Shown: positions 1 through 64,000 of the stretch, piece after piece | Layout of the letters: each line of letters begins with the position of its first letter | Numbering within the stretch: the stretch's first letter is position 1 | NCBI GenBank assembly: GCA_945956935.1 | Contig: CAMFJD010000005.1 | Coordinates: 23,630 to 87,629 of the forward strand | Reading direction: 5' to 3' | Source: an uncultured Bacillota bacterium | GTDB taxonomy: Bacteria > Bacillota_I > Bacilli_A > Culicoidibacterales > ZOR0006 | DNA length: 64,000 nucleotides | Made by a program: the position numbers and the translations under genes | The notes under the pieces: generated by a model | Database searches by the model: none | Seen by the model: only the letters and a program-made list of their open reading frames with translations | What the model was told of the DNA's origin: nothing

Positions 1-314
1 TGACTATTTTAGTTGGATTAATTACACTTGTTGCAGCTATTTCAGTAAGTGTCATTGGATTTTTTATTAAGTTACGTTATGGGTTTGCTGAATATATTTT
101 AATCGAAAATCCGACACTTAATCCAAAAGAGTGTATTGAAGAGAGTAAACGACTTATGCAAGGGCGTTATGTAGAGTTAGTTGTATTCTATTTCAGTTTC
201 TTTGGTTGGTTTTTACTCAGTACGGTAACATTTGGTTTAGCATCGTTATTTACAATTCCATATTTACTGACAGCCTATGCTGGAGTTTATGACTCACTCA
301 AAAATCAAAAGTAA
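1..314 (+). CDS. DUF975-family membrane protein, 5'-truncated by window edge
   Basis: Hand translation from nt 3 is open to TAA at 312-314 (...KLRYGFAEYILIENP..KECIEESKRLMQGRYVELVVFYFSFFGWFLLSTVTFGLASLFTIPYLLTAYAGVYDSL). It aligns by eye with the C-terminal half of ORF 1454-2188. Absent from the ORF track. Confidence 0.8.
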   Translation, partial: TILVGLITLVAAISVSVIGFFIKLRYGFAEYILIENPTLNPKECIEESKRLMQGRYVELVVFYFSFFGWFLLSTVTFGLASLFTIPYLLTAYAGVYDSLKNQK

Positions 315-326
315 CTATATATAAAT

Positions 327-362
327 AAGGCAAGCATATATTCATGTATGTTTGCTTTTTTT
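327..362 (+). terminator. Intrinsic terminator
   Basis: GCAAGCATATA-TTCA-TGTATGTTTGC stem (G-U pairs) followed by a T run. Confidence 0.7.
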
Positions 363-506
363 ATTGTGTAAAAGCACATAATAAGTATGAATTTGATGAA
401 GAGACGCTAAAACATCTCACAAATAATGGTGAATTTTTCAACAAAACCTTGTTTTCACTTGTACACTGATGTACAATAGGAAAAAAATTGGAAGTAGGGA
501 AGTAGT

Positions 507-1334
507 ATGGAAGGACTGACAAAATTACAACAAAAACGCTTTATTCTCATTGGGCTTGGAGGGCTACTCGCAATTTTTATTGCATTTTTTGCTCAAAATA
601 TCAATCAAATTATTTGGACTGGATTGAGTGAAGGGTTGCAACAAATTAGTACAGTGATTGGCCTAGATAATTTGACATCGCTTGGAGATGTTATTTTGTG
701 GACAATGGTTACGGCGATGAGTTGGAAAATTGGGCTGACAGTATTAGGGTATATTTTATTTATTATTGTTGGATTTGTGATTGTTGGACAATACCGTAAA
801 ACGTTACGTCAACAACGTTTAAAACCACAGTGGTATGATGTGTTATTTGAATGGCTTATTGGACTTTTGAGTATTGTACCACTGATTATTTTTATCGTGA
901 GTTTTCTTTTATTTGGGGTGTATGCATTTAATGTTGTACAGGCATTAAACCACTTAAGTTCAACACCACTAGAACCCATTTTAACTGCTTGGAATGATTT
1001 GATCAGTATTTTAAATGGATTTACATTCAATGCAGATACATTGAAAAAAATTATCGATCTTGTACCACAATTGACTTCGGCATTTGCGAATGTGGGTGAC
1101 TTAGCAACGATTTGGAATCAAAGTGTCTTATTTGTTCAACAACTACAAGTAGCCAATACAACATTAGAACTTGTCAAATATAGTGGAGTCATTCTTGTTC
1201 TGATGTTGGATGCATGGATCGTGTATAGTTTTGTACAAGGGTATGATGAGATGTTACCAGAAAATCCAGATGTTCTTGTACAAGATAATGTTCCGGATAA
1301 TTTGAATGTAACGGATACGGAACCGAAATTGTAA
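507..1334 (+). CDS. Hypothetical multi-pass membrane protein
   Basis: 275-aa ORF with about 4 hydrophobic segments, a helical soluble stretch and an acidic tail; purine-rich SD upstream; own terminator; no recognisable motif. Confidence 0.7.
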   Translation: MEGLTKLQQKRFILIGLGGLLAIFIAFFAQNINQIIWTGLSEGLQQISTVIGLDNLTSLGDVILWTMVTAMSWKIGLTVLGYILFIIVGFVIVGQYRKTLRQQRLKPQWYDVLFEWLIGLLSIVPLIIFIVSFLLFGVYAFNVVQALNHLSSTPLEPILTAWNDLISILNGFTFNADTLKKIIDLVPQLTSAFANVGDLATIWNQSVLFVQQLQVANTTLELVKYSGVILVLMLDAWIVYSFVQGYDEMLPENPDVLVQDNVPDNLNVTDTEPKL

Positions 1335-1336
1335 TA

Positions 1337-1366
1337 AGAGGGCACCAATAAGTTGGTGCCCTTTTC
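1337..1366 (+). terminator. Intrinsic terminator
   Basis: AGGGCACCAA-TAAG-TTGGTGCCCT perfect 10-bp stem followed by TTT. Confidence 0.8.
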
Positions 1367-1453
1367 TCAAATGAGAGTTATGGAGTAAACAGGGGAATTG
1401 ATGATATATCACGTGATTGTATTGAAAATAGTAAAAACAAAGGGGGAATTATA

Positions 1454-2188
1454 ATGAAGATAACAAGAAAAGAAATAAAGCTGACTGCAAAACAAAAACT
1501 CATGAAAGATCCATGGCCAATTATAGGTATGGTTTGTATTCCACTTATGGCAATCGTAGGTTTTGATCAGACGTTATTTTATATGAGTGATACAATATTT
1601 ACGAGTATTATTACAATGGTCGTTCAAACGGTTGTTGTGTTTGGGATTACTCGAGTATGTATGAATATGATGCATGATGAGAAATTATCGTGGAGTGATT
1701 TGTTATATGGGTTGTATCACTTGAAATCGGTGCTCGTATTAGGGATTGTTATTATTTTAAAGACAATTCTTTGGCTATGTATCCCAACAGTTATTTTTGT
1801 AGCATTATCGACAATGAGTTTTATGTCGATGATACAGGATGTCTCAAGTGCTAGTATAATTTTAGGAATTGTGTTATTTCTATCAATGTTGCTATACATG
1901 TGTGTGATTATCTTTGTCACGATTCGCTATATGTTTGCATCGTATATATTGATTCATGACCCATCAAAACGCATAAAAGTATGTATTCAAGAAGGAAAGG
2001 AACTAGTGAAAGGAAAATACGTACAAATGTTCTTGTTTGAATGGAGTTTTTTCTGGTGGTTATTACTAGGAGTTGCTACTCTTGGAATTGGGCTACTATT
2101 TACTATTCCATATATGATGTTATCATATGTTGGAGTGTATGATGCATTAGTGCAAGAACAAACTAAGAAAAAAACGATTGAAGTATAA
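1454..2188 (+). CDS. DUF975-family membrane protein
   Basis: N-terminal RKEIKLTAKQKL, several TM helices, C-terminal RYMFASYILIHDP...FEWSFFWWLLLGVATLGIGLLFTIPY pattern typical of DUF975; SD AGGGG. Confidence 0.75.
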   Translation: MKITRKEIKLTAKQKLMKDPWPIIGMVCIPLMAIVGFDQTLFYMSDTIFTSIITMVVQTVVVFGITRVCMNMMHDEKLSWSDLLYGLYHLKSVLVLGIVIILKTILWLCIPTVIFVALSTMSFMSMIQDVSSASIILGIVLFLSMLLYMCVIIFVTIRYMFASYILIHDPSKRIKVCIQEGKELVKGKYVQMFLFEWSFFWWLLLGVATLGIGLLFTIPYMMLSYVGVYDALVQEQTKKKTIEV

Positions 2189-2266
2189 AAAAACACGGAG
2201 GAAGTGCAGTAAATCTATTATTTGGATACCAATAATGTGATTTACCACCGAAACTCCGTGTTTTTC

Positions 2267-3418
2267 TTATGATTTTTTTGTAATATGCGGATAAAAGAAT
2301 AATGTGAATATGAAAGCAATTGCCATGAGCGATCCTGTCATTGTAAAGATGAAAGCGATGCCGAATTGCTCGAAAATGAATCCAGCAATCAAAGTACATA
2401 GAAAAGCACTGAGACCAGCAGAAATGGTTGCTCTGAATGTACTGACTGTTGTTAAAATATGAGGTTCAAAATGAGTAGATAAAAATTGATAAATAGCTGA
2501 AATTGAAATTGGGAAGATAAGCCCTTGTAAAAACATTCCAATCATGACGATTGACCAGTGTGGCGCAAAGAAAAAGAGTAATTGTGCAGTAAACATAACG
2601 AGAATAACGAGTAAAAAAGCACGCTTTAAGCCAAGATAACCGATAACACGGCCTGAAAAATTAAAACTAAAAATTTCAAGTAATGTTGGAATAAACATGG
2701 CAATTCCAATGAGTGTTGCAACAGCACCTAAATCAGTTAACCGTAATGCTAAGTAATTACCCGTTGTGATTCCAACACCTCCTAAAAAAATTGATAAAAT
2801 AGAGATGAAGAGAAAATGTTTATTGTGAAATAGACGCCCAAGCTCTCCCCATTCAAATTTAGTTGTTGTTTGTGTTTGATAATTGGGAAAACGACCGACC
2901 ATAATTCCAGCAATAATCATTAAAATAGCAAAAATAGTAAAAGCGGTTTGAAATCCACCGAGAAATTGGATAATTACCCCAAGTGTTAATGAACCAACGC
3001 CCCACGCAATAGATCCGAACCAGCGAACTTTTCCATATTCAACAGTATCAATGTGTCGTGATGCTTCAATGATAGTCGTATCAGCTAAAGTGAAAATTGG
3101 CTCTAAAAATAAAGCGAAAGTGAAAACAAGAAGTAAGAGTGGGAAAAATCCTTCTGTATTTGAGAGAAGAAGTGATCCAATAGAAGAAGCAAAGAAAAGC
3201 AATTGTAAAATTCGTTTTCGATTTTGAAAACGATCAGCAATGACCCCAATAATTGGTTGGCTCACCATTGCAGCAAAGGAAATTGTTGCTAAAATAATTC
3301 CAATTTCGCTTCCAGATAATCCTTTTGATTCAAGAAAAATAGAAGTTTGGGAGAAAAACAAGGCAGCACACAGAAAGAAAACAGTATAAAAAATACGATA
3401 ATACCAAAGTTGTTTCAT
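2267..3418 (-). CDS. MFS transporter (LacY/MFS_1-like sugar or nucleoside permease)
   Basis: 383 aa, about 12 TM; motif A-like GVIADRFQNRK; YGKVRWFGSIAWG in the LacY/NHS-type position. Confidence 0.8.
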   Translation of the reverse strand: MKQLWYYRIFYTVFFLCAALFFSQTSIFLESKGLSGSEIGIILATISFAAMVSQPIIGVIADRFQNRKRILQLLFFASSIGSLLLSNTEGFFPLLLLVFTFALFLEPIFTLADTTIIEASRHIDTVEYGKVRWFGSIAWGVGSLTLGVIIQFLGGFQTAFTIFAILMIIAGIMVGRFPNYQTQTTTKFEWGELGRLFHNKHFLFISILSIFLGGVGITTGNYLALRLTDLGAVATLIGIAMFIPTLLEIFSFNFSGRVIGYLGLKRAFLLVILVMFTAQLLFFFAPHWSIVMIGMFLQGLIFPISISAIYQFLSTHFEPHILTTVSTFRATISAGLSAFLCTLIAGFIFEQFGIAFIFTMTGSLMAIAFIFTLFFYPHITKKS

Positions 3419-3455
3419 AAATAAAAGCTCCGTTCTTGTATAAATAAATATAGCT

Positions 3456-3515
3456 AGTACCGTTTACAAATTGTATGTGTAATTATTAATGTAAACGTTT
3501 TAATTGTAAACGTTT
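3456..3515. promoter_or_regulatory. Three LacI/CcpA-type operator-like sites upstream of the MFS gene
   Basis: TGTAAACGTTT at 3490-3500 and 3505-3515, plus reverse-strand TGTAAACGGTAC at 3457-3468; resembles the cre consensus TGWAANCGNTNWCA. Confidence 0.5.
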
Positions 3516-3775
3516 GTTTAGCGAAGAACAAGTGTTATTATTTATTTCACTAAAATTCAGAAGGGAGTATGTGTCCGACTGTTGAAAAGAATAGTAAATA
3601 ATGCTATGTTGATCAAACGTATTTTCAACTAATAAAAAATATTAAAGTAGCTGAAATGGTTACCATTCGTTACATTTCGTGGTATGATAAGCGTGAAAGT
3701 CTTAAGCGGCTTACTAATAAAAAGATAACTGCTTAGAAACCTAGAGACAGAGGTAATGAAAGGTGGGAATATACA

Positions 3776-4252
3776 ATGCTAACAATCGATTTTGGCCAAC
3801 AAATTGATGGCGATTATACAAAAGAAGAGCAATTTATTACACAACTTTTAATGAAATTGATTGAAATGGAGCAATTGAGTGAAGATAACCTTGAAGTGAG
3901 TATTACTTTGATGAATAATACCCAAATTCAAGAAATAAATCGTGACTATCGTGGAAAAAATCAACCAACAGATGTGATTTCCTTTGCTTTTGAAGACAAC
4001 GATGATGAATTCCCAATTTTTGGTATGAACGAAGAGATTCCTCGTGTACTTGGCGATATTTTTATTTCGCTTGAACGTGGGAGAGAACAAGCAAATGAAT
4101 ACGGGCATAGTTTTGAACGAGAATTAGGCTTTTTAGCTGTTCATGGATTTTTGCATTTGCTTGGCTATGATCACATGAATGAAGCAGAAGAAAAGATTAT
4201 GTTTACAAAGCAAGAAGCTGTTCTACAAGCGTTTGATTTGCAACGTAGATAG
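3776..4252 (+). CDS. ybeY: rRNA maturation endoribonuclease YbeY
   Basis: NRDYRGKNQPTDVISF, LGDIFIS and HGFLHLLGYDH zinc motif. Confidence 0.95.
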   Translation: MLTIDFGQQIDGDYTKEEQFITQLLMKLIEMEQLSEDNLEVSITLMNNTQIQEINRDYRGKNQPTDVISFAFEDNDDEFPIFGMNEEIPRVLGDIFISLERGREQANEYGHSFERELGFLAVHGFLHLLGYDHMNEAEEKIMFTKQEAVLQAFDLQRR

Positions 4253-4357
4253 TGTGAAGATGAATAGAAAATAAGAAAGGAAGTCGATTTGTTTACATAA
4301 ATTATTGCTAAATGCATACGCATTGCTAAGAATAAAACAAATTGATACTGAGAACAT

Positions 4358-4756
4358 ATGGATTATCAACATTTAATTACAGCTGCAGTGAAGGCATTAG
4401 AGCACACGTATTCACCATATTCAAAATTTCGTGTAGGTGCAGCATTGCTATTAAAAGATGGGACAATTGTACTAGGAGCAAATATTGAAAATATCTCATT
4501 TGGTGCTACAAATTGTGCTGAACGTAGCGCGATTTTTTCAGCATTAAGCCAGGGATATAAAGCGAGTGATTTTGTGGCTCTTGCAGTGACTGGTGATACA
4601 GAAGAGCCAATTGCTCCGTGTTGTATTTGCCGTCAAGTACTTGTTGAGTTTTTTAAACCAACGACACCAATCATTTTACATACAACAAAAACAAATAAAC
4701 AAAAAGTTGTTACGCTCGGAGATCTTGCACCGTATAGTTTTTCAAGTTTTGAATAA
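4358..4756 (+). CDS. cdd: Cytidine deaminase (homotetrameric type)
   Basis: YSPYSKFRVGAAL, CAERSA and PCCICRQ zinc-binding motifs; 132 aa. Confidence 0.95.
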   Translation: MDYQHLITAAVKALEHTYSPYSKFRVGAALLLKDGTIVLGANIENISFGATNCAERSAIFSALSQGYKASDFVALAVTGDTEEPIAPCCICRQVLVEFFKPTTPIILHTTKTNKQKVVTLGDLAPYSFSSFE

Positions 4757-4840
4757 TACCATTTAAAAAATACTGGCTTTCGCGAGTGTTTTTTACTATG
4801 TTATAAAACAAATATGAACGAGTAGAGAGGGGGACAGTGA

Positions 4841-5677
4841 ATGAAAAAATTGAGTCTGGGTATATGTATTGTTTGCATAGTGGGAGCAATATATGTCTAT
4901 TGGCAAAACAACAGTTTAGTTATCAGTATGTATGAATATCGAAATCAGCAAATTGCAATTGAGTTTGAAGGGTTTAAAATTGTACAATTAAGTGATTTGC
5001 ACAATCATAGTTTTGGAGATAAACAACAACAATTAGTTGAACAAGTCAATCGAATTAATCCAGATATCATTGTTTTTACAGGTGATATTATTGATTCATA
5101 TAGAACAAATTTTCAAAATGCATATGATGCGGTTGAAGAACTGCAGAAACTTGCTCCAGTCTATTATACTGCTGGGAATCATGAAGCACGAATCATGGCG
5201 TATCCTGAATTTGAGCAAGGGTTATTGAAACGAGGTGTCCATGTATTACGAAATGAAATTGCGTTGTTGGAGCGTGGTGATGCAACTATTTCCCTCATCG
5301 GCTTAGATGATGCTGATTTCTTTGGGAATGATGAGCTTGGATTGAAGCGAGGAATGGTAACAAAATTAAATCAGTTACAAGCAGCAGTGAATAGTAATTT
5401 CTATGTTTTGCTTAGCCATCGACCGGACTATTTTGAGTGGTATATAAGTGAATCAGTTCCACTCACCTTGAGCGGACATGCTCATGGTGGACAGGTGCGC
5501 GTGCCTTTTACAGATGGATTATTTGCACCTGGTCAAGGGTTTTTCCCAAGCTATACGAGTGGGATGCATACACAAGAGGAATCAACACTTATTATTAGTC
5601 GCGGTTTAGGGAATAGTATTTTCCCAATTCGTGTGCAAAATCGACCGGAGATTGTTGTTGTCACATTACACAGATAG
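4841..5677 (+). CDS. Membrane-anchored metallophosphoesterase (calcineurin-like, YkuE-type)
   Basis: SDLH, GDIID, GNHE, LSH and GHAH motifs; N-terminal TM segment. Confidence 0.88.
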   Translation: MKKLSLGICIVCIVGAIYVYWQNNSLVISMYEYRNQQIAIEFEGFKIVQLSDLHNHSFGDKQQQLVEQVNRINPDIIVFTGDIIDSYRTNFQNAYDAVEELQKLAPVYYTAGNHEARIMAYPEFEQGLLKRGVHVLRNEIALLERGDATISLIGLDDADFFGNDELGLKRGMVTKLNQLQAAVNSNFYVLLSHRPDYFEWYISESVPLTLSGHAHGGQVRVPFTDGLFAPGQGFFPSYTSGMHTQEESTLIISRGLGNSIFPIRVQNRPEIVVVTLHR

Positions 5678-5790
5678 TAGGTATAGGGAATGTGAAAATG
5701 GATGTTGTTTATCCATTTTTTTCTTTAAATGATTCAGTCAAGTATATTTCCTTTTCCTGTAGTTTCTTTTTTGGTACTCAGCGAGTAAAA

Positions 5791-5827
5791 AGTGCGTACT
5801 TCACACACTCGTTTGATTTGATATACT
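5791..5827 (+). promoter_or_regulatory. Promoter with AGTGCGTACTT motif overlapping the -35
   Basis: AGTGCGTACTT at 5791-5801, whose last TT begins TTCACA; TATACT at 5822-5827 (16-nt spacer). Confidence 0.55.
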
Positions 5828-5860
5828 TAAAAACGCAGGATTTATAAGGAGGAATATAGC

Positions 5861-6370
5861 ATGAAAAATACACAAGCATATCCACGTGCATTTTCACATA
5901 TCGGTTTATCAGTGCCAGATATTCATATGGCAGTGCAATTTTATACGGAGGTGATGGGTTGGTACATAGTTATGGGACCAACAACAGTCGTTGAAGAAAC
6001 AGACACAGCGATTGGTATTATGTGTCAAGATGTTTTTGGTGTAGGCTATGAGAATTTTGACATTGCACATTTAGTAACTTCAGATGGCATTGGTGTCGAA
6101 TTATTTTCTTTCCAAGATTATGTGAAACCGGAAAATAATTTGACTTTCCGTCAAATCGGTGTTTTTCATTTTTCGGTACAAGATCCAGATATTGAAGGAA
6201 TGGTAGCGAAAATTGTGGAACATGGTGGAAAACAACGTATGCCGATTCGCGAATATTATCCGAATGAACAACCATATAAAATGTGTTATGTAGAAGATCC
6301 GTTTGGAATTGTTTTTGAGGTGTATACACATAGTTATGAACGTACATACTCACAAGGTACATATAATTGA
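5861..6370 (+). CDS. VOC/glyoxalase (lactoylglutathione lyase-like) family protein
   Basis: FSHIGLSVPD, GVELFSF, FHFSVQDPD and EDPFGIVFEVY metal-binding pattern; SD AGGAGG. Confidence 0.85.
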   Translation: MKNTQAYPRAFSHIGLSVPDIHMAVQFYTEVMGWYIVMGPTTVVEETDTAIGIMCQDVFGVGYENFDIAHLVTSDGIGVELFSFQDYVKPENNLTFRQIGVFHFSVQDPDIEGMVAKIVEHGGKQRMPIREYYPNEQPYKMCYVEDPFGIVFEVYTHSYERTYSQGTYN

Positions 6371-6377
6371 GTATAAT

Positions 6378-6413
6378 AAAAAGCGATTATCCCCTAGGGC
6401 ATAATCGCTTTTT
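6378..6413. terminator. Bidirectional terminator overlapping the hxlR-family stop codon
   Basis: AAAAAGCGATTAT ... ATAATCGCTTTTT 13-bp arms between convergent genes; the regulator's TAG (6394-6396) lies in the loop region. Confidence 0.8.
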
Positions 6414-6765
6414 GAGCCTCATCTTTTGATACAATTGGAATATGTTGCGTTTGAGCATAGTTGATGGACCAATCACAAAGGGATTGAACGATTGGAATTA
6501 AGCGTTCACCTTCTTTGGAGAGTGTATACTCGACTTTTGGGGGAACGATAGGGTAGACAGTTCGAATAATAATACCATGAGCTTCTAGTTCGCGAAGTTG
6601 CTGTGTTAACATCTTTTGGGTTACACCTGGTAAATGACGCTTTATCTCACTAAACCGTTTGGTACCGTCAATGAGGTACCAAAGAATAATGAGTTTCCAT
6701 TTTCCACCAATAATATCAATTCCAAGAGCTAATGAGCAAAAATATTCATCTTTTAAATTTTTCAT
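6394..6765 (-). CDS. HxlR/DUF24-family winged-helix transcriptional regulator
   Basis: N-terminal Cys (YFCSL), IIGGKWKLIIL, RFSEI, TQKMLTQQLRELE and VPPKVEYTLS. Confidence 0.92.
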   Translation of the reverse strand: MKNLKDEYFCSLALGIDIIGGKWKLIILWYLIDGTKRFSEIKRHLPGVTQKMLTQQLRELEAHGIIIRTVYPIVPPKVEYTLSKEGERLIPIVQSLCDWSINYAQTQHIPIVSKDEAQKAIMP

Positions 6766-6812
6766 AAATTAAGACTCCTTATAGTATCATTTTAGTAACT
6801 ATGGATTAAAAT

Positions 6813-6850
6813 AGTGCGTACTTGCCTTGACACTGTAGTGTTTGTATACT
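6813..6850 (+). promoter_or_regulatory. Promoter with second AGTGCGTACTT motif overlapping the -35
   Basis: AGTGCGTACTT at 6813-6823; TTGCCT 6822-6827, 17 nt, TATACT 6845-6850. Confidence 0.6.
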
Positions 6851-6935
6851 GAACTATAACGGAAATATACATGTTTGACAAGTCATAAAATAATGAATAT
6901 TTTGATGTGTACGAACAATGTTTGGAGGGAAAGAT

Positions 6936-7763
6936 ATGCAAAAACGACCAGAATTACAATTAGTTAATGGAGTTGTTATGCCACAAGTTGGATTTGGGAC
7001 ATTTAAAGTAGAAGAAGGAAAGCAAGTCGTCGATGCAGTTTGCTATGCTTTACAAGCAGGATATCGACATATCGATACAGCAGCGGTATACGGAAATGAA
7101 TCTGGTGTTGGAGCAGCGATTCTTAAAAGTGGATTGCCTAGAAAAGCGATTTTTATTACTAGCAAAGTGTGGAATGCTGATCAAGGATATGATCAGACGC
7201 TGAAAGCATTTGAGCAATCACTGGCAAAATTGGGAGTGGAGTATTTAGATCTATATCTTATTCATTGGCCGAAAACGGCAGCAAAAACTGCCGATACATG
7301 GCGTGCATTAGAAGAGCTTTATATGAATGGAAAAGTACGTGCTATCGGTGTATCTAACTTTAAAGAACACCATCTTACAACGTTGTTTGAAACAGCAAGA
7401 GTAAAACCAATGGTGAATCAAGTTGAATTACATCCTCAATTTTCACAAGCAAAACTGATTGAGTTTTGTCAGCAACATGATATTATTGTGCAAGCATGGG
7501 GACCTTTGATGCAAGGAAAAGTATTTGATATTGCCGTATTAAAAGAATTAGCAATCAAGTATACAAAAAATGTTGCACAAATTGTTCTCCGTTGGCATGT
7601 ACAAAAGGGAATTGCTCCGTTACCAAAATCATTACATCAAGCAAGAATCATTGCTAATTTAGCTGTGTTTGATTTTGAACTATCACAAGCAGATATGCAA
7701 ATAATAGATGCACTTGAAACAGGTGTTAGGATTGGACCAGATCCAGATAAGATTAACTTTTAA
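6936..7763 (+). CDS. Aldo/keto reductase (AKR5/YvgN-like, methylglyoxal-type)
   Basis: GFGTF, IDTAAVYGNE (Asp/Tyr), ITSKVW (Lys), LYLIHWP (His), IGVSNF; start placed at the ATG after SD GGAGG. Confidence 0.92.
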   Translation: MQKRPELQLVNGVVMPQVGFGTFKVEEGKQVVDAVCYALQAGYRHIDTAAVYGNESGVGAAILKSGLPRKAIFITSKVWNADQGYDQTLKAFEQSLAKLGVEYLDLYLIHWPKTAAKTADTWRALEELYMNGKVRAIGVSNFKEHHLTTLFETARVKPMVNQVELHPQFSQAKLIEFCQQHDIIVQAWGPLMQGKVFDIAVLKELAIKYTKNVAQIVLRWHVQKGIAPLPKSLHQARIIANLAVFDFELSQADMQIIDALETGVRIGPDPDKINF

Positions 7764-8034
7764 TATTTATAAGTGTATGTTGTGGATCAGTGTTACCCCA
7801 CAATAAAATGATGTGTGGTAAACCAACAAGTGGGATAGGATACAATTTACACAACGTAGGATTGATTTCTGTAGTAAACAGGAGTCAGTCCTTTTAAATA
7901 TTGCATTGTTGATAGAATCAGTGCTGATCGATTGACTATGTTTGTGCATTTGAATTTCGCTTGCAGCACAAACTTTCGCTACAATCAAGCATTAAAATAA
8001 TAAATCGAACACATCATTTTTTAAAAAACAGCAG

Positions 8035-8077
8035 AAAAAAACTGTATCAATCTGAATGAATTCAAATCGATACAGTT
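8035..8077 (-). terminator. Minus-strand intrinsic terminator
   Basis: 17-bp stem at 8040-8056/8061-8077. Its two + strand mismatches (A8049/C8068, C8052/A8065) become G-U pairs on the - strand; UUCA loop; U tract at 8035-8041. Confidence 0.75.
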
Positions 8078-8541
8078 CATTGTATGCTCGTATTTTTGCT
8101 TTATTGTGTGCATGGCAATACACATACTTTTTGTAAGATGTACGATTAATATATCTACACTAAAAATGGAATGACGTTTATACATAGCGTTCATATACTA
8201 GATGAAATTAGGTGTTTTTCATCTAGTATGCATGCGTAAGGATATGCACGGTAGTCCTAATTTATGGGTATGAATGAGACTCACATATCCAATACATTGC
8301 TGTAGTAATTAAGATATTTGATTATGTTTCGTGTTTTTTTGAGGCAAATAAATATTGTGATAAATATTGTCCTATCTTCGAAGGATTTCTCTCGGTAAAT
8401 AACCCGTTGAGAATGTTTAATACTGTTAAAGCAAAAATAAATAGCGATACATAGTTATGTAATTTTTAATTATAGAAAGAAAAAATTTTGGATTGATACA
8501 CTACTTTTACTCCCCTTATTACCTCCCTTTCCTTATAAGAT
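8035..8541 (-). ncRNA. Putative ~500-nt orphan transcript (sRNA or small-peptide mRNA)
   Basis: Bounded by a sigma-A-like promoter (8548-8576) and a strand-specific terminator; contains SD-like 5' motifs and hairpins but no long ORF. Confidence 0.4.
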
Positions 8542-8547
8542 ACCATT

Positions 8548-8576
8548 AAGTTATCACAATCTGTTGATTTAGTCAA
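8548..8576 (-). promoter_or_regulatory. Sigma-A-like promoter on the minus strand
   Basis: TTGACT (8576-8571), 17 nt, extended TG-n-TAACTT (8553-8548). Confidence 0.5.
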
Positions 8577-8811
8577 ATATTTTACTCACGCTTTTTGTTA
8601 AGTTATCTTGATTGAATCAAAGCGGATTTGAGTGTGTAATCATTTAGCACGGTTGACTTTTATTTTAATAAGCAGTAATAGTTAATTTTCTCCTTTCTCT
8701 AGCTCTGAGGAGTGTGAATTCAATTGAAATGTTAGTAGGTACCGCTCGCTGTTATTTCGGACTGTTTTAGGGTATAATGGTAGTAGGATTTTTTCAAGAG
8801 AGGAACTTTAT

Positions 8812-9534
8812 ATGCAACCAATTATTCACATTTCACAATTTGAAGGTCCTTTTGATGTGTTACTTCACTTTGTGAAACAGGCAAAGGTCGAGATTGATCA
8901 GTTGCCACTTGCTGAAATTACGCAACAGTATTTAGCGTTTATTGCTCAAATGCAAGAATTAAATTTAGAAGTAGCGAGTGAGTATCTTGTTGTAGCGGCA
9001 CAATTAATCGAGATTAAGGCTCGATCACTTTTACCAAAACCACAGCCGCCACTGGCTGAAGATGAAGTCGATCCGAAAGAAGCGTTAATTGCTCGGTTAA
9101 TTGAATATCAAAAGTATAAAGAGATGAGTGATATTTTATCAGAATATGAAATAGAACAAAAACATTATTTTTTTAAAGAGGCAAGTGATGCGGCAGAATG
9201 GTATATCGATGAAGAACCACGCCTAATTGCGAATCAGTATGATTTATTTACATTGGTAAAAGCATTCGAACGAGCAATGCAAAAACACGAACAACAAGCA
9301 GATGTAGTGATTCATCATGAGCGATTATCGGTTGATGAGCAAGTATTACTGATTCGAAAACAGTTGCGCAAACAACCAATTCTGGATTTTGAGCAGCTAT
9401 TTACTATTTATAATCGATCATATATTGTCACAACCTTTTTGGCATTGTTACAAATGATGCGTGATGATGAAATTACGGTTGTACAGACACAAAATTTTGA
9501 AACTATTAAAATAAGTTGGAAGCGGTTAGTATGA
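8812..9534 (+). CDS. scpA: Segregation and condensation protein A (SMC kleisin)
   Basis: FEGPFDVLLH, ASEYLVVAAQLIEIKARSLLP and IVTTFLALLQM. Confidence 0.93.
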   Translation: MQPIIHISQFEGPFDVLLHFVKQAKVEIDQLPLAEITQQYLAFIAQMQELNLEVASEYLVVAAQLIEIKARSLLPKPQPPLAEDEVDPKEALIARLIEYQKYKEMSDILSEYEIEQKHYFFKEASDAAEWYIDEEPRLIANQYDLFTLVKAFERAMQKHEQQADVVIHHERLSVDEQVLLIRKQLRKQPILDFEQLFTIYNRSYIVTTFLALLQMMRDDEITVVQTQNFETIKISWKRLV

Positions 9535-10133
9535 TGAAAGAATATTTACAAGTAATAGAAGGATTATTATTTATTCAAGGTGAAGACGGTGTAAGCACGC
9601 AAGAAATTGCTGGCACACTTGCAATAGATGAAAATCAGGTGTCTCATTTAATTCATGAACTCATGGATACGTATGAGGGGCGAGGTTTGACAATTTTACA
9701 TACAAGCGGAAAATATCGACTAGCAACGCGAAAAGAACACAGTCAGTATTATCAACGTTTTTTTTCCCAACCAAAGCGACAAACATTATCGAAAGCATCG
9801 CTTGAAGTGCTTGCTATTATTGCGTATAATGCACCGATTACAAGAGCAACGATTGAACATATTCGTGGTGTGTCTTGTGAAAAAGCAATCAAAACATTAT
9901 TACAGTATGAACTAATTCAAGAAGCAGGGCGTGAAAGTAGTGTTGGACGACCAATGTTATATGCGACAACTGATATGTTTCTAGACTACTTCGGCCTTGT
10001 TTCACTTGCAGAATTACCACCATTAAGAGACGTAAAATTGGATGATGTGCAAGCTGAGGTTGACTTGTTCATGACACGTTATCAAGAGGAAACACCAGAC
10101 GAACTTGAAGAGGAACAACCACAACTCGTATAA
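9531..10133 (+). CDS. scpB: Segregation and condensation protein B
   Basis: IEGLLFIQG, LSKASLEVLAIIAYNAPITRATIEHIRGV, GRPMLYATT.FLDYFGL; ATGA overlap with scpA. Confidence 0.93.
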   Translation: MMKEYLQVIEGLLFIQGEDGVSTQEIAGTLAIDENQVSHLIHELMDTYEGRGLTILHTSGKYRLATRKEHSQYYQRFFSQPKRQTLSKASLEVLAIIAYNAPITRATIEHIRGVSCEKAIKTLLQYELIQEAGRESSVGRPMLYATTDMFLDYFGLVSLAELPPLRDVKLDDVQAEVDLFMTRYQEETPDELEEEQPQLV

Positions 10134-10161
10134 AATAAATGTGATGAAAGGAGAAGCATTG

Positions 10162-11937
10162 ATGCCAAGAACACCAATAATTGATGAAAAACTAAAGCTC
10201 TTACCTGATCAACCAGGTTGTTATTTAATGCGGAATGACCATAATGAAGTCATTTATGTAGGGAAAGCAAAAGTACTCAAAAACCGAGTGCGATCATATT
10301 TTACTGGTGCTCATGAGGGGAAAACGTTGCGGCTCGTTCAAGAAATTACTGATTTTGAATATGTTGTTGTAACGAGTGAAGTCGAGGCGCTCGTGCTTGA
10401 AATTAATCTCATTAAAAAGTATCATCCAAAGTATAATATTAAACTAAAAGATGAAGGGAGTTATCCTTTTTTAGCACTGACAAAAGAAGCGCATCCACGC
10501 GTTATTTTAACTCGTGATGTGAAGCGTGAGTATCAGGCAGTGTTTGGGCCATATCCAAATGTGAAAGATGCACGTGAAACACTTGAGATTATTCATCGAA
10601 TGTATCCGTTTCGAAAATGTGAGCAACTCCCTAAAAAAGAGTGCCTGTATTATCATATTCATCAATGCTTAGCTCCCTGTATTTTAAATGTTGATCAAGC
10701 TGAATACAAACAACTCGCGAGTGATGTCCAACGGTTTTTAAAAGGTGATCAAAATGATGTGATTGCCGATTTGGAAGCAAAAATGTATCGTGCAAGCGAG
10801 CAATTAGAGTTTGAACAAGCTATGGAGTATCGCGATTTAGTACAAGCAGTAAAACGGATTGCGACACAATCACTCGTGCAACAAAAAGATTTGGATAATC
10901 ATGATTTTTTTGGTTTTTACTACGACAAAGGTTGGTTGAGTGTGCAAGTTTTTTATATGCGTGAAGGGAAGTTAATTGAACGGAAGTCAAACATTGTACC
11001 ATACGTTGATGATCCTTTCGAAGCAATGACAACTTTTATTGCTCAATTTTATCAAAGTCGAAACAATTTGAAGCCGAAAGCAATTTATACGTCTGCTTTA
11101 CTTGACTGTGAATTGTTAAAATCGTATCTTGCTATTAAAGTACTAGTACCGCAACGTGGGAATAAGCACAAACTATTACAATTGGCGAATGAAAATGCAA
11201 AAAAACAGCTTGAGACCCAGTTTGCATTACTAGAACGAAATGAACAAAGGACGTTTGGTGCTATACGTCATTTAGGTGAGATTTTAGGAATTGAGATACC
11301 AACACGAATTGAAGCATTTGATAATTCGAATACTGGCGATGTTGAGCTAGTGAGTGGAATGGTTGTTTACACAGATGGCCAACCGAATCGAAAGGAATAT
11401 CGTCGTTTTAAGATTCAGACAGTAGAGGGACAAGACGATTATCAAGCGATGCGCGAAGTGATTTATCGCCGCTATCTTCGTGTCATTAAAGATAAGTTAG
11501 CGCAGCCATCATTGATTGTAATTGATGGTGGTATTGGTCATGTTCAAATTGCAAAAGATGTATTGGTAAGTTTAGAACTATCAATCCCCGTTGTCGGTCT
11601 GCTTAAAGATGAAAAACATCGTACTGCTCAACTGTTGGATGGGAATACAATGAATATTGTTGATTTAGATAAGCACTCGGAAACATTTTATTTGTTGCAG
11701 CGTATCCAAGATGAAGTGCATCGTTATGCGTTAGAATATCATAAGTTACGACGAAGTAAAGCAATGGTTCAATCAGCCTTAGATAATATTGCTGGACTTG
11801 GGCCTAAACGTCGACAACAGTTGTTGGCTTTTTTTGGAACGGTTGGTAATATTAAGCAAGCGAGCATTGATGAATTGGCGAAAGTTGTACCGAGACAATT
11901 AGCCGAAAAAATATATGTAAAATTACAGGAGGAATGA
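10162..11937 (+). CDS. uvrC: Excinuclease ABC subunit C
   Basis: GIY-YIG (PGCYLM..VIYVGKAK.LKNRVRSYF), RIEAFDNSN, LIVIDGG, LQRIQDEVHR and C-terminal HhH; start after SD AAAGGAG. Confidence 0.96.
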   Translation: MPRTPIIDEKLKLLPDQPGCYLMRNDHNEVIYVGKAKVLKNRVRSYFTGAHEGKTLRLVQEITDFEYVVVTSEVEALVLEINLIKKYHPKYNIKLKDEGSYPFLALTKEAHPRVILTRDVKREYQAVFGPYPNVKDARETLEIIHRMYPFRKCEQLPKKECLYYHIHQCLAPCILNVDQAEYKQLASDVQRFLKGDQNDVIADLEAKMYRASEQLEFEQAMEYRDLVQAVKRIATQSLVQQKDLDNHDFFGFYYDKGWLSVQVFYMREGKLIERKSNIVPYVDDPFEAMTTFIAQFYQSRNNLKPKAIYTSALLDCELLKSYLAIKVLVPQRGNKHKLLQLANENAKKQLETQFALLERNEQRTFGAIRHLGEILGIEIPTRIEAFDNSNTGDVELVSGMVVYTDGQPNRKEYRRFKIQTVEGQDDYQAMREVIYRRYLRVIKDKLAQPSLIVIDGGIGHVQIAKDVLVSLELSIPVVGLLKDEKHRTAQLLDGNTMNIVDLDKHSETFYLLQRIQDEVHRYALEYHKLRRSKAMVQSALDNIAGLGPKRRQQLLAFFGTVGNIKQASIDELAKVVPRQLAEKIYVKLQEE

Positions 11938-11939
11938 CA

Positions 11940-12524
11940 ATGAAAACAATTATTTTAGCAAGTAACAATGCACATAAAGTTGCAGAATTCCAAAAATTGT
12001 TTGCTCCGTGTGGAATTGAAATTTTGAGCTTGAAGTCGATGCAGATTAATATTGATGTAGAAGAAACAGGTGCAACATTTGCCGAGAATGCGATATTAAA
12101 AGCAGAGGCCATTGCAGCATTAACACAACTACCAGTCTTGGCTGATGATTCAGGATTAGAAGTCGATGTTTTGAATGGAGCACCAGGTGTTTATTCAGCA
12201 CGTTATGCAGGAATTCACGGCGATGATGCAGCCAATAATGCCAAATTATTATATGAATTAATTGAAACACCACTTGAGGCTAGAACAGCACAATTTGTTT
12301 GTGCAATTGCTTATGCAAAGCCAAATGAAAAAACACAAGTTTTCAGCGGAGTATGCAAAGGTCATATAGCACTGAATACAGATAAAGAAGGTGGTTTTGG
12401 TTATGATCCATTATTTGTTCCAGCAGGGTATAGTCAGACTTTTGCGGAATTAGGCAATGATGTAAAAAACACGATGAGTCATCGTGCGAAAGCATTTGAA
12501 TTATTAATACAATCTTTTTCATGA
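11940..12524 (+). CDS. rdgB: dITP/XTP pyrophosphatase (RdgB/HAM1)
   Basis: ASNNAHK, EETGATFAENA, ADDSGL, APGVYSARY, GFGYDPLF and SHR motifs. Confidence 0.95.
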   Translation: MKTIILASNNAHKVAEFQKLFAPCGIEILSLKSMQINIDVEETGATFAENAILKAEAIAALTQLPVLADDSGLEVDVLNGAPGVYSARYAGIHGDDAANNAKLLYELIETPLEARTAQFVCAIAYAKPNEKTQVFSGVCKGHIALNTDKEGGFGYDPLFVPAGYSQTFAELGNDVKNTMSHRAKAFELLIQSFS

Positions 12525-12775
12525 TAATAGTAGAAAACACCACATTATTTTTATAGGGAAATAATAGGGTGTTTTTTTGTGTTAATATTTATTGTGATAG
12601 TATAGATAGTGAGTGATAAATATACGGAATTTGCAAAAAAAGCTTACAATAGCGAACTTATATGAAGAAACAGACAATTTTACTTTAATAAATAGTTGAT
12701 TTTAACATAAAAAATTGAGTCCGAGAATACTTTCAGTTACAATAAATTCAAACCGAAATAAGAGGAGGGCTTTTT

Positions 12776-13474
12776 ATGCCTAAAGATAAAAAAATAATTT
12801 TAGTGGCCAACTGCTTGTTAAACCCATATTGTCGTGTTCATGTACTAGGCAAAAATTTTCCATTGACACATGAATTGACTGCTTATTTAGCAAATACGAA
12901 GACAGGTGTAATTCAATATCACTGTCCAGAACTTACAAGTGGTGGTTATAATCGTAACCCTCAAGGCAGAGTTCAATATGATAACACTTTTTTTAAAGCT
13001 CACTGTCGTGAAGTATTGCAGATGCCATTACAAATGATTGAAGAATTTGTTGCAAATGGTTATCGACTCACAGCATTTATCGGTTTGCAAAATAGTCCGA
13101 GTTGTGGGGTATATTGGGGGAAGCACAAGGAAAATAAATATGGTTACGAATCATGGATGGAAAGTGATGAAGTATCGAATAATACACAATTAGGCGTTAT
13201 GACAACAATTATTGTAGAAGAATTAGTAAAAAGAGGAATAGAAATCCCATTGATTGAATTTCCGTTGAGTGCTCCAATTGGAAGTGAGGAGCATCGTAAA
13301 TTTTGGTATGAGGTACGTCAGGCAGTTGAACCTAAAAATCCATATATAACCTATGAGAATGCCGAAGATTTTCGTGCATATTTTTTAACAACAAATCACT
13401 ACAATGAACCAGAATTAGCCTATAAAGAAATGCGAGCAAATAAAGAAGTGGTTGATTCAGAACTAAAAAAATAA
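12776..13474 (+). CDS. TudS/DUF523-related putative [4Fe-4S] desulfidase (CD3072-like) with C-terminal extension
   Basis: Three Cys in ANCLLN, HCPE and SPSCG, the TudS-family cluster-ligand pattern; QYDNTFFKAHCR segment. Confidence 0.65.
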   Translation: MPKDKKIILVANCLLNPYCRVHVLGKNFPLTHELTAYLANTKTGVIQYHCPELTSGGYNRNPQGRVQYDNTFFKAHCREVLQMPLQMIEEFVANGYRLTAFIGLQNSPSCGVYWGKHKENKYGYESWMESDEVSNNTQLGVMTTIIVEELVKRGIEIPLIEFPLSAPIGSEEHRKFWYEVRQAVEPKNPYITYENAEDFRAYFLTTNHYNEPELAYKEMRANKEVVDSELKK

Positions 13475-13729
13475 AAAATATAGAAATGTACCTATTAATT
13501 ATTATTGACGTAAACAAGCAGTGGTTATGGTGGAGTATACTGCTGACTAAGTTCGGTGAGTTTATCTGTTATGAAGTATCTACTATGTCTGTGCTAGTAG
13601 TTTTCTAATCTATGTATGCTTGATTATTACGCGAATTTATGGTAAATTTACGGAGAAAAAACAATGAAAATCTTACTATATGCTATCGTGTGTATGAGGC
13701 AAGATTTTTGGCAAGAAGTGGAGAAACAA

Positions 13730-14272
13730 ATGGGCAAAACAAAATTACGCAAAACAGCCATGGGGAATATGGTGAATACAGACTCTGAAACACAAACAGA
13801 AATAAAAACGCCAAAAGTATGTTATGAAAAAGCGGTTTGGTGGAAATGCTTAGTGGCTTATGCAATAGACTTAGCTATCTATTCGATTGTAGCTTTTATT
13901 TTTGTTTTGAGCATGCAAGTCTACGCTGTTGAGGGTGAACAGACGTATAGTATGTTTATGATGTTATGTTTAGCAATTTCATCAGTATATTTATCGGCTG
14001 TACTTCCAAAATTTGTTCCTGGGCAAACGGTTGGGCGAATCATTATGAAAATTCGGTTAGATGCAACAAAAAAACCACTATCATATTGGCGTTACTTCTT
14101 ACGCGAATTTATGGCGAAAATCAGTATGGTTATCGTACTTATTCCTATGAGTGTACTATATGGTGGAATTGAATGGTTTCGTAAAAAAGAGCGACCAACT
14201 ACAATTATGTTAGATGAACTATTTCATACAACAACAGTTGATTTAACAAAACCTATATCAACACAAAAATAA
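13730..14272 (+). CDS. RDD-family membrane protein
   Basis: AYAIDL, GQTVGRIIMKIR, YFLRE and LDELFHTTTV pattern; start at the ATG after SD GGAG. Confidence 0.75.
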   Translation: MGKTKLRKTAMGNMVNTDSETQTEIKTPKVCYEKAVWWKCLVAYAIDLAIYSIVAFIFVLSMQVYAVEGEQTYSMFMMLCLAISSVYLSAVLPKFVPGQTVGRIIMKIRLDATKKPLSYWRYFLREFMAKISMVIVLIPMSVLYGGIEWFRKKERPTTIMLDELFHTTTVDLTKPISTQK

Positions 14273-14340
14273 AACATCAAAACTAAAAACTCTTTCATTT
14301 TCTTTGATTAAGGGTTTTTGTTTTATGAGGAGAGAAACAC

Positions 14341-15549
14341 ATGCAATCATTACGCCATTTATATAAAATCGGTCGTGGCCCATCAAGTTCACACACAATG
14401 GGTCCAGAACGAGCGGCTCAAGACTTTCAACTAAAATATCCAGCCGCACATTATTATCGTGTGCATTTATATGGAAGTTTAGCTGCCACTGGTGTGGGAC
14501 ACTTAACTGATTGGATTATTCACGAAACAATGCGACCAAAAATCGTTGAAATTGTTTGGCAGGCAGATGTTGTTAAAAAATTTCATACAAATGCAATGGA
14601 GTTTTTTGCGTGTGATGTTCATCACGAAGTATTAGGAAGTCAATTGTATTATTCAGTTGGTGGCGGGGACATCGTTGTTGAAGGTCAAGGGCGCCAAGAA
14701 ACAGCAGACGTATATCCTTTTGTAGATTTTCACGATATGGTACAATGGTCTCGTAATGAGCAAAAAGAATTATGGGAAATTGTTGATACTTATGAAGATG
14801 AAACTATATGGGATTTTTTACAGCAAGTATGGGATGTAATGCATACAGCTGTTGAAGAAGGATTAGGAAAAAAAGGTGTATTACCAGGTCAATTAGCAGT
14901 ACAACGAAAAGCAAAACTCATGTATGAACAAGCGATTCAAGAAAAAAATCCAAAAATGCGTGAAAATAAAAAAATTGCGGCGTATGCGTATGCTGTGAGT
15001 GAACAAAATGCGGATGGTGGAACAATTGTCACAGCACCAACATGTGGGGCGTGCGGCGTATTACCGGCAGTATTATATTATTTAGCTCATGACTGTAAGT
15101 ATTCAAATAAACAGATTTTACAAGGATTAGCAGTTGCTGGTCTCGTCGGAAATGTAATTAAGCGAAATGCATCTATTTCCGGAGCGGAAGCTGGATGTCA
15201 AGCCGAAGTTGGAAGTGCATGCTCAATGGCAGCTGCAGCATACGGTCAAATGAATCAATTTCCACTGGCACAAATTGATACAGCCGCAGAAATTGCGATG
15301 GAGCATCATCTTGGTTTAACGTGTGATCCTGTTGCTGGATTTGTTCAAATACCATGTATTGAGCGAAATGCAGTAGCAGCTTTACGTGCGATTGATGCAG
15401 CGATGTTAGCAAGTGTTGTGAGTGATTCAAATCATTTGTGTTTCGATCAAGTAGTTCAAACAATGTTAGAAACAGGTCGTGATTTACACGAAGGGTATCG
15501 TGAAACATCATTGCTAGGATTAGCAAAGTTTTATCAAACAAAAGCATAA
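14341..15549 (+). CDS. sdaA: Fe-S-dependent L-serine dehydratase, single-chain alpha/beta
   Basis: GRGPSSSHTMGP, LYGSLAATGVGH, TAPTCGACG, GCQAEVG, LGLTCDP and VQIPCIERN. Confidence 0.93.
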   Translation: MQSLRHLYKIGRGPSSSHTMGPERAAQDFQLKYPAAHYYRVHLYGSLAATGVGHLTDWIIHETMRPKIVEIVWQADVVKKFHTNAMEFFACDVHHEVLGSQLYYSVGGGDIVVEGQGRQETADVYPFVDFHDMVQWSRNEQKELWEIVDTYEDETIWDFLQQVWDVMHTAVEEGLGKKGVLPGQLAVQRKAKLMYEQAIQEKNPKMRENKKIAAYAYAVSEQNADGGTIVTAPTCGACGVLPAVLYYLAHDCKYSNKQILQGLAVAGLVGNVIKRNASISGAEAGCQAEVGSACSMAAAAYGQMNQFPLAQIDTAAEIAMEHHLGLTCDPVAGFVQIPCIERNAVAALRAIDAAMLASVVSDSNHLCFDQVVQTMLETGRDLHEGYRETSLLGLAKFYQTKA

Positions 15550-15572
15550 TGATAGAGGGGAATCAGTGATTT

Positions 15573-16055
15573 ATGAAAAGGACGGATTGTTTAAGTTGGG
15601 ATCAATACTTTATGGGGATCGCTTTATTATCAGCACAGCGAAGTAAAGATCCTTCGACTCAAGTAGGTGCATGTATTGTCAATCAAAAACAACGTATCGT
15701 AGGTATTGGTTATAATGGGTTTCCATATGGATGTCACGATGATGAGTTTCCATGGGGGCGAGATGGATCCTTTTTAGAAACAAAGTATCCGTATGTAGTA
15801 CATGCAGAATTAAATGCCATTTTGAATAGCAGTGAGAATTTAACAGGCGCATCATTATATGTGTCATTATTTCCATGTAATGAATGTGCAAAAGCGATTA
15901 TTCAAAGCGGTATTTGCGAACTTGTATACATGTCTGATAAATATGATGGGACAAGTGAAAATGAAGCATCGAAGAAAATGTTGGCTGCTGCCGGCGTAAA
16001 GTGGCGTCAAATTCCAATACTTTCACTCACTATCACACCAGAATTTGAGGAGTAG
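15573..16055 (+). CDS. dCMP deaminase (ComEB family)
   Basis: [18 protein letters not shown] and FPCNECAK zinc motifs. Confidence 0.93.
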
Positions 16056-16062
16056 TTTTACA

Positions 16063-16554
16063 ATGAAACAGTTTTTTCAACCAAAACATATGTATCAAAC
16101 GTGTACTGCGATTGATTTACATGCGTTAAAAATAGCAGGAATTGAAGCTTTGATTGTTGATTTAGATAATACCTTGGCGAGCTGTGAAGAAGATTTTGCA
16201 TCTAAAAGCTCACAAGCATTTATTGAAGAGGCGAAATCACTTGGATTTACTATTGTTATGATTTCAAATAATATGCGATCACGTGTCGAACCTTTTGCAC
16301 AGCAACTTGATGTTGATGCAGTTTGGTTTGCAATTAAGCCATCACCACTTGGCTTTTGGCGTGCGCGCAAATATTTACAAAATATTCCGAGTCATAAAAT
16401 TGCAAATATTGGTGACCAAATATTGACAGATGTCTTTGGAGGGAAATTGATGGGTTTTCACACAATTCTTGTGAAACCATTAATTCCAAAAGATAATATT
16501 TATGCAAAACCGAGCCGTTTCCTCGAACAGCTCCTTGCAGTGGATTTTGATTAA
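16063..16554 (+). CDS. yqeG: YqeG-family HAD IIIA phosphatase
   Basis: DLDNTL, ISNN, KPSP and IGDQILTDVFGG motifs. Confidence 0.88.
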   Translation: MKQFFQPKHMYQTCTAIDLHALKIAGIEALIVDLDNTLASCEEDFASKSSQAFIEEAKSLGFTIVMISNNMRSRVEPFAQQLDVDAVWFAIKPSPLGFWRARKYLQNIPSHKIANIGDQILTDVFGGKLMGFHTILVKPLIPKDNIYAKPSRFLEQLLAVDFD

Positions 16555-16556
16555 GA

Positions 16557-17363
16557 ATGATAACACTTACAAAAAATGTTGTTGCTACATTTGTGCAACC
16601 AAGAGTAGCGAAAAGCTATAAAGGAACCTATGGGCATGTCGTTTGTATCGGGGGCAATCAACGATATGGTGGAGCAATTATTATTGCAGCACAAGCAGCA
16701 CAAAAAATGGGAGCAGGATTGATTACAGTAGTTACAAGTCAAGACCATCACAGTGCGATTCGCATGAGAACACCTGAAATTATGTGTGTCGATTGGCAGG
16801 ATCAGATGGCATTAGCAACAGTTATTCAGACAGCAGATGTCTTGTTAGTTGGCTGTGGATTAGGAAGAGATGATTGGGCTAAACAAATGATGCAATTGGT
16901 TTGCCAAGTGACACACTGTCCAGTTATTTTTGATGCGGATGCTTTGTATTTTTTGGCAACGGATCAATCATTTCAGCCAAAGATGCCAAGAATTTATACA
17001 CCACATGTTGGTGAATGGAATCGATTGTCTAATGGAAAAAATCCAAGTAAAGAACTTGCTAATAAAATGGCGGATTGTGTTGTTGTGAAGGCAGAAAGAA
17101 CATGTATTTATACCTCAGATTCGACGTATGTTGTGACAAATGGAACGCCTGCGATGGCGAATGGTGGTATGGGTGATTGTTTAGCTGGCAGCATCGCGGG
17201 TTGGTTAGCCCAAAGTAAGCAGTTAACGACTGCTTGTTGTGTTGCTACTTGGGTACATGCACAAGCAGCACAACAATTAGCAATGAAACAATATGTCGTA
17301 TCTGCTAGTGAAGTAAGTATGAAATTTCCATATATTTTACACGAACTCAGTGAATTACGATAA
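16557..17363 (+). CDS. nnrD: ADP-dependent (S)-NAD(P)H-hydrate dehydratase (stand-alone)
   Basis: YKGTYGHV..IGG, GCGLG, FDADAL, TPHVGEW and ANGGMGDCLAG. Confidence 0.9.
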   Translation: MITLTKNVVATFVQPRVAKSYKGTYGHVVCIGGNQRYGGAIIIAAQAAQKMGAGLITVVTSQDHHSAIRMRTPEIMCVDWQDQMALATVIQTADVLLVGCGLGRDDWAKQMMQLVCQVTHCPVIFDADALYFLATDQSFQPKMPRIYTPHVGEWNRLSNGKNPSKELANKMADCVVVKAERTCIYTSDSTYVVTNGTPAMANGGMGDCLAGSIAGWLAQSKQLTTACCVATWVHAQAAQQLAMKQYVVSASEVSMKFPYILHELSELR

Positions 17364-17364
17364 G

Positions 17365-17414
17365 AAAAACTCATGATGATATGTCAATTAGTTGACACAT
17401 CATCATGAGTTTTT
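17365..17414. terminator. Bidirectional terminator between convergent nnrD and ferritin genes
   Basis: 23-bp arms at 17365-17387/17392-17414 with one mismatch, TTAG loop, A run and T run at the ends. Confidence 0.85.
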
Positions 17415-17452
17415 TATATTTACATTTGAAAATTAAGTATATGGACAAATAC

Positions 17453-17965
17453 TTATTTACTTTGGACAGGTGGTGTAAATATGCGTTGTTTTAGCTCTTG
17501 ATCTAACAAATAAAGTCCAGCACCATCGTTGACAAGTTTTAGTTTATCAATTATTGAGTGAAAGGTGCTTTCTTCTTCAACTTGTTCTTTGATAAACCAA
17601 TCTAAGAAGTTGACCGTGAAATAATCAGTTTCATTGTGGGCAAGTTTCACAAGACCGTGAATACGAGCAGAAACAGCCTCTTCATGCTCTAATGCCAGTT
17701 CAAAGGCGGATAAAACTGAATCAAACGTTTTTGGTGGTGTATCAAATCCGTGAATTTCGATACGTTCATGACGATCATTAATGTATTGAAAAAATTTTTG
17801 AGCATGAAAAATCTCTTCTTGGTATTGAATTTGGAAAAAGTTGACAAATCCATCAAGTCCAAGATCGGCAACATAAGCAGCAATAGCTAAATATAGGTGG
17901 GCAGATGAAAATTCGTAATTCATTTGTTCATTTAAAGCACGCGTCAGTTGTGGTGTTAATTTCAT
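17453..17965 (-). CDS. ftnA: Non-heme ferritin
   Basis: EQMNYEFSSAHLY, QYQEEIFHA, LEHEEAV and WFIKEQVEEE ferroxidase ligands. Confidence 0.93.
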   Translation of the reverse strand: MKLTPQLTRALNEQMNYEFSSAHLYLAIAAYVADLGLDGFVNFFQIQYQEEIFHAQKFFQYINDRHERIEIHGFDTPPKTFDSVLSAFELALEHEEAVSARIHGLVKLAHNETDYFTVNFLDWFIKEQVEEESTFHSIIDKLKLVNDGAGLYLLDQELKQRIFTPPVQSK

Positions 17966-18124
17966 AATAGTTCCCTCCTATGGCGTCTTATAATCAAATA
18001 AGTGATTTCATTATAAAGCGAATAAATAAAAAAGCAAGTAGTAAAACATAATCACTTTATAATTCATAGATACAAAATCAATACATATTTATAAAAAATA
18101 CTAGTAAATTCAAATGAAAACACG

Positions 18125-18150
18125 TATACTATTTTATGAAAACGATTACT
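18125..18150 (+). promoter_or_regulatory. -10 element followed by a cre-like site
   Basis: TATACT at 18125-18130; TGAAAACGATTACT at 18137-18150 matches TGWAANCGNTNWCA at 13 of 14 positions. Confidence 0.55.
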
Positions 18151-18182
18151 TTTCAAGAGATTAAAAAATAGGAGGAATTTTT

Positions 18183-20414
18183 ATGGGACAGATTTATTTT
18201 GAAGCGGGGAGTCAACAATTTCATATTCAAGGGGAAAATAGTAGCTATATTATGCATATATTGCCATCAGGTGAGTTAGGACACTTATATTATGGAAAAA
18301 GAATTGAGCATCAAGCAGATTTTAGTCAACAATTTGCACCATATAATTATGGAATGAGTCGAGATATTTTCCCACTAGATGACAGTGCGGCACTTGATTT
18401 TGTTGCATTAGAGTATCCAACATATGGTACATCTGATTTTCGTCAACCTGCGATAGAAGTGCGACAATGTAACGGAAGTCGCATTGTAAAATTTGTGTAT
18501 GAATCACATCAAATCGAAAAAAACAAGCAACCGATTGAGGCGATGCCAAGCGCATTTGGAACAGATGAGACAGTTATTACGCTAACGATTTATTTAACGG
18601 ATGCAGTCACGAAATTACGTTTAGCACTGAGTTACTCACTTTTTATGACGGGTGATGTCATAACACGCCATGCAAAAATTGAAAATAATGGTGTGGAATC
18701 AGTTCAGTTATTACGATTTTTAAGTATGAATATCGATTTTGATACAAAGGCATACGATATGATGACATTTACAGGAAGTTGGATTCGTGAACGTGAACTT
18801 GAAGTGGCACCATTACGTCGTGGTATTCAAAGTATTTCAAGTTCACGCGGTGCAAGCAGTGCAACAGCGAATCCGTTTTTTGTTTTAAAGGGGCATCATA
18901 CAACAGATTTTCACGGAGAGGCATATGGATTTAATTTGATGTATAGTGGGAATCATGTTGGTCAAGTTGAAGTGACTCCCTATGATCAAGCACGTGTTCA
19001 ACAAGGAGTAAATTACTTTGATTTTAATTGGGAGTTAGCACCAAATACCTCATTTCAATCACCAGAGGTAGCTATTGTATATACCGCAGATGGATTGAAT
19101 GATTTGACACAAACGTATCACGATTTTTATCGCGAACATATGATTAATCAATACTGGGTAAAAAAAGAACGACCAATTTTGATTAACAACTGGGAGGCGA
19201 CGTATTTTGATTTTGATGAAACAAAATTATTGGAATTAGCAAAAAAAGCAAAAGCAGTAGGAGTTGAATTGTTTGTTCTAGATGATGGTTGGTTTGGACA
19301 TCGAGATAGTGATAATAGTTCACTAGGTGATTGGTACTATGATCCAAAAAAATTACCATATGGTTTGAAGCATCTCGTTGATCAAATTACTGACCTAGGG
19401 CTACAGTTTGGTCTTTGGATTGAACCAGAGATGGTATCACCAGATAGTGATTTGTATCGCTCACATCCTGATTGGATTATTTGTGTAAGCGATCGAACGC
19501 CAACTCAAGGAAGAAATCAATATGTTCTCGATTTTACGAATAACGAAGTTGTCGATACAGTGTATGAAATGATTGCAAAAGTTATTCGGGAAAGTGGTGA
19601 TATTAGTTACATCAAATGGGATTGGAATCGTCCACTGACTGAAATTGGTTCATTACAGTTACCGCCACAAAAACAGCAAGAAGTCGCTCATCGCTATGTA
19701 CTTGGATTATATCGTTTTTATAACCATTTAATGAATGATTTTCCACATCTTTTAGTTGAAGGGTGTGCATCTGGTGGTTCACGCTTTGATGGTGGTATTT
19801 TAGCATATTCACCACAAATTTGGGCAAGTGATGATAGTGATGCAGTTGAACGTTTGAAAATTCAATATGGAACGTCATTTTGCTATCCTTTATCAACAAT
19901 TGGTGCTCATGTATCTGCGTCACCAAATCATCAAGTTCATCGAACAACAAGTTTAAAGATGCGAGGTGATGTTGCCTTTTTTGGAATTTTTGGTTATGAA
20001 CTAGATTTAACGATGTTAAGTGAAGGAGAGCTCACAGAAATTGCGGCACAAATTACTATGTATAAATCATATCGACAGCTAATCATCACTGGTGATTTTA
20101 GTCGCATTTTAAGTCCATACGATAGCAATGAGACAGCTTGGTCAGTTGTTGATAAATCAAAAACAAAAGCGATAGTTGGTTATTATCGAACACTCGCTCC
20201 TGCTTACAAATTACCAACACGAATCAAAATTCCACAACTTCAACCAGAGATGATTTATACGTTAAAGGGTACTAAACGAACATATCGTGGGGATGAACTC
20301 ATGAATTGGGGGATTGAGTTGAATTTGGTGCTGTTTGAAGAACTCGGCATATTAGGACAAATGTCAGGAGACCATGTATCACTTATTTTAGCATTTGATT
20401 GTATAACAAGATAA
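18183..20414 (+). CDS. Alpha-galactosidase, GH36
   Basis: NNWEATYFDF, LDDGWF, FGLWIEPEMVS, IKWDWNR (nucleophile), CASGGSRFD and WASDDSD (acid/base); no signal peptide. Confidence 0.95.
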   Translation: MGQIYFEAGSQQFHIQGENSSYIMHILPSGELGHLYYGKRIEHQADFSQQFAPYNYGMSRDIFPLDDSAALDFVALEYPTYGTSDFRQPAIEVRQCNGSRIVKFVYESHQIEKNKQPIEAMPSAFGTDETVITLTIYLTDAVTKLRLALSYSLFMTGDVITRHAKIENNGVESVQLLRFLSMNIDFDTKAYDMMTFTGSWIRERELEVAPLRRGIQSISSSRGASSATANPFFVLKGHHTTDFHGEAYGFNLMYSGNHVGQVEVTPYDQARVQQGVNYFDFNWELAPNTSFQSPEVAIVYTADGLNDLTQTYHDFYREHMINQYWVKKERPILINNWEATYFDFDETKLLELAKKAKAVGVELFVLDDGWFGHRDSDNSSLGDWYYDPKKLPYGLKHLVDQITDLGLQFGLWIEPEMVSPDSDLYRSHPDWIICVSDRTPTQGRNQYVLDFTNNEVVDTVYEMIAKVIRESGDISYIKWDWNRPLTEIGSLQLPPQKQQEVAHRYVLGLYRFYNHLMNDFPHLLVEGCASGGSRFDGGILAYSPQIWASDDSDAVERLKIQYGTSFCYPLSTIGAHVSASPNHQVHRTTSLKMRGDVAFFGIFGYELDLTMLSEGELTEIAAQITMYKSYRQLIITGDFSRILSPYDSNETAWSVVDKSKTKAIVGYYRTLAPAYKLPTRIKIPQLQPEMIYTLKGTKRTYRGDELMNWGIELNLVLFEELGILGQMSGDHVSLILAFDCITR

Positions 20415-20500
20415 ATAGAGAGCAACATGAAAGGAACATATAACCAAGCAAGGACAATGTTTCTACTCATGTTGTTTTTTAGATAAAAACATATTATAGT

Positions 20501-20529
20501 TTGAATGACTGATTACTTATTGGTATAAT
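20501..20529 (+). promoter_or_regulatory. Sigma-A promoter of the GntR gene
   Basis: TTGAAT, 17 nt, extended TG-n-TATAAT; imperfect palindrome AAACATATTATAGTTT at 20487-20502 abuts the -35. Confidence 0.6.
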
Positions 20530-20563
20530 GAAAGAATAGAGTTTTTGGAAAAGGATGATAAAT

Positions 20564-21268
20564 ATGGCATCAGCATATAAAAAAATTGCCGAAAGTATTA
20601 TTTGTGACTTGAAGGCTGGTAAATACCATGAAACAAAAAAATTACCGAAAGAAGAAGAATTGATTCAACAGTATGGTGTGAGTCGAACAACAATCCGTAA
20701 ATCAATTAATATTTTGGTCAATAAAGGATTCGTATATCAAGTACAAGGAAGTGGGATTTTCGTACGTGAAGCTGCACTACAAGATTATGTTAGCCTTGAA
20801 AATGTAAAAGGTTTAACACGTGATTTCCCAACAAAGCAAGTAGAAGCAAAGCTATTATCATTAGAAGTTATTGATGCTGATGAAGAGTTAGCAGAAGCAA
20901 TGCAGTGTGAAGTTGGGACAAAAATTTATTATTTGCAGCGACTACGTAGTGTAAGTGGGGACAAATTTGCACTAGAGTACTCATACTTTAACAAAAATAT
21001 TATTCCGTATTTAAGTGAGGAGATTATTAAGTCATCAATTTATAGTTATATTATCGACGATTTGAAATTAACGATTGGATTCGCTGATAAAATTATTACA
21101 GCAACAAAATTATCAGCAAATGAAGCACAATTACTTGAATTAGAATTAGGTGATCCAGCCCTCACTTTAAGTAGTACTGTTTTTTTAAGTAATGGAACAA
21201 TTTTTGAAGTTTCAAAATCTGTTCATCATTACAAGAATGCGAAATTGCTCAAATTAGCAACATTTTAG
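20564..21268 (+). CDS. GntR/HutC-subfamily (UTRA) transcriptional regulator, GmuR-like
   Basis: wHTH LPKEEEL..YGVSRTTIRKSI..QGSGIFV plus UTRA domain; start after SD AAGGA (alternative ATG at 20555). Confidence 0.9.
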   Translation: MASAYKKIAESIICDLKAGKYHETKKLPKEEELIQQYGVSRTTIRKSINILVNKGFVYQVQGSGIFVREAALQDYVSLENVKGLTRDFPTKQVEAKLLSLEVIDADEELAEAMQCEVGTKIYYLQRLRSVSGDKFALEYSYFNKNIIPYLSEEIIKSSIYSYIIDDLKLTIGFADKIITATKLSANEAQLLELELGDPALTLSSTVFLSNGTIFEVSKSVHHYKNAKLLKLATF

Positions 21269-21439
21269 GTATATCAAACTTTGATTGGCACATAACATTT
21301 TGTTATGATAAAAAAAATATAATGATTAGAAAGTCAAACTACTTATAGGTTTTTTGGCTTTTTTTTGGTTTATTTAACAAGAAGAGTGACTATTTATTAT
21401 AAAAAAAGAAAAAAACAGCAGTTTTCGAAAAAAACAAAA

Positions 21440-21477
21440 AGAAAACGCTTGCACATGAGAGGGCGCTTATGTATAAT
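21440..21477 (+). promoter_or_regulatory. Promoter of the ABC operon with cre-like site overlapping the -35
   Basis: AGAAAACGCTTGCA at 21440-21453; TTGCAC, 17 nt, TATAAT at 21472-21477. Confidence 0.65.
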
Positions 21478-21594
21478 CTAATTGTGGAGATTGGTATCCA
21501 TCAATTTATTAAATAAACATATATAGGATATGTCAAAATAAAATGAAGTGAGACCAACTTTATAAAATTACTTTTTGAAAAAGGGAGAATAACA

Positions 21595-22953
21595 ATGAAA
21601 AAAGTAGTATCAGTAGCAAGCGTTGCATTATTAGCAACAACATTAGTTGGATGTGGATCAAGCGCAGGAGCATCAGGGGACACTGATAAAATTACGGTTC
21701 ACACACATATGAGTCAATTAGTACTCGGTGAAGAAAAAAAAGATGATAACGGTAATACATATCGTGACGAGTCAACAGCATATCTCGCACAATTAGCAGA
21801 AAATTTCACTGCTGAAACAGGGATTGAAGTTGAGTTAGTTGTTTCACAGTCGGCAGATGATATCGAACCATTATTACGTGTCGAAGATCCAGAAGTAGAT
21901 GTGTTTACAGAACCAAACTTTTCAATTGAAAAATTTAAAGCATATGCTGAACCTTATTTTACATTAGCTGAGTGTGAAGAATGGTATGGAGATTATTGTG
22001 GAACAATGCAAAATGATGGCGAAAACGTATATTTACTTTCACCAGCAAAAGTATACGAAGCAGCTGTCGTATATAACGAAGAAGTTATTCAGGCTGCAGG
22101 ATATGATGAAATTCCAGCAACACTAGATGAATTTGAAGCAATGTTGACAAAAATTAAAGATATGGGTGTGACACCAATTTCACTCCATCGTATTGAAAAC
22201 TGGCCACTAGGAACAATTCGTGACTTCTCAGCGTATGTCGGTGGAGATGCTGAGACATTTACAAAAATGTTACAAAGTGATACGCCATTCTCTGAAACGG
22301 ATCCAGTTGGACAAACTGTAAAAATGTACACTGATTGGAAAGCAAATGGGTTCTTTGAGCAAGAAGTGTATACTGACTTTGGAGTGGCAATGGATTCAGT
22401 TGCATATGGAAAATCAGCAATGATGTTATTTGGAGCATGGGTAGTGCCACAAATTCAAGAACGTACACCAAATGGTATGGGTTCTGAAATTATTAAATTC
22501 GCACCTGCACCAGATTTTGGAGCAGGCCGTTATGTAATGACAAAAGCAGCAGATGGTTATGCAATTGGAAAAGGTTCTGATAATAAAGAGGGTGCACGTC
22601 AGTTTATTGAATATATTGCTGATAATGCTGATTATTTAGCAAAAAGTGGATTTATTGCCAATAAAAAAGGTGTTGAACCAATCGTACCAGAATTATATCA
22701 ATTAATTGATGAATCAGTTGAAGCTGGTGAAACAGAATTAATGTTTGGTGCGGCAACAACACAAAATTCGTTGAATAATGAGGCAGTTTTAAAAGAAGCG
22801 AACTTATTAGCAGATGATAAATGGGCTGGATTATTATTTGACTCATATGATATTACGAAACCAGGGAATTGGGATGCATATAATGCTCAAGTCAAAACAC
22901 AAAATGATGCATTTGTTAAATTTAGAGATCAACTTGGAATTACTTGGGAATAG
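21595..22953 (+). CDS. Sugar ABC transporter substrate-binding lipoprotein
   Basis: Lipobox LVG-C; family-1 SBP features (VVYNEEVIQAAG, YGKSAMMLFGAW). Confidence 0.9.
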   Translation: MKKVVSVASVALLATTLVGCGSSAGASGDTDKITVHTHMSQLVLGEEKKDDNGNTYRDESTAYLAQLAENFTAETGIEVELVVSQSADDIEPLLRVEDPEVDVFTEPNFSIEKFKAYAEPYFTLAECEEWYGDYCGTMQNDGENVYLLSPAKVYEAAVVYNEEVIQAAGYDEIPATLDEFEAMLTKIKDMGVTPISLHRIENWPLGTIRDFSAYVGGDAETFTKMLQSDTPFSETDPVGQTVKMYTDWKANGFFEQEVYTDFGVAMDSVAYGKSAMMLFGAWVVPQIQERTPNGMGSEIIKFAPAPDFGAGRYVMTKAADGYAIGKGSDNKEGARQFIEYIADNADYLAKSGFIANKKGVEPIVPELYQLIDESVEAGETELMFGAATTQNSLNNEAVLKEANLLADDKWAGLLFDSYDITKPGNWDAYNAQVKTQNDAFVKFRDQLGITWE

Positions 22954-22965
22954 TAAAAAGTATAC

Positions 22966-22994
22966 CAAGCGGTAGATGTTATATCTGCCGCTTG
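22966..22994 (+). other. Intercistronic stem-loop after the SBP gene
   Basis: CAAGCGGTAGAT-GTTAT-ATCTGCCGCTTG 12-bp stem with only a short T tract. Confidence 0.6.
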
Positions 22995-23018
22995 ATTTTC
23001 CAGAATGGGGGAGAACCA

Positions 23019-23936
23019 ATGTTAGGAGTAAAAGAGCAGACGCTCGCCTATCCAAAAACAAAAACAAGTCGAATGAGTGCAACAACGAAAAAAAGAATAC
23101 TTATTTTTAGTTTCTTAATTGTACCAATTATCCATTTATTAATTTTCTCGTATGTACCAATTATTACAAACTTTTTCTTAAGTTTTACAAATTATAATGG
23201 GGTATCAACACCAACGTTTATCGGATTCGATAACTATGTGCGATTATTTACCGATCCACAGTACATCCAAATGTTTAAAAATTGTTTATGGTATATGTTG
23301 ATGTCGATACCACAACTTGTTTTCTCATTTGCGTTAGCAATCTTTGTAAACGGAAAATTCCGCGGATTACAATTGTTTAAGGGGATTGCAATTATCCCAT
23401 ATTTATTAAATGGTGTTATTGTTTCAACAATTTTTATTATTTTCTTCAACAACACTGGAACATTAAATATGTTGTTGGGAGCATTAGGATTAGAAGGATT
23501 AACAACAAACTGGTTACAAAACTTAGATACAGTGAATCCGGCAATTGCATCAATTTCAATCTGGCGTTATTATGGAATGAACTTTATCATGTTTTTTGGA
23601 GCGTTACAGACAATTCCCAAAGATTTGTATGAAGCAGCAGCGATGGATGGTTGCAATAAATGGCAAGAAATCCGTTATATTGCTGTACCGGCAATAAAAA
23701 AAGTGCTGTATATCAATTTGATTTTAAGTATTTCTGGATCGATCCAAGTGTTCGAATTACCTTATATTATGATGAATGGTGCGAACGGAACGATGACACC
23801 GGTTATTCAAATCCAACAAAGTGCCTTCCAAGATGATCGCATTGGGTTTGCTGCAGCATTATCGATGCTTGTGTTTGTTATCGTCATTATCGCAATTGGT
23901 ATTCAAAAATTAGTAACAAAGGAGCGTTCAGCATGA
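23019..23936 (+). CDS. Carbohydrate ABC transporter permease (MalF/UgpA-like)
   Basis: FIGFDNY and EAA loop DLYEAAAMDG; start after SD GGGGGAG. Confidence 0.92.
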   Translation: MLGVKEQTLAYPKTKTSRMSATTKKRILIFSFLIVPIIHLLIFSYVPIITNFFLSFTNYNGVSTPTFIGFDNYVRLFTDPQYIQMFKNCLWYMLMSIPQLVFSFALAIFVNGKFRGLQLFKGIAIIPYLLNGVIVSTIFIIFFNNTGTLNMLLGALGLEGLTTNWLQNLDTVNPAIASISIWRYYGMNFIMFFGALQTIPKDLYEAAAMDGCNKWQEIRYIAVPAIKKVLYINLILSISGSIQVFELPYIMMNGANGTMTPVIQIQQSAFQDDRIGFAAALSMLVFVIVIIAIGIQKLVTKERSA

Positions 23937-24757
23937 TAAAAGAATCAAAAGGGTTTAAACTCATTCGGGCAATATTTTTGATTAGTGCAGCTCTCTTTGT
24001 TATTGTTCCACTAATTCCACTTGTATTTATGGCTTTTAAGACAGGGACTGAATATGCATCGACAGGTGTATTTACAGCACCACAATCATTTTTGAATTTT
24101 TATAACTTTATGTATGCAATTAATGTTGGAAAGCTTGGTGAGGCATTAATGAATACTGCGATTATTTTAGCTGTGTCACTGACAGTTCAAGTGTTATTTA
24201 CAACTATGGTATCGTATGTACTTCACCGGTTTGATTTTAAACTAAAAAAATTAGTAACATTTTTATTTACGATGACGATGTTTATTCCTGTTGTAACAAC
24301 ACAAGTTGTTGTTTTTGAAATCATTTATAGTATTGGACTTGTGAACACAATTTGGTCTGTAATTATTCTTTATTCAGGTGTAGGGATAGTCGGTATTTAT
24401 ATTATGTTAAATTTACTTGATTCAATTTCTAAAGATCTTGATGAGTCAGCCTTAATTGATGGAGCGAGTTATTTTACGATTTATCGTAAAATCATTTTTC
24501 CACTTCTAAAACCAGCAACAACAACTATGTTAATTTTAAATGGTATCGGTTTATATAACGATTTCTACATCCCAAATATTTATTTAAATAAATCAACACA
24601 GACATTTACAGTTGCTTTATATAAATTTTTTGGTTCAATGTCAACTCCGTTTGAAATTGTTGCTGCAGCAATTTTACTTGGGGTGATTCCGATTATGATT
24701 GTGTATCTATTCATGCAGAAATATATCTACTATGGTTTAGCAGGAGCAGTGAAGTAA
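23933..24757 (+). CDS. Carbohydrate ABC transporter permease (MalG/UgpE-like)
   Basis: EAA loop DLDESALIDGAS..IFPLLKP; ATGA overlap with the upstream permease. Confidence 0.92.
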   Translation: MIKESKGFKLIRAIFLISAALFVIVPLIPLVFMAFKTGTEYASTGVFTAPQSFLNFYNFMYAINVGKLGEALMNTAIILAVSLTVQVLFTTMVSYVLHRFDFKLKKLVTFLFTMTMFIPVVTTQVVVFEIIYSIGLVNTIWSVIILYSGVGIVGIYIMLNLLDSISKDLDESALIDGASYFTIYRKIIFPLLKPATTTMLILNGIGLYNDFYIPNIYLNKSTQTFTVALYKFFGSMSTPFEIVAAAILLGVIPIMIVYLFMQKYIYYGLAGAVK

Positions 24758-24758
24758 T

Positions 24759-25364
24759 ATGATTCATTCCAATTTCTACAAATTTCTAGGATGGATTCAT
24801 GTCACAGTCGTTTTTTCACTTCTTTTCTCAATTTTATCACTAGCTAGTGCAGGATTTTTATTCCTGCCTCTACTAGCGGTTGGCTTTGAGTTAAGCAAAG
24901 AAATCATTGAACGTGGATTTGATCCGCATGTATCGGTCGTAAAGTATGTGTATATGCGACTGAAACTGCATATTCGTTTGTTCCGTTTCAACGCTGTTTA
25001 CATTGTTTTACTACTAAATGGGATTGGAACATTACTCGGCATTTTTACACAACAATCGATGATTATGTATAGTTGTTCAGTTCTTGCTGTACTTGCATTT
25101 ATTTTCTTGATTTATATTGCATTTTATGCAACGTGGATTCAATCGAGTTTTCAACTTATCGATGTGTTCATCTTTATGTTTTATAAGTTACAGTATGTAC
25201 TTGTTCTCTTTGTTTTTTTTGTCAGTTGTGTTTATTTCAGTCAAAGTATAATTTTTCTAGCTTTTATTTTTTTAAATTTCTTAGCTATTTTATTCGTATC
25301 TGTACTGTTAAATAGTACGAGTGTACGATATTGTCACACAATTTTGCAAAAAGAGGAGATATAA
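24759..25364 (+). CDS. Membrane protein, YesL/DUF624-like accessory protein of sugar ABC operons
   Basis: 201 aa, about 5 TM, directly after the permeases; family call rests mostly on position and topology. Confidence 0.55.
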   Translation: MIHSNFYKFLGWIHVTVVFSLLFSILSLASAGFLFLPLLAVGFELSKEIIERGFDPHVSVVKYVYMRLKLHIRLFRFNAVYIVLLLNGIGTLLGIFTQQSMIMYSCSVLAVLAFIFLIYIAFYATWIQSSFQLIDVFIFMFYKLQYVLVLFVFFVSCVYFSQSIIFLAFIFLNFLAILFVSVLLNSTSVRYCHTILQKEEI

Positions 25365-26299
25365 TGAAATATATTAAAGGATTTACATGGGGTTGGAATT
25401 ATCAAACAGGTGACTGGTTGACACAAGCCGCACTAGATAGTATTGATGCGATGATTGAACGTACGAATTGTGATATAGTAATTGTACCGATACCAGCAAA
25501 GCAACAGACAGCACAAAGTACACAAGTCATGTACGAGTGTGATGATGTACCAACTCGAGCAGAAATAGTACGCATTTTGGAATATTTACAGTCCAAAAAT
25601 ATGCGTATTATATTAAAGGCAGTTGTTGATTGTTTAGATGGTACGTGGCGAGCATATATTAATTTTTTAACACCTGATGTTATTTGTGAACCGAAATGGT
25701 CAGAGTGGTTTGAAAGTTATACTAAATATGTGAGCTATGTGAGCGAATTTGCGACAAAATATGAAGCGGAGATGTTGATGATTGGTTGTGAAATGGTCTG
25801 TGCGGATAATCAAGCAGAGTATTGGCGCCAATTGATTAGGCATATACGAAAACAATACAATGGATTGTTGACATATAATTGCGATAAATACCAAGAAGAT
25901 CGTGTGACATGGTGGGATGCTCTTGATGTGATATCAAGTAGTGGATACTATCCAGTTGGTACGTGGGATGCGCAATTACAGCGGATACAAACAATTGTCG
26001 AACAGTATCAAAAACCATTTTTCTTTGCTGAAGCTGGTTGTCCTAGTAGAACTGGAAGTGAGCATTGTCCAAATGATTGGCAGTGGTTGAGTGAAGTGAA
26101 TGAAAAAGCACAAGATTGTTATTATACCGAATTATTTGAAACAACCAAAAACTATCCATTTGTGAAAGGATTTGCATTTTGGGATTGGCCCATCCGTCTT
26201 TACTCATTAGAACAAGTAACACAAAATGATGATTATAGTGTCTATGGAAAACAAGCCGAAAAGCGAATTGCGATTGCTTACAGTAGTAAAGGAGAATAG
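25364..26299 (+). CDS. Intracellular GH113 beta-mannanase/mannosidase
   Basis: IKGFTWGW, DGTWRA, IGCEM (acid/base Glu), TYNCDKYQED, SSSGYYP and FFAEAG (nucleophile Glu); no signal peptide; TAATG overlap. Confidence 0.88.
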   Translation: MKYIKGFTWGWNYQTGDWLTQAALDSIDAMIERTNCDIVIVPIPAKQQTAQSTQVMYECDDVPTRAEIVRILEYLQSKNMRIILKAVVDCLDGTWRAYINFLTPDVICEPKWSEWFESYTKYVSYVSEFATKYEAEMLMIGCEMVCADNQAEYWRQLIRHIRKQYNGLLTYNCDKYQEDRVTWWDALDVISSSGYYPVGTWDAQLQRIQTIVEQYQKPFFFAEAGCPSRTGSEHCPNDWQWLSEVNEKAQDCYYTELFETTKNYPFVKGFAFWDWPIRLYSLEQVTQNDDYSVYGKQAEKRIAIAYSSKGE

Positions 26300-26300
26300 A

Positions 26301-27374
26301 ATGATACAACAAAAATATTGGCACATACGTTCAGAGCTGTCTTACGTCAAGGAAGCAATTCAACGAAAAAAAATCAAAATAGGTTTTCTTGGCGGTTCGA
26401 TAACTGAACAATCTGCGAAACATAATTATGCTGATCTTTTCACAGTACAATTGAAGTGTGATTTTCCAGATGTGTATGTAGAAACACAAAATTTAGGGAT
26501 AGGTGCCACTTGCTCAACATTAGGCTGTCTATTAGCAAAAGAAGTGCTCAATCATGAATTGGATCTAGTGGTTGTTGAGTACGCTGTGAATGATGATGGT
26601 ATGGATGCGCAATTGCGAATGCGAGCACGTGAAGGAATTATACAAATAATTCAAGAGCGAATGCAGGCAGATATAGTCTTTGTATATACATATAAAGAAA
26701 CGATGTATCCATATTATGCTAAAATAAAATCAACAGAACTTCCCCCTTCAGTTGCAGATTTTGAACAACTTGCACAGCATTATCGAATTAATAGTTGTAA
26801 TGTTGGTCAATATGCATTTGATCAAATGCAAGCAGGTTTAGTACGATTCGAAGAGTGGCTCCCTGATAACTTACACCCAACATATCGAGGGTCATCGTTG
26901 TATGCGAGTTGCTTGATGATGGCAATGATTGATGGGATTACGTCAGAAATACCGAAAAATATAATGGAACAAAGGTCATTAACAGCTCATTTTGGTTCAT
27001 TGCAAACGATTCCATTTGAACAGATGACATTGCAGGGGCCATGGGTTGTGAAGTCAACACATGAAAAATGGATAGATAAATTTTTGTATACGACGAGTAT
27101 ACAATCAACGTTGATTTTTGAAGTAGAAGCAAGTGTTGTGATGATCGGTACGTTATTTGGTGAAACAATGAGTGATTTGTATTATTCGGTGAATGATAGC
27201 GATGAAATATTACTCCCACGTTATCATGAATCGTGGGCAGGAGAACAAGGTTGGTATCGTGAGGATGTATTGTACTGCGGTGAACACCAACATATTCGGG
27301 TAACAATTCGGTGCCAAAAAAATCCCGAACGTCTTGGAACAACAACAATTATCCCACATATTTATTACATATGA
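26301..27374 (+). CDS. SGNH/GDSL esterase with N-terminal catalytic domain and C-terminal beta-domain (CE17-like candidate mannan acetylesterase)
   Basis: FLGGSIT (Ser), GIGAT, EYAVND and DNLHP; start after SD AAAGGAG. Confidence 0.75.
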   Translation: MIQQKYWHIRSELSYVKEAIQRKKIKIGFLGGSITEQSAKHNYADLFTVQLKCDFPDVYVETQNLGIGATCSTLGCLLAKEVLNHELDLVVVEYAVNDDGMDAQLRMRAREGIIQIIQERMQADIVFVYTYKETMYPYYAKIKSTELPPSVADFEQLAQHYRINSCNVGQYAFDQMQAGLVRFEEWLPDNLHPTYRGSSLYASCLMMAMIDGITSEIPKNIMEQRSLTAHFGSLQTIPFEQMTLQGPWVVKSTHEKWIDKFLYTTSIQSTLIFEVEASVVMIGTLFGETMSDLYYSVNDSDEILLPRYHESWAGEQGWYREDVLYCGEHQHIRVTIRCQKNPERLGTTTIIPHIYYI

Positions 27375-28357
27375 TCTTATTTGATGGAATATACGCACCG
27401 AATATTCAAGCTATCATCCATAGAGATGGTCATGAATTACTTTCACGTTATGAAACGGATGTTGTCACACAGTTAGGTCATGATATTCCTTTTCAAATGT
27501 GTGCTGTTGAGTTGTTACTTGTTCCAAAGACGCAAGTAACGATAACGATTTCAAGTCATCATTCATGGGTACCGGCAAAATGTTTGATTTTTGCTGGAGA
27601 ACATTCATATAGCAGTGAACACTTGATTAGTGATCGGACAACATTGATTATTGATCCTCCAAGTCTCTTTGGGACTCCATTGACTACCCTTTCAAATGAG
27701 TTTCCAAAGCATGTTGTCCGTATCTTATTATATGGGGATCAATTTGAGATTCATCAAGTGACAGGGAGCTATCGTGCACCGTATGAATATGAATTACCTA
27801 AGCAAAAGATGATGATATATGGGACATCAATTAGTCAAGGAATTGGTGCAACTGGAGTGGAACAGACATATGCATGGCAATTGTCGAGAATGCTTGATGC
27901 ATTACTGTATAATTATGCATTGAGTGGGAAATGTTTTATTGAACGATATGTGGTTGACGCAATCGTGCAAAGTGAACAATTTGATATAATTATCTATGAA
28001 TGCTCAGTAAATATGTTAGGTTCGGGCTATTCAATTGAAACATACGAGCAACGCTTGCAGTATTTATTTGAACAGACGAGTATTCATCAACCAAAAGCAC
28101 GTGTATTTGTAACGAGTATTCTTCCATATTTTGGTGATTACGGGTATGTGAATGAATCGGATTGTTGCGTTGCAAGTGCAAATCAATATCGCCAAACAGC
28201 AAAACGACTCAGTAGCGTGTATCCAAACATAACATACATGGAGCCTATTCATTTACTTGACGAAAATAATTTAAGCGTAGATTTGATTCATCCGAGTAAT
28301 TTTGGTATGCAACAAATAGCACGCACAATAGCAAGATATATTAAAGGAGCGAAATAA
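27371..28357 (+). CDS. SGNH/GDSL esterase with N-terminal beta-domain and C-terminal catalytic domain (CE2-like candidate acetylesterase)
   Basis: YGTSISQG (Ser), ALSG, SVN and DLIHP; ATGA overlap with the previous gene. Confidence 0.75.
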   Translation: MILFDGIYAPNIQAIIHRDGHELLSRYETDVVTQLGHDIPFQMCAVELLLVPKTQVTITISSHHSWVPAKCLIFAGEHSYSSEHLISDRTTLIIDPPSLFGTPLTTLSNEFPKHVVRILLYGDQFEIHQVTGSYRAPYEYELPKQKMMIYGTSISQGIGATGVEQTYAWQLSRMLDALLYNYALSGKCFIERYVVDAIVQSEQFDIIIYECSVNMLGSGYSIETYEQRLQYLFEQTSIHQPKARVFVTSILPYFGDYGYVNESDCCVASANQYRQTAKRLSSVYPNITYMEPIHLLDENNLSVDLIHPSNFGMQQIARTIARYIKGAK

Positions 28358-28359
28358 TT

Positions 28360-29241
28360 ATGCATATTTGTTTTGATATTGGTGGTAGTTCAATCAAAAT
28401 GGCAATCATTACACCAGAAAATGAGTTTTTATTAAAAAAAACAGTGCCGGTAGTTGATAATATTCAAGTAATATACCAGATAATGAATGTATTTGTTGAT
28501 GAAGCAAAAACTGCTTTCCCAACTGAAGCGTTTGTCGGAATTGCAATTTCAGCACCGGGTGCAGTTGATACAAAAACAGGAGTAATTGGTGGTGCTTCTG
28601 CACTTGAATCAATTCATGGTCCGAATTTTAAAAGTGATTTATTTGAATTAACACATTTACCGGTCGCAATTGAAAATGATGCAAACTGTGCTGCTTTGGC
28701 AGAACTTTACTATGGTGCTGCAAAAGGGTGTCAAGACATTTGTACGATGGTTATTGGAAGTGGCGTTGGTGGCACAATTGTGAAGTCACAGAAAGTCCAT
28801 CATGGACATAATTTACATGGTGGAGAATTTGGGTATATGCTTGTACATACTGGAGAAGATGGGATTCAATCATTAAGTAATGTTGGATCAACGCGCGCAC
28901 TTGTAGAACATGCTCAAAAAATTGATGCAACGATTGAGAATGGTGAACAAGTATTTGAACTTGCGAAAACAGATGAACGATTTCAAGCAGTGGTTGATTC
29001 ATTTTATTTTTATGTTGCACTAGGTGCAATTAATGTACAGTATACATATGATCCTGAATGTATCGTTTTTGGTGGAGCTGTGTCAAAACAAGCAGATTTT
29101 ATTCAACGAGTTCAAGAACAAATCCAAGCAATTATTAAACGTCCGGGTATGAGTCACACGATTGTACCGACGTGTGTTACTTGCCATTTCTATAATGATG
29201 CTAATTTACTTGGAGCAAAAGTAAATTTTTCACAACAATAA
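28360..29241 (+). CDS. ROK-family sugar kinase, BglK (beta-glucoside kinase)-like
   Basis: FDIGGSSIK, ENDANCAALAE, GSGVGG and GEFGYM; lacks the CxCGxxGC zinc motif. Confidence 0.85.
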   Translation: MHICFDIGGSSIKMAIITPENEFLLKKTVPVVDNIQVIYQIMNVFVDEAKTAFPTEAFVGIAISAPGAVDTKTGVIGGASALESIHGPNFKSDLFELTHLPVAIENDANCAALAELYYGAAKGCQDICTMVIGSGVGGTIVKSQKVHHGHNLHGGEFGYMLVHTGEDGIQSLSNVGSTRALVEHAQKIDATIENGEQVFELAKTDERFQAVVDSFYFYVALGAINVQYTYDPECIVFGGAVSKQADFIQRVQEQIQAIIKRPGMSHTIVPTCVTCHFYNDANLLGAKVNFSQQ

Positions 29242-29254
29242 TTGCTAGTACATG

Positions 29255-29287
29255 AGTAAAGATGGGAAACTGTCTTTACTTTTTTTT
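29255..29287 (+). terminator. Intrinsic terminator ending the ABC/GH113 operon
   Basis: AGTAAAGATGG-GAAA-CTGTCTTTACT stem with GNRA loop and a long T tract. Confidence 0.85.
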
Positions 29288-29422
29288 ATATAACAGCGTA
29301 GGTGACTGTGTCTGTTTTGGATGCTAGTGTAGCAGTTAACATAAAATATGAAATGTAGTTGCTATTTATTAATATATTCAGATATACTAATGAGTATCAG
29401 ATAAATGTGAGGAGTTCTTCAA

Positions 29423-30136
29423 ATGTTGAAAATAGCGATTTGCGATGATGAAGTGATTTTTATTGATATGTATAAGAAAGTAATCAAAAAAATTCAAGAT
29501 GAGCATCAATACAACTTAGATATACATACGTATCGCTGTGGTGAGGATCTCATCGATGATATGATTATTCATGAAAAACAGTTTGATCTTATTTTTTTAG
29601 ATATCGTTATGGGAACATTGAATGGTATTGAAACAGCAAGAGAAATTAGAAAAATGTCTCAAATGGTACCAATTGTATTTTTAACAAGTAGCAAAGAATA
29701 TGCATTAGATAGTTATGAAATACGTGCATTTAATTATATTATGAAAAATTCATCACAATTAGAAGCACAGATGCTTGAGGCTATCGTTGCTTGTTGTCAA
29801 AAAAAAGTGACATATATTACGATACAAAATAAATTCATAATTGAAAAAATTGACGTAAACGATATTGTGTATATAGAATCGAATAGACGTAAAATTATTG
29901 TTAAAACAAAAAGTGATATGTATGAAACATATGAGAAATTAGATACTATTTTCGCAAAATTATCACCATTTGGCTTTGTTCGAACACATCGAAGTTATAT
30001 TGTGAATTTGGCATATATTCAAAAAATTACTCCAAAAGAAATTATGACAATATTTGGAGATAGTGTAATTGTTAGTCGGAGTAATGCGGATAGTGTCAAA
30101 ATGAAATTTATGGAATACTTACAGCAACTAAAATAA
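29423..30136 (+). CDS. LytTR-family response regulator
   Basis: ICDDE, FLDIVM (phospho-Asp), NGIETA, YIMK; LytTR domain YIES..RK...FVRTHRSYIVNL. Confidence 0.93.
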   Translation: MLKIAICDDEVIFIDMYKKVIKKIQDEHQYNLDIHTYRCGEDLIDDMIIHEKQFDLIFLDIVMGTLNGIETAREIRKMSQMVPIVFLTSSKEYALDSYEIRAFNYIMKNSSQLEAQMLEAIVACCQKKVTYITIQNKFIIEKIDVNDIVYIESNRRKIIVKTKSDMYETYEKLDTIFAKLSPFGFVRTHRSYIVNLAYIQKITPKEIMTIFGDSVIVSRSNADSVKMKFMEYLQQLK

Positions 30137-30155
30137 CTTGATGTGTAATTCAGTG

Positions 30156-30177
30156 AAAGGGTGAGAATCCCTTTTTT
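30156..30177 (+). terminator. Weak intrinsic terminator between the regulator and kinase genes
   Basis: AAAGGG-TGAGAAT-CCCTTT followed by a T run. Confidence 0.5.
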
Positions 30178-30317
30178 ATTTGCATTATTGATGATAAAAC
30201 ATAGGAAATAGTCAGTTTCTTATTATTTTAAAATGTATATCATCTATACTCGTAAAGATAGTTTATATTATAATAGGTAAACTAAAACTTTAGTTGTGAA
30301 GGAATGAGTGAGTAAAG

Positions 30318-32234
30318 ATGAATCGACTGTATGTAAGTATTACTATTGTTTTATGTTTGTTATTTGCTTTTTTACTAGATGGCAGTGAACGACAGCAGCA
30401 ATTTCAAATTTCATATGAAGAATATTTGAGCGATATAAGAACTCAGCATGCTGGTGATGAAATAGCGATTATTAACACGTTAACAGAAGAAATTAACAAT
30501 CCGGATAATAGTAATGAATTTATTGGGATAAATTTGCTTGCACGTCAAGAATGCTACTATTTATGGTCAGATACAGAAAATTTTTTTAAATACTTAAATC
30601 AAACAGAAAAGCATCTGGAAAAGTATGGAATGAATGAAGAACGGTTAGATTTATACTCTATGGTTTCAAGTCGTTATCTAGGTAATGAACAATACCAAGA
30701 GGCATATATTTTTATTGCCAAAGGTGAATATTTGGCAAAACAGTTATATGAAAAAAATTCAGATCCTGAAATGCTTTCGACATTAATCGCTATTAAATAT
30801 TTAAAAACGGTGACGGCTTTAGATATGGGATTAAAGCAACAAGCAGATAATGTGTTTGCTGAAGCAGAAATGTTGCGTCAGACGAGTAATATTCGAGACC
30901 GTGTCGATATTTTCAGTAATATAATAACATACTATCGCACCAAGAATGATATGGTGTCAGTAGAAGTATATACTGAAAAACTTATTGCCCTAATTGAAGA
31001 AGTAGACCCTAATTTAGAACGATATGGTGGAACGTATGTACAGACGAAAGTAATCCAAGCAGAGAGTTATTTAGCCTTAGACAAAATAGATGCAATGATG
31101 ACTATTGTTAATTGGTTAAAAACAGAGGAAGATTTAACATTCAAAACAAATTATCGTCGATATGAAATATATCAATTGTATGCGAAAATATATCGCTACT
31201 ATGGAATGTCTGAAGCGTATGTTGATTATTTAGAGAAGGCATATTATGAAATTAAGGATAGTAAAAAAAGTAGTGAAAAACTAAAAGTTGTTCAATTGAT
31301 AATTGCTGATTTAGAACAAAAAAATCAAACTGATAAATTGACACAATGGTATGAAATCGAGCGTGAGATGTATCGTCAAAAAGAGGATGTAGAAGATACG
31401 AGATATCTCTTAAATCAATTATTGGATACTGATTTACAGAATGCGAAATATCAGATTGAAATTTTAAATTTAGAAAAAAAACAATCTCAATATATTGCAA
31501 TTGCATTGCTATTACTGATTGCTATTGTTATTGGGTTGAGTATTATTGAGCGTCGACATAAACGTTTGCTAAAAGAAAATATTAATGTATTGAAACGAAA
31601 TCAAGTTATCAAAGAGCAATATTATGAAAATATTCGTCAAAATCATGCTGATATTCAAGCAATAAAACACGACATGAAAAATCATATGATTATTGTACAA
31701 CAATTGCTATTGTCAGGAGATAATCAGTCGTTACAAGAGTATATAAATACAATAACGAACAAACTCAATTATTCAGATGGAGACCTGTTAACGAATAATC
31801 AAATTGTCGATGCAATTGTTGGGAGTAAGCGTGATGTATGTGAACGAAAAGGAATTATATTTGAATGTCAAATCGAAATTCCAGAGAAACTTCCAATTGA
31901 TGAATTTGATGTATGTGTGATTTATGGGAATTTATTAGATAATGCAATTGAAGCATGCCAAGGTGATCAACAGAAAATGATTAATGGAATAATAAAGTTA
32001 AAAAATTTTGTGCGAGGTGATTATTTATTTTTATCGATAGAAAATACATATGATGGTGTGATTATCGAGCAAAATGGACAATTTATCACAAAAAAAAGCG
32101 ATAAACGCAATCATGGAATAGGGTTGAAAAGTGTACAAAGCACGATAGAGAAATATCAGGGTGATTATCGAGCATCATATACAGAAGAAATGTTTAGCGT
32201 TATGATTATGATTGATATTACAACAAGTTTATAA
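30318..32234 (+). CDS. GHKL (AgrC/VirS-like) sensor histidine kinase with a large helical-repeat extracytoplasmic domain
   Basis: N-terminal TM, about 370-aa helical region, second TM, H-box KHDMKNH, N-box GNLLDNAIEA, G-box HGIGLKSV. Confidence 0.88.
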   Translation: MNRLYVSITIVLCLLFAFLLDGSERQQQFQISYEEYLSDIRTQHAGDEIAIINTLTEEINNPDNSNEFIGINLLARQECYYLWSDTENFFKYLNQTEKHLEKYGMNEERLDLYSMVSSRYLGNEQYQEAYIFIAKGEYLAKQLYEKNSDPEMLSTLIAIKYLKTVTALDMGLKQQADNVFAEAEMLRQTSNIRDRVDIFSNIITYYRTKNDMVSVEVYTEKLIALIEEVDPNLERYGGTYVQTKVIQAESYLALDKIDAMMTIVNWLKTEEDLTFKTNYRRYEIYQLYAKIYRYYGMSEAYVDYLEKAYYEIKDSKKSSEKLKVVQLIIADLEQKNQTDKLTQWYEIEREMYRQKEDVEDTRYLLNQLLDTDLQNAKYQIEILNLEKKQSQYIAIALLLLIAIVIGLSIIERRHKRLLKENINVLKRNQVIKEQYYENIRQNHADIQAIKHDMKNHMIIVQQLLLSGDNQSLQEYINTITNKLNYSDGDLLTNNQIVDAIVGSKRDVCERKGIIFECQIEIPEKLPIDEFDVCVIYGNLLDNAIEACQGDQQKMINGIIKLKNFVRGDYLFLSIENTYDGVIIEQNGQFITKKSDKRNHGIGLKSVQSTIEKYQGDYRASYTEEMFSVMIMIDITTSL

Positions 32235-32239
32235 AAAGA

Positions 32240-32306
32240 CAATAAATGACAAAAAATAAACCGTTGGTGACATATATCTAAAGAAAATAGCGGAATATGC
32301 TATACT
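32240..32306 (+). promoter_or_regulatory. Promoter with 21-bp-spaced direct repeats (candidate LytTR site)
   Basis: TGACA at 32247 and 32268; extended TG-n-TATACT at 32301-32306; no consensus -35. Confidence 0.4.
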
Positions 32307-32377
32307 ATGTCTCTCAAAATGATACGCGATACTCTCGAGGAACGAATACTTTATGTACTAAGAAAGGTGATAAAAAA

Positions 32378-33562
32378 ATGGAACATACATTATTTAGCCA
32401 AATATTGGATCATCAAGATAATGGAATTATTATTATGACAACGGAACGTGAAATTGTCTATGTGAATCACCGAGTACAGAAAGTATTGGGAGATGGTGTG
32501 CATCAGGTGTTTGGTAAATATTTGAATTGTCAATGGGTTCATGTGGAATCTAGTTGCTGCGCGTCACTGTATCAGTGTCAAAAATGCGTCATTAACAAAG
32601 GAATACATTATGTACTAGAAACAAAAGGCTCTAAAAAATTGCATAATGTTCAGATTGATAAGAATAATTTGGAATTAGCTGTAACAATGAAAATTTCTTT
32701 ACTGAATGAATACATTCTTATAGAATTATCTGAATTTCAAGTTATCAATTTTAAAACAGAATTTTTGATTCGTTTAGCAGATAAATCTAACGATATTATG
32801 TTCTTTAAAGATGAAGAGTTGAAATATGTTTATGTTAACCAAACATATGCAAATTTTTATAATAAAGACAAAGAGTATCTTATTGGTAAAACGGATGAAG
32901 AGTTGATAAATGCTGGTTTGCTAAGTCGAGAACTATATGAACAATGTCGAATAGGTGATATCGAAGCATTAAAGTCTGGACATTATCATGATATTGAGGT
33001 GATGGGAGATCAATATTTTCGTGTGTCTAAAGAGAATATTGAGAATGGTGTACTTGGAATAGCTAGAAATATTACTGAGGAGATGAGTGCAATTCACCAA
33101 TCAGAAATCGATCAGCTGACTGGGGTATATAATCGCCACAAATTTGAACAGTCTATACGTACAATTTATGATGAACAGAACAGAAAATATGCTATTGCTG
33201 TAATAGATGTAGATGATTTAAGAGGATTAAACAATGAATATGGTCATTTAAAAGGTGATACCTATTTGAAAGCACTTGGGAAAATTTTCCAAGAGCAAAG
33301 ACATACAACGTTTTTTCGAATTGGTGGCGATGAGTTTGTTGGTCTTATTAATACAGACTGTATCGAACCTGATAAGGTGTTTAATTCAATAGTTAGTTCT
33401 TCATTATTATTAGGTTTTCAACCACAGTTAAGTGTTAGCGTAGGTGTGTCTCAATTTGATACAAATCTTTCATATGAGCAAAATTATGAATTAGCTGATC
33501 GGTTATTATATCAAGCTAAGTCTCAAGGAAAAAATGGTGTAATTATAGATATTAGTGACTAA
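32378..33562 (+). CDS. PAS-PAS-GGDEF diguanylate cyclase
   Basis: DQLTGVYNR, DVDDLRGLNNEYGHLKGD, RIGGDEF, SVGVS and ADRLLYQAKSQGKN; N-terminal PAS-like repeats; start after SD AAAGGTG. Confidence 0.9.
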   Translation: MEHTLFSQILDHQDNGIIIMTTEREIVYVNHRVQKVLGDGVHQVFGKYLNCQWVHVESSCCASLYQCQKCVINKGIHYVLETKGSKKLHNVQIDKNNLELAVTMKISLLNEYILIELSEFQVINFKTEFLIRLADKSNDIMFFKDEELKYVYVNQTYANFYNKDKEYLIGKTDEELINAGLLSRELYEQCRIGDIEALKSGHYHDIEVMGDQYFRVSKENIENGVLGIARNITEEMSAIHQSEIDQLTGVYNRHKFEQSIRTIYDEQNRKYAIAVIDVDDLRGLNNEYGHLKGDTYLKALGKIFQEQRHTTFFRIGGDEFVGLINTDCIEPDKVFNSIVSSSLLLGFQPQLSVSVGVSQFDTNLSYEQNYELADRLLYQAKSQGKNGVIIDISD

Positions 33563-33608
33563 AGTGACAATGCTATGCAACGAATGAGTGAATGAAGGAG
33601 AGAGATGT

Positions 33609-34832
33609 GTGAATAACTTATATCAAAATAGCAATAGGTATAAATTTATTGAAAAATTAAAAGAACGTACAGGTTATTATTTAGCGTGTATTGATATTGT
33701 AAATTTTAAAAATATAAATGAAAAACACTGTTTTTATAATGGAGATGTTATTCTATCACAGCTTATTAGTCGCATCGAATCATTGTCAAGTTTGAATTGT
33801 CCAGTTAGTGTGTGCCGTTATGAGAATGATATTATGATGATTATGATTGATACAACTTGTGAGCATACTGTATTTTCACTTCTTGATAAAATTGTGGAAC
33901 ATTCTTATAAATATGATGTTTCCTTTCGATGTGGATACAAGAAAATTGATACTTTCCAGAAAATTGAACATTTTTTAGAAAGTATTATCTATGTTATTAA
34001 ATACAAACGGTATATAGTCGAAAAAACGATTGATGAAACACATAAGTTAAATGAAGATATTGAAAAATATTTTGCAATTAAGCAAGATGTTATTATTAAT
34101 AATAAGGAAAATTTCCAATTGGTGTACCAACCAAAAATTGCTAATAAAGATAAATCAATTCATTCATGTGAAGTATTGAGTCGCTGGTGTCACCCAGAGA
34201 TAGGTCAAAGTATGCCGGATGAATTTTTGCCGATTATTAAACATGTTGATAAAGAGATTGAATTTGATCTAATTATTTTTGAAAAAGCGTGTCAAGAATT
34301 AAGTAATGAAGCGGCATTGACAGAAATATTTTCAATTAACATTTGTATTAAATCAATGTTATACGAGCAATTCGCAGCAAAAATTATTAAATATGTTGAA
34401 AAATATAATATGAATGCTGAAAATATAACTATCGAAATTTTAGAAGATATTTGTGAATATGATCAGGTAGAGTTGAGTAGAAATATTGAAATATTAAGTG
34501 AATACGGTTTTCGAATTTCAATTGATGATTTTGGAACGGGATATTCATCGTATTGTCGATTAGCTGCACTTGATTTTACCGAAGTGAAAATTCCACGAGA
34601 GTTTCTTTTATTAGACAATTATTTCTCAATAAAGAAAAATCGTCAGATATTATCGGGAATTGTAAGTATGTGTAAGGCACTCAATTGTAAAATTGTCATT
34701 GAGGGTGTTGAAACTCAAGAAAATGTACGACTGGCAGAAGACTTGGGAATTGATTATATTCAAGGGTATTACTATTCAAAACCATTGCCGAAAGAAGCGT
34801 ATATTCACTTTATTCAGAATTATACTGCATAA
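33609..34832 (+). CDS. EAL c-di-GMP phosphodiesterase with degenerate N-terminal GGDEF domain
   Basis: YQPKI, EVL, SINI, IEILE, DDFGTGYSS, EGVET and QGYYYSKP; GGDEF site reads YENDI; GTG start after AGGAG (alternative 33588). Confidence 0.88.
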   Translation: MNNLYQNSNRYKFIEKLKERTGYYLACIDIVNFKNINEKHCFYNGDVILSQLISRIESLSSLNCPVSVCRYENDIMMIMIDTTCEHTVFSLLDKIVEHSYKYDVSFRCGYKKIDTFQKIEHFLESIIYVIKYKRYIVEKTIDETHKLNEDIEKYFAIKQDVIINNKENFQLVYQPKIANKDKSIHSCEVLSRWCHPEIGQSMPDEFLPIIKHVDKEIEFDLIIFEKACQELSNEAALTEIFSINICIKSMLYEQFAAKIIKYVEKYNMNAENITIEILEDICEYDQVELSRNIEILSEYGFRISIDDFGTGYSSYCRLAALDFTEVKIPREFLLLDNYFSIKKNRQILSGIVSMCKALNCKIVIEGVETQENVRLAEDLGIDYIQGYYYSKPLPKEAYIHFIQNYTA

Positions 34833-34843
34833 TTAGTCCTATC

Positions 34844-34875
34844 AACCAATCATTAAAACGAATGATTGGTTTTTT
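34844..34875 (+). terminator. Intrinsic terminator
   Basis: AACCAATCATT-AAAACG-AATGATTGGTT followed by T's. Confidence 0.8.
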
Positions 34876-34901
34876 ATTATTTTGAAAAAATAAATATTTT
34901 A

Positions 34902-34962
34902 TTGCAAAAACGCTTTCTTAGTAATATAATGAAAGTGTAGATTATTTGTGTACACAAATAAT
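34902..34962 (+). promoter_or_regulatory. GH1 promoter with cre-like site and a perfect 22-bp palindrome
   Basis: TTGCAA, 17 nt, TATAAT (34925-34930); cre-like CAAAAACGCTTTCT in the spacer; ATTATTTGTGTACACAAATAAT at 34941-34962. Confidence 0.7.
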
Positions 34963-35008
34963 AATAAAGTACATAAATATAAAATAGTAACATAAAAGGA
35001 GAAAAAAG

Positions 35009-36406
35009 ATGAAAGTAACTTTTCCAGAAGGTTTTTTATGGGGAGCAGCAACAAGCGGTATTCAATCAGAAGGTGGATTTGAAAAGAGTAATCCGTCAAT
35101 TTGGGAATTATGGTATGACAAAGAACCAGAACGTTTTTATCAACAAATTCCATGTGATGTTGTGTGTGATACATACCATCGTTATGAAGAAGATGCACGT
35201 TTAATGGCTGAAATTGGAATGAATAGTTTCCGCACATCAATTCAATGGGGGCGTCTTATTAAAAATTTAGAGACAAATGAAGTCGATGAAAAAGCGGTAG
35301 AATTCTACAATAATTATATTGATGCTTTACTTGACCAAGGGGTTGAACCAATTTTAGGATTGTACCATTTTGATATGCCAGCAGTGCTGCAAGAAACATA
35401 TGGTGGATTTGAAAGTAAGGAAGTTGTAGAAAAATTTGCTCAATATGCGAAGATTTGTTTTGAGCTATTTGGCGATCGTGTGAAAAAATGGTCAACTTTT
35501 AATGAACCAATTGTACCAGTTGAAGGTGGTTACTTATATGATTTCCATTATCCAAATAAAAAGGATGCACGTTTAGCAGTACTCGTGTCATATAATACTA
35601 TTTTAGCACATGCTAAAGCAGTCCATGCATACCGTGAAGTTGGTTGTAGTGGTGAAATTGGTGTGGTATTAAATTTAACACCATCATATACGTGCGATGA
35701 TCAACCACAAAATAAATTAGCAGCGTATTATGCTGATTTATTTTTTAATCGTTCGTTCCTAGATCCAATGGTGAAAGGTGAATTCCCACAAGACTTAGTA
35801 GACATTTTAAAAGCAGCAAATGTTTTACCAACAACTACAGCAGAAGAAATGACAACAATTAAGACTGCAACAATTGACTTTATGGGTGTGAATTATTATG
35901 TACCACGTCGTGTTCGTGCACGGACAACAGTCTATGATTTAGATTATTTTACTCCTGAAATGTTTTTTGAGTATTATATTGAAGAGAATGCACGTTTCAA
36001 TCCATTCCGTGATAATAATGAAATTAAGCCAGTTGCAATTTATGATATTGCTCAGAATATTAAAGAAAATTATGGAAATATTAAATGGTATTTATCAGAA
36101 ATCGGTATCGCTATGGATGTTGTGAGTGAAGGAGCAGTTCAAGCAGATGGACTTATCGATGATTCATTCCGTATTGCATTGCTAGAAGAGCATTTAGTGG
36201 AGTTATCAAAAGCAATTAGTGAAGGTGCAAATTGCTTTGGCGTACACAACTGGACATTTATCGATTGTTGGTCGTGGATTAATTCATTTAAACGTCGGTA
36301 TGGGTTTTATCGCCTTGATTTAGAAACACAGGAACGTCAAATGAAAAAATCAGGTGTATGGCACCGCGAATTAGCGAAGAATAACGGATTTATCTACGAA
36401 GGATAA
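35009..36406 (+). CDS. gmuD: GH1 6-phospho-beta-glycosidase, GmuD-like
   Basis: TFNEP (acid/base), LSEIG (nucleophile), phosphate-site WSWINSFKRRY; NEPIVPVEGGYLYDFHYPN and FFNRSFLDP.VKGEFP recalled as B. subtilis GmuD-like. Confidence 0.85.
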   Translation: MKVTFPEGFLWGAATSGIQSEGGFEKSNPSIWELWYDKEPERFYQQIPCDVVCDTYHRYEEDARLMAEIGMNSFRTSIQWGRLIKNLETNEVDEKAVEFYNNYIDALLDQGVEPILGLYHFDMPAVLQETYGGFESKEVVEKFAQYAKICFELFGDRVKKWSTFNEPIVPVEGGYLYDFHYPNKKDARLAVLVSYNTILAHAKAVHAYREVGCSGEIGVVLNLTPSYTCDDQPQNKLAAYYADLFFNRSFLDPMVKGEFPQDLVDILKAANVLPTTTAEEMTTIKTATIDFMGVNYYVPRRVRARTTVYDLDYFTPEMFFEYYIEENARFNPFRDNNEIKPVAIYDIAQNIKENYGNIKWYLSEIGIAMDVVSEGAVQADGLIDDSFRIALLEEHLVELSKAISEGANCFGVHNWTFIDCWSWINSFKRRYGFYRLDLETQERQMKKSGVWHRELAKNNGFIYEG

Positions 36407-36480
36407 TGTTTTTAGCCACCACGCAGCTAGTCTATTAGAGTACGTGGTGGTTTTTATGTGATAAAAAGGAGTGAGAGCGA

Positions 36481-37392
36481 ATGGATTTTTATGTAGGAAT
36501 TGATATTGGTGGTACACAAACACGAATTGCGCTTGTTGATGGAAGTGGCAATATTCAAAAAGAAATGCGATTTGCAACAATAGCTAACGATGTGGAACAA
36601 CATGTAGAAATTATGGCAGTAAATTTGCAAACATTAACAAAAGGATATAATTATGCCAGTGTTGGTATTGCGAGTCCTGGTCCATTAAATGCGAAAACAG
36701 GTATTATTGGGACACCACCGAATTTACCAGGATGGCATGGATTCCCGTTAGTTGATGTTTTTTCAGCAATGATTCAAAAACCGGTAGTACTTGAAAATGA
36801 TGCGAACTTGGCAGCATTTGCTGAAGCGAGTGTTGGTGCTGGTGCTGGGGAAGCAATTGTTCAATTTTTTACTATTTCAACAGGTATTGGTGGTGGACTT
36901 GTCATAAACGGTAATCTATATACAGGTGCAAACGGTATGGGACTTGAGGTTGCAAATTGCATGTGTGATGAACAAAATACGATTGGTGGTAATACAAAAC
37001 ATGGAAGTGTAGAACGTATTTGTTCAGGGACAGGTATTTTGGCACAGGCACAAGAGTTAGGTTTAGCAGTGGCATCGACAAAAGATGTGTTTGAGCTTGC
37101 GTATAGTGAAGTGAAGGATATTGAGCAGCAAAAAGCTACACAATTAATTACATATGTAGGTGAGCAGTTTGGAAATTTTTTGGCATCAATTCAAGGAATT
37201 ATTGATCCAAGTGTGATTGTTCTAGGTGGTAGTGTTGCTTTATATAATCCAATGTTTGTAGAATTAGTATACACGCAAATGAAAGAACGTGTGTATGAAA
37301 GTGTCCAAGAGAGTTGTCATATACGTATTGCCAAATTGGGTGATGCTGCAGGTGTTATTGGTGCAGCTCTGTGGTCAAAAGCAAAATTATAG
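36481..37392 (+). CDS. ROK-family sugar kinase
   Basis: GIDIGGT, SPGP, ENDANLAAFAE and STGIGGG. Confidence 0.88.
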   Translation: MDFYVGIDIGGTQTRIALVDGSGNIQKEMRFATIANDVEQHVEIMAVNLQTLTKGYNYASVGIASPGPLNAKTGIIGTPPNLPGWHGFPLVDVFSAMIQKPVVLENDANLAAFAEASVGAGAGEAIVQFFTISTGIGGGLVINGNLYTGANGMGLEVANCMCDEQNTIGGNTKHGSVERICSGTGILAQAQELGLAVASTKDVFELAYSEVKDIEQQKATQLITYVGEQFGNFLASIQGIIDPSVIVLGGSVALYNPMFVELVYTQMKERVYESVQESCHIRIAKLGDAAGVIGAALWSKAKL

Positions 37393-37397
37393 CATTT

Positions 37398-37432
37398 AAA
37401 ATAGCGTTTTCACAAGAAAACGCTATTTTTTT
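37398..37432. terminator. Intrinsic terminator
   Basis: AAAATAGCGTTTTC-ACAA-GAAAACGCTATTTT perfect 14-bp stem plus T run. Confidence 0.8.
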
Positions 37433-37443
37433 GATTTTTTTAT

Positions 37444-37481
37444 AGAAAACGCTTGCTAAACACTTTGAAAAGGCATATACT
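37444..37481 (+). promoter_or_regulatory. EIIC-manA promoter with cre-like site over the -35
   Basis: AGAAAACGCTTGCT at 37444-37457; TTGCTA, 17 nt, TATACT at 37476-37481. Confidence 0.65.
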
Positions 37482-37562
37482 TTAAAAGTAATCTAATTGA
37501 GGTCTACAAATTAAGTAAAGATATATCAATTAGATAGATAGCACTATTTGGAGGGGGAGAAG

Positions 37563-38855
37563 ATGAGCTTCTATCAAAAACTTGATTCAACAATTTTAAA
37601 ACTGGGAGAAAAACTAAGTAACAACACAATTTTAATGATTTTAAGGGATGCATTCATGTTGGCGTTTCCGCTAACAATATTCGGATCAATTATGCTTGTA
37701 ATTGCCAATTTTCCTTTTTTAGACAAACTTATTAGCCCTGAGGCATTAACGATGTTGAAGGACACATTAAATCCAGCAGCAACTGCAACCATGTCAATTG
37801 CAACTGTATTTGTTTGTTTAGGGATTGGATACTATACGAGTAAAAAGAAAAATGTCGAACCACTATTTGGTGCAGCGATTGCATTTGTTGCATTCTTATT
37901 ATTAACACCATTTACGGCAGCGAATGCGGATGGACAAATGATTGAAAATGTTCTAAGTATTGAACGATTAGGTGCAAAGGGAATGTTTGTTGGAATGATT
38001 GCTTCATTTATAGCAGCATTTATGTATGCCGGTATTGTGAATCGTAATTGGACAATTAAAATGCCACCATCAGTACCACCAGCAGTGTCAAAATCATTCA
38101 CTGCATTAATACCAGCGGTATTAACATTGTCATTATTCTTAGTATTACGCCTTATATTCACATTTACACCATGGGGAAATGCACATGATTTCATTTTTGA
38201 AATGATTCAGACACCATTGATGATTCTTGGAAAAGGGTTGCCAGCAACGTTATTAGCAATTTTGGCAATTCAAATTCTTTGGTTCTTCGGTTTACATGGT
38301 CAAATTATTGTTAACTCAGTGTTAGATCCAATTTGGAATACATTATCATTGGAGAATTTAAATGCATTTCAAGCAGGAGAAATGTTGCCGAACATTGTCA
38401 ATAAACAGTTTATTGAAACGTTTACAGTTGGGCTTGGTGGGACAGGGATGACTTTAATTGTTGTCATTGCAATTCTTTGGTTTATGCGCAGCCGACAATT
38501 GAAAGAAGTTGCGAAATTATCAGCACCAGCAGCAGTATTTAATGTCAATGAACCGGTAATCTTTGGTTTACCTATCGTCTTAAATCCTGTCATTGCAATT
38601 CCTTGGATTTTAGCTCCTGTTGTTGCGACATTAGTTGCTTATTTAGCGATGTCAAGTGGAATTGTCCCACTTACAACTGGAGTAGCAGTTCCTTGGACAA
38701 CACCAGTATTTATAAGTGGTATTTTAGCAACAAACTCATTAATGGGTGGAGTACTTCAATTGGTACAGATGGCAATTGTCTTTATTATTTGGTTCCCATT
38801 CTTAAAGGCACTAGATAAAAAAGCAGTGACACTTGAGTCGGAAAATGAACAATAA
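37563..38855 (+). CDS. celB: PTS lactose/cellobiose-family EIIC component (CelB/GmuC-like)
   Basis: LRDAFML.FPL, LGAKGMF, MPPSVPPAVSKSF, WFFGLHG and FNVNEPVIFGLPIVLNP. Confidence 0.9.
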   Translation: MSFYQKLDSTILKLGEKLSNNTILMILRDAFMLAFPLTIFGSIMLVIANFPFLDKLISPEALTMLKDTLNPAATATMSIATVFVCLGIGYYTSKKKNVEPLFGAAIAFVAFLLLTPFTAANADGQMIENVLSIERLGAKGMFVGMIASFIAAFMYAGIVNRNWTIKMPPSVPPAVSKSFTALIPAVLTLSLFLVLRLIFTFTPWGNAHDFIFEMIQTPLMILGKGLPATLLAILAIQILWFFGLHGQIIVNSVLDPIWNTLSLENLNAFQAGEMLPNIVNKQFIETFTVGLGGTGMTLIVVIAILWFMRSRQLKEVAKLSAPAAVFNVNEPVIFGLPIVLNPVIAIPWILAPVVATLVAYLAMSSGIVPLTTGVAVPWTTPVFISGILATNSLMGGVLQLVQMAIVFIIWFPFLKALDKKAVTLESENEQ

Positions 38856-38888
38856 AATTTAGTGATGATGCGAAAGGGTTGAATACAG

Positions 38889-39830
38889 ATGGAACCAATA
38901 CAGTTTAAACCATTGTATTTTGAAAAAGTATGGGGAGGTCAAGGATTACAAGCTTTCCGAAATGATGTTCCTCAAGGAGCGATTGGTGAGAGTTGGGATG
39001 TTACATGTCATCCTAATGGTATGAGCGTAGTCGCAGCAGGAGAATTTGCAGGACAGACCTTTGCTGAATTAATCGAGCAATTTGGTAGTCAGCTTGTTGG
39101 TACAAAAGTTTCTACGGCTGATTTCCCATTATTATTAAAAGTGATAACAGCTGAAGAAAATTTATCAATTCAAGTACACCCTGGTGATGAATATGCGAAA
39201 GAACATGAAGGACAGCTTGGAAAAACAGAGGCGTGGTATGTATTAAATGCAACACCAGAAGCAACATTAACAATAGGTGTTGATTCTGAAAGTGGAGCAG
39301 AATTTCGACAAGCACTAAAAGATGGTGGTGACTTAACACCATACTTACAAACAGTTTCAGTTACAAAGGGTGATTGCTTCTTAATCCCAAGTGGATGTGT
39401 TCATGCGATTGGTGCAGGTGTAACGATTATCGAAATTCAACAAAGTAGTGATGTTACATATCGACTTTATGACTATGGGCGTCCACGTGAAATTCATGTT
39501 GAACAAGGGTTGTCAGTTACTGATGTTTCAATTCAAGTGCCAAACTTACGACATAAATCAGTTGTTACACATGATGGATATACAACGCAGTTATTTTGTG
39601 AAAATGACTATTTTGGCTTAGAGCGGATTGTAGTCCATAATGTCTGTGCACAGAAGACGGATTTCACTCGTTTTGAAATCTTGACATGTGTTTCTGGAGA
39701 AATCACGTTAGCGAATGATACATTCAAAGCAACACTTGTTACAGGAGATAGCTACTTATTACCAGCATCTCTTGGTGAATATCAATTACAAGGAAATGGA
39801 GAAGTATTACGTAGTTACCCAGTTGTTTAA
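38889..39830 (+). CDS. manA: Mannose-6-phosphate isomerase class I
   Basis: EKVWGG, IGESW, FPLLLK, LSIQVHP, KTEAWY, VHAIG and EIQQSSDVTYRLYDY. Confidence 0.95.
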   Translation: MEPIQFKPLYFEKVWGGQGLQAFRNDVPQGAIGESWDVTCHPNGMSVVAAGEFAGQTFAELIEQFGSQLVGTKVSTADFPLLLKVITAEENLSIQVHPGDEYAKEHEGQLGKTEAWYVLNATPEATLTIGVDSESGAEFRQALKDGGDLTPYLQTVSVTKGDCFLIPSGCVHAIGAGVTIIEIQQSSDVTYRLYDYGRPREIHVEQGLSVTDVSIQVPNLRHKSVVTHDGYTTQLFCENDYFGLERIVVHNVCAQKTDFTRFEILTCVSGEITLANDTFKATLVTGDSYLLPASLGEYQLQGNGEVLRSYPVV

Positions 39831-40001
39831 CCTATCAATAATCCAGTTCAAAAATGAGAAGATAAACAATGAAATGTAAGGAGCAGCATTTGGAACACTT
39901 AAATGTGAGCCAAATGCGGTTCTTATTTTTTATACATTTTTCAAAAAAATAAAAATAATCTTGCTTAAATCCAAAAAAATGATATAATAAAAAAGGTAGA
40001 T

Positions 40002-40078
<77 letters not shown>

Positions 40079-40217
40079 TTTACACAAAACAATAAGCGAA
40101 TGTAGGCAGTCTGAATACTGTCTTTTTTTGTATTGTATGAATTTAAGTCAGATACGCGTGATTTTAATCGGGGGTAGTTCAAATAGTAAAAATAAAACAA
40201 AGGATGGAGGAATAATA

Positions 40218-41015
40218 ATGACAAAAATAGAAGTTTGGATAGAACAGTGCTTATTCTTATGTGAGCAGTATTTACAAGCCGATGCATGGAATGAAGCGCA
40301 ATCGGTTTTGAAAAAGTTAGAATCAAGTATTATAGAAATGACTGAGAATCAGCAACAAAGATACATACAGTGTATGGTTCAAGCACAATCATATGAGCAA
40401 TTGATTGGTTACTATGAAACAGGTAACAAATTGAGTGAACAATATTTACCAGAGTTAATCGATGCTTATTTACAATTCGCACAAATTGAGGAAGCAGAAG
40501 TGCTAGTTGAGATGATTATGGATTACGAAGTGCAGACAAATATGAAAAATGAAATTGCATGCTGTGTAAGAAAAAAACTTGATCAGTGTGAACAACAGTT
40601 TTCCGCTGGATTGCATCAAATACCAATTCAGTGGGAACAATTAGTTGCTATCTGTCAGCGAGAACCAAAAATTTTCACTATTCCAAAACGATATAAATGG
40701 TTTTGTAATGCTATTTTGGAACAGCAAATTCCACAGCCATTTTTAGCAGCATTTATTGATTTAGCTGTACAATCAGGTTATACGTTTACTCCTTATGAAT
40801 CAGTTAGGCCACTTGAACAGACTGAGTGGGTCCAACATGTTCGAACGCTAGTATCACAGCAGGAAAACGCGCCATTATTAGAACAACTTGCTATTTATGA
40901 AATTATGCACATTTATCCGCATGAATTAAGCGATTCAAAATATCGTACTATCGAACAATTTATTCAGGAAATGCAGCAATTATTATTTGAAATGTTAACA
41001 AAAGAAACGTTTTAA
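40218..41015 (+). CDS. Hypothetical helical/TPR-like protein upstream of tig (YsoA-like position)
   Basis: Start at the ATG after SD GGAGG (the track's longer start overlaps the tRNA); all-helical composition; synteny with tRNA-Arg and tig. Confidence 0.65.
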   Translation: MTKIEVWIEQCLFLCEQYLQADAWNEAQSVLKKLESSIIEMTENQQQRYIQCMVQAQSYEQLIGYYETGNKLSEQYLPELIDAYLQFAQIEEAEVLVEMIMDYEVQTNMKNEIACCVRKKLDQCEQQFSAGLHQIPIQWEQLVAICQREPKIFTIPKRYKWFCNAILEQQIPQPFLAAFIDLAVQSGYTFTPYESVRPLEQTEWVQHVRTLVSQQENAPLLEQLAIYEIMHIYPHELSDSKYRTIEQFIQEMQQLLFEMLTKETF

Positions 41016-41164
41016 ACGGTTGTTTTTATACATAAATTGAAAAATTAGCAAATTTCCATCGAGTTTGCTAAAAAAAATCAATCTAACAATTGAATTTTAT
41101 CGATAATTCCGCTAAAATATAGTTGTTGCCTTAGTGCATAAGAATGAATGGAGGAATTTTAACA

Positions 41165-42451
41165 ATGTCAGTTAAAGTTGAACAATTAGAAAACAGTCGC
41201 GTAAAGTTGACTTTTAGTATTTCAGAAGAAGTATTCGCTACAGCGATGGATAAAGCATTTGAAAAAGTAGTACAAGAAGTAAGTGAGCCAGGATTCCGTA
41301 AAGGAAAAATGCCACGTGCGTTATTTGAAAAAAAATATGGTAAAGAGTCATTGTATCACCAAGCATTAGATTTCGCTTTACCAGTTGCTTATCCAGCAGC
41401 TTTAGATGAAGCAGGAATTGATCCAGTTGCAATGCCAACAATCGATTTAGAAGTATTCGAACCACAAAATAACAACATCGTAGTTGTTGCAGAAGTTGCA
41501 GTTCGTCCTGAAGTAACATTAGGTGATTACAAAGGATTAAGTGTTGAAGCGTTAGAAGTTGAAGTAACTGAAGCAGACATGGAAAAAGAAGCAATGGCAG
41601 CACGCGAAAAAGCAGCTGAAATGTTAGTGAAAAACGATGGAGAAGTAACAATGGGAGATACTGCTGTTATTGACTTCGAAGGATTTAAAGATGGAGTTGC
41701 TTTTGCAGGTGGAAAAGGTGAAAACCATTCATTAGAAATCGGAAGTGGATCATTCATTCCAGGATTTGAAGAGCAATTAGTGGGAGCAAAAACTGGTGAA
41801 ACTCGTGAAATCGATGTAACATTCCCAGAATCATACCATGCTGAAGACTTAGCTGGACAACCAGTTAAATTCGTTGTAACAGTACACGAAATTAAAGAGC
41901 GTATTGTACCAGAATTAAGCGATGAAGTTGTAGCTGATTTAGGATTAGAAGGTGTTGAAACAGTTGAGCAATTTAACGAAGTAACTCGTACTCGCTTAGT
42001 AGGTGAAAAAGCACAAGCAGCTGAAAGTCATTTAAAAAATGAATTAGTACGTATGGCAACTGAAAATGCAACAATGGAAATCGCACCAGAAATGGTTGAT
42101 GCTGAAATTGACAACATGATTAAAAACTTCGAACAACAATTAAGCCAACAAGGATTAAATTTCGAACAATATGTACAATTTACAGGTCAAGATGTAGCTG
42201 CAATTCGTGAGCAAATGAAAGAGCAAGCAGTAACAAACATTCGCACTGGATTAACTTTAGAAGCAATCGCTGCTGCTGAAGGAATTGATGCAAATGAAGC
42301 TGATGTTGATGCTGAATTAGCAAACATGGCAACAATGTATGGAATGGATGTTGAACAATTACGTCCATTATTAGGTGGAAATGTTGCTGCATTACAACAT
42401 GACATCAAAATGAAAAAAGTAATCGAATTATTAGTTGCTGAAGCAAAGTAA
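41165..42451 (+). CDS. tig: Trigger factor
   Basis: PGFRKGK ribosome-binding motif; FKBP domain IDFEGF..F.GG..IGSGSFIPGFEEQLVG. Confidence 0.97.
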   Translation: MSVKVEQLENSRVKLTFSISEEVFATAMDKAFEKVVQEVSEPGFRKGKMPRALFEKKYGKESLYHQALDFALPVAYPAALDEAGIDPVAMPTIDLEVFEPQNNNIVVVAEVAVRPEVTLGDYKGLSVEALEVEVTEADMEKEAMAAREKAAEMLVKNDGEVTMGDTAVIDFEGFKDGVAFAGGKGENHSLEIGSGSFIPGFEEQLVGAKTGETREIDVTFPESYHAEDLAGQPVKFVVTVHEIKERIVPELSDEVVADLGLEGVETVEQFNEVTRTRLVGEKAQAAESHLKNELVRMATENATMEIAPEMVDAEIDNMIKNFEQQLSQQGLNFEQYVQFTGQDVAAIREQMKEQAVTNIRTGLTLEAIAAAEGIDANEADVDAELANMATMYGMDVEQLRPLLGGNVAALQHDIKMKKVIELLVAEAK

Positions 42452-42525
42452 TTGGTGGTATAATTTATACATAGAGGTGCGGCGACAAGTCGCACCTTTA
42501 TTGCTCATTATGGAGGATTTTACGA

Positions 42526-43782
42526 ATGGCTGAACATACACATGTCCTTTGTTCATTTTGTGGACGAAATCAAAATGAAGTGGCCCATCTTTTCGCTGGA
42601 ATTGAAGGGGCATTTATTTGTAATGAATGTATTGAGTTATCGCATGATATTTTGTTTGAACAACATGATTTTCCAAAAACAGCACAACAAGCTGAAATGC
42701 CTGCTGTGCCAAGTATAGATACTTTGTTGAAACCACATGAAATAAAAAATCACCTTGATCAATATGTCATTGGTCAAGAACAAGCGAAAAAATCATTGGC
42801 TGTTGCTGTTTATAATCATTATAAACGTTTACATGCCAATCAACATGCTGATGTTGAAGTGAGTAAAAGCAATGTTTTACTACTGGGTTCAACAGGAAGT
42901 GGAAAAACATTACTTGCTCAAACTCTAGCTAAAGTATTAAATGTACCGTTTGCAATTGCTGATGCAACTGCATTAACTGAAGCCGGGTATGTTGGTGAGG
43001 ACGTTGAAAATATTTTATTACGCTTAATTCAAGCAGCAGATTTTGATATTGAACGTGCTCAACAAGGAATTATTTATATTGATGAGGTTGACAAAATTGC
43101 ACGCAAATCAGAAAATACATCAATCACACGTGATGTATCTGGTGAAGGTGTACAACAAGCATTGTTAAAAATATTAGAAGGTACAAAAGCGAACGTTCCA
43201 CCACAAGGTGGACGTAAGCATCCAAACCAAGAGTTTTTACAAATTGATACGACAAATATTTTGTTTATTTGTGGTGGAGCTTTCGATGGCATTGAAAAAG
43301 TCATTAAAAGTCGCCTAAATAAAAAAGTAATTGGTTTTCATGCAAATGATGAAACACAAGTGGAGGATGTATATGCACATGTTGAACCACATGATTTAAC
43401 AAAATTCGGACTTATTCCAGAGTTAGTTGGTCGATTACCAATTATTGCTGGTTTAATTCCACTTGATGTTGAGGCATTAACAGCGATTTTAACACAACCA
43501 AAAAATGCAATTACAAAGCAATACGAATATTTATTATCACTTGATGACATCGAACTCGTATTTACACCGGAAGCATTAACAGCTATTGCTCAAAAGGCAA
43601 TTGATCGTAAAACGGGAGCACGTGGATTGCGAGCAATTATTGAAGAAATGATGCTAGAAATTATGTTTGAATTACCAAGTGTCGATAATGTATCACAATG
43701 CCGAATTACCGAACAAACATTGCAAACAAAGCAACCAGAATATGTGTATAAAGAAATAATTGCTAAAAAGACACAACAATAA
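42526..43782 (+). CDS. clpX: ATP-dependent Clp protease ATP-binding subunit ClpX
   Basis: C4 zinc finger CSFC..CNEC, Walker [30 protein letters not shown] loop and GARGLR. Confidence 0.97.
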
Positions 43783-43952
43783 TGAGAAACAACAACTTTG
43801 GTGTGTAAATTGAAATCGCTTAAGTTGTTGTTTTTCTGTAATAAAAGGAAGAAAAAAAGGGGTTTTCCATGTGAATAAAGTACATTTGTTTCTTTTTGAA
43901 ACAAAGTTTGATACACTACATGGGACACATTTTTGAAATGGAGGGAGCATAC

Positions 43953-46301
43953 ATGTCAGAATTAATTATGACAACAGGTGTGCACGAGTTGCCAATGATA
44001 GCAACGCGTGGAATTATTGCATTACCACACAATGAAATGAAACTTGATGTTGGTCGTGAGCAATCAGTGAAGGCATTACAAGAGGCGATGGAGCACCATC
44101 AAGGATATATCTTTTTAGCGAGTCAAAAAAATCCGCTAGCTGAAAATCCTGAAATTGATGAAATATATACACATGGTGGTTTAGGTCGTATTAGTGCAAA
44201 AGCGAGTGCACCAGGAGGTGCTATTCGTGTGAATATTGAAGTAGTTGCACGCGCCAAACGTGTATCACTTCTTCGTGATGACGAATATTTACATGTACAA
44301 GTAGAAGTATTAGAAGATACCCATGAGAATAATGATGAAGAATTTGCGCTACTACGACAAGTATTAAATACACTTGATCGTTATTTGAGTGTGAGTACGA
44401 GACCTGCTCAAATGTTAATGGACATTTTATCCCATGGACATACTGCAACTGAATTAACGGATTTAATTGCGTATCATTTACCGATTCCACTTGAACGTAA
44501 ACAAGAGTATTTAGAAGCGACAGGTATTAATGAGCGTTTATATATGGTATTGAAAGATTTATATCATGAAGTTGAGCTAGCGCGTATTGAGGCACGTATT
44601 GAATCTGAAGTGAAAACAGCTTTTGAAGAATCACAACGCGAATATTATTTACGCGAAAAAATGCGTGTTATTCGTGAGGAACTTGGCGATAAAAATTCAA
44701 AAGATAAAGAATCTGAAGATTTAAAATTAAGAGTTGAAGAACTGAATGCGCCAGTTTTTATTAAAGAAAAATTGTTTGAAGAATTAAAACGATATGAAAT
44801 GATGCCACAATCATCACCAGAAAGTGCAGTTATTCGGACATATATTGATTGGGTATTAGCCATTCCTTGGGGTGTGTATAGTCAAGATAATTTTGATATG
44901 AAACAAGCCAAAACAATGCTTGATGCACAACACTATGGTCTTGAAAAAGTGAAAGAGCGTATTTTAGAGTTTCTAGCTGTGAAGAAATTAACAGGTGGAA
45001 CAAAAGGAGATATTTTATGTCTTGTTGGTCCACCGGGTGTCGGAAAGACCTCACTTGTACAATCAATTGCTGATTCAATGAATAAACCATATGTAAAAAT
45101 TGCGTTAGGTGGTGTTCGAGACGAATCTGAAATTCGTGGACATCGTCGAACATATTTAGGTTCGATGCCAGGGAAGTTTGTCCAAGCATTGAAAAAGGCA
45201 CATGTTATGAATCCAGTTTTATTACTCGATGAGATTGATAAAATGAGTGCTGATTTTAAAGGTGATCCAACATCAGCATTGTTAGAAGTATTAGATCCAG
45301 AACAAAATAGTCAATTCAATGATCATTATATCGAAGAAAATGTCGATTTATCAAACGTCTTTTTTATTGCAACGGCGAACTACTATGAAGGAATTCCAGC
45401 ACCATTAATGGATCGTATGGAAATTATTGAACTAGGTAGTTATACAGAAGATGAGAAGTTTGAGATTGCGAAACGTCATTTACTACCAAAAGAATTGAAA
45501 GCTCACGGATTAAATAAAAAGCAAGTAACAATTAATAAAGCTGCGATGTATAAAATTATTCGCGAATATACACGTGAAGCAGGTGTGCGTAGTTTAGAAC
45601 GACAAATTGCAACAATTTGTCGAAAAGTAGCAGCATTAGTTTTAACTGATAATGAAATAGTTGTAAAAGTTGATGCGAAAAACTTGAGTGACTATTTAGG
45701 AAAAATCAAGTATCACTATAGTAATGCTGAGCGTAAAGATCAAGTCGGTGTAGTGACAGGACTTGCGTATACTGCGTTTGGTGGAGATATTTTACCTGTT
45801 GAAGTGGCATACTATCCAGGACGTGAAAGTGTTGTTCTAACTGGTCAGCTTGGAGATGTGATGAAAGAATCCGCTCAAACTGCTATGAGTTATGTTAAGG
45901 CAAAAGCGAGTGTGTTTGGGATAAATCCAGAAGTGTTTGAAAAAAATACAATTCATATTCATGTGCCAGAAGGAGCAGTACCAAAAGATGGTCCATCTGC
46001 AGGAATTACGATGGCGACAGCGATTATTTCAGCATTGACAAATCAGAAAGTGCGTAAAGATGTTGGGATGACTGGTGAAATTACATTACGTGGAAATGTG
46101 TTGCCAATTGGTGGTTTGAAAGAAAAATCAATGGCTGCCAATCGTTCAGGGTTAAAAACAATTATAATTCCTCAAGAAAATGAACGTGATATTGATGATA
46201 TTCCAGAAGTTGTGAGAAAACAACTGGAAATTATTCCGGTGGCACATATAGATGATGTGTTGCCTCTGGCATTTAGAGGAGTGAAAAAAGATGAAAATTA
46301 A
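43953..46301 (+). CDS. lon: Lon protease
   Basis: GPPGVGKT, RGHRRTY, LLDEIDK, catalytic DGPSAG (Ser) and GGLKEK (Lys); start after SD GGAGGGAG. Confidence 0.97.
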   Translation: MSELIMTTGVHELPMIATRGIIALPHNEMKLDVGREQSVKALQEAMEHHQGYIFLASQKNPLAENPEIDEIYTHGGLGRISAKASAPGGAIRVNIEVVARAKRVSLLRDDEYLHVQVEVLEDTHENNDEEFALLRQVLNTLDRYLSVSTRPAQMLMDILSHGHTATELTDLIAYHLPIPLERKQEYLEATGINERLYMVLKDLYHEVELARIEARIESEVKTAFEESQREYYLREKMRVIREELGDKNSKDKESEDLKLRVEELNAPVFIKEKLFEELKRYEMMPQSSPESAVIRTYIDWVLAIPWGVYSQDNFDMKQAKTMLDAQHYGLEKVKERILEFLAVKKLTGGTKGDILCLVGPPGVGKTSLVQSIADSMNKPYVKIALGGVRDESEIRGHRRTYLGSMPGKFVQALKKAHVMNPVLLLDEIDKMSADFKGDPTSALLEVLDPEQNSQFNDHYIEENVDLSNVFFIATANYYEGIPAPLMDRMEIIELGSYTEDEKFEIAKRHLLPKELKAHGLNKKQVTINKAAMYKIIREYTREAGVRSLERQIATICRKVAALVLTDNEIVVKVDAKNLSDYLGKIKYHYSNAERKDQVGVVTGLAYTAFGGDILPVEVAYYPGRESVVLTGQLGDVMKESAQTAMSYVKAKASVFGINPEVFEKNTIHIHVPEGAVPKDGPSAGITMATAIISALTNQKVRKDVGMTGEITLRGNVLPIGGLKEKSMAANRSGLKTIIIPQENERDIDDIPEVVRKQLEIIPVAHIDDVLPLAFRGVKKDEN

Positions 46302-47031
46302 AAGTGCTGAATTTATTTTAAGTGCGACAAGTCCGGAGCATTACCCAAATGAAGGACAGCCAGAAATTTTATTGTCTGGTCGATCGAATGTAGGAAAATC
46401 GTCATTTATTAATTCGATGTTAAATCGAAAAAGTATTGCACGTGTATCGTCGAAACCTGGGAAAACACAGACATTGAATTTTTTCCATGTGAACAAATCA
46501 TTTTACTTTGTTGATGTACCTGGTTATGGATATGCTAAAGTGCCAAAACCATTACGCAAAGCGTTTGGTGAAATGATTGAAAAATATATCCATAATCGCA
46601 AAACGTTAAAGGCTGTTATTTTACTTGTCGACTTCCGACATAAACCGACCGAAGATGATGTTATTATGTATAATTTCTTGAAATATTTTGAAATTCCTAT
46701 GATTGTAGTAGCGACAAAGCTTGATAAAGTAAAACGTTCACAACACGGAAAACAGGAGAAATTAATCAAGCAAACATTGAATTTTGATAAAGAAAATGAT
46801 TTGTTTGTGGCGTATTCATCAGAAACAAAAGCTGGAAAAGAGAAAGCATGGCAAGCAATTGGTCAATTTTTAGATCAAGAATTGATTGAAGAAGAGACAA
46901 ATATGTCAAATATGCCAGAAATTCCTGAAGATGCCTATGATGATGAAGAACAAACTTTATATGCTGACGAAGTAGCTGTCGAAGAGAGTGATATCGAATT
47001 GCTACAAGCAGATGAAGCATATGTTCTGTAG
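46291..47031 (+). CDS. engB: Ribosome biogenesis GTPase EngB/YihA/YsxC with acidic C-terminal extension
   Basis: GRSNVGKSS, PGKT, DVPGYG and TKLDK. Confidence 0.95.
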   Translation: MKIKSAEFILSATSPEHYPNEGQPEILLSGRSNVGKSSFINSMLNRKSIARVSSKPGKTQTLNFFHVNKSFYFVDVPGYGYAKVPKPLRKAFGEMIEKYIHNRKTLKAVILLVDFRHKPTEDDVIMYNFLKYFEIPMIVVATKLDKVKRSQHGKQEKLIKQTLNFDKENDLFVAYSSETKAGKEKAWQAIGQFLDQELIEEETNMSNMPEIPEDAYDDEEQTLYADEVAVEESDIELLQADEAYVL

Positions 47032-47086
47032 CCTGAAGTAACTTGATATAAAAAGCAAATGTCACGAGAGGAAGAAAAAATTTCCA

Positions 47087-47599
47087 ATGAAAAAAATCAA
47101 TCGAGATCAACTCATTGTTACGATGGTATTGATTGCTACGATAGTTATGGCAGTTATCAGTTATTTAGTAGTAATGAACGTTGCACAATTATGGGATATG
47201 TATCTTCAGTATCTTGCACAAGGTCAAAATGTCGGACTTAATTTACTCTTTTCGGCAGTTGGACAAAATATTGGCTTACAATTATTTATTCCTATTTTAA
47301 TGGGATATGGTTGTTTTGTCCTCACGAATTATGTAGTACCAACAAATCAAAATCAACGTTTGTATGCTTTTTGGTTTGGTGTCTTAAGTTTAGGATTAGG
47401 ATCGTTGATGATTATTTTTCAAACACCATTGGCAAGTATATTTACAGTTGTTATTTTCATTGTAATTGGATTAACAACAATGATTTTAGGACTTGAAAAG
47501 CCGAGCAAAACGGGAAGACAAGAAAAAAATTGTAGTCAAAATTATCGCTATAATCAAAAAACGTTGAAGAAACACCGACGTCCACGCTACCTTGCGTAA
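47087..47599 (+). CDS. Hypothetical membrane protein (about 4 TM, basic C-terminal tail)
   Basis: 170-aa ORF with SD GAGGA; hydrophobic segments; tail rich in K/R. Confidence 0.65.
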   Translation: MKKINRDQLIVTMVLIATIVMAVISYLVVMNVAQLWDMYLQYLAQGQNVGLNLLFSAVGQNIGLQLFIPILMGYGCFVLTNYVVPTNQNQRLYAFWFGVLSLGLGSLMIIFQTPLASIFTVVIFIVIGLTTMILGLEKPSKTGRQEKNCSQNYRYNQKTLKKHRRPRYLA

Positions 47600-47610
47600 G
47601 TGAAAGGTAC

Positions 47611-47639
47611 TTGCAATTTCACAAAATGTTTGATAGAAT
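47611..47639 (+). promoter_or_regulatory. Sigma-A promoter of valS
   Basis: TTGCAA, 17 nt, extended TG-n-TAGAAT. Confidence 0.7.
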
Positions 47640-47645
47640 ATGAAG

Positions 47646-47898
47646 CACAAACCGATACTACAAAAACAAAGAAGAGAAGGAGTAGTCATGTTCATCGTAT
47701 GAGAGAGAGCAACAAATGCTGGGAGTTGCTTACGAATTGGCATGGTGAAGGTAGTCTCAGAGTTCTTTTGCTGAAATTTATCAGTAAGTAAAAGCGTTGG
47801 CGGCGTTAACGCATTGAGCTGAGGCACAGATTTCTTTTGTGTTTAAGTAGGATGGTACCGCGATCAATGAGTCGTTCCTATAGGGAACGGCTTTTTTT
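47646..47898 (+). ncRNA. T-box riboswitch (Val specifier)
   Basis: AG box (GAGAGAGAG), GCTG box, specifier GTA at 47751-47753, T-box AAGTAGGATGGTACCGCG at 47845-47862 (AGGA pairs with TCCT downstream), terminator GTCGTTCC/GGAACGGC + T7. Confidence 0.92.
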
Positions 47899-47928
47899 GT
47901 TGGTAAAAAATAAAGGAGGTCATTGATA

Positions 47929-50577
47929 ATGGCAAAACAACTCGCACCAAAATATAACCATTTAGAAGTAGAAGCTGGAAAATATCAATCGTGGATTGAA
48001 CAAGGATGTTTTAAAGCAGATCCAAATTCAAAGAAAGAACCGTATTCAATTGTTATTCCCCCACCAAATGTCACTGGGAAATTACACTTAGGTCATGCTT
48101 GGGATACGGCGTTACAAGATATTTTAACGCGCATGAAAAAATTACAAGGATATGATGTATTATGGTTACCTGGAATGGACCATGCTGGAATTGCGACACA
48201 AGCAAAAGTTGACGAAAAATTACGAGAACAAGGAATTTCGCGTCATGATATTGGCCGTGAAGCTTTTTTAGAACAAGCGTGGGCTTGGAAAGGTGAGTAT
48301 GCAAGCCATATTCGTGAACAATGGGAAAAATTAGGATTGGCTCTTGATTATTCACGTGAGCGTTTTACGCTAGACGAGGGATTATCAGAAGCAGTCACAA
48401 AAGTATTTGTTGATATGTACAATAAGGGCCTCATTTATCGTGGTGAGCGGATTATTAACTGGGACCCACAAGCACAAACAGCATTATCAAATATTGAAGT
48501 TATTTATCAGGAAGTAGAAGGGAAATTCTACCATTTTAAATATATGTTAGCTGATGGCAGCGGAGAATTCCTAGAAGTAGCAACAACACGTCCCGAGACA
48601 ATGTTTGGTGATGTTGCCGTTGCGGTTCATCCTGAAGATGAACGTTATGCACATCTGATTGGTAAAGAAATCCTGATTCCTGGAAACGACATTGCAATTC
48701 CGATTATTGCAGATGAGTATGTTGAGAAAGATTTTGGAACAGGTGCAGTAAAAATTACACCTGCGCATGATCCAAATGACTTTGAAGTTGGTGCACGCCA
48801 TAAATTGGCGATGCCAATTATTATGAATGAAGATGGCACAATGCGTGCATGTGACCTAATGCCTGAATCATATGCAAATCTTGATCGATTTGCTGCACGT
48901 CAACAATTAGTTGCTGACTTAGAAGAAAAAGGACTTGTTGTAAAAATCGTAGATCACGTACATTCTGTTGGACATAGTGAACGTACTGGTGTAGTTGTTG
49001 AACCATATTTATCGATGCAATGGTTTGTTAAAATGGAAGGATTAGCAGCACGCTCAGTAGCGAATCAAGCAACGGAAGATGCTGTGAATTTTGTACCAGA
49101 ACGTTTTGAAAAAACATTTGGAAATTGGATGGAAGGAATTCATGATTGGTGTATTTCACGTCAATTGTGGTGGGGACATCGTATACCGGCTTGGTACCAT
49201 ATCCAAACAGGTGAAGTACATGTTGGTGATGCACCTACTGATATCGAAAATTGGAAACAAGATAATGACGTACTTGATACATGGTTCTCTTCAGCTTTAT
49301 GGCCATTTTCAACAATGGGTTGGCCAAATATTGATGCAATTGATTTTCAACGTTACTTCCCAACAAGTGTATTAGTAACAGGATATGACATTATTTTCTT
49401 CTGGGTAAGTCGCATGATTTTCCAATCACTTGAATTTACGGATCAAGCACCATTTAAAGATGTACTAATTCATGGTTTAGTACGTGATGCGTCTGGGCGC
49501 AAAATGTCGAAATCATTGGGTAACGGTGTTGATCCAATGGAAGTCATTGAAAAATACGGAGCAGATAGTTTGCGTTATTTCTTAACAACGAGTGTATCAC
49601 CAGGTCAAGATTTACGGTATATGGAAGAAAAAGTTGAATCAACATGGAATTTCATCAATAAAATTTGGAATGCTTCACGTTTCGTGTTAATGAACGTCGA
49701 GAACATGGAGATAACTGATTTAAGTTTCGATGTTAGCGATTTAGCAATTGCAGATCGTTGGATTTTAACTCGCTTAAATGAAACAATCGCAACTGTTAAC
49801 TATAATGCTGATAAGTATGAATTTGGTGAAGTCGACCGCGCTTTATATAACTTTATTTGGGATGATTTCTGTAGTTGGTACATTGAAATGAGTAAATTAC
49901 CATTACAAGGTGATGATCAAGTAGCCGCGAATACAACACGTAAAGTACTCGTGTACACATTAGATGCCATTGTACGTTTATTACATCCATTTATGCCATT
50001 CGTCACAGAAGAAATTTGGCAGCAATTACCAGGAAATGAAGGATCAATTATGAATGCATCATGGCCTGAAATTGTAGAAGTTTATAGCGATGAAATGGCA
50101 AAAACAGGAATGCACTCATTAATGGAAGTTATCCGTTCAATTCGTACTATTCGTAGTGAAGTGGATGCGCCAATGAGTCGTAAAGTGCGTATGTTCATGA
50201 AACCACTCACAACGGAAGCACAAGTAAATTTTGAAACGAATACCGCGTATTTAGAAAAATTCTGTAATCCAAGTGAATTAACAATTGCATCAACAATTGA
50301 GATCAACGAAGAAGTTATGTCAGCAGTTTTAGCAGATGTGGAAATTTATTTGCCAATTGACGGATTAGTTGACATTCAAGCAGAGATTACGCGTTTAGAA
50401 GCGGAAGCGAAAAAATTAGCTGGTGAAGTAAAACGTGCACAAGGAAAGCTCGGTAATGAGAAATTTGTGGCGAAAGCACCAGCACATTTAATCGAGGAAG
50501 AGCGTACGAAGTTATCGGATTACACGCAACGTCTTGAAACAGTGAACGCACGTTTATCAGCGATGCAAAACCGTTAA
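47929..50577 (+). CDS. valS: Valine--tRNA ligase
   Basis: [13 protein letters not shown] (HIGH), [17 protein letters not shown] and C-terminal coiled coil. Confidence 0.98.
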
Positions 50578-50586
50578 ATATTTGAT

Positions 50587-50626
50587 AAAAGATGGTATGT
50601 ATGTTTAAGTACGTACCATCTTTTTT
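50587..50626 (+). terminator. Intrinsic terminator after valS
   Basis: AAAAGATGGTATGTA ... TACGTACCATCTTTT followed by T's. Confidence 0.8.
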
Positions 50627-50717
50627 GGTGTATTATTTTTTCATGAACGAGAATATGATATACTAAGTCACACAGGGGCATCAATAAATGATTGTGTTCA
50701 CAAAAGGAGGTAACAAG

Positions 50718-52028
50718 ATGAGATTTACAACGAGTGAAGCAGTACTGAGTTTTTTTGATCAGTTTTCGACCACAACAATCGATTTGACATTAACGAGAAT
50801 GGAACGTGCATTAGAGCTGTTAGGAAACCCACAAAAACGCTATCGTATGATTCATGTCGGTGGAACCAATGGGAAGGGTTCAACAACAAGTTTTTTACGT
50901 CATATTCTACAGGAGAATGGGTATAGAGTTGCGACATTTACATCACCGCATATTGAAGTGTTCAATGAACGTATGCAAGTCAACGGAGTAATGATTAGTG
51001 ACCAACAGTTATTAACGATGACAAATGAAGTATTTGAACAATTAGGTGAAGCAGTGCAAACGCTTAGGTTGACGCAATTTGAATTGATGGCCATAGTTAT
51101 GTTTTATTATTTTGCGAATGAGCAACCAGATTGGGCAATTATTGAAGTGGGAATGGGGGGACGTTTTGATGCAACAAATGTTGTAACACCTGCAGTCAGT
51201 ATTATTACGAATGTGAGCCTTGATCATCAACAGTTTTTAGGTGATTCATTGGCAGCAATTACACATGAAAAAGCAGGGATTATCAAACAAGGAGTCCCAA
51301 TTGTTACGACTGCTAAAACGGATGAAGTCATTACAATTTTGCAAAATGAAGCAAGAGTACTACAAGCGCCACTGTATCAATTAGGTGTTGATTTTTTTAT
51401 TGACCAAGTAAGTATAACAAATGTTGACAATACATTTACTTATCGATTTGGTCTCGATTATCAAGAGTACTCAATTCTTTTAAAAGGTTATCATCAAGTT
51501 GAAAATGCTAGTGCAGCATTAACTGCACTCAACATATTAGCAGAAAAAGGTCAGCTAATACTAGAAAATCGTCGTGTTATAAAAGCTTTAGCACAGACAA
51601 CATGGATTGGTCGAATGGAGCAAATACTAGACAGACCAATTGTCTATGTTGATGGGGCACATAACGATGCAGGGATTGAGCAATTGTGTCAAACTATTCA
51701 GCAATATTTTAGTACGCAAAAGTGTCACATCATTTTTTGTGCAATGGTAGATAAAGATGTTGCTACGATGATTCCAAAGCTTGAAGCAGTCAGTTCATCG
51801 GTTACGCTTACGAGTTTTGCCTTTCCACGTGCAGCAAAAGCGCAAGCATTATTGCAACAGAGTACAAAAGTAACAACGCAAGCTGAAGAATCTTTTATGA
51901 AAGCATTTGACTGTGTTTGTCAAAAGGCAGATAGAACAGATGTTATTATTGTTACGGGTTCATTGTATTTTATTTCATATGTGCGGTCACAACTGAAAAA
52001 TAAAAATCATATTGATTGCACTCGATAA
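50718..52028 (+). CDS. folC: Folylpolyglutamate synthase/dihydrofolate synthase
   Basis: HVGGTNGKGST, FTSPH, EVGMGGRFDATN, DGAHN and GSLYF; start after SD AAGGAGG. Confidence 0.95.
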   Translation: MRFTTSEAVLSFFDQFSTTTIDLTLTRMERALELLGNPQKRYRMIHVGGTNGKGSTTSFLRHILQENGYRVATFTSPHIEVFNERMQVNGVMISDQQLLTMTNEVFEQLGEAVQTLRLTQFELMAIVMFYYFANEQPDWAIIEVGMGGRFDATNVVTPAVSIITNVSLDHQQFLGDSLAAITHEKAGIIKQGVPIVTTAKTDEVITILQNEARVLQAPLYQLGVDFFIDQVSITNVDNTFTYRFGLDYQEYSILLKGYHQVENASAALTALNILAEKGQLILENRRVIKALAQTTWIGRMEQILDRPIVYVDGAHNDAGIEQLCQTIQQYFSTQKCHIIFCAMVDKDVATMIPKLEAVSSSVTLTSFAFPRAAKAQALLQQSTKVTTQAEESFMKAFDCVCQKADRTDVIIVTGSLYFISYVRSQLKNKNHIDCTR

Positions 52029-52086
52029 TAGCGTATTTCTGCGTATAAGAGAGTGAGAGACTTTTTGATACATGGAGGAATACGAG

Positions 52087-52767
52087 ATGTCCAATGAACA
52101 ATTAGGAATACAAGTAAGTGAGCAGCCAAGAGAACGATTTGCTATTTATGGAGCAAAATCGTTAGCGACACATGAATTGCTTGCTTTGATACTAGAATCA
52201 GGAACAAAGGGACAACCGGTGTTAGAATTGGCACAGGCAGTGCTACAAACGAGTTATGACTTGGCAGGATTGCGCAGTTTGCAATTACCAGAACTTTTAG
52301 CGGTACCTGGTATCGGGAGAGCAAAAGCAATGAAAATTCTAGCAGCGATTGAGCTAGGAAGGCGTATCCAGTGCTTTGAAACAGTCAAAACAAAGCGAAT
52401 TCGTTCGCCAAGAGACTGTGCACAAATGTATATGGATGATTTGCGGTTTGAGCAACAAGAACAGTTTATTTGTGTGTATTTGAATACGAAAAATGAAATT
52501 ATTTTTCAAAAAACGATTTACATTGGAGGGCTTAATTCAATTACGATTCATCCAAGGGAAGTATTTCAGCAAGCAATTCGTGTCAGTGCAGCATCTCTTA
52601 TTTGTGTACATAATCATCCAAGTGGTGATCCTACGCCAAGTCAAGATGATATACAGACAACAAAGCGATTAATTGAAGTTGGTGAATTAGTTGGAATCGA
52701 AGTTTTAGATCATATTATCGTCGGTAATCAGGAATTTGTGAGTTTAAAGGAAAAAGGCTACTTTTGA
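52087..52767 (+). CDS. radC: RadC (UPF0758) JAB-domain protein, full length
   Basis: PRER, HhH GIGRAKA, HPREVF, HNHPSGDPTPSQDD and LDHII. Confidence 0.93.
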   Translation: MSNEQLGIQVSEQPRERFAIYGAKSLATHELLALILESGTKGQPVLELAQAVLQTSYDLAGLRSLQLPELLAVPGIGRAKAMKILAAIELGRRIQCFETVKTKRIRSPRDCAQMYMDDLRFEQQEQFICVYLNTKNEIIFQKTIYIGGLNSITIHPREVFQQAIRVSAASLICVHNHPSGDPTPSQDDIQTTKRLIEVGELVGIEVLDHIIVGNQEFVSLKEKGYF

Positions 52768-52952
52768 AACACTAATAATATAGTACAATAATAGTAAGTG
52801 TATGAAGGTCGACTGCTTAAGTGAATTCAAAGGTGTTGTAACCATCAAAAATATGAAAAAAGAAGAACCTCAATAAATATAATAGCTATGCAGTATAAAA
52901 TAGTGTGTTTTAAGCAAAAGCAAAAGAGATAAAAGAATAAAGGAGAATGAGT

Positions 52953-53453
52953 ATGAAAAAAAGACGTGCACTGAGTGCTTGTTTAGCCGGCCTACCTTGC
53001 CGATATGATGGTTGTTCGAAGGGATACTCAATATACGAATATGAGGCAGAACAAGGGGCACTATTGTTATGTCCAGAGGAATTAGGTGGATTAGACACGC
53101 CACGTATAGCGGCTGAAATTGTTGGTGGTAGTGGTTATGATGTTTTGAACGGAAAAGCGAAAGTTATTAATAGTGTCGGGGTTGATGTGACTAAGCAATT
53201 TGTGCTTGGTGCATACCGTGCATTAGCGATGGTTCAAAGTGTGGGAGTTAGTGCAGTCGTTTTAAAGCAGAATAGTCCATCGTGTGGAACGATGTATATT
53301 TATGATGGAACGTTTCAAAAGCAGCTCGTTCCACATATGGGAGTCAGTGCGGCCTTGTTAAAGATCCACGGTTATGATTTATATGATGAACAAACAGGCC
53401 AAAAGAATGAAAATAAGGATAGCAATGATGAATATGTTCATACATATATTTAA
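52953..53453 (+). CDS. DUF523/TudS-family (YbbK-like) thiouracil desulfidase-like protein
   Basis: SACLAGLPCRYDG, CPEELGGL.TPR and KQNSPSCG; start after SD AAGGAG. Confidence 0.85.
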   Translation: MKKRRALSACLAGLPCRYDGCSKGYSIYEYEAEQGALLLCPEELGGLDTPRIAAEIVGGSGYDVLNGKAKVINSVGVDVTKQFVLGAYRALAMVQSVGVSAVVLKQNSPSCGTMYIYDGTFQKQLVPHMGVSAALLKIHGYDLYDEQTGQKNENKDSNDEYVHTYI

Positions 53454-53531
53454 GAATAATGCACTGTAAGAGTTGTTTTCCAACATTGTTTTTGTGTATA
53501 ATAAAAGACGAAACAATGAGAGAATGGTGGC

Positions 53532-54359
53532 ATGAAAATGCGTAAAAAAATTATTATTGGATTTTTAATTGTCGTGCTTGCACTTTCGGCAGCACTTTTT
53601 TATTTAACACGTGTACAGGGTAGTGTATCATTATCAATTTTTGCTGATTTAAGTAATGTTGTTCAACAAGTAATGCGATATCCTGCACAGATTGCAGAAC
53701 GAGCTACAGACTTTTTCGTCACATATAATAATGATTTTGAACGACTGAAATCATTAGAAGAAAAAGAACAACAATATGAAATTGCATTCAATCGTATCGC
53801 CGTATTAGAACAAGAAAATGCAGAGTTAAAAGCACAGTTAGGCATGGATAGAAGTTTAAATGATTATGAATATGTGAATGCGGTAGTCACAGCACGCAAT
53901 ATTGATGGTTGGAATGATTATTTAACTATTGATTTAGGAAGTGCAGACGGTATTGAGACGAATATGGCGATAACAGCTCAAAATGGTTTGATTGGTCGTG
54001 TTGTTGAAACTACAGCAACATCAGCGACAGTACAATTGATTACGAGCAAACAAACAAATAGTCAAGTTTCAGTACAACTTCAAAATAATGATGGTAGAAC
54101 TGTGTATGGGATTGTTGAGGGATACGATGAAACGAAGAAACAATTAATTATTCGACCAACAGAAACAATCAATCCGAATCCAAATAGTGTTGTCGTTACT
54201 TCTGGACTCGGTGGAGTGTTTCCAAAAGGTATTACCATTGGAAAAGTAGTAGAAACAACAACGGATCGTGTTGGTGGGATTCAGAAAGTTTATGTACAAT
54301 CAGATGTTGATTTTAGTAATATTCAATTTGTGAATATTTTACGACGGCTAGCGGAATAG
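53532..54359 (+). CDS. mreC: Cell shape-determining protein MreC
   Basis: N-terminal TM, coiled coil ENAELK, IDLGSADG, GLIGRV, VVTSGLGGVFPKGITIGKV. Confidence 0.92.
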   Translation: MKMRKKIIIGFLIVVLALSAALFYLTRVQGSVSLSIFADLSNVVQQVMRYPAQIAERATDFFVTYNNDFERLKSLEEKEQQYEIAFNRIAVLEQENAELKAQLGMDRSLNDYEYVNAVVTARNIDGWNDYLTIDLGSADGIETNMAITAQNGLIGRVVETTATSATVQLITSKQTNSQVSVQLQNNDGRTVYGIVEGYDETKKQLIIRPTETINPNPNSVVVTSGLGGVFPKGITIGKVVETTTDRVGGIQKVYVQSDVDFSNIQFVNILRRLAE

Positions 54360-54369
54360 GGGTGAAGCA

Positions 54370-54900
54370 ATGATTTTTATTTGTTTATTTTTACTCTTAA
54401 TCGCTTGTTTTGATACGCTATTGCACGGTGCATTAACGCAGGTTTTCCCAATGGTATCGATATTTCCTATGCTAGTCCTTGTATTTCTTAGTTTATTAAG
54501 TACTCGTTCACAGTTGCGCTTAAGGATTATTGTTTTATTAGCCGCAGTGATGTCAATTGTTTTTGCTACTACTTATACTACAACGATTGGAGTGTATATA
54601 GTGGCATATATTGTGCCTGTTTTATTCGCGAGAGGAATTACAAAAATTATGCAGAGTGGATTTTTATGTGCTTTACTCGGTGTGTTTATCGTAGTTTTTG
54701 TTTCACAGGCGATAGTATATGCGTACTATGTCTTGCAAGGTTATGTAATTACACTTGATATGATTACGCATAACCTTTTACCAACGATACTGACAAATAT
54801 GCTGTTATTTTTTGTTGTGTATCCTATGAGTGAGTGGATGTTACACACATATAAGTTGAGTTGTGAAAATCAGATGTTAACTGTAGAAAATAGAAAGTAG
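54370..54900 (+). CDS. mreD: Cell shape-determining protein MreD
   Basis: About 5 TM, directly after mreC; C-terminal LLPTILTNMLLFFVVYP pattern. Confidence 0.72.
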   Translation: MIFICLFLLLIACFDTLLHGALTQVFPMVSIFPMLVLVFLSLLSTRSQLRLRIIVLLAAVMSIVFATTYTTTIGVYIVAYIVPVLFARGITKIMQSGFLCALLGVFIVVFVSQAIVYAYYVLQGYVITLDMITHNLLPTILTNMLLFFVVYPMSEWMLHTYKLSCENQMLTVENRK

Positions 54901-54911
54901 GAAAAATAATA

Positions 54912-55331
54912 ATGACAACATATGCAAAAACACAGCAACTATATGCGTTCCTTTATCCAAAAGAACAGTATCGTGATGAGGAGAATATGGCACAGGCAAT
55001 TGTTGAATATTACCAAATGGCAGGATTTCCAGTGTTAGATATAGATGATGTTTTTTTAACAATTGCTTTTTATGATTATGCAGTAATTGAGACATTAGAG
55101 CAAGGAAGACAGCAACTGTACCGTCAATTAGTTGGTTATGGATTGATTGGGGATGCAAAAATGAAATCAATATCTGTAGCTGATCAAGAACAACAAATTG
55201 TGGAACACTATCGTAATGAGGGTGTCAATGTGAATGATTATCAGCATTTGTTAACATATTTTCCGTGGGCGTCAATAAAAGAAAATTCAGCACACATAAT
55301 AGAACAGCCGATGGTGCATAAATTATTTTAG
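54912..55331 (+). CDS. Hypothetical soluble protein with an internal two-fold repeat
   Basis: 139-aa ORF 11 nt after mreD; repeats QQLY...QAIVEYYQMAGFPVLD and QQLY...QQIVEHYRNEGVNVND. Confidence 0.65.
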   Translation: MTTYAKTQQLYAFLYPKEQYRDEENMAQAIVEYYQMAGFPVLDIDDVFLTIAFYDYAVIETLEQGRQQLYRQLVGYGLIGDAKMKSISVADQEQQIVEHYRNEGVNVNDYQHLLTYFPWASIKENSAHIIEQPMVHKLF

Positions 55332-55452
55332 TACTTTTTATTTTTAAAAATGAAAAAATGAGTGTGAAAGGGATATTAAGAGTTAACTTGTTCATCTATT
55401 TCACTTAGAAGATGAGAATATGAAAGAAAACAGAACAACTCAAATGGAACCC

Positions 55453-55481
55453 TTGACAAAGCACTGAATTTCAATTAGAAT
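55453..55481 (+). promoter_or_regulatory. Sigma-A promoter of rplU-prp-rpmA
   Basis: TTGACA, 17 nt, TAGAAT. Confidence 0.85.
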
Positions 55482-55490
55482 GATAATGTT

Positions 55491-55562
55491 GTTTGTAGCA
55501 CCGAGCTACTACAACCGCTCATGATATGGTATTTAACCATAGTGACCTATCGTGGCGAGTCT
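55491..55562 (+). ncRNA. Ribosomal protein L21 leader
   Basis: TGTAGCACC...TACAACCGC...ATGGT/ACCAT hairpin...GGCGAGTC in the rplU 5' UTR, recalled as the Firmicute L21-leader pattern. Confidence 0.7.
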
Positions 55563-55587
55563 TAGTATACATTAAGGAGGTGCAGAT

Positions 55588-55896
55588 ATGTACGCAATCA
55601 TTAAAACAGGTGGAAAACAAATCAAAGTTTCTCAAGGAGATGTAATCTATGTTGAGAAATTAGACGCTGCTGAAGGTGAAGTAGTAACTTTCGATCAAGT
55701 ATTATTCGTTGGTGGAGAAACAGTGAAAATTGGAGCTCCTATCGTTGAAGGCGCAACAGTTACAGCTAAAGTTGAAAAACAAGGTAAAGCTAAAAAATTA
55801 ACTGTCTTCAAATATAAGCCAAAGAAAAACCAATACAAGAAACAAGGTCACCGTCAACCATATACAAAATTAGTTGTTGAAGCAATCAACGCTTAA
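55588..55896 (+). CDS. rplU: 50S ribosomal protein L21
   Basis: [11 protein letters not shown] and KQGHRQPYT. Confidence 0.98.
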
Positions 55897-55910
55897 TTTG
55901 TAGGTGCAGG

Positions 55911-56225
55911 ATGATTAAAGTTAAGTATTATTATTCGAAGAATAATGAACTTCAAGGGTTTTCATTAAAAGGACATGCAAATCACGGTGTTTACGGTGAG
56001 GATATTGTTTGTTCGGCAGCAACATCAAATGCTGTTGGTGTGATAAATTCACTCGAGCAGTTGGTACATGTTGACTTTGACGTTGCAATCGCGAATGAAG
56101 GCCATATTGAATGTCGTGTAAATGAGCATTCAATCGAAAAGTCACAAATTTTACTGAAACATTTTCAGTTAACAATAGGAACGATTGCAGAATCGTATCC
56201 GAAAAACTTAAAAATTCTAAAGTAG
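55911..56225 (+). CDS. prp: Ribosomal-processing cysteine protease Prp (YsxB)
   Basis: GHA....GEDIVCSA His/Cys dyad; located between rplU and rpmA. Confidence 0.92.
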
Positions 56226-56242
56226 CAGGAGGTGTGCTCCAC

Positions 56243-56524
56243 ATGTTAAAAATGAACTTACAATTATTAGCATCGAAAAAGGGTGTTGGTTCTACGCGTA
56301 ACGGTCGTGACTCAGCTGGTCGTCGTCTAGGTGCAAAACGTGCTGATGGACAACAAGTAACAGCGGGATCAATTATTTACCGTCAACGTGGTACGAAAAT
56401 CCACCCAGGAACGAATGTAGGACGTGGTGGAGACGATACTTTATTCGCATTAGTCGATGGTATCGTTAAATTTGAACGTTTAGGACGCGACAAAAAACAA
56501 GTAAGTGTTTATGTAGCTGAATAA
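56243..56524 (+). CDS. rpmA: 50S ribosomal protein L27 with N-terminal pro-peptide
   Basis: [34 protein letters not shown] and GDDTLFAL. Confidence 0.98.
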
Positions 56525-56533
56525 TAACGTTTT

Positions 56534-56567
56534 AAAAGCTGTTAACGATAATGTTGACAGCTTTTTT
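56534..56567 (+). terminator. Intrinsic terminator after rpmA
   Basis: AAAAGCTGTTAAC-GATAAT-GTTGACAGCTTTT followed by T's. Confidence 0.8.
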
Positions 56568-56651
56568 CTATGGTGAAAGATAGATAAAAGTGCTATAATG
56601 CACATAATATCAATAAATAGAGATGTTATATATGAGAGGAGGCTATTTTTG

Positions 56652-57959
56652 ATGTTTATCGATCAGGTCAAGATATATGTTAAAGGTGGAGACGGTGGAA
56701 ATGGTATGGTTGCCTTCCGTCGCGAAAAATATGTTGATTTAGGTGGTCCAGCTGGTGGAAATGGTGGAAATGGTGGACACGTTATTTTTCAAGTAGACGA
56801 AGGATTACGTACACTTATGGATTTCCGTTATAACAAAAAATTCATGGCACCTGATGGTGGAAAAGGATTAACAAAAGGATGTCACGGTGCGAATGCTGAT
56901 GATCTTGTATTACTTGTTCCACCAGGAACAACAGTGTTTGACAATGAAACAAACCTTGTTATCGCTGATTTAATTCGTCATGGAGATCGTGCAATTATTG
57001 CAAAAGGTGGGCGTGCTGGACGTGGAAATATGTCATTTGCTACGCATAAAAATCCAGCACCAAGTATCGCCGAAAAAGGTGAGCCAGGACAAGAACGTGA
57101 ATTACGTTTAGAATTAAAATTACTGGCAGATGCGGGGCTTGTTGGTTTCCCTTCAGTTGGGAAATCGACCATTTTAGCTCATGTTTCGGCAGCAAAACCA
57201 AAAATTGCAGCATATCATTTTACGACAATTACACCTAATATAGGGGTAGTTGCAACAGAAGATCGCCGAAGTTTTGTATTGGCAGATTTACCAGGGTTAA
57301 TTGAAGGTGCACATGCAGGTCATGGATTAGGACAACAATTTTTACGTCATATTGAACGTACTCGAGTTATTATTCATGTTATTGATATGGGTGGAACTGA
57401 AGGACGCGATCCGTATGAAGATTATGTGACGATTAACAATGAATTATCACAATATCGTTACCAATTAATGGAACGTCCTATGATTGTTGTTGCCAATAAA
57501 ATGGATGAACCAATGGCAGAAGAGAATTTAGCTCGCTTCCGTGAACAAGTAGGTCCAGATGTGGATATTTTCCCAGTAATTGCTGAGTTAGATGAAGGTT
57601 TAGCAGCAGTAATGGATCGTACAATGGATCTCATTGAAACAACACCAGACTTCCCAATATATTCAGAAGAAGAAATTGAAGAAGTTGTTGTATATAAATA
57701 CCGTTCTGATGAAGAAGGCTTTACGATTAGTAAAGGAAATGAAAATGTTGGAACACGTACAACAGAGTGGATTCTTGGTGGCGATCGCCTTGAAAAATTA
57801 TTCAAGATGACAAACTTTGATCATGAAGAATCAGTTGAACGTTTTGCGAGAACGATGCGCTTAATGGGTGTTGACCAAGGGCTTCGTGATCGTGGTGCTA
57901 AAAATGGTGATAGTATTTGGATTTTAGATTATGAATTTGAATTCTTAGATGAAGAATAA
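56652..57959 (+). CDS. obgE: GTPase ObgE
   Basis: [35 protein letters not shown] and C-terminal OCT domain. Confidence 0.97.
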
Positions 57960-58021
57960 TAGAATATCCACTATCTATGTATACTAAAATAAACTGAGAG
58001 ATATCGATGTTAATAAAAATC

Positions 58022-58066
58022 AAGCTCATCAAAACGGCCAACTGGCATGAATTTGATGGGCTTATT
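58022..58066 (+). terminator. Probable terminator after obgE
   Basis: AAGCTCATCAAA ... TTTGATGGGCTT 12-bp stem with an 18-nt loop and short T tract. Confidence 0.5.
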
Positions 58067-58521
58067 TCTATGTATACGGACGAGTAGTGTACCAGGGTGA
58101 CTCACCTAGATAAACAAATAAAAGCAGGAACATAGTTAGTATGGAACTGCTTTTATTTGTGATCAAGATCAAACAATGCCGTATATGGAAATTAGGCGAT
58201 TGTAGTGAATAGATGGATACGACATCCATCAAAATACTTAGTTGAACAGTATTTGTTAAGTATTTTAAAAACTGTACAATAATGAATGAATATGGGTATC
58301 TTGTCAAGTGTTTTATTTTCACAAGATGAATAAATGGATAATAAATAGCAATTTTTTTATGACAAAAAACAGATTGAAACATGCAAATATGTAGAGAAAT
58401 AAAGAATTCTATGATAATATAAGGAAGAATTTGTCTATACATAATATAAAGAATACAAATTGTATGAAGGACAAGTTTATTTAATTGAAATTATTAAAAA
58501 ATAAACAATAGGAGACGAGAT

Positions 58522-61500
58522 ATGAGAAAAAGGAATTTTGTTAGTTCTGTAGTCGCTACAGCTTTATTTGTGACGAGTATACCAGTTCATGCAATTGAAA
58601 CGATAGAACAACAACCAGATATAGATATTGATACAATCGAACAAAGTCTTGAACAGAATGAACAACACACGGTAGAAGGAACAATCGAACTAGAGTTGTA
58701 TGTAGATGCGTCAATTATTGATGAATCAAAGATTATAATTACACTATTACCTGAATTTGGAGAAGCACAGATAACAACGCTTAATGAATCAACAGACAGG
58801 ATTCAAATTAAACGTTTAAATCACATGCGTCAGCCTATTGCTAAAGAGGAAAAAGCTTCATTTTATCATATTACATTTAGTAATTTGTCACTTGGAAATT
58901 ACACTGTATCACTGGATGCATTGGGATATATTCCATTTGAGCAAAAAGTAGCAGTGGAAACAACATCACAACGACTTGTTGTTGGTAGTCACACAACAAC
59001 TGTTGGAGAAGTGAATATTCCAGGTGTTTTTTTATCAGGCGATGTCAATGCGGATAGAACGATTAGTCAAGAGGATTATGACTTGACTCTTCAACATATG
59101 AATAGCGTGGTGAACGAAGAAACACAGCAATTTGATTTAAATAAAGATGGACAAATTGATGTTGCTGATTTAGTTATTATTCATTCAAATTTAAATGCAG
59201 AAGTACAAACAGTAGTAAGCGAAGCAACAAATCCAATTATTGATCCTAGTAACGTAAGTGCGGAAGCTATATCAGGAACATTGATAGGAAATATTCAAGA
59301 TTTATTTACATCAACACAACAAACAGTAACGGTAAGCAGTGAAAGTGAAATTTCTACTGAAAATCCAGTTGAGATTCTAATGAATCTAGCTACGCATCAA
59401 ACAACATATAATACAGATAGTTTACACGCTGAAAAAATTATCTTAACTGCTCCAACACAGAGTGCACCGACTCAAGGTGTGCTGACAATTAATGGCGAAC
59501 CGTATCCATTTACTACGGATGAAGTGCAAACGATTACAGATACAAACCAAGATATAATTACGATTGATCTAGGTAAACAAGTAGCACTTAGTGAGATTAC
59601 AATTACGATAACTGGCTCAAAGGGTAATAAAAATTTGGCAGAAATTGCGAAAATTGAACTGCTAAACAATGTATATCAAGAAATTCCAGCACCTGAAATG
59701 AATATCCCAGTTATCACAAATATTGAAAGTAGTATTGATGTATATGGAGGTATTTTAGATGTCACATGGGATGCAGTATCGAATATTACTGGCTATGAAT
59801 TGAAACTCCAAGAAGTAGATAATAATGGAAATGTTAAGTCAACAAAAGTGTATCAAACAAAAGAAACGCATTTACGACTTGAAAAATTAAATTCATATGC
59901 AACTTATCGTTTAACAATGCAATCTTTAAATCGTGAATGGAAAAGTGGTGAAAAAGAGCCAACACTCGAAGATATTGATGGACTTCCAGAAAATGTAACA
60001 TCAGAATTGACACCAATTCCATGGGAAGCTGATAGTATTGTTGAGTTTCAAATTATTCCTAGTACAGCTCCAGATCGTCCAGAAGGAATTAGTGTCACCG
60101 GTGAAATGAAGGGCTTGACTGTTTCATGGAAACAAAATAAGAAAGCGTTAGAACAACGAGTCGAATATCGTAAAATTGGCACAGAGGAATGGACAGTAGC
60201 GAGTGAGGAGTGGGTTGGAGGAACAAATTTCCGTATCAATGATTTAGAAGAAGCAGCAACATATGAAATTCGCATGCAAGCAAAAAATCATTTAGGTGTA
60301 AGCGACTATTCTGTCATGTATATTGGAACAACAAAAACAGTCCAAATACCAACTATTCCAACCTATGGTTTAATTAATCATTCGCTTGGTCAAGGATCGT
60401 TATCAGCAGGAATTGAAAGTGTACGATACCATAGTAGTGCAATCGTTTCAACTCCTGAAGCAGTTGTTGATAATGAAGGATTGACATATTTTCAAGTGAA
60501 TGATTGGGATACGGGAATTTATAGTAATCGGGGGCCAATTGTAACATTTAAAGAAACTCAAACAATTGACACAATTTCATTGGTTAAGCGTTTGGATACG
60601 AATAGTTCAACACCATATACGGTCGAAGTTCGTTATCTAGATGAGGGAGATGGCACTTGGAAAGATTTAGGAACGACACTCGAGTCGAAAAATGGGTACA
60701 TTTTTATTAAATTACCACACGCAATTCAAACAAAAGAAATTCAAATTAATCCTTCAGTGTATGGATCAGGTTATGTGACAATTTCAGAATTACGGTTTTA
60801 TGAACATGGAACGTTGGAACAAGAAATTAATGATTTATTTACAGATGCATTACAATTAGAATTACGTGAAAATGTAACATTATCCGAAATTGAGGCGTTG
60901 GAAATTCGAGTGAATACACTAGATCCAATTAATTTGGAGTATCATCCAAATCGAACAGTATTACTTGAAGAATTACAACGAGCAAAAGATCTGTATCAAG
61001 ATGTATTGTTATCAGATGAAATTATTACGATTGACACAAGTATTCAATCGGGAAGTACAGCGCTAAGTATCTCGAATAAATGGCAGTCGCTTGGGTATAC
61101 AGTTAGATCTGGTGATGAAATTACAGTATATGTTGGAACATCAGATGCGGGTCGTAAAGTAGAATTGGCTGTGAGGCAGCCATTCGCCGAGAGTGGAAAA
61201 TATCAATCGACAACAGTGACGCTACAACCTGGTAAAAATACTATTACTATTCCGAATATTCATAGTCTAGATGCTGAAAATGGTGGTACGCTGTATGTAC
61301 GTACAACATGGGATAATGAAAAATCACAGCCAACATATAAAATCCGAGTGAGCGGTGCAACAAAAGTACCAATGCTAAATGTCAATAATGTTATTGGCGA
61401 TGAAACAGAGATGAAAAATCGGATTCGGACATACATTCGTGAATTGAAAACTTTTGTACCAAATTTACCTAATTTATATACAGATCAAAAAGATCCAGCT

Positions 61501-63849
61501 AATAATATTTATCCATATGATGAAGCCACATCAGTAATGAATAGTACTGATATTGAAGGAGATCGATTCACATTAACTATCCCAACGACACAAGTATTAA
61601 AGGGAATTACGGATGGATTAAGCAGTGAAGATGACCAAGTAGAACGTCTATATAACACTATTTTGGCATGGGAACAATTCGTGATGATGACATATGCGAA
61701 AAAAGGTGTATATGAAACTGCACTTGATCTCAACAGTGATGGTACGATTGATACAGAAGAGGCTAATTTCTTTAAGCAAAACCGTGCTCCTAGAACGCGA
61801 ATTAATATTAAATATCAACGTATGTTTGCTGGTGCAGCAGGGTATGCATCGAGTGATCACATTGGAATTCAATTTGGACTTGTGCCTTCATTAATGCAAG
61901 GTATACCTTACCAAATTGATGAAAATGGAAGCGTTCTAAACGCAGATGAAGCAAAATTTTTCGGTTGGCTTATTGCACATGAAATGGGACATGTTGTTGA
62001 TATCAGTAAACGTACATATAGTGAAGTTTCAAATAACATCTTATCATTGATTAGTCAAACATTTGATGATCAAGATGAGTCACGTTTAGAATCTTCTGGG
62101 ATGTATGCGAAAATTTATGATAAGGTAACATCTGGTTCAGTAGGTATTTCATCAGATGTGTTTGTAACGCTAGGAATGTTTTGGCAATTACAACTAGCTT
62201 ATGAAAATCAGTCGACAGCAGCAATATTACAAACGAGTTTTGATGATGATTTAAGTAATGATTCGTACTATACAAAAATGAATCAATTGTATCGTTCATT
62301 ATCATCAGAAATGCAAAAATTAGATAAAGATCAATTATTAATTAGAGTTGCTTCAGACGCAGCTCAAAGAGATTTACGAGGATTCTTCCAAGCGTGGGGT
62401 ATTCAAGCTGATAGCGATACAGCTATTTATTTGACACAAAAAGGCTACCAACAAGAAACTCGTCCAATTCAATATTTGAATGATCAGGCACGTCGAATGC
62501 GTTTGGCAAATGAAGGTGTCATGGCTGAAGGAACAACAACAAAAGCTACGTTTTTAGATGGAATAACTGATGGTGATCGTGTGAGTGCGAATACGGTGCC
62601 ATTATCATTAACAACGTCGCAAAGTCAGGAATCAATTTTAGGATATGAAATTATTGTTAATGGAGAAGTTGCAGGTTTTGTTGAAAGCACGGGAGATGTC
62701 ACGACATATCATTTTAATCCAAGTCCGCTAAATAATCGCGTATTTAGTATTGATGTTCGTGCATATGATTACCATTTGAATGCAGCTGAAGTAGCACATG
62801 TGGGAACAATAAAAATAGCACATGATGGACGTATTTCTAAGACATCTTGGAGTGTTTCATCAAATGAAACAGTTGCAGAGCATTCAAATAGTGATATGAA
62901 TACAAGTATTCAAACAGCTATTGATAATGATTCAACAACAGCACACACTGTGCAAAAAACATCTGGTGATCCATATATCATAATTGATATGAATAAAAAT
63001 GCACCGCTTGTTGGTTTCCGTTATACGGCACCAGTAAGTGAAAATGCAAATGTATTGACCAAATTATTTGCCAGTCAAAAAATTGCCTCAGATGCTTTAA
63101 GTAATTATGTGATTCAAGTAAGTACAGATGGGCAGGAATGGACGCAAGTAAGTAGTGGGAGAATGAATGTAACTTCACAGAATCCAACACAAACAATTTA
63201 TTTTGAAAAACCAGGAACATCCGGTGGAAATCAGTATTGGATGCAAAATGCACAGTATGTCAAAATTATTGCGAAAGGTGCTACGAGCTTTAGTGTGGCA
63301 GAATTAGATTTGCTATCACCGACAGGTGATAATATTGAAATTGGCATTGAGCAAGCTGATGGTCAATTTACAAATGGAGTCGGAACATTAAAAACAGCGT
63401 TTGAATATGCACCGGGCAAATCAATTCCAGCAGGATCTTTGATTGTTACTGGATCATACCGTGGCTATCCAATTTATAATGTACCACTTGTTCTCGATGA
63501 AAATAATGATAATATTGCATACAATGCAAAAGCAATTGTACTGGCTGAGTTACCTGAAGGTACAGTACCTACAGAAGTAGCGAACGGAAGTTGGATTTAT
63601 TGGATTGAGCCACAGCATTTAGCAGAGTTTACAGCAACGAGTATTGTGGCGGAATTGTATCGTATTAATGATATTGCGACTTTAGATGGTCAACGCCTTG
63701 TTTCAGATACATTTACAATAGATGTTCCTGAAGTATTGCCTGAGATTGAATTTACACAATCAATGCTTAGAATGGTGAATCATGTTCAAGAATTTAGTAC
63801 AACAGACTTAGAGAATGTAAAGGAGCAAGCAAATGAAAAGACTGAATAA
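58522..63849 (+). CDS. Secreted multidomain M60-like (enhancin/mucinase-type) zinc metalloprotease with dockerin-like, FN3 and CBM32/discoidin-like domains
   Basis: Signal peptide ending VHA; paired Ca loops GDVNADRTISQED (59038-) and DLNKDGQIDVAD (59134-); FN3 patterns LDVTWDAV and LTVSWK..YEIRMQAKN; HEMGH-x10-E at 61978-62025; no LPxTG, SLH or TM at the C-terminus. Confidence 0.85.
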   Translation: MRKRNFVSSVVATALFVTSIPVHAIETIEQQPDIDIDTIEQSLEQNEQHTVEGTIELELYVDASIIDESKIIITLLPEFGEAQITTLNESTDRIQIKRLNHMRQPIAKEEKASFYHITFSNLSLGNYTVSLDALGYIPFEQKVAVETTSQRLVVGSHTTTVGEVNIPGVFLSGDVNADRTISQEDYDLTLQHMNSVVNEETQQFDLNKDGQIDVADLVIIHSNLNAEVQTVVSEATNPIIDPSNVSAEAISGTLIGNIQDLFTSTQQTVTVSSESEISTENPVEILMNLATHQTTYNTDSLHAEKIILTAPTQSAPTQGVLTINGEPYPFTTDEVQTITDTNQDIITIDLGKQVALSEITITITGSKGNKNLAEIAKIELLNNVYQEIPAPEMNIPVITNIESSIDVYGGILDVTWDAVSNITGYELKLQEVDNNGNVKSTKVYQTKETHLRLEKLNSYATYRLTMQSLNREWKSGEKEPTLEDIDGLPENVTSELTPIPWEADSIVEFQIIPSTAPDRPEGISVTGEMKGLTVSWKQNKKALEQRVEYRKIGTEEWTVASEEWVGGTNFRINDLEEAATYEIRMQAKNHLGVSDYSVMYIGTTKTVQIPTIPTYGLINHSLGQGSLSAGIESVRYHSSAIVSTPEAVVDNEGLTYFQVNDWDTGIYSNRGPIVTFKETQTIDTISLVKRLDTNSSTPYTVEVRYLDEGDGTWKDLGTTLESKNGYIFIKLPHAIQTKEIQINPSVYGSGYVTISELRFYEHGTLEQEINDLFTDALQLELRENVTLSEIEALEIRVNTLDPINLEYHPNRTVLLEELQRAKDLYQDVLLSDEIITIDTSIQSGSTALSISNKWQSLGYTVRSGDEITVYVGTSDAGRKVELAVRQPFAESGKYQSTTVTLQPGKNTITIPNIHSLDAENGGTLYVRTTWDNEKSQPTYKIRVSGATKVPMLNVNNVIGDETEMKNRIRTYIRELKTFVPNLPNLYTDQKDPANNIYPYDEATSVMNSTDIEGDRFTLTIPTTQVLKGITDGLSSEDDQVERLYNTILAWEQFVMMTYAKKGVYETALDLNSDGTIDTEEANFFKQNRAPRTRINIKYQRMFAGAAGYASSDHIGIQFGLVPSLMQGIPYQIDENGSVLNADEAKFFGWLIAHEMGHVVDISKRTYSEVSNNILSLISQTFDDQDESRLESSGMYAKIYDKVTSGSVGISSDVFVTLGMFWQLQLAYENQSTAAILQTSFDDDLSNDSYYTKMNQLYRSLSSEMQKLDKDQLLIRVASDAAQRDLRGFFQAWGIQADSDTAIYLTQKGYQQETRPIQYLNDQARRMRLANEGVMAEGTTTKATFLDGITDGDRVSANTVPLSLTTSQSQESILGYEIIVNGEVAGFVESTGDVTTYHFNPSPLNNRVFSIDVRAYDYHLNAAEVAHVGTIKIAHDGRISKTSWSVSSNETVAEHSNSDMNTSIQTAIDNDSTTAHTVQKTSGDPYIIIDMNKNAPLVGFRYTAPVSENANVLTKLFASQKIASDALSNYVIQVSTDGQEWTQVSSGRMNVTSQNPTQTIYFEKPGTSGGNQYWMQNAQYVKIIAKGATSFSVAELDLLSPTGDNIEIGIEQADGQFTNGVGTLKTAFEYAPGKSIPAGSLIVTGSYRGYPIYNVPLVLDENNDNIAYNAKAIVLAELPEGTVPTEVANGSWIYWIEPQHLAEFTATSIVAELYRINDIATLDGQRLVSDTFTIDVPEVLPEIEFTQSMLRMVNHVQEFSTTDLENVKEQANEKTE

Positions 63850-64000
63850 AAAGGTTGTTAAGCTTCCGCTTGCTGTTGCTGCGAGTATTGGGATCGCTAC
63901 GCCATTTATCGCTCATACACAAGATACAAATACACTGATAACTGATAAAGTATTGGTGTTAGAACAAACAAGCGCACATGATTTTCATGTTTCGCTAGAT
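63833..64000 (+). CDS. Secreted protein, 3'-truncated by window edge
   Basis: SD AAGGAG; MKRLNKKVVKLPLAVAASIGIATPFIAHTQ...VLVLEQTSAHDFHVSLD open to the window end; overlaps the upstream gene by 17 nt; absent from the ORF track. Confidence 0.75.
   Translation, partial: MKRLNKKVVKLPLAVAASIGIATPFIAHTQDTNTLITDKVLVLEQTSAHDFHVSLD

Follow-up and report, generated by a model that had tools for sequence, protein, structure and literature searches.

The 1-kb spacer upstream of scpAB in an uncultured Bacillota bacterium of the ZOR0006 lineage contains a real orphan RNA gene, which is abundant, selectively constrained, and outside every described family. This conclusion was drawn from the analysis of a DNA stretch of 64,000 nt, referred to here as the window, combined with searches of assembled sequencing runs. 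The reading that we consider rather likely is that of an independent and stable RNA gene of ~0.5 kb, located on the minus strand, which is not a conventional mRNA and whose product is a probable riboregulator.

The window belongs to contig 5 of an assembly of 1.84 Mb (99.8% complete, 35% G+C). The source bacterium is uncultured, and the window DNA is present in fish-gut metagenomes. Its ScpA protein displays 80 to 84% identity to its counterparts in "Firmicutes bacterium ZOR0006" and in two Culicoidibacterales MAGs. The gap under study (7764 to 8811) separates scpA from an aldo-keto reductase gene for which a recognizable terminator of its own was not found. A first-pass annotation had described this gap as free of ORFs, and its largest ORF indeed does not exceed 73 aa. 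In a congener (G002), the order reductase-scpA is kept and the spacer is ~390 nt long and unrelated. In ZOR0006 itself (G001), a sugar-kinase-like gene is located 170 nt upstream of scpA. The last ~60 to 100 nt before scpA, including promoter GGTATAAT, form the only stretch that is alike across the congeners, indicating that roughly positions 7764 to 8700 are species-specific.

The signals that delimit the predicted transcript, together with the other features of the locus, are listed in Table 1. The promoter proposed in the first-pass annotation (TTGACT-17-TGnTAACTT) is present on the minus strand at 8576 to 8548. This promoter relies on the TG extension and on a -35 box matching the consensus at five of six positions; it was not called in a simple consensus promoter scan because its -10 box matches at three of six positions only. 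The terminator is the sole terminator-like site detected by the scan between 7500 and 9000. Its stem is formed by 8078 to 8061 and 8056 to 8039 and is followed by a T run. On the plus strand, this stem has two mismatches, A.C at 8049/8068 and C.A at 8052/8065, which become U.G and G.U pairs in the minus strand, as had been noticed from the sequence. In one strain lineage, an A>G substitution at 8049 replaces the U.G pair by C-G, thereby strengthening it. The predicted 5' end is uncertain within 8524 to 8544, and the 3' end is located near 8032 to 8038. Two additional candidates were found at chance level and were discarded, namely, a 10-nt direct repeat (TTAAGTTATC) flanking the promoter and a complementarity between the 5' and 3' parts of the RNA (I3).

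Table 1. Features of the orphan RNA locus and of its neighborhood (positions in the window)
Feature	Position	Strand	Basis or remark
Aldo-keto reductase gene	6918-7763	+	Left neighbor of the gap
Truncated IS3-family 3' end (last transposase codons and right inverted repeat)	7802-7897	-	138 nt downstream of the terminator
Predicted primary transcript, ~507 nt	8035-8541	-	Bracketed by promoter and terminator; RNA-run contigs inside; few variants
Intrinsic terminator (18-bp stem, 4-nt loop, U run)	8032-8078	-	Terminator scan
Long-range helix, 3' arm UAAAGCAAAAAUA	8091-8103	-	Predicted; arms 323 nt apart
Perfect 13-bp hairpin (8229-8217 with 8207-8195)	8195-8229	-	9-nt loop AACACCTAA (I5)
Hairpin GGATATG (8290-8284)/CATATCC (8246-8240)	8240-8290	-	Direct reading
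Long-range helix, 5' arm UAUUUUUGCUUUA	8427-8439	-	100% complementary (I4); predicted pairing probability of ~1
Mini-ORF GTG-YQSKIFSFYN-TAA, 11 codons	8466-8501	-	8 nt behind AAGGGGAG
Predicted 5' hairpin, GGAAAGGGAGG paired with UUUUUCUUUCU (8484-8474)	8474-8532	-	MFE fold and pairing probabilities
5' purine tract AAGGAAAGGGAGGTAATAAGGGGAG	8510-8534	-	Candidate STAB-SD-type stabilizer
SD-like site 1 GGAAAGGGAGG	8532-8522	-	Part of the 5' tract
SD-like site 2 AAGGGGAG	8517-8510	-	Part of the 5' tract
Extended -10 TGaTAACTT (TG, 8556-8555; -10, 8553-8548)	8548-8556	-	Direct reading
-35 box TTGACT	8571-8576	-	Direct reading; 5/6 match; 17 nt upstream of the -10
scpA	8812-9534	+	Right neighbor of the gap

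Expression of the locus was analyzed in four RNA runs with host labels, namely, X17, X23, and X24 (host organism B), which belong to one study, and X25 (host organism D), which belongs to another. Contigs were recovered at 8089 to 8256 (X25), 8098 to 8275 (X23), 8214 to 8402 (X17), and 8333 to 8524 (X24), each with 0 or 1 difference from the window (99 to 100% identity). The interval 8089 to 8524 was the only part of positions 1 to 20000 of the window with contigs in these runs, none being detected for the reductase gene, scpAB, uvrC, 7500 to 8088, or 8525 to 9100. Over the four runs, 727 of 2,028 possible nucleotides of the RNA (36%) were recovered at a contig depth of 2 to 3.5x, which is a crude measure of abundance. 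For the 20-kb rpsL-fusA-tuf-S10-spc region, coverage over the four runs was at most ~4.6% for two co-resident species taken together (12, 3, 2, and 0 contigs in the four runs). The RNase P and 6S loci of the genome had contigs in none of the four runs. The RNA stretch is represented far above its neighbor genes, the ribosomal-protein mRNAs, RNase P RNA, and 6S RNA. By the crude contig measure, the orphan RNA can safely be said to be one of the species' best-represented transcripts in vivo.

Assignment of the RNA to this species took into account the presence of a relative in the same host. Contigs of the tmRNA locus were found in three RNA runs (depth of 4 to 26). Those of X17 and X24 agreed with the ZOR0006 (G001) allele at all of the variable sites listed, that of X23 was a third variant with only some G001 sites in common, and the own-type tmRNA of the species was detected in none of the four runs. 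The rpsL contig of X17 carried precisely the 13 differences by which ZOR0006 is distinguished from this genome, and the rpsG contig of the same run carried none of ~16 diagnostic differences and matched this species. Both species were therefore present in that host, and the orphan RNA was assigned to the species studied here.

The contigs carry no direction, and the single adapter-bearing contig of the RNA locus (X17) contains 12 adapter letters, which are too few to discriminate between read 1 and read 2. A tmRNA contig with adapter sequence suggests that the study comprising X17, X23, and X24 used dUTP-stranded libraries. From the promoter and terminator, we infer that transcription proceeds on the minus strand, starting near 8541 and ending near 8035. 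Thus, the ~500-nt unannotated RNA put forward in the first-pass annotation is backed as a transcript by contigs confined to 8089 to 8524, its strand being deduced from the two signals. In X26, a run labelled "RNA?" (host organism A), a contig at 7965 to 8115 spans the terminator, indicating some read-through or the presence of DNA in that library.

Constraint within the species was evaluated with variants called from DNA-run contigs, at least five strain lineages spanning the locus. The block extending from 8035 to 8541 contained four variants in 507 nt, three of them at 8049, 8192, and 8251 and the fourth in an A run at 8334, whose length differs by 1 nt. Sampling of variants is poorer in the center of the block, where contigs are interrupted at ~8120 to 8284 in two of the four main DNA runs. 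A further variant, at 8444, was present in one RNA run only. The flanking spacers (7764 to 8034 and 8542 to 8811) contained 23 variants in 541 nt, including deletions of 11 nt and 1 nt (Fisher's test for 4/507 versus 22/541, P of ~5e-4). Both flanks varied 4 to 5 times more than the RNA block, and variant density inside the RNA was equal to that of the two flanking coding genes. Within the species, the RNA block evolves about as slowly as coding sequence. The variant-poor block (8018 to 8577) coincides with the interval from the -35 box to the terminator, the nearest strain variant beyond the -35 box being located at 8578, just outside the box. Constraint bounded in this manner by the promoter and terminator speaks for the proposed transcript. 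It speaks against an unconserved, decayed gene remnant, of which no protein trace was detectable in the block. We read the orphan RNA as being under purifying selection.

The 5' end of the predicted transcript is rich in GGA and SD-like motifs, in agreement with the first-pass annotation. Positions 8531 to 8519 of the purine tract would form a duplex of -13.2 kcal/mol with the canonical anti-SD sequence, which was used since the assembly does not include the 3' end of the 16S rRNA; among random genomic 12-mers, -12 kcal/mol is reached by only 0.07%. By direct reading, no start codon is suitably spaced for the first SD-like site, the nearest being ~20 nt away. The second site precedes the mini-ORF (MYQSKIFSFYN), which is the only ORF of either strand with a proper SD and spacing and is free of strain variants. 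In the predicted 5' hairpin, GGAAAGGGAGG is paired with a U/C-rich stretch, and the second SD and the GUG codon are in the loop. A 57-aa frame (8194 to 8021) lacks an SD and crosses the terminator and the U tract, and most strains have ATA in place of its first ATG (8192 C>T). Homologues of this frame were not found among 1.84 billion protein representatives, which returned one spurious repeat match. Six-frame pieces of the gap had no match in Pfam and one marginal match in PHROG (function unknown, E = 0.007). Comparison of the stop-to-stop ORFs of the genome with the gap (tblastn) matched only the C terminus of an IS transposase, at 7845 to 7897, and reading TGA as Trp (code 4) opened no longer frame. 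Besides the 11-codon mini-ORF, there is no credible conventional protein gene in the RNA block. A dual-function sRNA, one of the possibilities initially raised, could be retained through this mini-ORF only.

The minus strand of the block folds at -112 kcal/mol with a z score of -5.6, versus -3.2 for the plus strand. For the RNA body alone, the z scores are -4.9 and -3.7, respectively. In the predicted fold, an A/U-rich linker connects the 5' hairpin to a 13-bp long-range helix, absent from the first-pass list of hairpins, which encloses a multi-hairpin body of ~320 nt. A long A/C-rich single strand is predicted at 8343 to 8316. Of the hairpins that had been listed, the perfect 13-bp hairpin at 8195 to 8229 stood, and its loop (AACACCUAA) holds the anti-SD-like sequence CACCU. 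The GGATATG and CATATCC motifs are also present, but the global MFE fold does not use them as a hairpin and pairs this region otherwise. Two perfect 13-bp inverted repeats were observed, versus an estimate of ~0.01 expected in 0.5 kb of the same composition. Structure in this RNA is beyond chance, the fold itself being a prediction.

Database searches did not connect the RNA to any family. Rfam had no match at the RNA locus at the gathering threshold in a search of the whole window. At E <= 10 over 7600 to 8900, csRNA and miRNA models alone matched, through hairpins and below threshold; no riboswitch, T-box, or leader family did. BLAST comparison of the gap and of the RNA with 7 other genomes of Culicoidibacterales and 33 further Bacilli detected no copy of the RNA; within the genus, only noise and the IS remnant were obtained at E <= 10. 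There was no match to the RNA in phage and plasmid collections, and exact-motif scans of genome and metagenome contig collections gave 0 matches. The Rfam and covariation check that had been suggested was therefore negative for Rfam, and covariation lends no support to the fold since homologues are absent. The locus was also rejected as the tmRNA, RNase P RNA, or 6S RNA gene of this genome, which are located at C26:3927-4276, C3:34205-34585, and C23:20420-20621, respectively; the first-pass annotation had likewise recognized no tmRNA or RNase P signature.

The IS3-family piece is the sole repeated part of the gap. It is present in at least 8 copies in the genome, and in the other copies, the part upstream encodes ..YYNTKRISVKLKGLTPVQYRNQS... 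This remnant is common to all sampled strains, indicating that the spacer was remodelled by a mobile element before strain divergence and that the RNA has been constrained since. The RNA gene is confined to this species and probably arrived or arose in the IS3-remodelled spacer.

In an explanation that we hold to be unlikely, the unit is a transcribed relic consisting of the strong promoter, long leader, and attenuator of a gene lost upon insertion and subsequent truncation of the IS3-family element, abundant and functionless. The proximity of the truncated IS end to the terminator, the finding that no congener has the unit (the spacers between AKR and scpA or upstream of scpA being short and unrelated in these genomes), and the fact that no function could be assigned to the RNA are all in line with this explanation. 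However, the occurrence of the remnant in all sampled strains implies that the deletion is older than strain divergence, and it is since that divergence that the flanks have gained 4 to 5 times more variants than the RNA block. The unmatched riboswitch, T-box, and leader models, even at E <= 10, also argue against a relic leader. We give little credence to a micropeptide mRNA or dual-function RNA, in which the mini-ORF (8501 to 8466) would be translated from AAGGGGAG and the structured rest would be a 3' UTR. This is the sole ORF with a proper SD, at a spacing of 8 nt, it is variant-free, and the predicted fold leaves the SD and the GUG codon in a loop. Nonetheless, the peptide would comprise 11 residues with no signal or membrane segment and matches no known peptide class. 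In addition, constraint spans all ~500 nt rather than just the first 75, and a conserved 3' UTR of ~430 nt would still require a function at the RNA level.

It is very unlikely that the signal stems from the plus strand or does not originate from RNA, as would be the case for read-through of the reductase gene towards scpA or for DNA carry-over. The lack of direction in the contigs, the lack of a recognizable terminator behind the reductase gene, the X26 contig spanning the terminator, and the good folding of the plus strand (z = -3.2 and -3.7) would be compatible with such a source. Yet read-through or DNA would also cover the flanks, which are bare: the four runs had no contigs on the reductase gene, scpA, 7500 to 8088, or 8525 to 9100. 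Furthermore, the scans of the plus strand detected neither a promoter left of the covered block nor a terminator beyond its right end, and the variant-poor block stops at the minus-strand -35 box and terminator. Scarcely credible, finally, are the type I toxin-antitoxin locus and the sponge for a GGA-binding protein such as CsrA, both of which had been offered in the first-pass annotation. The GGA-rich motifs of the 5' end could be taken to suggest the sponge, and a weak plus-strand promoter-like site (8171 to 8199, 9/12 match), for which no plus-strand terminator was found, could yield an antisense RNA. But csrA (PF02599) was not found in this 99.8%-complete genome, although it was detected in control genomes, and Hfq and FliW were not found with approximate query sequences. 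By direct count, the 507 nt contain ~6 to 7 GGA motifs versus ~5 expected by composition; 3 or 4 lie close together at the 5' end, and the motifs are not presented by a series of hairpin loops. The sponge was dropped on these grounds, as was the toxin-antitoxin mRNA, neither strand containing a hydrophobic ORF of 20 to 60 aa with an SD.

The large effector RNAs of Firmicutes include RNAIII (RF00503) of Staphylococcus aureus, VR-RNA of Clostridium perfringens, and Pel/sagA of Streptococcus pyogenes, which are likewise ~0.5 kb in length and very abundant. The orphan RNA resembles RNAIII in standing alone as a unit, with a promoter and an intrinsic terminator of its own and with many predicted hairpins. 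A short ORF near the 5' end, a stem-loop with an anti-SD-like sequence, and action without Hfq (here proposed) complete the likeness. The RNAIII covariance model did not match at the gathering threshold in the window or at E <= 10 over 7600 to 8900. RNAIII is divergent from an agr-type operon (agrBDCA), whereas the RNA described here is flanked by scpA and the aldo-keto reductase gene; the window has its LytTR/AgrC-like cassette ~21 kb from the RNA locus. RNAIII depends on a LytTR regulator (AgrA), whereas the promoter described here appears constitutive, with a near-consensus -35 box (5/6) and a 17-nt spacer; direct reading revealed no paired 9-bp LytTR repeats at 21-nt phase at this promoter. 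The mini-ORF has 11 codons versus 26 for hld, and there is one CACCU loop versus several UCCC loops in RNAIII.

The hairpin at 8195 to 8229 resembles the first hairpin of the streptococcal cia-dependent csRNAs (RF02379), with a long A/U-rich stem and a loop (AACACCUAA) similar to the csRNA anti-SD loop CCUCCUAA of the Rfam alignment. The score was 27.4 bits (E = 0.42) for a gathering score of 57, and the first hairpin alone aligns. The csRNAs are 90 to 140 nt long and depend on a CiaR promoter, whereas the hairpin found here is one module of a 500-nt RNA. Large Firmicutes noncoding RNAs (OLE, ROOL, GOLLD, HEARO, and raiA) are alike in their length of several hundred nucleotides, abundance, structure, and Bacilli host. 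Their models gave no match even at E <= 10, and they are conserved across many genera, whereas the RNA described here is confined to one species.

A parallel for the 5' end is provided by STAB-SD, the 5' stabilizer of the Bacillus thuringiensis cry3A mRNA, which blocks RNase J1 (PMC4113751), and by the hbs mRNA of Bacillus subtilis, which is protected from RNase J1 by ribosomes (PMC5737220; PMC4113751). The likeness resides in a strong SD-like sequence lying near the 5' end that serves no normal gene: in the orphan RNA, the duplex with the assumed canonical anti-SD reaches the -13.2 kcal/mol given above, and no normal ORF is started. Known elements stabilize protein-coding mRNAs, whereas the orphan RNA has no downstream gene, and a stabilizing role of its tract is suggested by analogy.

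On the reading that we favor, a stable minus-strand RNA gene with a probable riboregulatory product, the following mechanism may be proposed. A constitutive promoter of the sigma-A type (TTGACT, 17 nt, TGnTAACTT) would start the RNA near 8541 on the minus strand, and the 18-bp intrinsic terminator would halt it near 8035. The very strong SD-like tract, a few nucleotides from the 5' end, would bind 30S subunits or initiating ribosomes, non-productively at the first SD site, the second serving the 11-codon mini-ORF. Binding of ribosomes or 30S subunits to the 5' tract may block 5'-to-3' decay by RNase J1 in a STAB-SD-like manner; the genome carries genes for RNases J1/J2 and RNase Y. The 13-bp long-range helix would lock the body, and the terminator hairpin would shield the 3' end. 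In the least certain step, the RNA would probably act as a trans-acting riboregulator, by analogy with the effector RNAs considered above, its exposed loops pairing with mRNAs with no need for Hfq or CsrA. Candidate exposed regions are the CACCU loop on the 13-bp stem and the A/C-rich single strand at 8343 to 8316. A search of the genome for trans targets gave a best complementarity or similarity of 16 nt, equal to the level of shuffled RNA. The complements of the CACCU loop were mostly located inside coding sequences, as Leu-Gly-Val codons.

It would be a long shot to regard this RNA as the first representative of a novel type of large, very abundant RNA, present in gut symbionts of the ZOR0006 lineage and not acting by pairing with mRNAs. 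In one version, it would be a 30S- or ribosome-binding RNA, the very strong 5' SD tract and the closed body titrating or parking ribosomal subunits. In another version, it would be released to the host, by analogy with the SsrA RNA that Vibrio fischeri releases to its squid host (PMC7665748). Release to the host, if true, would explain the ready pick-up of the RNA in host-labelled RNA libraries of several fish studies.

Our analysis indicates that a strong orphan transcription unit can occupy a spacer remodelled by an IS element. In the guts of fish, crustaceans, and insects, ZOR0006-type bacteria belong to the taxa that are reported most often, and we know of no work on their RNA biology. As a probable riboregulator under purifying selection, the orphan RNA is a concrete candidate lineage-specific regulator of a bacterium that appears to lack both Hfq and CsrA.

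The body of the orphan RNA, the predicted minus-strand transcript between the aldo-keto reductase gene and scpA, is predicted to be closed by a perfect long-range inverted repeat that was missing from the features listed by the first-pass annotation. Between the start region of the mini-ORF (8491-8508, AAAAGUAGUGUAUCAAUC) and the terminator's 3' arm together with its U tail (8035-8052), complementarity amounts to 83%. This complementarity could allow pairing of the 5' and 3' ends or an alternative, antiterminator-like fold; its perfect core of 9 bp is at the level expected by chance. Around the promoter, one copy of the direct repeat TTAAGTTATC overlaps the -10/start region and the other is located upstream of the -35 element, an arrangement that could correspond to a pair of operators. 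The length of this repeat is close to chance expectation, and position 8607, in the upstream copy, is polymorphic.

Repeats and insertion sequence remnant at the orphan RNA locus (window coordinates)
Feature	Coordinates	Strand	Description
Long-range inverted repeat	8427-8439 and 8091-8103		Perfect, 13 bp; predicted to close the orphan RNA body
Direct repeat TTAAGTTATC	8546-8555 and 8598-8607	+	Exact, 10 nt; copies 52 bp apart
IS3-family insertion sequence, truncated 3' end	7802-7897	-	Last transposase codons (..LKGLTPVQYRNQS..) and right inverted repeat

The IS3-family end located beside the orphan RNA is present in at least eight copies in the genome (contigs C26, C2, C37 [two copies], C47, C22, and C4), and its depth in metagenome contigs is 5 to 25 times that of the flanks. 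Its 40-nt core was also detected in other families of the order at 88 to 93% identity. No recognizable intrinsic terminator was found downstream from the aldo-keto reductase gene (7764-7800). The counterpart of this gene in G002, a congener, has a clear terminator of the hairpin-plus-T type behind it (locus L012, 1117-1150). The scpA gene of G002 is interrupted (L012, contig C314, 2100-2930), the match being split into residues 1 to 200 and 193 to 240 with one TGA, probably as the result of an assembly error in this fragmented MAG.

In the metagenome DNA runs X8 and X9, assembly contigs are interrupted within 8120-8285: one break is at 8120-8146 and the other at 8268-8285, flanking the region that contains the 13-bp hairpin. 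Mixed alleles in these samples (positions 8192 and 8251) could account for the breaks. Because the genome assembly containing the window (G000) lacks the 23S rRNA and the 3' end of the 16S rRNA, the anti-SD sequence of the species itself could not be read. The csrA gene is absent from this assembly as well, and hfq and fliW were not found in whole-genome searches based on approximate queries.

In RNA runs from host organism B, the tmRNA of X17 and X24 (locus L022; G000, contig C26, 3927-4276) is of the ZOR0006 type, matching ZOR0006 itself (G001) at all listed variable sites, as does rpsL in X17 (locus L021, the rpsL-tuf region). Run X23 contains a third tmRNA variant (L022). The rpsG gene and the orphan RNA detected in this host originate from the species of the window. 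Thus, two congeners, ZOR0006-type bacteria and the species of the window, are present together in host organism B.

Follow-up and report, generated by a model that had tools for sequence, protein, structure and literature searches.

A fish-gut bacterial island combining an ABC importer block with a PTS operon, and a possible phospho-route for manno-oligosaccharides

A fish-gut bacterium related to Culicoidibacterales carries a species-specific 22-kb island, found within the window (the whole stretch of 64,000 nucleotides analysed here). On balance we think it probable that this island arose when an ABC import and trimming block for beta-mannan fragments was inserted into a PTS operon, and that a kinase/phospho-glycosidase route operates there in place of GH130. 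If that route is true, a kinase and a phospho-glycosidase split the final disaccharide, rather than the usual GH130 phosphorylases.

Gene content and limits of the island

The block at ~17.97-39.94 kb (22 kb) is an insertion relative to congeners, among which it behaves as a single presence/absence unit. Its left flank is a non-heme ferritin gene (NCBIfam; 17453..17965, reverse strand) and its right flank tRNA-Arg(TCT) (40002..40078, forward strand); in three congeners these two adjoin, ~170-260 bp apart, with tig next, and in the window congener homology picks up again at ~39943. No GH113 was found in any of the 40 relatives searched, and another fish-gut metagenome yielded a 22-kb contig colinear with the window across 20400-40025. 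The window's genome (1.84 Mb) is 99.77% complete; RNA evidence comes from one sequencing run, whose status as RNA is a guess.

The gene list and order given by the first-pass annotation were borne out by Pfam and NCBIfam, all genes lying on the forward strand. The island opens with a cytoplasmic GH36 alpha-galactosidase under its own promoter (18183..20414; Pfam Melibiase, E 4e-160), 65% identical to the GH36 of a congener (G003) that there adjoins a LacI gene and a GH2 gene, and continues with a GntR/HutC-type regulator with a UTRA domain (20555..21268; Pfam), at which a promoter-like site lies at 20501-20529. The ABC operon begins with a lipoprotein solute-binding protein (SBP, 21595..22953; Pfam SBP_bac_1, lipobox LVGC), which probably binds manno-oligosaccharides; among solved structures it comes closest to BlMnBP1 in complex with mannotriose and mannopentaose, at only E 7e-18, with the next family at 1e-9. 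Two ABC permeases follow (22944..24757; Pfam); no ABC ATPase gene was found in the locus, and an MsmX-like ATPase is encoded on another contig (C12) of the genome. Next comes a conserved 201-aa polytopic membrane protein (24759..25364), kept at the same position in two related loci, L118 (72% identity) and L014 (47%). It had been called YesL-like, a label we drop: neither it nor its counterparts in three related loci matched any Pfam family, the YesL (DUF624) profile included, even at E<=10.

The trimming enzymes come next in this operon. The GH113 (25364..26299, with 25364 the true start; PF22612, E 3e-111), a cytoplasmic beta-1,4-mannanase or exo-oligomannosidase, resembles AxMan113A (5YLH, E 2e-101) and BaMan113A (7DV7, E 9e-89), lacks a signal peptide and is of the cytoplasmic clade-1 kind that marks a Roseburia/Faecalibacterium-type mannan locus. 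Of the two SGNH esterases, CEa (26301..27374, SGNH domain first) is CE17-like by homology to its sole solved relative, 6HFZ/6HH9 (E 1.7e-12), which carries just the database label 'GDSL-like protein' and which we take to be RiCE17. CEb (27371..28357, a beta-sandwich and then SGNH) is CE2-like: its AlphaFold model (pLDDT 84.7) has as best folds the CE2 esterases 2WAA, 2WAO, 4XVH and Est2A (E 1e-15 to 4e-14). The predicted CE17 and CE2 pair is thus present together with GH36. A BglK-like ROK kinase, ROK1 (28360..29241; NCBIfam and PDB matches), ends the operon, with a terminator at 29254-29281.

The first-pass annotation had joined two halves in one locus; they do share it, but a four-gene, 5.4-kb signalling cassette that it had missed stands between them (29423-34832; LytTR response regulator, 638-aa GHKL kinase, PAS-GGDEF and EAL proteins, from Pfam), separating the ABC operon from the GH1 unit. 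This cassette has lower G+C (~0.30), has terminators nearby at 30155 and 34844, is probably outside the mannan pathway, and has a homologue 3' of GH36-GH2 in congener G003. Beyond it lie a GH1 of SPy1599 type (35009..36406), ROK2 (36481..37392; Pfam ROK, terminator at 37398-37429), a lactose/cellobiose-family PTS EIIC (37560..38855; TIGR00359, 455 bits vs a 434-bit cut-off), whose true start is the ATG at 37560 with ribosome-binding site GGAGGGGGAG, and a class I mannose-6-phosphate isomerase, ManA (38889..39830; TIGR00218, 148.5 bits, above cut-off), followed by a terminator at 39907-39922. Neither EIIA nor EIIB was found within the island; the genome's sole lactose-type EIIA and two free-standing EIIB genes are on contig C1, and ptsH/ptsI are present elsewhere in the genome.

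The window had been said to lack GH130, an epimerase and GH26/GH5, and this extends to the whole genome: in its 99.8%-complete sequence there was no match anywhere to GH130 (PF04041) or to cellobiose/mannobiose 2-epimerase (PF07221), no GH26, and no true GH5, PF00150 matches being only cross-hits to GH1 genes. With no GH130, epimerase or secreted mannanase genome-wide, the proposal of a scavenger living by cross-feeding is reasonable.

Origin of the hybrid and its promoters

One congener (G001) has a compact PTS-only operon, GntR / GH1-ROK1-ROK2 / EIIB-EIIC-ManA, with proteins that share 53-79% identity with those of the window (EIIC 79%, GntR 74%). In the closest metagenome relative, L118, the order is GntR, SBP, two permeases, the small membrane protein, GH113, CEa and CEb, then at once the GH1 promoter and the start of GH1, with no signalling cassette between. 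Since the PTS operon stands alone in G001 and the ABC block lies between GntR and GH1 in L118, the union of an ABC/GH113/GH36/CE17-like/CE2-like set with an EIIC/GH1/ROK/ManA/GntR set, as first described, is real, but its seam lies elsewhere: GntR and the first ROK go with the PTS-type operon and not with a 'gut-Clostridia-type' module. By these comparisons the old PTS operon is the apparent source of GntR, GH1 and both ROKs, and the graft is only SBP through the esterases. The ABC importer, GH113 and the CE17-like/CE2-like pair would have been inserted into a pre-existing gmu-like PTS operon, with a GH36 gene and the unrelated signalling cassette also brought into the island. Nor do GH1 and ROK form a Bacillus-specific graft, because GH1 orthologues (67-78% identity) occur inside the ABC-only GH113 operons of relatives.

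ROK1, a PTS operon member in G001, is the last ABC-operon gene in the window. In the PTS-only operon of G001 a disaccharide kinase would seem needless, which counts against our main reading. The window's genome has the GH1-ROK pair once more, on contig C13, where GH38 and GH85 are its neighbours, and on contig C21 a second ManA is accompanied by a paralogue of ROK2 (50% identical).

The claim of cre-like sites at four promoters held fully for one. The strict consensus WTGNAANCGNWNNCW occurs 3 times in the window where 1.55 matches are expected, and the sole exact and intergenic one is at the GH36 promoter (18136..18150, forward strand); the boxes at the SBP and EIIC promoters have one mismatch, and that at GH1 is a weaker cre-like AAAAACGCTTTC. 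The SBP-operon promoter (21439..21506) comprises the box (21439-21453), -35/-10 elements (21450-21477) and a degenerate palindrome (21489-21506); the GH1 promoter (34902..34960) comprises TTGCAA-17-TATAAT, the box and palindrome TATTTGTGTACACAAATA (34943-34960); the EIIC promoter (37443..37512) comprises the box (37443-37457), TTGCTA-17-TATACT and a degenerate palindrome (37495-37512). The GH1 layout is kept in L118 and G001; the L118 SBP promoter is laid out as in the window, but with a strong palindrome, as also has the G001 promoter homologous to that of EIIC. The SBP and EIIC palindromes carry 4 mismatches each, and with ninety such sites genome-wide they are alone not significant. Despite the weak statistics the cre boxes are probably real, because they overlap the -35 and come back at the orthologous promoters in one congener and in one metagenome relative. 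In all three operons the cre box covers the -35 and a palindromic operator stands after the -10; this plan, common to seven orthologous promoters, suggests joint control by CcpA and the locus GntR, the latter a probable repressor of the three.

The proposed phospho-route and its rivals

By the route that we favour, acetylated or galactosylated manno-oligosaccharides freed by other organisms or from the diet would be bound by the SBP and imported through the two permeases, powered by the shared MsmX-like ATPase. In the cytoplasm the two esterases would deacetylate them, GH36 would remove galactose, and GH113 would trim them to mannose and a disaccharide (mannobiose or a Glc/Man mixed one); mannose and mannobiose are known to build up with exo-acting GH113 enzymes (PMC9032380). 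The non-reducing sugar of the disaccharide would then be phosphorylated at position 6, by ROK1 or, on direct uptake, by EIIC with EIIA and EIIB encoded elsewhere, and GH1 would split the product into hexose-6-P and a free hexose. ROK2, a probable hexose (mannose) kinase, would phosphorylate the latter, and ManA would convert Man-6-P to Fru-6-P. ATP- or PEP-driven phosphorylation and hydrolysis would in this way take the place of the phosphorolysis that Roseburia and Faecalibacterium carry out with epimerase and GH130. In the literature searched, no beta-mannoside is described as substrate of a BglK-type kinase.

The distribution of GH130 is consistent with such a replacement: 9 of the 11 genomes with GH113 and this GH1 have no GH130, which is present in all 11 GH113 genomes without this GH1 (Fisher p = 2.2e-4). 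Of 11 named loci with this GH1, 9 also have a ROK1-like gene, as do all the metagenome loci. GH1 itself is a probable 6-phospho-beta-glycosidase (mannosidase or glucosidase). It belongs to a 100/100-supported clade mixing PTS-linked and ABC-linked enzymes, from PTS-only operons in G001 and Bacillus changyiensis and ABC-only operons in L014, L011, L013, Clostridium and Enterococcus. Its C-terminal motif is WSW..SFKRRYG; the S...Y phosphate-site motif is kept in every locus GH1. Against the phospho-route, enzymes of the clade have the lysine of the classical S/K/Y phosphate triad in a shifted position.

GH1 might instead be a beta-mannosidase or beta-glucosidase of the ordinary kind that hydrolyses the unphosphorylated disaccharides which GH113 leaves, with ROK1 and ROK2 as hexokinases (e.g. 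for glucose and mannose) and EIIC as a separate entry or relic, a reading that we judge unlikely without dismissing it. The top NCBIfam match of GH1 is a non-phospho BGL model (351 bits, below cut-off), its close solved relatives 5NAQ/5NAV are labelled beta-galactosidase, and two hexokinases for two possible aglycones would fit the presence of both ROKs in the G001 PTS operon. ROK1 could be an ordinary hexokinase, given that its best NCBIfam model, BglK, gives 146 bits, far under the 550-bit cut-off; it also matches glucokinase models. Its PDB matches are 2GUP (E 1e-44) and then the Listeria beta-glucoside kinase 4HTL (E 4e-37). Against simple hydrolysis, GH1 is the sole glycosidase beside the PTS in G001 and in a gmuBACDR-ordered Bacillus operon, and since PTS-delivered substrates are phosphorylated, a GH1 so placed must accept phospho-substrates; S and Y of its phosphate site are kept, and its nearest characterised enzyme, SPy1599, is a 6-phospho-beta-glucosidase (PMC9075583, PMC10360150).

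Rather improbable, in our estimate, is that two independent systems lie side by side, the ABC/GH113/esterase part for mannan fragments and GH1-ROK2 with EIIC-ManA for cellobiose/beta-glucosides and free mannose, sharing neither flux nor regulation. The parts do have separate promoters and terminators and the unrelated cassette between them, the likeness of the SBP and EIIC operators is statistically weak, and the substrate of EIIC could simply be cellobiose, since its score passes the cellobiose-IIC equivalog cut-off. Yet GH1 orthologues sit within the ABC/GH113 operons of L014, L011 and L013 and right after CEb in L118, a former PTS-operon gene, ROK1, now ends the ABC operon, the whole block comes and goes as one unit, and, GH1 aside, the genome-wide search for GH130 and epimerase left no evident mannobiose enzyme. 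We give very little weight to a decaying PTS, in which EIIB loss left EIIC non-functional and the locus ABC-only like L014. EIIC may be poorly functional or inactive, EIIB being absent from the locus, which counts against our main reading too: in G001 EIIB lies between ROK2 and EIIC, where the window has only a 155-bp spacer, and the genome has a single lactose-type EIIA. But nothing interrupts the EIIC reading frame, which has a promoter of its own and a strong ribosome-binding site, EIIC is ~99% conserved in other metagenome strains, and contig C1 offers its two free-standing EIIB genes.

Likeness to known systems

Common to the window and the Roseburia intestinalis MULL and Faecalibacterium prausnitzii FpMULL loci are an ABC importer (theirs with a binding protein for manno-oligosaccharides), a cytoplasmic GH113, GH36, paired CE17 and CE2 esterases (predicted ones in the window), a step catalysed by mannose-6-P isomerase and a small hypothetical gene, and F. 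prausnitzii, which cross-feeds, likewise has no secreted mannanase (PMC6385246, PMC8262883). Unlike the window they have a mannobiose 2-epimerase, two GH130 phosphorylases, a phosphomannomutase and a LacI regulator, and what counts as 'GH1' in Roseburia is an inactive, truncated domain in fusion with the isomerase (PMC6385246, PMC8262883). Epimerase, GH130, phosphomannomutase and LacI regulator are all absent from the window's genome; in their place stand GntR, a PTS EIIC, two ROK kinases and a GH1 of SPy1599 type that is full-length.

The gmu system of Bacillus subtilis includes operon-encoded EIIA and EIIB, a lactose/cellobiose-family EIIC, a phospho-beta-glycosidase GH1, a GntR-family repressor, a ROK kinase, a mannose-6-P isomerase and a secreted GH26, GmuG. 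Putative gmu-type counterparts of its 6-phospho-beta-glycosidase, GntR regulator, ROK kinase and isomerase are present in the window, as is EIIC, and cre-mediated catabolite control is a further likeness. The window differs in having no locus EIIA/EIIB and no GmuG, a second, BglK-like ROK, the ABC/GH113/esterase block after the regulator, and another gene order than the glucomannan operon gmuBACDREFG (Sadaie et al. 2008, as summarised in PMC10766802). Orthology to B. subtilis Gmu proteins was gauged by proxy through the syntenic, gmuBACDR-ordered operon of Bacillus changyiensis, to which EIIC is 56-58%, GH1 48% and GntR 29% identical.

For GH1 the nearest characterised enzyme is Streptococcus pyogenes SPy1599 (4B3K/5FOO, E 4e-129), and ROK1 comes closest, among solved structures, to 2GUP, a pneumococcal ROK protein. 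The streptococcal N-glycan locus belongs to this comparison, but such loci target host N-glycans rather than plant mannan, and SPy1599 was assayed on phospho-glucosides only. The Klebsiella/Listeria pairing of BglK (4HTL) with a 6-phospho-beta-glucosidase follows the logic proposed here (unphosphorylated import, ROK phosphorylation, phospho-GH1 cleavage), although ROK1 is a distant relative of BglK and its proposed substrate a beta-mannoside. The mannan cluster of Bacillus sp. N16-5, also a Bacillales genome, shares the ABC importer, GH113, alpha-galactosidase and esterase, but it relies on an epimerase together with a 'glycosidase' (GH130), secretes a mannanase, is under a LacI regulator and lacks GH1, ROK and PTS genes (PMC4792470).

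Closer is the Lysinibacillus piscis KH24 locus (L065), known as genome sequence, which has on one stretch the ABC importer, GH36, GH113, esterases, GntR, EIIC (55%), GH1 (49%), a ROK1-like gene, a second ROK and ManA; GH130 was searched for in the KH24 genome and not found. Unlike the window it adds EIIA, EIIB and a GH5 mannanase that carries a domain for binding mannan, making a fuller ABC+PTS hybrid, so L. piscis probably degrades the polymer as a primary degrader; the esterases differ in type from the window's (small GDSL, AXE1/CE7), and it has an extra LacI regulator and a chemoreceptor gene. The architecture that had been called distinct is therefore not unique: GH113, ABC importer, GH1, ROK and GntR occur together in Enterococcus (including E. 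casseliflavus), Fundicoccus, Jeotgalibaca, Lapidilactobacillus, Clostridium and Bacillus, and the window's predicted ABC/PTS mannan hybrid is of a known kind that occurs beyond it.

A 22-kb island and its gene content

The distance from ferritin to tRNA-Arg(TCT) is 170–260 bp in three congeners, which also share what comes next (a hypothetical gene, tig and clpX), while in the window ~22 kb (roughly 17970–39940) lies between the two. Ferritin and the tRNA are divergently oriented at the island flanks (17966–18182, 39831–40001), and inspection of the block showed neither integrase nor transposase nor flanking repeat. A single contig from a second metagenome is colinear across 20400–40025, so strains of the species keep this gene order stably. 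GH113 was absent from all 40 relatives searched, three same-genus species among them; we therefore compared loci through metagenome contigs and a GTDB-wide scan instead of by within-family synteny. Just beyond the island, the listed start of the ORF at 40068–41015 overlaps the tRNA by 11 nt, so its real start is probably downstream; its protein has no family match, and the congeners keep a counterpart (32–35% identity) in the same place.

Every gene of 18183–39830 lies on the + strand, and Pfam and NCBIfam bore out the gene list and order of the first-pass annotation: GH36, a GntR/UTRA regulator, a lipoprotein solute-binding protein (SBP), two permeases, a 201-aa membrane protein, GH113, two SGNH esterases (CEa and CEb) and a ROK protein (ROK1), and after these GH1, a second ROK (ROK2), an EIIC of the lactose/cellobiose family and a class I mannose-6-P isomerase (ManA). 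Missing from that list was a signalling cassette between ROK1 and GH1 (29423–34832, + strand), in which Pfam recognizes a LytTR response regulator, a 638-aa GHKL kinase, a PAS-GGDEF protein and an EAL protein. Starts were revised for GH113 (25364), the esterases (26301 and 27371) and EIIC (37560, with a strong ribosome-binding site in front). The SBP, with its lipobox, is the one protein that carries a signal sequence, which makes all enzymes of the locus cytoplasmic. A family match was sought for the 201-aa membrane protein and none was found, leaving its earlier description as YesL-like (YesL/DUF624) without support.

GH113 matches AxMan113A (E 2e-101), and the best solved relatives of the SBP are Bifidobacterium BlMnBP1 with mannotriose and mannopentaose (E 7e-18; next family 1e-9). 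The sole matches of CEa among solved structures are 6HFZ/6HH9, an entry labelled ‘GDSL-like protein’ that we take to be RiCE17. Sequence comparison gave no clear match for CEb; both domains of its AlphaFold model (pLDDT 84.7) align with CE2 esterases. ROK1 best matches 2GUP, a ROK protein of pneumococcus, and 4HTL, the beta-glucoside kinase of Listeria, and its top NCBIfam model is BglK, at a score far under the cut-off. GH1 is nearest to SPy1599 of Streptococcus pyogenes (4B3K/5FOO, E 4e-129), a characterised 6-phospho-beta-glucosidase (PMC9075583, PMC10360150), and retains the phosphate-site Ser and Tyr within WSWINSFKRRYG.

The genome (1.84 Mb, 99.77% complete), from an organism found in fish-gut metagenomes, was searched as a whole for GH130, GH26, GH5 and cellobiose epimerase, as the first-pass annotation had proposed. 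It has no GH130, GH26 or cellobiose 2-epimerase, and its PF00150 matches are cross-hits to GH1 genes only. Outside the locus lie genes for HPr and enzyme I, for an MsmX-like ATPase, for a single lactose-type EIIA and for two free-standing EIIB proteins. Contig C21 (~27508–29130) carries a second pair of ROK2-like (50% identity) and ManA-like (36%) genes, which probably serve as housekeeping mannose kinase and isomerase. In a beta-glucoside region of contig C1 (~159–170 kb), four GH1 genes are accompanied by EIIB, EIIC (33% identity) and, immediately 3′ of EIIC, a ROK1-like kinase (43%).

Proposed assembly of the hybrid

Three relatives bear on how the locus arose. At a different site, congener G001 has a compact operon, GntR / GH1-ROK1-ROK2 / EIIB-EIIC-ManA, whose products are 74 (GntR), 74 (GH1), 64 (ROK1), 53 (ROK2), 79 (EIIC) and 58% (ManA) identical to those of the window. 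L118, the closest metagenome relative (GH113 71%, permease 94.5% identity), runs from GntR through SBP, the two permeases, the 201-aa membrane protein, GH113, CEa and CEb to a GH1 promoter nearly identical to that of the window and the start of GH1, with neither ROK1 nor the cassette between CEb and GH1. Congener G003 has LacI / GH36-GH2 and then the same four-gene cassette at 42–53% identity. By this comparison the hybrid of ABC and PTS modules claimed in the first-pass annotation is real and its seam was misplaced, since GntR, GH1, ROK1 and ROK2 fall on the side of the PTS operon.

The simplest reading of these gene orders is that a gmu-like PTS operon received an ABC/GH113/esterase block between its regulator and its GH1 gene. 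Later changes in the window lineage would have placed ROK1 last in the ABC operon, removed EIIB and added the cassette and GH36. The locus thus read shows cleanly how a catabolic island can be built by putting one transport and trimming module into another operon; it also bears on the mannan-rich plant ingredients of fish feed. The EIIB gene that G001 has between ROK2 and EIIC (L116 8497–8935) is cleanly lost from the window at 37393–37559, where the promoter is retained together with its cre box and an operator-like site. Membership of the cassette in the pathway is unsupported, as it is missing at the same junction in L118 and comes after LacI / GH36-GH2 in G003 (L117 266–5563); from the latter it seems to travel with GH36. 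In the window (29423–34832) it is also AT-richer, with G+C of ~0.30.

The gmu-like character of the PTS side is supported by sequence comparison with Bacillus changyiensis, a proxy operon that does not prove orthology. Its EIIC, the best match (56–58%), sits in an EIIB-EIIA-EIIC-GH1-GntR operon, the gmuBACDR order, and its GH1 is 48% identical to that of the window, with the SPy1599-type motif in common. Compared with gmu, the window locus is without EIIA, EIIB and GmuG (GH26). The nearest named relatives of EIIC are from Culicoidibacterales MAGs (79–80% identity), and its named homologues are labelled only generically, as ‘cellobiose IIC’.

Promoters and transcription units

The SBP, GH1 and EIIC promoters have one layout common to the window, L118 and G001. 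Its first element, over the -35, is a cre-like box (AGAAAACGCTTGC or a related sequence); the -10 comes next, and then an 18-bp palindrome near AATTKGTGTACACMAATT. A strict cre scan of the window gave no enrichment over chance, and we kept the cre sites solely for where they lie and for being conserved in orthologous promoters. Among the window palindromes only the GH1 copy is strong, those of SBP and EIIC being degenerate and not significant alone. We dropped the palindrome as a genome-wide regulon marker, as the SBP and EIIC sites were lost among 90 equally good matches in the genome; it follows that co-regulation is something we infer, and joint control of the SBP, GH1 and EIIC units by CcpA and GntR is plausible from promoter layout. 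Terminators 3′ of ROK1, the LytTR gene, EAL, ROK2 and ManA divide the locus into at least six transcription units. The GH1-ROK2 gap (36407–36480) holds a GC-rich hairpin (CCACCACG...CGTGGTGG) and then a T run, and could be a partial terminator setting the GH1:ROK2 ratio. The sole candidate RNA run, small and of guessed RNA status, gave a weak sign of expression, with contigs touching the ABC operon, ROK2, EIIC and the cassette and leaving GH1 and ManA untouched.

GH1 and ROK partners of GH113

GH1 and ROK accompany GH113 well beyond the window. Three metagenome contigs carry GH1 orthologues (67–78% identity) and ROK1-like genes within ABC/GH113 operons, with no PTS genes within 10 kb. Of 80 GH113 loci in named genomes, 11 have a GH1 45–50% identical to that of the window; their hosts are Fundicoccus, Jeotgalibaca, Enterococcus casseliflavus, E. 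camelliae, Lapidilactobacillus, Clostridium manihotivorum, C. folliculivorans, Bacillus sp. B1-b2 and Lysinibacillus piscis. A ROK1-like gene lies nearby in nine of the 11, and a GntR regulator in most. In a maximum-likelihood tree the locus-type GH1s form one clade (100/100 support), separate from the four classical GH1s of the genome itself, in which PTS-linked and ABC-linked members are interleaved. GH130 is missing from 9 of the 11 named genomes with GH113 and SPy1599-type GH1, and present, usually beside GH113, in all 11 sampled GH113 genomes without such a GH1 (Fisher p = 2.2e-4). Mannobiose 2-epimerase-like genes adjoin GH113 in six GH1/ROK loci (L027, L080, L076, L046, L011, L013); the first four are from named genomes wholly without GH130, the usual partner of the epimerase, and L011 and L013 are metagenome contigs.

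In a PTS-only operon a phospho-glycosidase is required, and the SPy1599-type GH1 is the sole glycosidase there; in ABC-only loci the same enzyme would therefore depend on a cytoplasmic kinase for its substrate, with ROK1 as the obvious candidate. The same pairing occurs on contig C13 of this genome (L119, 94–14586), where two permeases, GH38, SBP and a ROK1-like kinase (37% identity) lie near a SPy1599-type GH1 (45%) and a GH85 endo-N-acetylglucosaminidase, the gene set found around SPy1599 in streptococci. A published streptococcal N-glycan pathway model remarks that no beta-mannosidase candidate is known for the Man-beta-1,4-GlcNAc core (PMC6160142). The C13 pair may supply this step, and such pairs may be a general beta-mannoside-finishing module. 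Put more specifically, and with somewhat less than even confidence, SPy1599-type GH1 and BglK-like ROK would form a Bacillota-wide ‘beta-mannoside kinase plus 6-phospho-beta-mannosidase’ module, an ATP-dependent counterpart of GH130 phosphorolysis, finishing plant-mannan mannobiose or Man-Glc in the window locus and N-glycan-core Man-beta-1,4-GlcNAc on C13 and in streptococci.

Confirmation of the third wiring proposed below would change CAZyme-based calls of manno-oligosaccharide feeders, since absence of GH130 would no longer equal inability, give a role to a GH1 clade that is widespread yet poorly understood and to the ROK paired with it, and provide a candidate for the missing beta-mannosidase step of Gram-positive N-glycan catabolism. 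In the literature, of which our coverage was incomplete, we found no paper on manno-oligosaccharide use by way of a kinase and a phospho-GH1, nor a mannobiose or beta-mannoside kinase, nor a phospho-beta-mannosidase beyond the GmuD annotation; at that coverage such absence is not proof of novelty. Clade-1 species of a GH113 survey mostly encode no other known mannanase (PMC9032380), which fits scavenging.

The architecture, distinct according to the first-pass annotation, proved widespread in sequenced genomes, making the window one example of an uncharacterised variant and no one-off. Lysinibacillus piscis has a fuller ABC and PTS hybrid than the window, with a GH5 mannanase; a methyl-accepting chemotaxis protein gene lies between its ABC genes and GH36 (L065 4626–6407). 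Two models of Bacillota beta-mannan use are current: ABC import, epimerase and GH130 phosphorolysis, as in Roseburia, Faecalibacterium and Bacillus N16-5 (PMC6385246, PMC8262883, PMC4792470), and PTS import followed by a phospho-glycosidase, as in B. subtilis gmu (PMC10766802). Our comparisons suggest a third wiring, in which ABC import and GH113 trimming lead to a kinase and phospho-GH1, nearly mutually exclusive with GH130 in the sampled genomes.

Follow-up and report, generated by a model that had tools for sequence, protein, structure and literature searches.

Organization of the locus

The window analysed here is a stretch of 64,000 nucleotides on a contig of an uncultured Culicoidibacterales bacterium (CAMFJD010000005.1). 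The source organism is described as a fish-gut bacterium. The genes and signals of the locus are given below (L numbers designate related loci of other genomes, and ROK-1 and ROK-2 are its two ROK-family kinases).

18183..20414, + strand: GH36 alpha-galactosidase (the L083/L090 orthologue matches Glyco_hydro_36N/Melibiase/36C)
20555..21268, + strand: GntR/HutC-family regulator (best NCBIfam match TreR-like, 142 bits)
about 21450-21477, + strand: promoter-like site of the solute-binding protein gene, with the cre-like sequence GAAAACGCTTGC
21595..22953, + strand: lipoprotein solute-binding protein (SBP), first gene of the operon (Pfam SBP_bac_1/8, LVGC lipobox)
23019..24757, + strand: two ABC permeases (BPD_transp_1 on the L083/L084 orthologues)
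24759..25364, + strand: polytopic membrane protein of 201 aa, family unassigned (zero Pfam matches)
25364..26299, + strand: cytoplasmic GH113 beta-mannanase / exo-oligomannosidase (PF22612, 372 bits)
26226..28357, + strand: two SGNH/GDSL esterases, probable acetyl-mannan esterases (Lipase_GDSL_2, Lipase_GDSL_3)
28360..29241, + strand: ROK-1, a 293-aa zinc-less ROK sugar kinase (ATG start, AGGAG ribosome-binding site)
29254..29281, + strand: intrinsic terminator closing the ABC/GH113/ROK-1 operon (12-pair stem followed by a T-run)
29423..34832, + strand: four-gene signalling cassette (LytTR regulator, histidine kinase, GGDEF and EAL genes)
35009..36406, + strand: SPy1599-type GH1 with the Ser/Lys/Tyr phosphate-binding signature (4B3K, 435 bits)
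36481..37392, + strand: ROK-2, second ROK kinase, hexokinase-like (best PDB match 3VOV, 130 bits)
37548..38855, + strand: lactose/cellobiose-family PTS EIIC (TIGR00359, 455 bits)
38889..39830, + strand: class I mannose-6-phosphate isomerase ManA (TIGR00218, 148.5 bits, cutoff 116)

The stop codon of the second SGNH esterase lies 2 nt before the start of ROK-1, and a terminator scan detected no comparable + strand terminator between the SBP promoter and the end of ROK-1. This spacing and the placement of the terminator indicate that ROK-1 closes the operon of the SBP, permease, GH113 and esterase genes, in agreement with the first-pass annotation, which had described the last gene of the ABC/GH113 operon as a ROK kinase with GEFGYM and without the CxCGxxGC motif. 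The GH113 is closest among solved structures to AxMan113A (5YLH, 343 bits) and has no signal peptide. The pair of SGNH esterases is kept across L083-L087, and an equal-sized counterpart of the 201-aa membrane protein occupies the matching position in L083, L084 and L085. A search of RNA runs yielded only DNA-like contigs, which represent a strain about 98.5% identical with an identical gene order, and gave no usable sign of expression or co-transcription.

The signalling cassette separates two catabolic modules and probably lies outside the pathway; L084, L086 and L090 lack it at the corresponding place. The GH1 gene sits 5.8 kb downstream of ROK-1, past this cassette and two terminators, and is served by a promoter of its own, where a cre site and, at 34943, the palindrome TATTTGTGTACACAAATA occur. 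Only the GH1 promoter has this palindrome, L001 and L084 carrying similar sequences; it was not found upstream of the ABC operon, so that a single GntR regulon is unsupported. The GntR protein of the window is 74% identical to the one encoded directly upstream of GH1 in ZOR0006. The cre-like sequence GAAAACGCTTGC is common to the SBP, GH1 and EIIC promoters; we rejected it as the site of a specific shared regulator, since cre-like sequences belong to general catabolite control. The 11-mer TAATCTAATTG, present in the SBP and EIIC leaders, was also discarded as a shared site, as it occurs four times in the genome and its sharing is possibly due to chance.

Within the second module, the best match of ROK-2 (3VOV) is a broad-specificity ROK hexokinase of T. 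thermophilus. The match to YdhR/GmuE, the B. subtilis fructokinase (1XC3), reaches only 42 bits, and orthology is rejected; the lists of homologues contain neither GmuD nor GmuE as a name. A local PTS route had also been proposed, and its EIIC, GH1 and ManA are indeed present, but EIIB and EIIA are not adjacent to EIIC, and a search of the genome places both only on contig C1. In the relatives L001 and L084 an EIIB gene lies between ROK-2 and EIIC, and it is this gene that is missing in the window.

Sequence and predicted structure of ROK-1

ROK-1 matches the Pfam ROK family with 140 bits over the whole length of the protein. An N-terminal HTH or other DNA-binding domain is absent, which indicates a kinase-type ROK protein and not a repressor. 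The kinase motifs DIGGS, ENDANC (with the catalytic Asp107), GSGVGG and HGGEFGYM are intact, and 50 columns, including D6, G8, G9 and E105-N106-D107, are invariant across 40 homologues. Both the sequence and the alignment are free of cysteine from residue 129 to the DPEC motif near residue 233, so that the CxCGxxGC(xE) zinc motif is missing, and the segment that follows GEFGYM is about 7 residues shorter than in the canonical glucokinase of the genome.

The AlphaFold2 model of ROK-1 (pLDDT 93.3) has its best fold matches in 2GUP (TM 0.88), 5NCK (TM 0.85) and 4HTL (TM 0.85). The best PDB matches by sequence are 2GUP (156 bits) and 4HTL (131 bits), and 5NCK is also found (107 bits). The fold search thus confirms a ROK fold for the modelled protein, the acceptor site being below its resolution. 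ROK-1 is best explained as a predicted cytoplasmic ATP-dependent sugar 6-kinase, and the acceptor may be a disaccharide that the GH113 leaves behind. Alternatively, ROK-1 may be a plain hexose 6-kinase (mannokinase or glucomannokinase) for the mannose released by GH113 and, in PTS-only relatives, for the hexose released by GH1. The phospho-GH1 would then serve only disaccharides imported by the PTS, and leftover mannobiose would be cut by this GH113 or lost. Monosaccharide kinases such as the F. nucleatum NanK (5NCK) share the zinc-less ROK fold, and this is consistent with the hexose kinase.

Relationship to BglK and to other ROK kinases

BglK performs the ATP-dependent 6-phosphorylation of beta-glycosides and is not known to act on free glucose. 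The principle of a kinase coupled to a phospho-glycosidase is classical and goes back to the beta-glucoside kinase of Aerobacter/Klebsiella, BglK. When the K. pneumoniae BglK is combined with a 6-phospho-beta-glucosidase in vitro, free beta-glucosides are converted (PMC13264166), and BglK tolerates an N-acetyl group at C2 (PMC10570127). BglK (K. pneumoniae; L. monocytogenes; EC 2.7.1.85) resembles ROK-1 in several respects: both are ROK-fold proteins, about 290-300 aa long, that lack an HTH and a Cys zinc loop, carry GEFGYM instead of ExGH and are associated in the genome with a 6-phospho-type GH1. The two differ in the sugar loop, which reads SALESIHGPN in ROK-1 and GAIRRFDNFN in the Listeria BglK (Lmo2764, 4HTL), and in their context, as ROK-1 lies in a mannan locus beside an ABC importer and GH113 and BglK in a beta-glucoside PTS operon.

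The best NCBIfam match of ROK-1 is BglK (NF042998), with 146.1 bits, below the equivalog cutoff of 550, and the identity to the Listeria BglK is 32.6%. In a maximum-likelihood tree of 90 ROK proteins the zinc-less clade comprises 86 rows, and 4HTL forms the first branch outside it, on a long branch with an SH-aLRT of 87. The first-pass annotation had called the kinase BglK-like and had proposed a phylogeny that included BglK. As judged from score, identity and tree, the term fits ROK-1 at the superfamily level only, and ROK-1 is not a BglK equivalog. ROK-1 belongs by its sequence to a large uncharacterised clade of zinc-less ROK proteins, of which BglK is the nearest characterised relative.

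BglK was also the best match of every clade member tested (150-203 bits), one member from a housekeeping context included. As the GEFGYM/zinc-less feature is found throughout the family, housekeeping members among them, it does not point to disaccharide specificity, and the alignment revealed no residue pattern that splits the GH1-adjacent family members from the rest. The assignment of ROK-1 as a ROK glucokinase (TIGR00744) was rejected, with 126 bits against a cutoff of 260 and the ExGH/CxCGxxGCxE site missing; the canonical GlcK of the genome is on contig C23 and scores 301 bits on the same model.

The closest solved structure is SP_2142 of S. pneumoniae (2GUP, crystallised with sucrose), which is 35% identical to ROK-1, zinc-less and carries GGEFGYM. 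Its locus, like that of ROK-1, deals with ABC-imported mannose-containing glycans (an N-glycan carbohydrate-processing locus), although it has no GH1, and in the tree 2GUP groups with a paralogue on contig C13 of this genome and not with ROK-1. The annotation of SP_2142 goes no further than putative sugar kinase, and its locus releases mannose (PMC5215778); this too is in line with a plain hexose kinase.

The GH1 enzyme and the gap at the disaccharide step

The alignment of the GH1 with SPy1599 (4B3K) runs from end to end, and the Ser, Lys and Tyr of the two proteins coincide (CWSWINSFKRRYG vs GWSWLNAYKNRYG), at WSWINSFKRRYG in the GH1 and WSWLNAYKNRYG in SPy1599. SPy1599 (4B3K/4B3L) was described as a 6-phospho-beta-glucosidase (Stepper et al. 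2013). The GH1 has the features of the 6-phospho-beta-glycosidases, namely a Ser/Lys/Tyr pocket in place of FEW...RFG and the NEP acid/base motif at residue 165. The nucleophile motif at residue 363, SEIG, is an unusual variant of TENG that is shared by the orthologues: among 120 homologues with at least 62% identity, (A/S)EIG occurs in 84 of the 85 in which the motif was found, and the phosphate signature is kept in 119 of the 120. The motif and its counterpart in 4B3K suggest that the subfamily depends on phosphorylated substrates. The signature had been attributed to this GH1 in the first-pass annotation and stands, but the enzyme belongs to an operon separate from that of the kinase.

The enzymes that could finish the degradation were searched genome-wide by family (genome completeness 99.8%). 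The whole genome has no GH130, no mannobiose 2-epimerase (PF07221) and no GH3, GH5 or GH26, and the only GH2 is a protein of about 600 aa beside uronate genes that looks like a glucuronidase. All seven GH1 proteins of the genome have Ser...Lys...RYG where non-phospho enzymes have FEW...RFG. Degradation by the characterised clade-1 GH113 enzymes stops at M1+M2 or M2+M3, and pNP-mannoside is not a substrate for them (PMC9032380); in F. prausnitzii the leftover oligosaccharide goes to GH130 and the epimerase (PMC8262883). These data support two elements of the first-pass annotation, mannobiose as a GH113 product (in the characterised enzymes) and a route without GH130 phosphorylases. Mannobiose and glucosyl-mannose therefore have no finishing non-phospho enzyme among the families searched, and this is a real gap in the pathway. 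If ROK-1 acted on hexoses only, mannobiose and the glucose-containing stubs would have no enzyme in the genome. On the other hand, the main GH113 product is free mannose (PMC9032380), for which a mannokinase would be expected at the end of the operon, and ManA is present in the locus.

Comparison with known mannan systems

The mannan loci of Roseburia intestinalis and F. prausnitzii (La Rosa 2019; Lindstad 2021, PMC8262883) share with this locus an ABC importer with a lipoprotein SBP, a cytoplasmic GH113, a GH36 and two SGNH-type esterases, and are likewise centred on the cytoplasm. Neither here nor in F. prausnitzii is there a secreted endo-mannanase, so that cross-feeding is implied. Those loci also encode two GH130 phosphorylases, a mannobiose 2-epimerase and GH3 glucosidases; none of these is present here, where a phospho-type GH1, two ROK kinases, a PTS EIIC and ManA take their place. 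These last components recall the gmuBACDREFG operon of B. subtilis, in which a ROK kinase and a mannose-6-P isomerase likewise accompany a phospho-type GH1, a GntR regulator and an EIIC of the lactose/cellobiose family. Relative to that operon, the locus lacks local EIIB/EIIA and GH26, its ROK-2 is not the YdhR/GmuE orthologue, and it has an additional zinc-less kinase and a fusion with the ABC/GH113 module.

Conserved linkage between ROK-1 and GH1

The five closest orthologues of ROK-1 form one clade (SH-aLRT 95). Comparison of the gene order revealed that the ROK-1 orthologue and this GH1 occur in one cluster at all four related loci (L001, L084, L086 and L083/L090), in rearranged order, as shown below together with the next relative, L088.

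L001 (ZOR0006): GntR-GH1-ROK1-ROK2-EIIB-EIIC-ManA
L084: GntR-SBP-perm-perm-membrane protein-GH113-SGNH-SGNH-GH1-ROK1-ROK2-EIIB-EIIC-ManA
L086: GH113-GH1-x-SGNH-SGNH-ROK1-EIIB-EIIC-EIIA
L090/L083 (Culicoidibacterales MAG): GH1-ROK2-EIIC-ManA-GH36-GntR-ABC-GH113-SGNH-SGNH-ROK1
L088: ROK-GH1-GH30-SBP-permease

ROK-1 is immediately downstream of GH1 in L001 and L084, and the genome of ZOR0006 has no true GH113. L086 encodes only the ROK-1 type of kinase and lacks ROK-2, which would suit a hexose kinase. Across the tree, a GH1 gene lies within 700 bp of the family member in 17 of the 90 rows, a distribution that involves at least nine changes, and the family-adjacent GH1 enzymes are all of the phospho-type. 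Eight of these 17 loci have ABC genes and no PTS components within 10 kb, as in Neobacillus (Bacillaceae), where the order is SBP-perm-perm-HK-RR-GH1-ROK, and in L088. These results support a functional link of ROK-1 with the phospho-type GH1, as the first-pass annotation had supposed, and show that modules of ABC genes, phospho-GH1 and zinc-less ROK kinase recur elsewhere without a PTS. In the ABC loci without a PTS, phosphorylated GH1 substrate would most simply come from a glycoside kinase; a kinase restricted to hexoses would leave the GH1 of these loci with no such source.

The family has other contexts as well. About 23 members, from Erysipelotrichaceae and Coprobacillaceae, are located between aro/shikimate genes and thyA/folA, in genomes that have no ROK glucokinase above the TIGR00744 cutoff, and this context suggests that some family members are perhaps ordinary hexokinases. 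About 15 clostridial loci have no GH1 within 10 kb; in these the family member is found with a ROK-2-like kinase, an SBP and a GH38-like mannosidase. Both settings favour the reading of ROK-1 as a hexose kinase.

Proposed pathway and alternatives

The gene identities, the operon structure, the missing alternative enzymes and the conserved linkage of ROK-1 with GH1 are the observations to which the following route is fitted. The ABC system would import acetylated galacto(gluco)manno-oligosaccharides, from which the two SGNH esterases and GH36 would remove the acetyl and galactosyl groups. GH113 would then shorten the chain to mannose and a beta-1,4 di- or trisaccharide stub (mannobiose, Man-Glc or Glc-Man), which the characterised enzymes of this family leave uncut. 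We infer that ROK-1 accepts this stub and would phosphorylate its non-reducing residue at O6, free hexose perhaps being accepted also. The phospho-GH1, whose manno-specificity and phosphate dependence are inferred in the same way, would cleave the phosphorylated stub into hexose-6-P and hexose. The free hexose may be phosphorylated by the hexokinase-like ROK-2 or by the canonical GlcK, and ManA would convert Man-6-P into Fru-6-P.

A disaccharide-accepting ROK-1 (accepting hexoses perhaps too) that feeds the GH1 is in our view the best single explanation, because of the coupling of ROK-1 with GH1 and because no alternative enzyme is available for the last bonds; we place its probability at about one half. 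Hexose kinases are already in surplus with the canonical GlcK and ROK-2, and a kinase route that replaces the missing phosphorylases fits the data, short of proof.

The plain hexose kinase is a serious but somewhat doubtful alternative. A mannose kinase that serves GH113 matches the window equally well, even though the genome would then hold three hexokinase-type enzymes (GlcK, ROK-2 and ROK-1) for two hexoses. It is very improbable that ROK-1 acts on a sugar unrelated to GH1 (N-acetylmannosamine, fructose or galactose) or is a catalytically silent sensor or partner. In favour of this are a low resemblance to NanK models (77 and 65 bits) and to 5NCK and the release of galactose by GH36. Against it, the locus is free of sialic-acid and amino-sugar genes, the usual kinase for galactose is GHMP GalK, the catalytic motifs are intact and the columns named above invariant, and a DNA-binding domain is absent.

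We also considered whether the zinc-less ROK clade represents a general route, independent of PTS and phosphorylases, in which ABC-imported beta-disaccharides are phosphorylated at O6' and then cleaved by a phospho-GH1. This generalization is speculative and we regard it as rather unlikely. Plant mannan would provide mannobiose and glucosyl-mannose as candidate substrates, and N-glycan cores would provide Man-beta-1,4-GlcNAc; if the generalization were true, the loci of the type found on contig C13, in ZOR0006 and in S. pyogenes (GH38, ABC importer, ROK kinase and SPy1599-type GH1) would operate in the same mode. The searchable literature yielded nothing relevant on a mannobiose kinase or on a 6-phospho-beta-mannosidase paired with a ROK kinase, and the use of a kinase and a phospho-glycosidase for ABC/GH113-imported mannan oligosaccharides without GH130 did not appear in it.

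Implications for beta-mannan use

The current account of beta-mannan use by gut Firmicutes relies on GH130 phosphorylases or on PTS uptake followed by GmuD. This genome and at least three other lineages join an ABC/GH113/esterase front end to a phospho-GH1/ManA back end, and with neither a phosphorylase nor a non-phospho glycosidase the disaccharide step is a defined biochemical gap. If ROK-1 is only a mannokinase, the locus is an ordinary one and the question shifts to the enzyme that cleaves mannobiose. If the kinase fills the gap, it would define a substrate class that is new for ROK kinases and account for hundreds of genes annotated as 'ROK family protein' beside phospho-GH1 genes in loci without a PTS, and the metabolic reconstruction of how fibre and host glycans are degraded would improve. 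The kinase route would cost one ATP per disaccharide, whereas phosphorolysis conserves the bond energy. Should the clade-wide route be true, it would be a third way to complete beta-mannan catabolism in Firmicutes and would supply the beta-mannosidase step that is missing from streptococcal and clostridial N-glycan pathways.

Nucleophile variant of the phospho-GH1

The SPy1599-type phospho-GH1 (35009-36406, + strand) belongs to a subfamily whose catalytic nucleophile motif, at residue 363 here, is (A/S)EIG, where the near-universal form is TENG, and the variant is kept in L084 and L086, two other mannan loci that hold an orthologue of the zinc-less ROK kinase (28360-29241, + strand). We collected 120 GH1 homologues of at least 62% identity, including proteins from Vibrio, Yersinia and Cetobacterium. 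A scan located the nucleophile motif in 85 of them, 84 of which show (A/S)EIG, and the phosphate signature is retained in 119 of the 120. This subfamily variant might be related to manno-configured substrates.

Regulatory sites and the orphan EIIC

The following sites were identified at the promoters of the locus.

Promoter and probable operator sites
21430-21480, 34900-34960 and 37440-37500: cre-like sites (GAAAACGCTTGC or AAAACGCTTTC) at the SBP, GH1 and EIIC promoters, each overlapping the -35 region
Promoter-like site before GH1, just 3' of the -10 hexamer: perfect 18-bp palindrome, TATTTGTGTACACAAATA

In ZOR0006 and L084, sequences resembling the palindrome also precede GH1; the palindrome itself is probably the GntR/HutC operator. 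These two loci also have a PTS EIIB gene between the second ROK kinase gene (36481-37392) and the EIIC gene (37548-38855). The same gap in the window (37392-37548) contains a terminator and a promoter only, with no EIIB, as does that of the Culicoidibacterales MAG locus L090. Genome-wide, EIIB occurs as two stand-alone genes and EIIA as one gene; all three lie on contig C1 and none at the locus, which makes the mannoside EIIC an orphan.

Probable rearrangement of the locus

The two catabolic modules are split by a LytTR/histidine-kinase/GGDEF/EAL cassette (29423-34832), which was not found at the equivalent position in L084, L086 or L090 but which runs X9 and X10 show in a strain about 98.5% identical. 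The cassette has the appearance of an insertion or rearrangement specific to this lineage. In the closest MAG, fragments of IS605 OrfB/TnpB separate the GH36 and GntR genes (L083 1570-2012; L090 8678-9120), which fits with mobile elements having reshuffled the locus. The ABC/GH113 operon also encodes a polytopic membrane protein of 201 aa without a Pfam family (24759-25364); it is conserved in L083, L084 and L085, where its gene lies after that of the second permease and before that of GH113.

Zinc-less ROK proteins in other genomes and contigs

In Erysipelotrichaceae and Coprobacillaceae (L012, L018, L041, L051, L059 and about 18 more loci) the zinc-less ROK family member lies within a conserved housekeeping string, ordered aroB, aroA, pheA, aroK, ROK, a 229-aa unknown, thyA, folA and an acyltransferase; no ROK glucokinase above the TIGR00744 cutoff was found in five genomes with this string. 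Six Bacillaceae loci (L060, L061, L064, L066, L069 and L080) show the order SBP-permease-permease-histidine kinase-AraC-type response regulator-GH1-ROK, with two ROK genes each in L060 and L066, a third phosphate-motif variant in the GH1 (SDNVSPMNAFKNRYG) and no PTS genes nearby.

Outside the window, a third zinc-less ROK paralogue of this genome is the final gene of a beta-glucoside cluster (contig C1:156998-169709) with a BglF-like EIIBCA, four phospho-GH1 genes, RpiR, EIIB and EIIC, a layout that we take to be that of the Listeria lmo2761-2766 BglK locus. The second paralogue, also outside the window (contig C13:1-14600; L057), ends a cluster of ABC, 1044-aa GH38-like and SBP genes, adjoins a divergent SPy1599-type phospho-GH1 and a 918-aa lipoprotein, and clusters with S. 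pneumoniae SP_2142 (structure 2GUP). Published streptococcal models have no enzyme for the Man-beta-1,4-GlcNAc step (PMC6160142). The C13 arrangement suggests that the kinase/phospho-GH1 logic also serves for Man-beta-1,4-GlcNAc of the N-glycan core.

What the first reader, a model, noticed from the sequence alone, without database searches (positions are those of the whole stretch)
58522..64000. Dockerin-bearing M60-like glycopeptidase with an overlapping secreted partner: a candidate cohesin-dockerin surface complex
Seen: the 1775-aa protein has a signal peptide, two calcium-loop repeats 31 residues apart near the N-terminus (dockerin pattern), FN3 and discoidin-like modules, and HEMGH-x10-E. 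It has no LPxTG, SLH or TM anchor. A second signal-peptide gene starts inside its last 17 nt with its own SD. Known: M60-like HEXXH-E proteases cleave mucin-type O-glycoproteins; dockerins bind cohesins; Clostridium perfringens uses non-cellulosomal cohesin-dockerin pairs among secreted glycoside hydrolases. Inference: the partner may be a cohesin-containing cell-wall scaffold that displays the protease as a mini-cellulosome-like host-glycoprotein complex. Its first mature residues (VLVLEQTSAHDFHVSLD) are beta-strand-like but too short to call.
Basis: partly seen in the sequence, partly recalled or inferred. Interest (0 to 1): 0.75.

Follow-up and report, generated by a model that had tools for sequence, protein, structure and literature searches.

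The report
Mucin-type protease docked to cell-surface anchor
A fish-gut bacterium encodes a giant secreted mucin-type protease with a dockerin "plug", and the overlapping next gene encodes a surface-anchored stalk whose tip is predicted to fold as the matching cohesin "socket". The same gene pair recurs in every related locus examined, including Clostridioides difficile (CD2797 and Cwp10), but binding has not been tested.

Summary
A 1775-aa secreted protein carries Dockerin_1 above Pfam's cut-off, two FN3 modules, an M60 domain (HEMGH-x10-E) and a discoidin module, and has no anchor. A second signal-peptide gene overlaps its last 17 nt. I followed that gene past the window. It encodes about 130 aa with no sequence match, then Ig-like repeats, and it ends on another contig in LPNLG, a membrane helix and RRK. 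AlphaFold2 with Foldseek places the unmatched module among cohesins. It places the protease's N-terminus among the X-module-dockerin chains of type II complexes. Among 80 related loci from named species, 79 carry the same module in the gene directly downstream; the 80th contig ends inside the protease gene. The anchors differ: LPxTG, membrane helix, CWB2, SLH, cell-wall-binding repeats. This genome has one dockerin and one such module. The best reading is a dedicated one-enzyme cohesin-dockerin tether for a mucin-type O-glycopeptidase. Binding and substrate are untested, and no sequence profile links the module to cohesins. Earlier reports of this scan describe the same module in other genomes. 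I found no paper describing it. New here are the C. difficile CD2797-Cwp10 link and the Culicoidibacterales, sortase-type version.

The parts
58522..63849 (+). Gene for the 1775-aa secreted M60-like glycopeptidase. Order of modules: signal peptide, X module, dockerin, beta-rich region, 2 FN3, M60 catalytic domain, F5/8 type C domain, C-terminal region. No anchor.
58522..58593 (+). Signal peptide, residues 1-24 (MRKRNFVSSVVATALFVTSIPVHA). Cleavage after VHA is inferred by eye.
   Evidence: read from the sequence, no predictor was run
58669..59016 (+). X-module-like beta-sandwich directly before the dockerin, residues ~50-165.
   Evidence: AF2 model on alignment A3. Foldseek aligns ~180 columns to the XDoc chains of type II complexes. 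The module is conserved across the family.
59038..59196 (+). Dockerin, residues 173-225, with two calcium loops at D174 and D205, each followed by a helix.
   Evidence: Pfam Dockerin_1 35.9 bits against a cut-off of 22.9. It is the only Dockerin_1 in the genome. G173, D174, D185, D205, L206, D209 and D216 are invariant in 12 family members. Model pLDDT is 88-97 in this part.
59755..60324 (+). Two FN3 modules, residues 412-481 and 545-601.
61549..62400 (+). Peptidase_M60 catalytic domain, residues 1010-1293. HEMGH is at 61978-61992 and the third zinc ligand E1168 at 62023-62025.
   Evidence: Pfam E 1e-18. H1153, E1154, H1157 and E1168 are invariant. The closest solved structures are the C. perfringens glycopeptidases ZmpB, ZmpA and ZmpC.
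62884..63279 (+). F5/8 type C (discoidin, CBM32-like) module, residues 1455-1586.
63820..63825 (+). Shine-Dalgarno AAGGAG for the partner gene, 7 nt before its ATG and inside the end of the M60 gene.
63833..64000 (+). Start of the partner (anchor) gene. It overlaps the M60 gene by 17 nt and runs past the window to the end of contig C5 (423 aa there), then continues on contig C16. Order of modules: signal peptide, cohesin-fold module (residues ~38-165), at least 5 Ig-like PF16403 repeats, a ~110-aa conserved module, a linker, then LPNLG + membrane helix + RRK.
63944..64000 (+). First strands of the cryptic cohesin-fold module. The module runs from residue ~38 to ~165, which is about 330 nt beyond the window end.
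   Evidence: AF2 pLDDT 83.4, pTM 0.76, 9 strands. The top Foldseek matches in PDB are cohesins. It is the only copy in the genome.

Best explanation
This is a two-gene, probably translationally coupled operon for surface display of one enzyme. Gene 1 encodes a Sec-secreted, multi-modular M60-like zinc O-glycopeptidase. It is closest to the Clostridium perfringens ZmpA/B/C mucin-type glycopeptidases and has no anchor of its own. Near its N-terminus it carries an X-module plus dockerin, arranged as in type II XDoc. Gene 2 encodes a surface protein with an N-terminal ~130-aa module that has the cohesin fold but is too divergent for sequence models. That module sits on a stalk of Ig-like repeats, held at the cell by a C-terminal sorting-signal-like LPNLG + membrane helix + RRK. 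After secretion, the calcium-loaded dockerin binds the cohesin one-to-one. The protease is thereby held at the tip of the stalk, where it can cut O-glycosylated (mucin-type) host glycoproteins in the fish gut close to the cell. Shown here: the domain content, the predicted folds, strict gene-pair conservation with anchor swapping, and a single copy of each module in this genome. Inferred: the physical binding, its calcium dependence, the substrate, and whether the LPNLG signal is cut by the sortase or simply acts as a membrane anchor.
For: 1. Dockerin_1 scores above Pfam's cut-off. Its calcium ligands are as invariant across 12 family members at 30-49% identity as the catalytic HExxH...E.
2. 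The AF2 model of X module plus dockerin has as its 10 best PDB matches only XDoc chains of type II cohesin-XDoc complexes (E 5e-5 to 2e-3, ~180 aligned columns).
3. The AF2 model of the partner's N-module (pLDDT 83, 9 strands) matches cohesins in 14 of its 16 hits at E<=1e-3. These include the C. perfringens non-cellulosomal cohesins 2jh2, 2vo8 and 2w1n, type II cohesins, and A. fulgidus 2xdh (TM 0.57/0.62).
4. Synteny: in 8 contexts fetched through protein look-ups, the next gene on the same strand carries this module.
5. In 80 loci from named species, an X-Doc HMM hits 78 M60 ORFs (the other two are truncated). A first-round N-module HMM hits 68 loci at E<1e-8. After 3 rounds it hits 79 of 80, exactly once per locus and always directly downstream, with gaps of -76 to +203 nt. 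The exceptions are L073 (fused in one ORF), L075 (-249 nt) and L061, where the protease ORF is broken. The missing locus ends inside the M60 gene.
6. Reverse direction: in 401 genomes sampled from the phylum, only 2 have the module, and both have it directly after an M60-XDoc gene. Within the order, 2 of 8 genomes have the module, and the same 2 have the full M60-Doc orthologue.
7. The 17-nt gene overlap is conserved in the congener G007.
8. The part of the partner behind the module changes with lineage: LPxTG, C-terminal membrane helix, CWB2 (C. difficile Cwp10), SLH, cell-wall-binding repeats. This is what one expects if the module's job is to connect the protease to whatever anchor the host uses.
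9. This genome has exactly one dockerin and one N-module. Its second M60 paralogue, which has no dockerin, has no such neighbour.
10. In C. difficile, both CD2797 and cwp10 fall when c-di-GMP is raised (-7.15 and -4.06 fold; PMC6200980).
Against: No binding data exist for any member. No complex could be modelled with the tools available. The N-module has no sequence-level link to cohesins:
- The Pfam Cohesin model gives no hit in the genome even at E<=10.
- Profiles of 7 and of 66 family members find no PDB cohesin.
- hhalign against 7 type I CipA cohesins gives probability 0.1%, though that template set is narrow.
Foldseek TM-scores are moderate (0.45-0.57, rmsd ~5 A), and beta-sandwiches are a common fold. 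The two models rest on shallow alignments of 7 and 9 sequences. LPNLG is not a canonical LPxTG, whereas the other sortase substrates in this genome are. The link between C5 and C16 is inferred from a unique 55-nt overlap, and the number of repeats in between is unknown. The PMC6200980 authors say the C. difficile genes do not form an operon.
Confidence: 0.72

Rival explanations
1. The partner is an accessory protein that does not bind the dockerin. It could be an adhesin that brings substrate close, or a dedicated inhibitor or maturation factor for the protease. In that case the dockerin is a calcium-stabilised structural element or binds some other ligand.
For: There is no sequence homology to cohesins. 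Surface residues of the module are poorly conserved. Strict synteny would fit any obligate functional partnership.
Against: Both halves independently match the two sides of the same known complex type, type II cohesin and XDoc. The anchor swapping behind a constant N-module points to a connector role. The dockerin's calcium ligands are invariant. No other candidate receptor exists in this genome.
Confidence: 0.12
2. The two proteins form a complex, but through other surfaces, for example the protease's C-terminal region or the partner's Ig-like or ~110-aa modules. The cohesin-like and dockerin-like folds would then be coincidental.
For: The complex was not modelled. Long partners share an extra conserved module.
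Against: The shortest partners (about 250-320 aa) consist only of signal peptide, N-module, linker and membrane helix. The N-module is therefore the only part common to all partners. The Ig and ~110-aa modules are missing from most of them.
Confidence: 0.08
3. The gene pair is real and the tether works, but the enzyme's target is not host mucin. It could be dietary or microbial O-glycoproteins, or the bacterium's own surface glycoproteins.
For: The substrate is only inferred from similarity to ZmpA/B/C (E 1e-24 to 1e-19). Family members occur in varied Firmicutes and in some Actinobacteria.
Against: Sources named for relatives include stool, rabbit and chicken gut samples. This organism is found in fish-gut metagenomes. 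CBM32-type modules accompany host-glycan-active enzymes (PMC3267712).
Confidence: 0.15

Closest known systems
Type II cohesin / X-module-dockerin anchoring of cellulosomes, e.g. Acetivibrio thermocellus CipA XDoc with SdbA, Orf2p/ScaB/ScaC (PDB 2b59, 5g5d, 3kcp, 4fl4) and A. cellulolyticus ScaA/ScaB (4wi0, 4u3s)
   Same: A beta-sandwich X module sits directly before a two-loop dockerin. The cohesin sits on a cell-surface-anchored protein. These chains are the best structural matches of both models. The two dockerin repeats are unequal: the second loop and helix are far better conserved, which suggests a single binding mode.
   Different: Here the XDoc is near the N-terminus of an enzyme, not at the C-terminus of a scaffoldin. 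The cargo is one protease, not a multi-enzyme scaffold. The cohesin is invisible to Pfam Cohesin. The anchor is a sortase-type or membrane signal on an Ig-like stalk, not SLH.
Non-cellulosomal cohesin-dockerin pairs of Clostridium perfringens glycoside hydrolases (NagH cohesin with NagJ dockerin, PDB 2ozn; cohesins 2jh2, 2vo8, 2w1n)
   Same: These are cohesin-dockerin pairs used by a gut Firmicute on enzymes that attack host glycans. Their cohesins are the top structural matches of the partner module.
   Different: They link secreted enzymes to each other and sit inside the enzymes themselves. Here a dedicated, non-catalytic, cell-anchored receptor is encoded next door in a fixed two-gene unit.
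Single-cohesin anchoring proteins: A. thermocellus OlpA and OlpC; Ruminococcus flavefaciens ScaE (sortase-anchored, PDB 2zf9)
   Same: One cohesin on a wall-anchored protein displays a single dockerin-bearing protein. ScaE uses an LPXTG signal, as do the Clostridium members of this family.
   Different: Those cohesins are recognisable by sequence and serve many dockerins. Here there is a 1:1 pair, and this genome has only one dockerin.
Clostridium perfringens ZmpA/ZmpB/ZmpC and Bacillus cereus BcM60 O-glycopeptidases (PDB 5kdn, 7jfs, 6xsx, 6xsz, 9pl8)
   Same: The closest solved relatives of the catalytic part (E 1.5e-24 to 5e-10). They share the HExxH...E gluzincin site and CBM32-type accessory modules.
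   Different: Identity is low and limited to the catalytic region. I did not examine whether those enzymes have an XDoc or a partner gene.
Clostridioides difficile CD2797 ('calcium-binding adhesion protein') and Cwp10 (CD2796) in the slpA locus
   Same: CD2797 is a family member at 40% identity with the same architecture. The gene after it, Cwp10, starts with the same N-module. Both fall when c-di-GMP is raised (PMC6200980).
   Different: The anchor is three CWB2 repeats. The genes are about 200 nt apart, not overlapping. A c-di-GMP-I riboswitch precedes CD2797, whereas none is found upstream here. No paper I found mentions a dockerin, a cohesin or a peptidase role for this pair.

Membership tests
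Dockerin (Pfam PF00404, Dockerin_1) | The profile matches above the curated cut-off and covers both repeats | tested here: met
   35.9 bits against a cut-off of 22.9; residues 173-225 match profile positions 2-57 of 57. It is found again by a whole-genome search.
Dockerin (Pfam PF00404, Dockerin_1) | Two EF-hand-like calcium loops (D-x-[ND]-x-D...D), each followed by a helix, about 30 residues apart | tested here: met
   The loops are DVNADRTISQED (174-185) and DLNKDGQIDVAD (205-216). The model has helices at model residues 139-147 and 170-179, after the two loops, with pLDDT 88-97. The ligand positions are invariant in 12 relatives.
Dockerin (Pfam PF00404, Dockerin_1) | Calcium-dependent binding to a cohesin | not testable with these tools
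   This needs a pull-down, ITC or SPR with and without EDTA.
Type II-like X-module-dockerin (XDoc) | An Ig-like X module directly N-terminal to the dockerin, with overall similarity to solved XDoc structures | tested here: met
   The 10 best Foldseek matches are all XDoc chains, with ~180 aligned columns, E 5e-5 to 2e-3 and TM 0.39-0.51. The model is of moderate quality in the X part (pLDDT 50-84).
Cohesin (Pfam PF00963) | Sequence-profile match to the Cohesin family | tested here: not met
   No Cohesin hit in the partner at E<=1 or anywhere in the genome at E<=10. Family profiles find no PDB cohesin. hhalign against 7 CipA cohesins gives probability 0.1%, though that template set is narrow.
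Cohesin (fold level) | A nine-stranded beta-sandwich of about 130-150 aa whose closest structures are cohesins | tested here: met
   The AF2 model has 9 strands, pLDDT 83.4 and pTM 0.76. Of its 16 PDB matches at E<=1e-3, 14 are cohesins, with probability 1.00 and TM 0.45-0.57. This is a prediction, not a solved structure.
Cohesin (function) | Binds a dockerin | not testable with these tools
   It is supported only indirectly, by strict adjacency to the dockerin-bearing gene in 79 of 80 loci and in both of the 2 reverse hits.
Peptidase M60 / M60-like gluzincin O-glycopeptidases | PF13402 match with HExxH and a downstream Glu as third zinc ligand | tested here: met
   E 1e-18, 68.3 bits against a cut-off of 25.8. 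HEMGH at 1153-1157 and E1168 are invariant. The nearest structures are ZmpB, ZmpA and ZmpC.
Peptidase M60 / M60-like gluzincin O-glycopeptidases | Cleaves O-glycosylated (mucin-type) peptides | not testable with these tools
   This needs an enzyme assay.
Sortase-anchored (LPXTG) surface proteins | A C-terminal LPXTG motif, then a hydrophobic segment and a basic tail, with a sortase in the genome | tested here: inconclusive
   The tail is QLPNLG-MQLAQLFIGIGAAILAISGVVLFFM-RRK, with Leu where Thr is expected. Other substrates in this genome have LPETG, LPSTG, LPQTG or LPNTG. The genome has one sortase gene. The C-terminus lies on contig C16 and is joined by inference.

The most novel reading that the evidence does not exclude
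The ~130-aa module founds a cohesin family that current sequence models cannot see. It would exist only as an operon-encoded one-to-one receptor for the XDoc of one family of giant M60 O-glycopeptidases. The related-loci scan of one genome per species returned 533 relatives of the protease. The receptor has been re-fitted repeatedly with whatever anchor the host uses. If so, in Clostridioides difficile the unexplained 'calcium-binding adhesion protein' CD2797 is a mucin-type protease. It would be plugged into the S-layer through Cwp10 and switched off by c-di-GMP together with flagella. That would give a defined, testable surface mucinase in a major pathogen.
Probability: 0.6. Interest if true: 0.7.

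Novelty: new variant of a known kind. Interest (0 to 1): 0.6.

Why it matters
Cohesin-dockerin display is a textbook mechanism for plant-fibre degradation. Here the same plug-and-socket logic appears to serve a protease that targets host glycoproteins. The receptor is one that annotation pipelines miss, so the partner genes are currently 'hypothetical' or known only by their anchor.

The pair is widespread in gut Firmicutes. It includes C. difficile CD2797 and Cwp10, two slpA-locus genes for which the papers I read give no function. The prediction is simple to test by a binding assay or by a cwp10 deletion that releases CD2797.

If it holds, it would explain how these anchor-less 200-kDa enzymes stay on the cell. 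It would also add a compact, orthogonal cohesin-dockerin pair for protein display. For this genome alone, the finding is one more member of a module this scan has already met many times.

Tried and rejected
- Sequence searches with the partner N-module found nothing useful. phmmer against PDB gave no real hit. phmmer against 1.8 billion representatives gave one orthologue and one spurious repeat protein. Profiles of 7 and of 66 members against PDB gave nothing. Pfam gave nothing.
- hhalign of the 66-member profile against 7 real CipA type I cohesins gave probability 0.1%. The template set is narrow, so this is a weak negative.
- I looked for a c-di-GMP riboswitch upstream, as in C. difficile CD2797. 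Rfam found none in 57800-58700.
- Promoter and terminator scans of 57800-64000 were no better than shuffles.
- The search for related loci with the 7-member N-module alignment failed for lack of a conserved stretch. I used the protease alignment instead.
- I hoped for a negative control among family members without a Pfam dockerin call (P0089, P0075, P0039). All three have a visible dockerin and a partner, so the family offers no dockerin-less control. The only control is the unrelated M60 paralogue on C9.
- Per-column conservation of the module mainly shows the alternating hydrophobic core of a beta-sandwich and does not single out a binding face.
- No RNA runs hold this sequence, so co-transcription could not be checked.
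- A model of the complex was not possible, because the structure tool takes single chains only.
Full report
**The observation.** The window lies at C5:23630-87629 of a 1.84-Mb, 52-contig genome. The ORF at 58522..63849 (+) encodes 1775 aa. Pfam finds Dockerin_1 at residues 173-225 (35.9 bits, cut-off 22.9), two fn3 modules (412-481 and 545-601), Peptidase_M60 at 1010-1293 (E 1e-18) and F5_F8_type_C at 1455-1586. The calcium loops begin at D174 and D205. The zinc site is HEMGH at 1153-1157 with E1168. No anchor motif is present. A second ORF starts at the ATG at 63833, 17 nt before the first gene's stop codon ends at 63849. An AAGGAG at 63820-63825 precedes it, and its product starts with a signal-peptide-like sequence.

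**The partner beyond the window.** Contig C5 continues for 1102 nt past the window, and the partner ORF stays open to its end, giving 423 aa. From residue ~170 it has three Bact_surface_Ig-like (PF16403) repeats. Residues 30-165 match no Pfam family. The assembly breaks inside such repeats in three genes. The last 55 nt of C5 occur exactly, and only, at positions 54-108 of contig C16. C16 then continues the reading frame with another Ig-like repeat, a ~110-aa module and a linker. The protein ends ...QLPNLGMQLAQLFIGIGAAILAISGVVLFFMRRK. This is a sorting-signal layout, but with Leu in place of the Thr of LPxTG. The other candidate sortase substrates in this genome carry LPETG, LPSTG, LPQTG or LPNTG, and one sortase gene is present. 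The partner is therefore a surface-retained stalk protein of at least ~670 aa. The repeat number is unknown, and whether it is wall-linked or membrane-anchored is open.

**Is the N-module a cohesin?** By sequence it is not. The Pfam Cohesin model finds nothing in the genome even at E<=10. phmmer and family profiles find no PDB cohesin. An exhaustive search of 1.8 billion representatives returns only one orthologue. hhalign of a 66-member profile against seven genuine CipA cohesins gives probability 0.1%. By predicted fold it is. AlphaFold2 on a 7-sequence alignment gives a nine-stranded sandwich with pLDDT 83.4 and pTM 0.76. Foldseek against PDB returns cohesins for 14 of the 16 matches at E<=1e-3. 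First come the non-cellulosomal C. perfringens cohesins (2jh2, 2vo8, 2w1n), then type II cohesins and A. fulgidus 2xdh, with TM 0.45-0.57.

The protease's N-terminus (residues 45-239) was modelled separately. It folds as a beta-sandwich followed by a two-helix dockerin. Its ten best PDB matches are all X-module-dockerin chains of type II complexes (4wi0_B, 2b59_B, 3kcp_A, 5g5d_B and others), aligned over ~180 columns. Two independent models thus point to the two sides of the same known complex type.

**Comparative evidence.** The protease belongs to a large family, with 113 clusters in the protein search. It includes proteins annotated 'M60 family metallopeptidase' in Clostridium tertium, Turicibacter and Romboutsia. 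In C. difficile the member is annotated 'calcium-binding adhesion protein'. The closest relative, at 69% identity, comes from a Culicoidibacterales MAG, which places this organism.

In eight contexts fetched by protein look-up, the next gene on the same strand starts with a signal peptide and the same module. The consensus motif is ...V-S-L-D-N-x-x-D-I-V-K-S-L-Q-x-S-L. Three family members without a Pfam dockerin call still have a dockerin that is visible by eye. In an alignment of 12 members, the dockerin positions G173, D174, D185, D205, L206, D209 and D216 are invariant, as are H1153, E1154, H1157 and E1168.

A scan of one genome per species found 533 relatives, and I analysed the best 80 loci:
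- An X-Doc HMM hits 78 of the 80 protease ORFs; the other two are truncated.
- The 7-sequence N-module HMM hits 44 loci.
- One round of rebuilding gives 68 loci at E<1e-8 over more than 100 model positions.
- Three rounds give 79 of 80, one hit per locus, always on the same strand directly after the protease gene, with gaps of -76 to +203 nt. The exceptions are L073 (fused in one ORF), L075 (-249 nt) and L061, where the protease ORF is broken.
- The single missing locus ends inside the protease gene.

In the reverse direction, only 2 of 401 genomes sampled from the phylum have the module. In both, it directly follows an M60-XDoc gene. Within the order, 2 of 8 genomes have the module, and the same 2 have the orthologous protease. 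In the congener G007 the same 17-nt overlap is seen.

**Anchor swapping.** What follows the module varies:
- LPxTG in many Clostridium species, with long Ig-like stalks.
- NPTTG next to a sortase gene in Romboutsia.
- A plain C-terminal membrane helix in most Erysipelotrichales and Lachnospiraceae members.
- Three CWB2 repeats in C. difficile.
- SLH in Lysinibacillus and Peptostreptococcaceae.
- Cell-wall-binding repeats in Hungatella and others.
- In one Clostridia MAG (L009), a further beta domain plus a C-terminal Dockerin_1, which makes it an adaptor.

The shortest partners consist only of signal peptide, module, linker and membrane helix. The module is therefore the only part common to all of them. 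This pattern is what one expects of a connector between the protease and the local anchoring system.

**Within this genome.** There is one Dockerin_1 and one N-module. A second M60 protein on contig C9 has a different architecture (F5/8 type C, M60-like_N, NPCBM, repeat region), no dockerin and no such neighbour. The system is a dedicated 1:1 tether, not a multi-enzyme scaffold.

**Enzyme and habitat.** The closest solved relatives of the catalytic part are the C. perfringens O-glycopeptidases ZmpB, ZmpA and ZmpC (E 1.5e-24 to 5e-19) and the B. cereus BcM60 enzymes. Nearly identical sequence occurs in fish-gut metagenomes. A mucin-type O-glycoprotein substrate is the reasonable inference, but it is untested.

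**The C. difficile link.** The C. difficile member has 1987 aa, the length implied by the coordinates of CD630_27970 given in PMC6200980. It lies in the slpA locus among CWB2 proteins. The next gene, Cwp10 (CD2796), has the N-module followed by three CWB2 repeats. Published RNA-seq shows that CD2797, which sits behind the Cdi-1-2 c-di-GMP-I riboswitch, falls 7.15-fold and cwp10 falls 4.06-fold at high c-di-GMP. The next gene, cwp11, rises. Reviews list CD2797 only as a putative calcium-binding adhesin in the slpA locus; in the locus map it is not among the CWB2 genes. I found no paper that connects CD2797 or Cwp10 with dockerin, cohesin or M60. Nakjang et al. 2012 merely tabulate two M60 proteins that carry Dockerin_1. 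Upstream of the gene in this window, no riboswitch is detectable.

**Relation to earlier notes of this scan.** After I had reached this reading, a look-up showed that follow-up agents had described the same two-gene module in at least 33 other genomes. They reached the same conclusion and rated it 'new variant of a known kind'. These are unchecked AI notes and I do not count them as evidence. I re-derived their main claims here (hidden cohesin fold, XDoc, recurrence, anchor exchange). 'Cwp10' occurred in none of them.

**Verdict.** The most likely mechanism is calcium-dependent docking of the protease's XDoc onto a sequence-cryptic cohesin at the tip of a surface-anchored Ig-like stalk. My confidence in that mechanism is about 0.72. 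Still unproven are the binding itself, the substrate, and the mode of anchoring through LPNLG. It is a new variant of a known kind: cohesin-dockerin display is well known, but this receptor family and its fixed pairing with an M60 glycopeptidase appear to be undescribed in the literature I could search.

Noticed in passing
Own genome, contig C9:8301-13337 (outside the window): A second large M60-like protein (1679-aa ORF) with F5/8 type C, M60-like_N, Peptidase_M60 (HETGH), an Ig-like module, NPCBM modules and a C-terminal repeat region. It has no dockerin and no cohesin-like neighbour.
   Followed up: partly
Own genome, contig ends: C5 end/C16 start, C31 end/C5 start, C32 start/C19 end: The assembly breaks inside PF16403 Ig-like repeats of three surface-protein genes. 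Besides the partner gene, these are an LPKTG-anchored protein and a GH18-like chitinase that has Ig-like repeats and repeated aromatic-rich C-terminal segments that look like chitin-binding modules.
   Followed up: partly
L009:11100-12395 (Clostridia MAG GCA_022799935.1): Here the partner has the N-module, a second beta-rich domain and a C-terminal Dockerin_1 (23.3 bits) in place of an anchor. It would be an adaptor that plugs into yet another cohesin, giving a two-tier arrangement.
   Followed up: partly
L073:3-6383 (Candidatus Fimicola cottocaccae MAG): The protease and the partner module lie in one 2127-aa open frame that ends in an SLH-like segment. This is either a natural fusion of enzyme and receptor or an assembly or frameshift artefact.
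   Followed up: no
Own genome C16:~310-640; also L007, L008, L021-L023, L026, L034, L035, L039, L040, L054, L061: A ~110-aa module without a Pfam match sits between the Ig-like stalk and the anchor of the partner (GVEVTIDPELKAI...IRIVDQYF). It is shared by 12 other long-stalk partners (jackhmmer E 1e-24 to 6e-61) and was found nowhere else in those loci.
   Followed up: partly
window 57960-58521: A 560-nt AT-rich gap lies between obg and the protease gene. It has no Rfam match, unlike C. difficile CD2797, which has a c-di-GMP-I riboswitch at this place.
   Followed up: partly
L075 (Eggerthella sinensis) and L078 (Collinsella sp.): The complete two-gene module also occurs in Actinomycetota gut species. 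This suggests horizontal spread beyond the Firmicutes.
   Followed up: no
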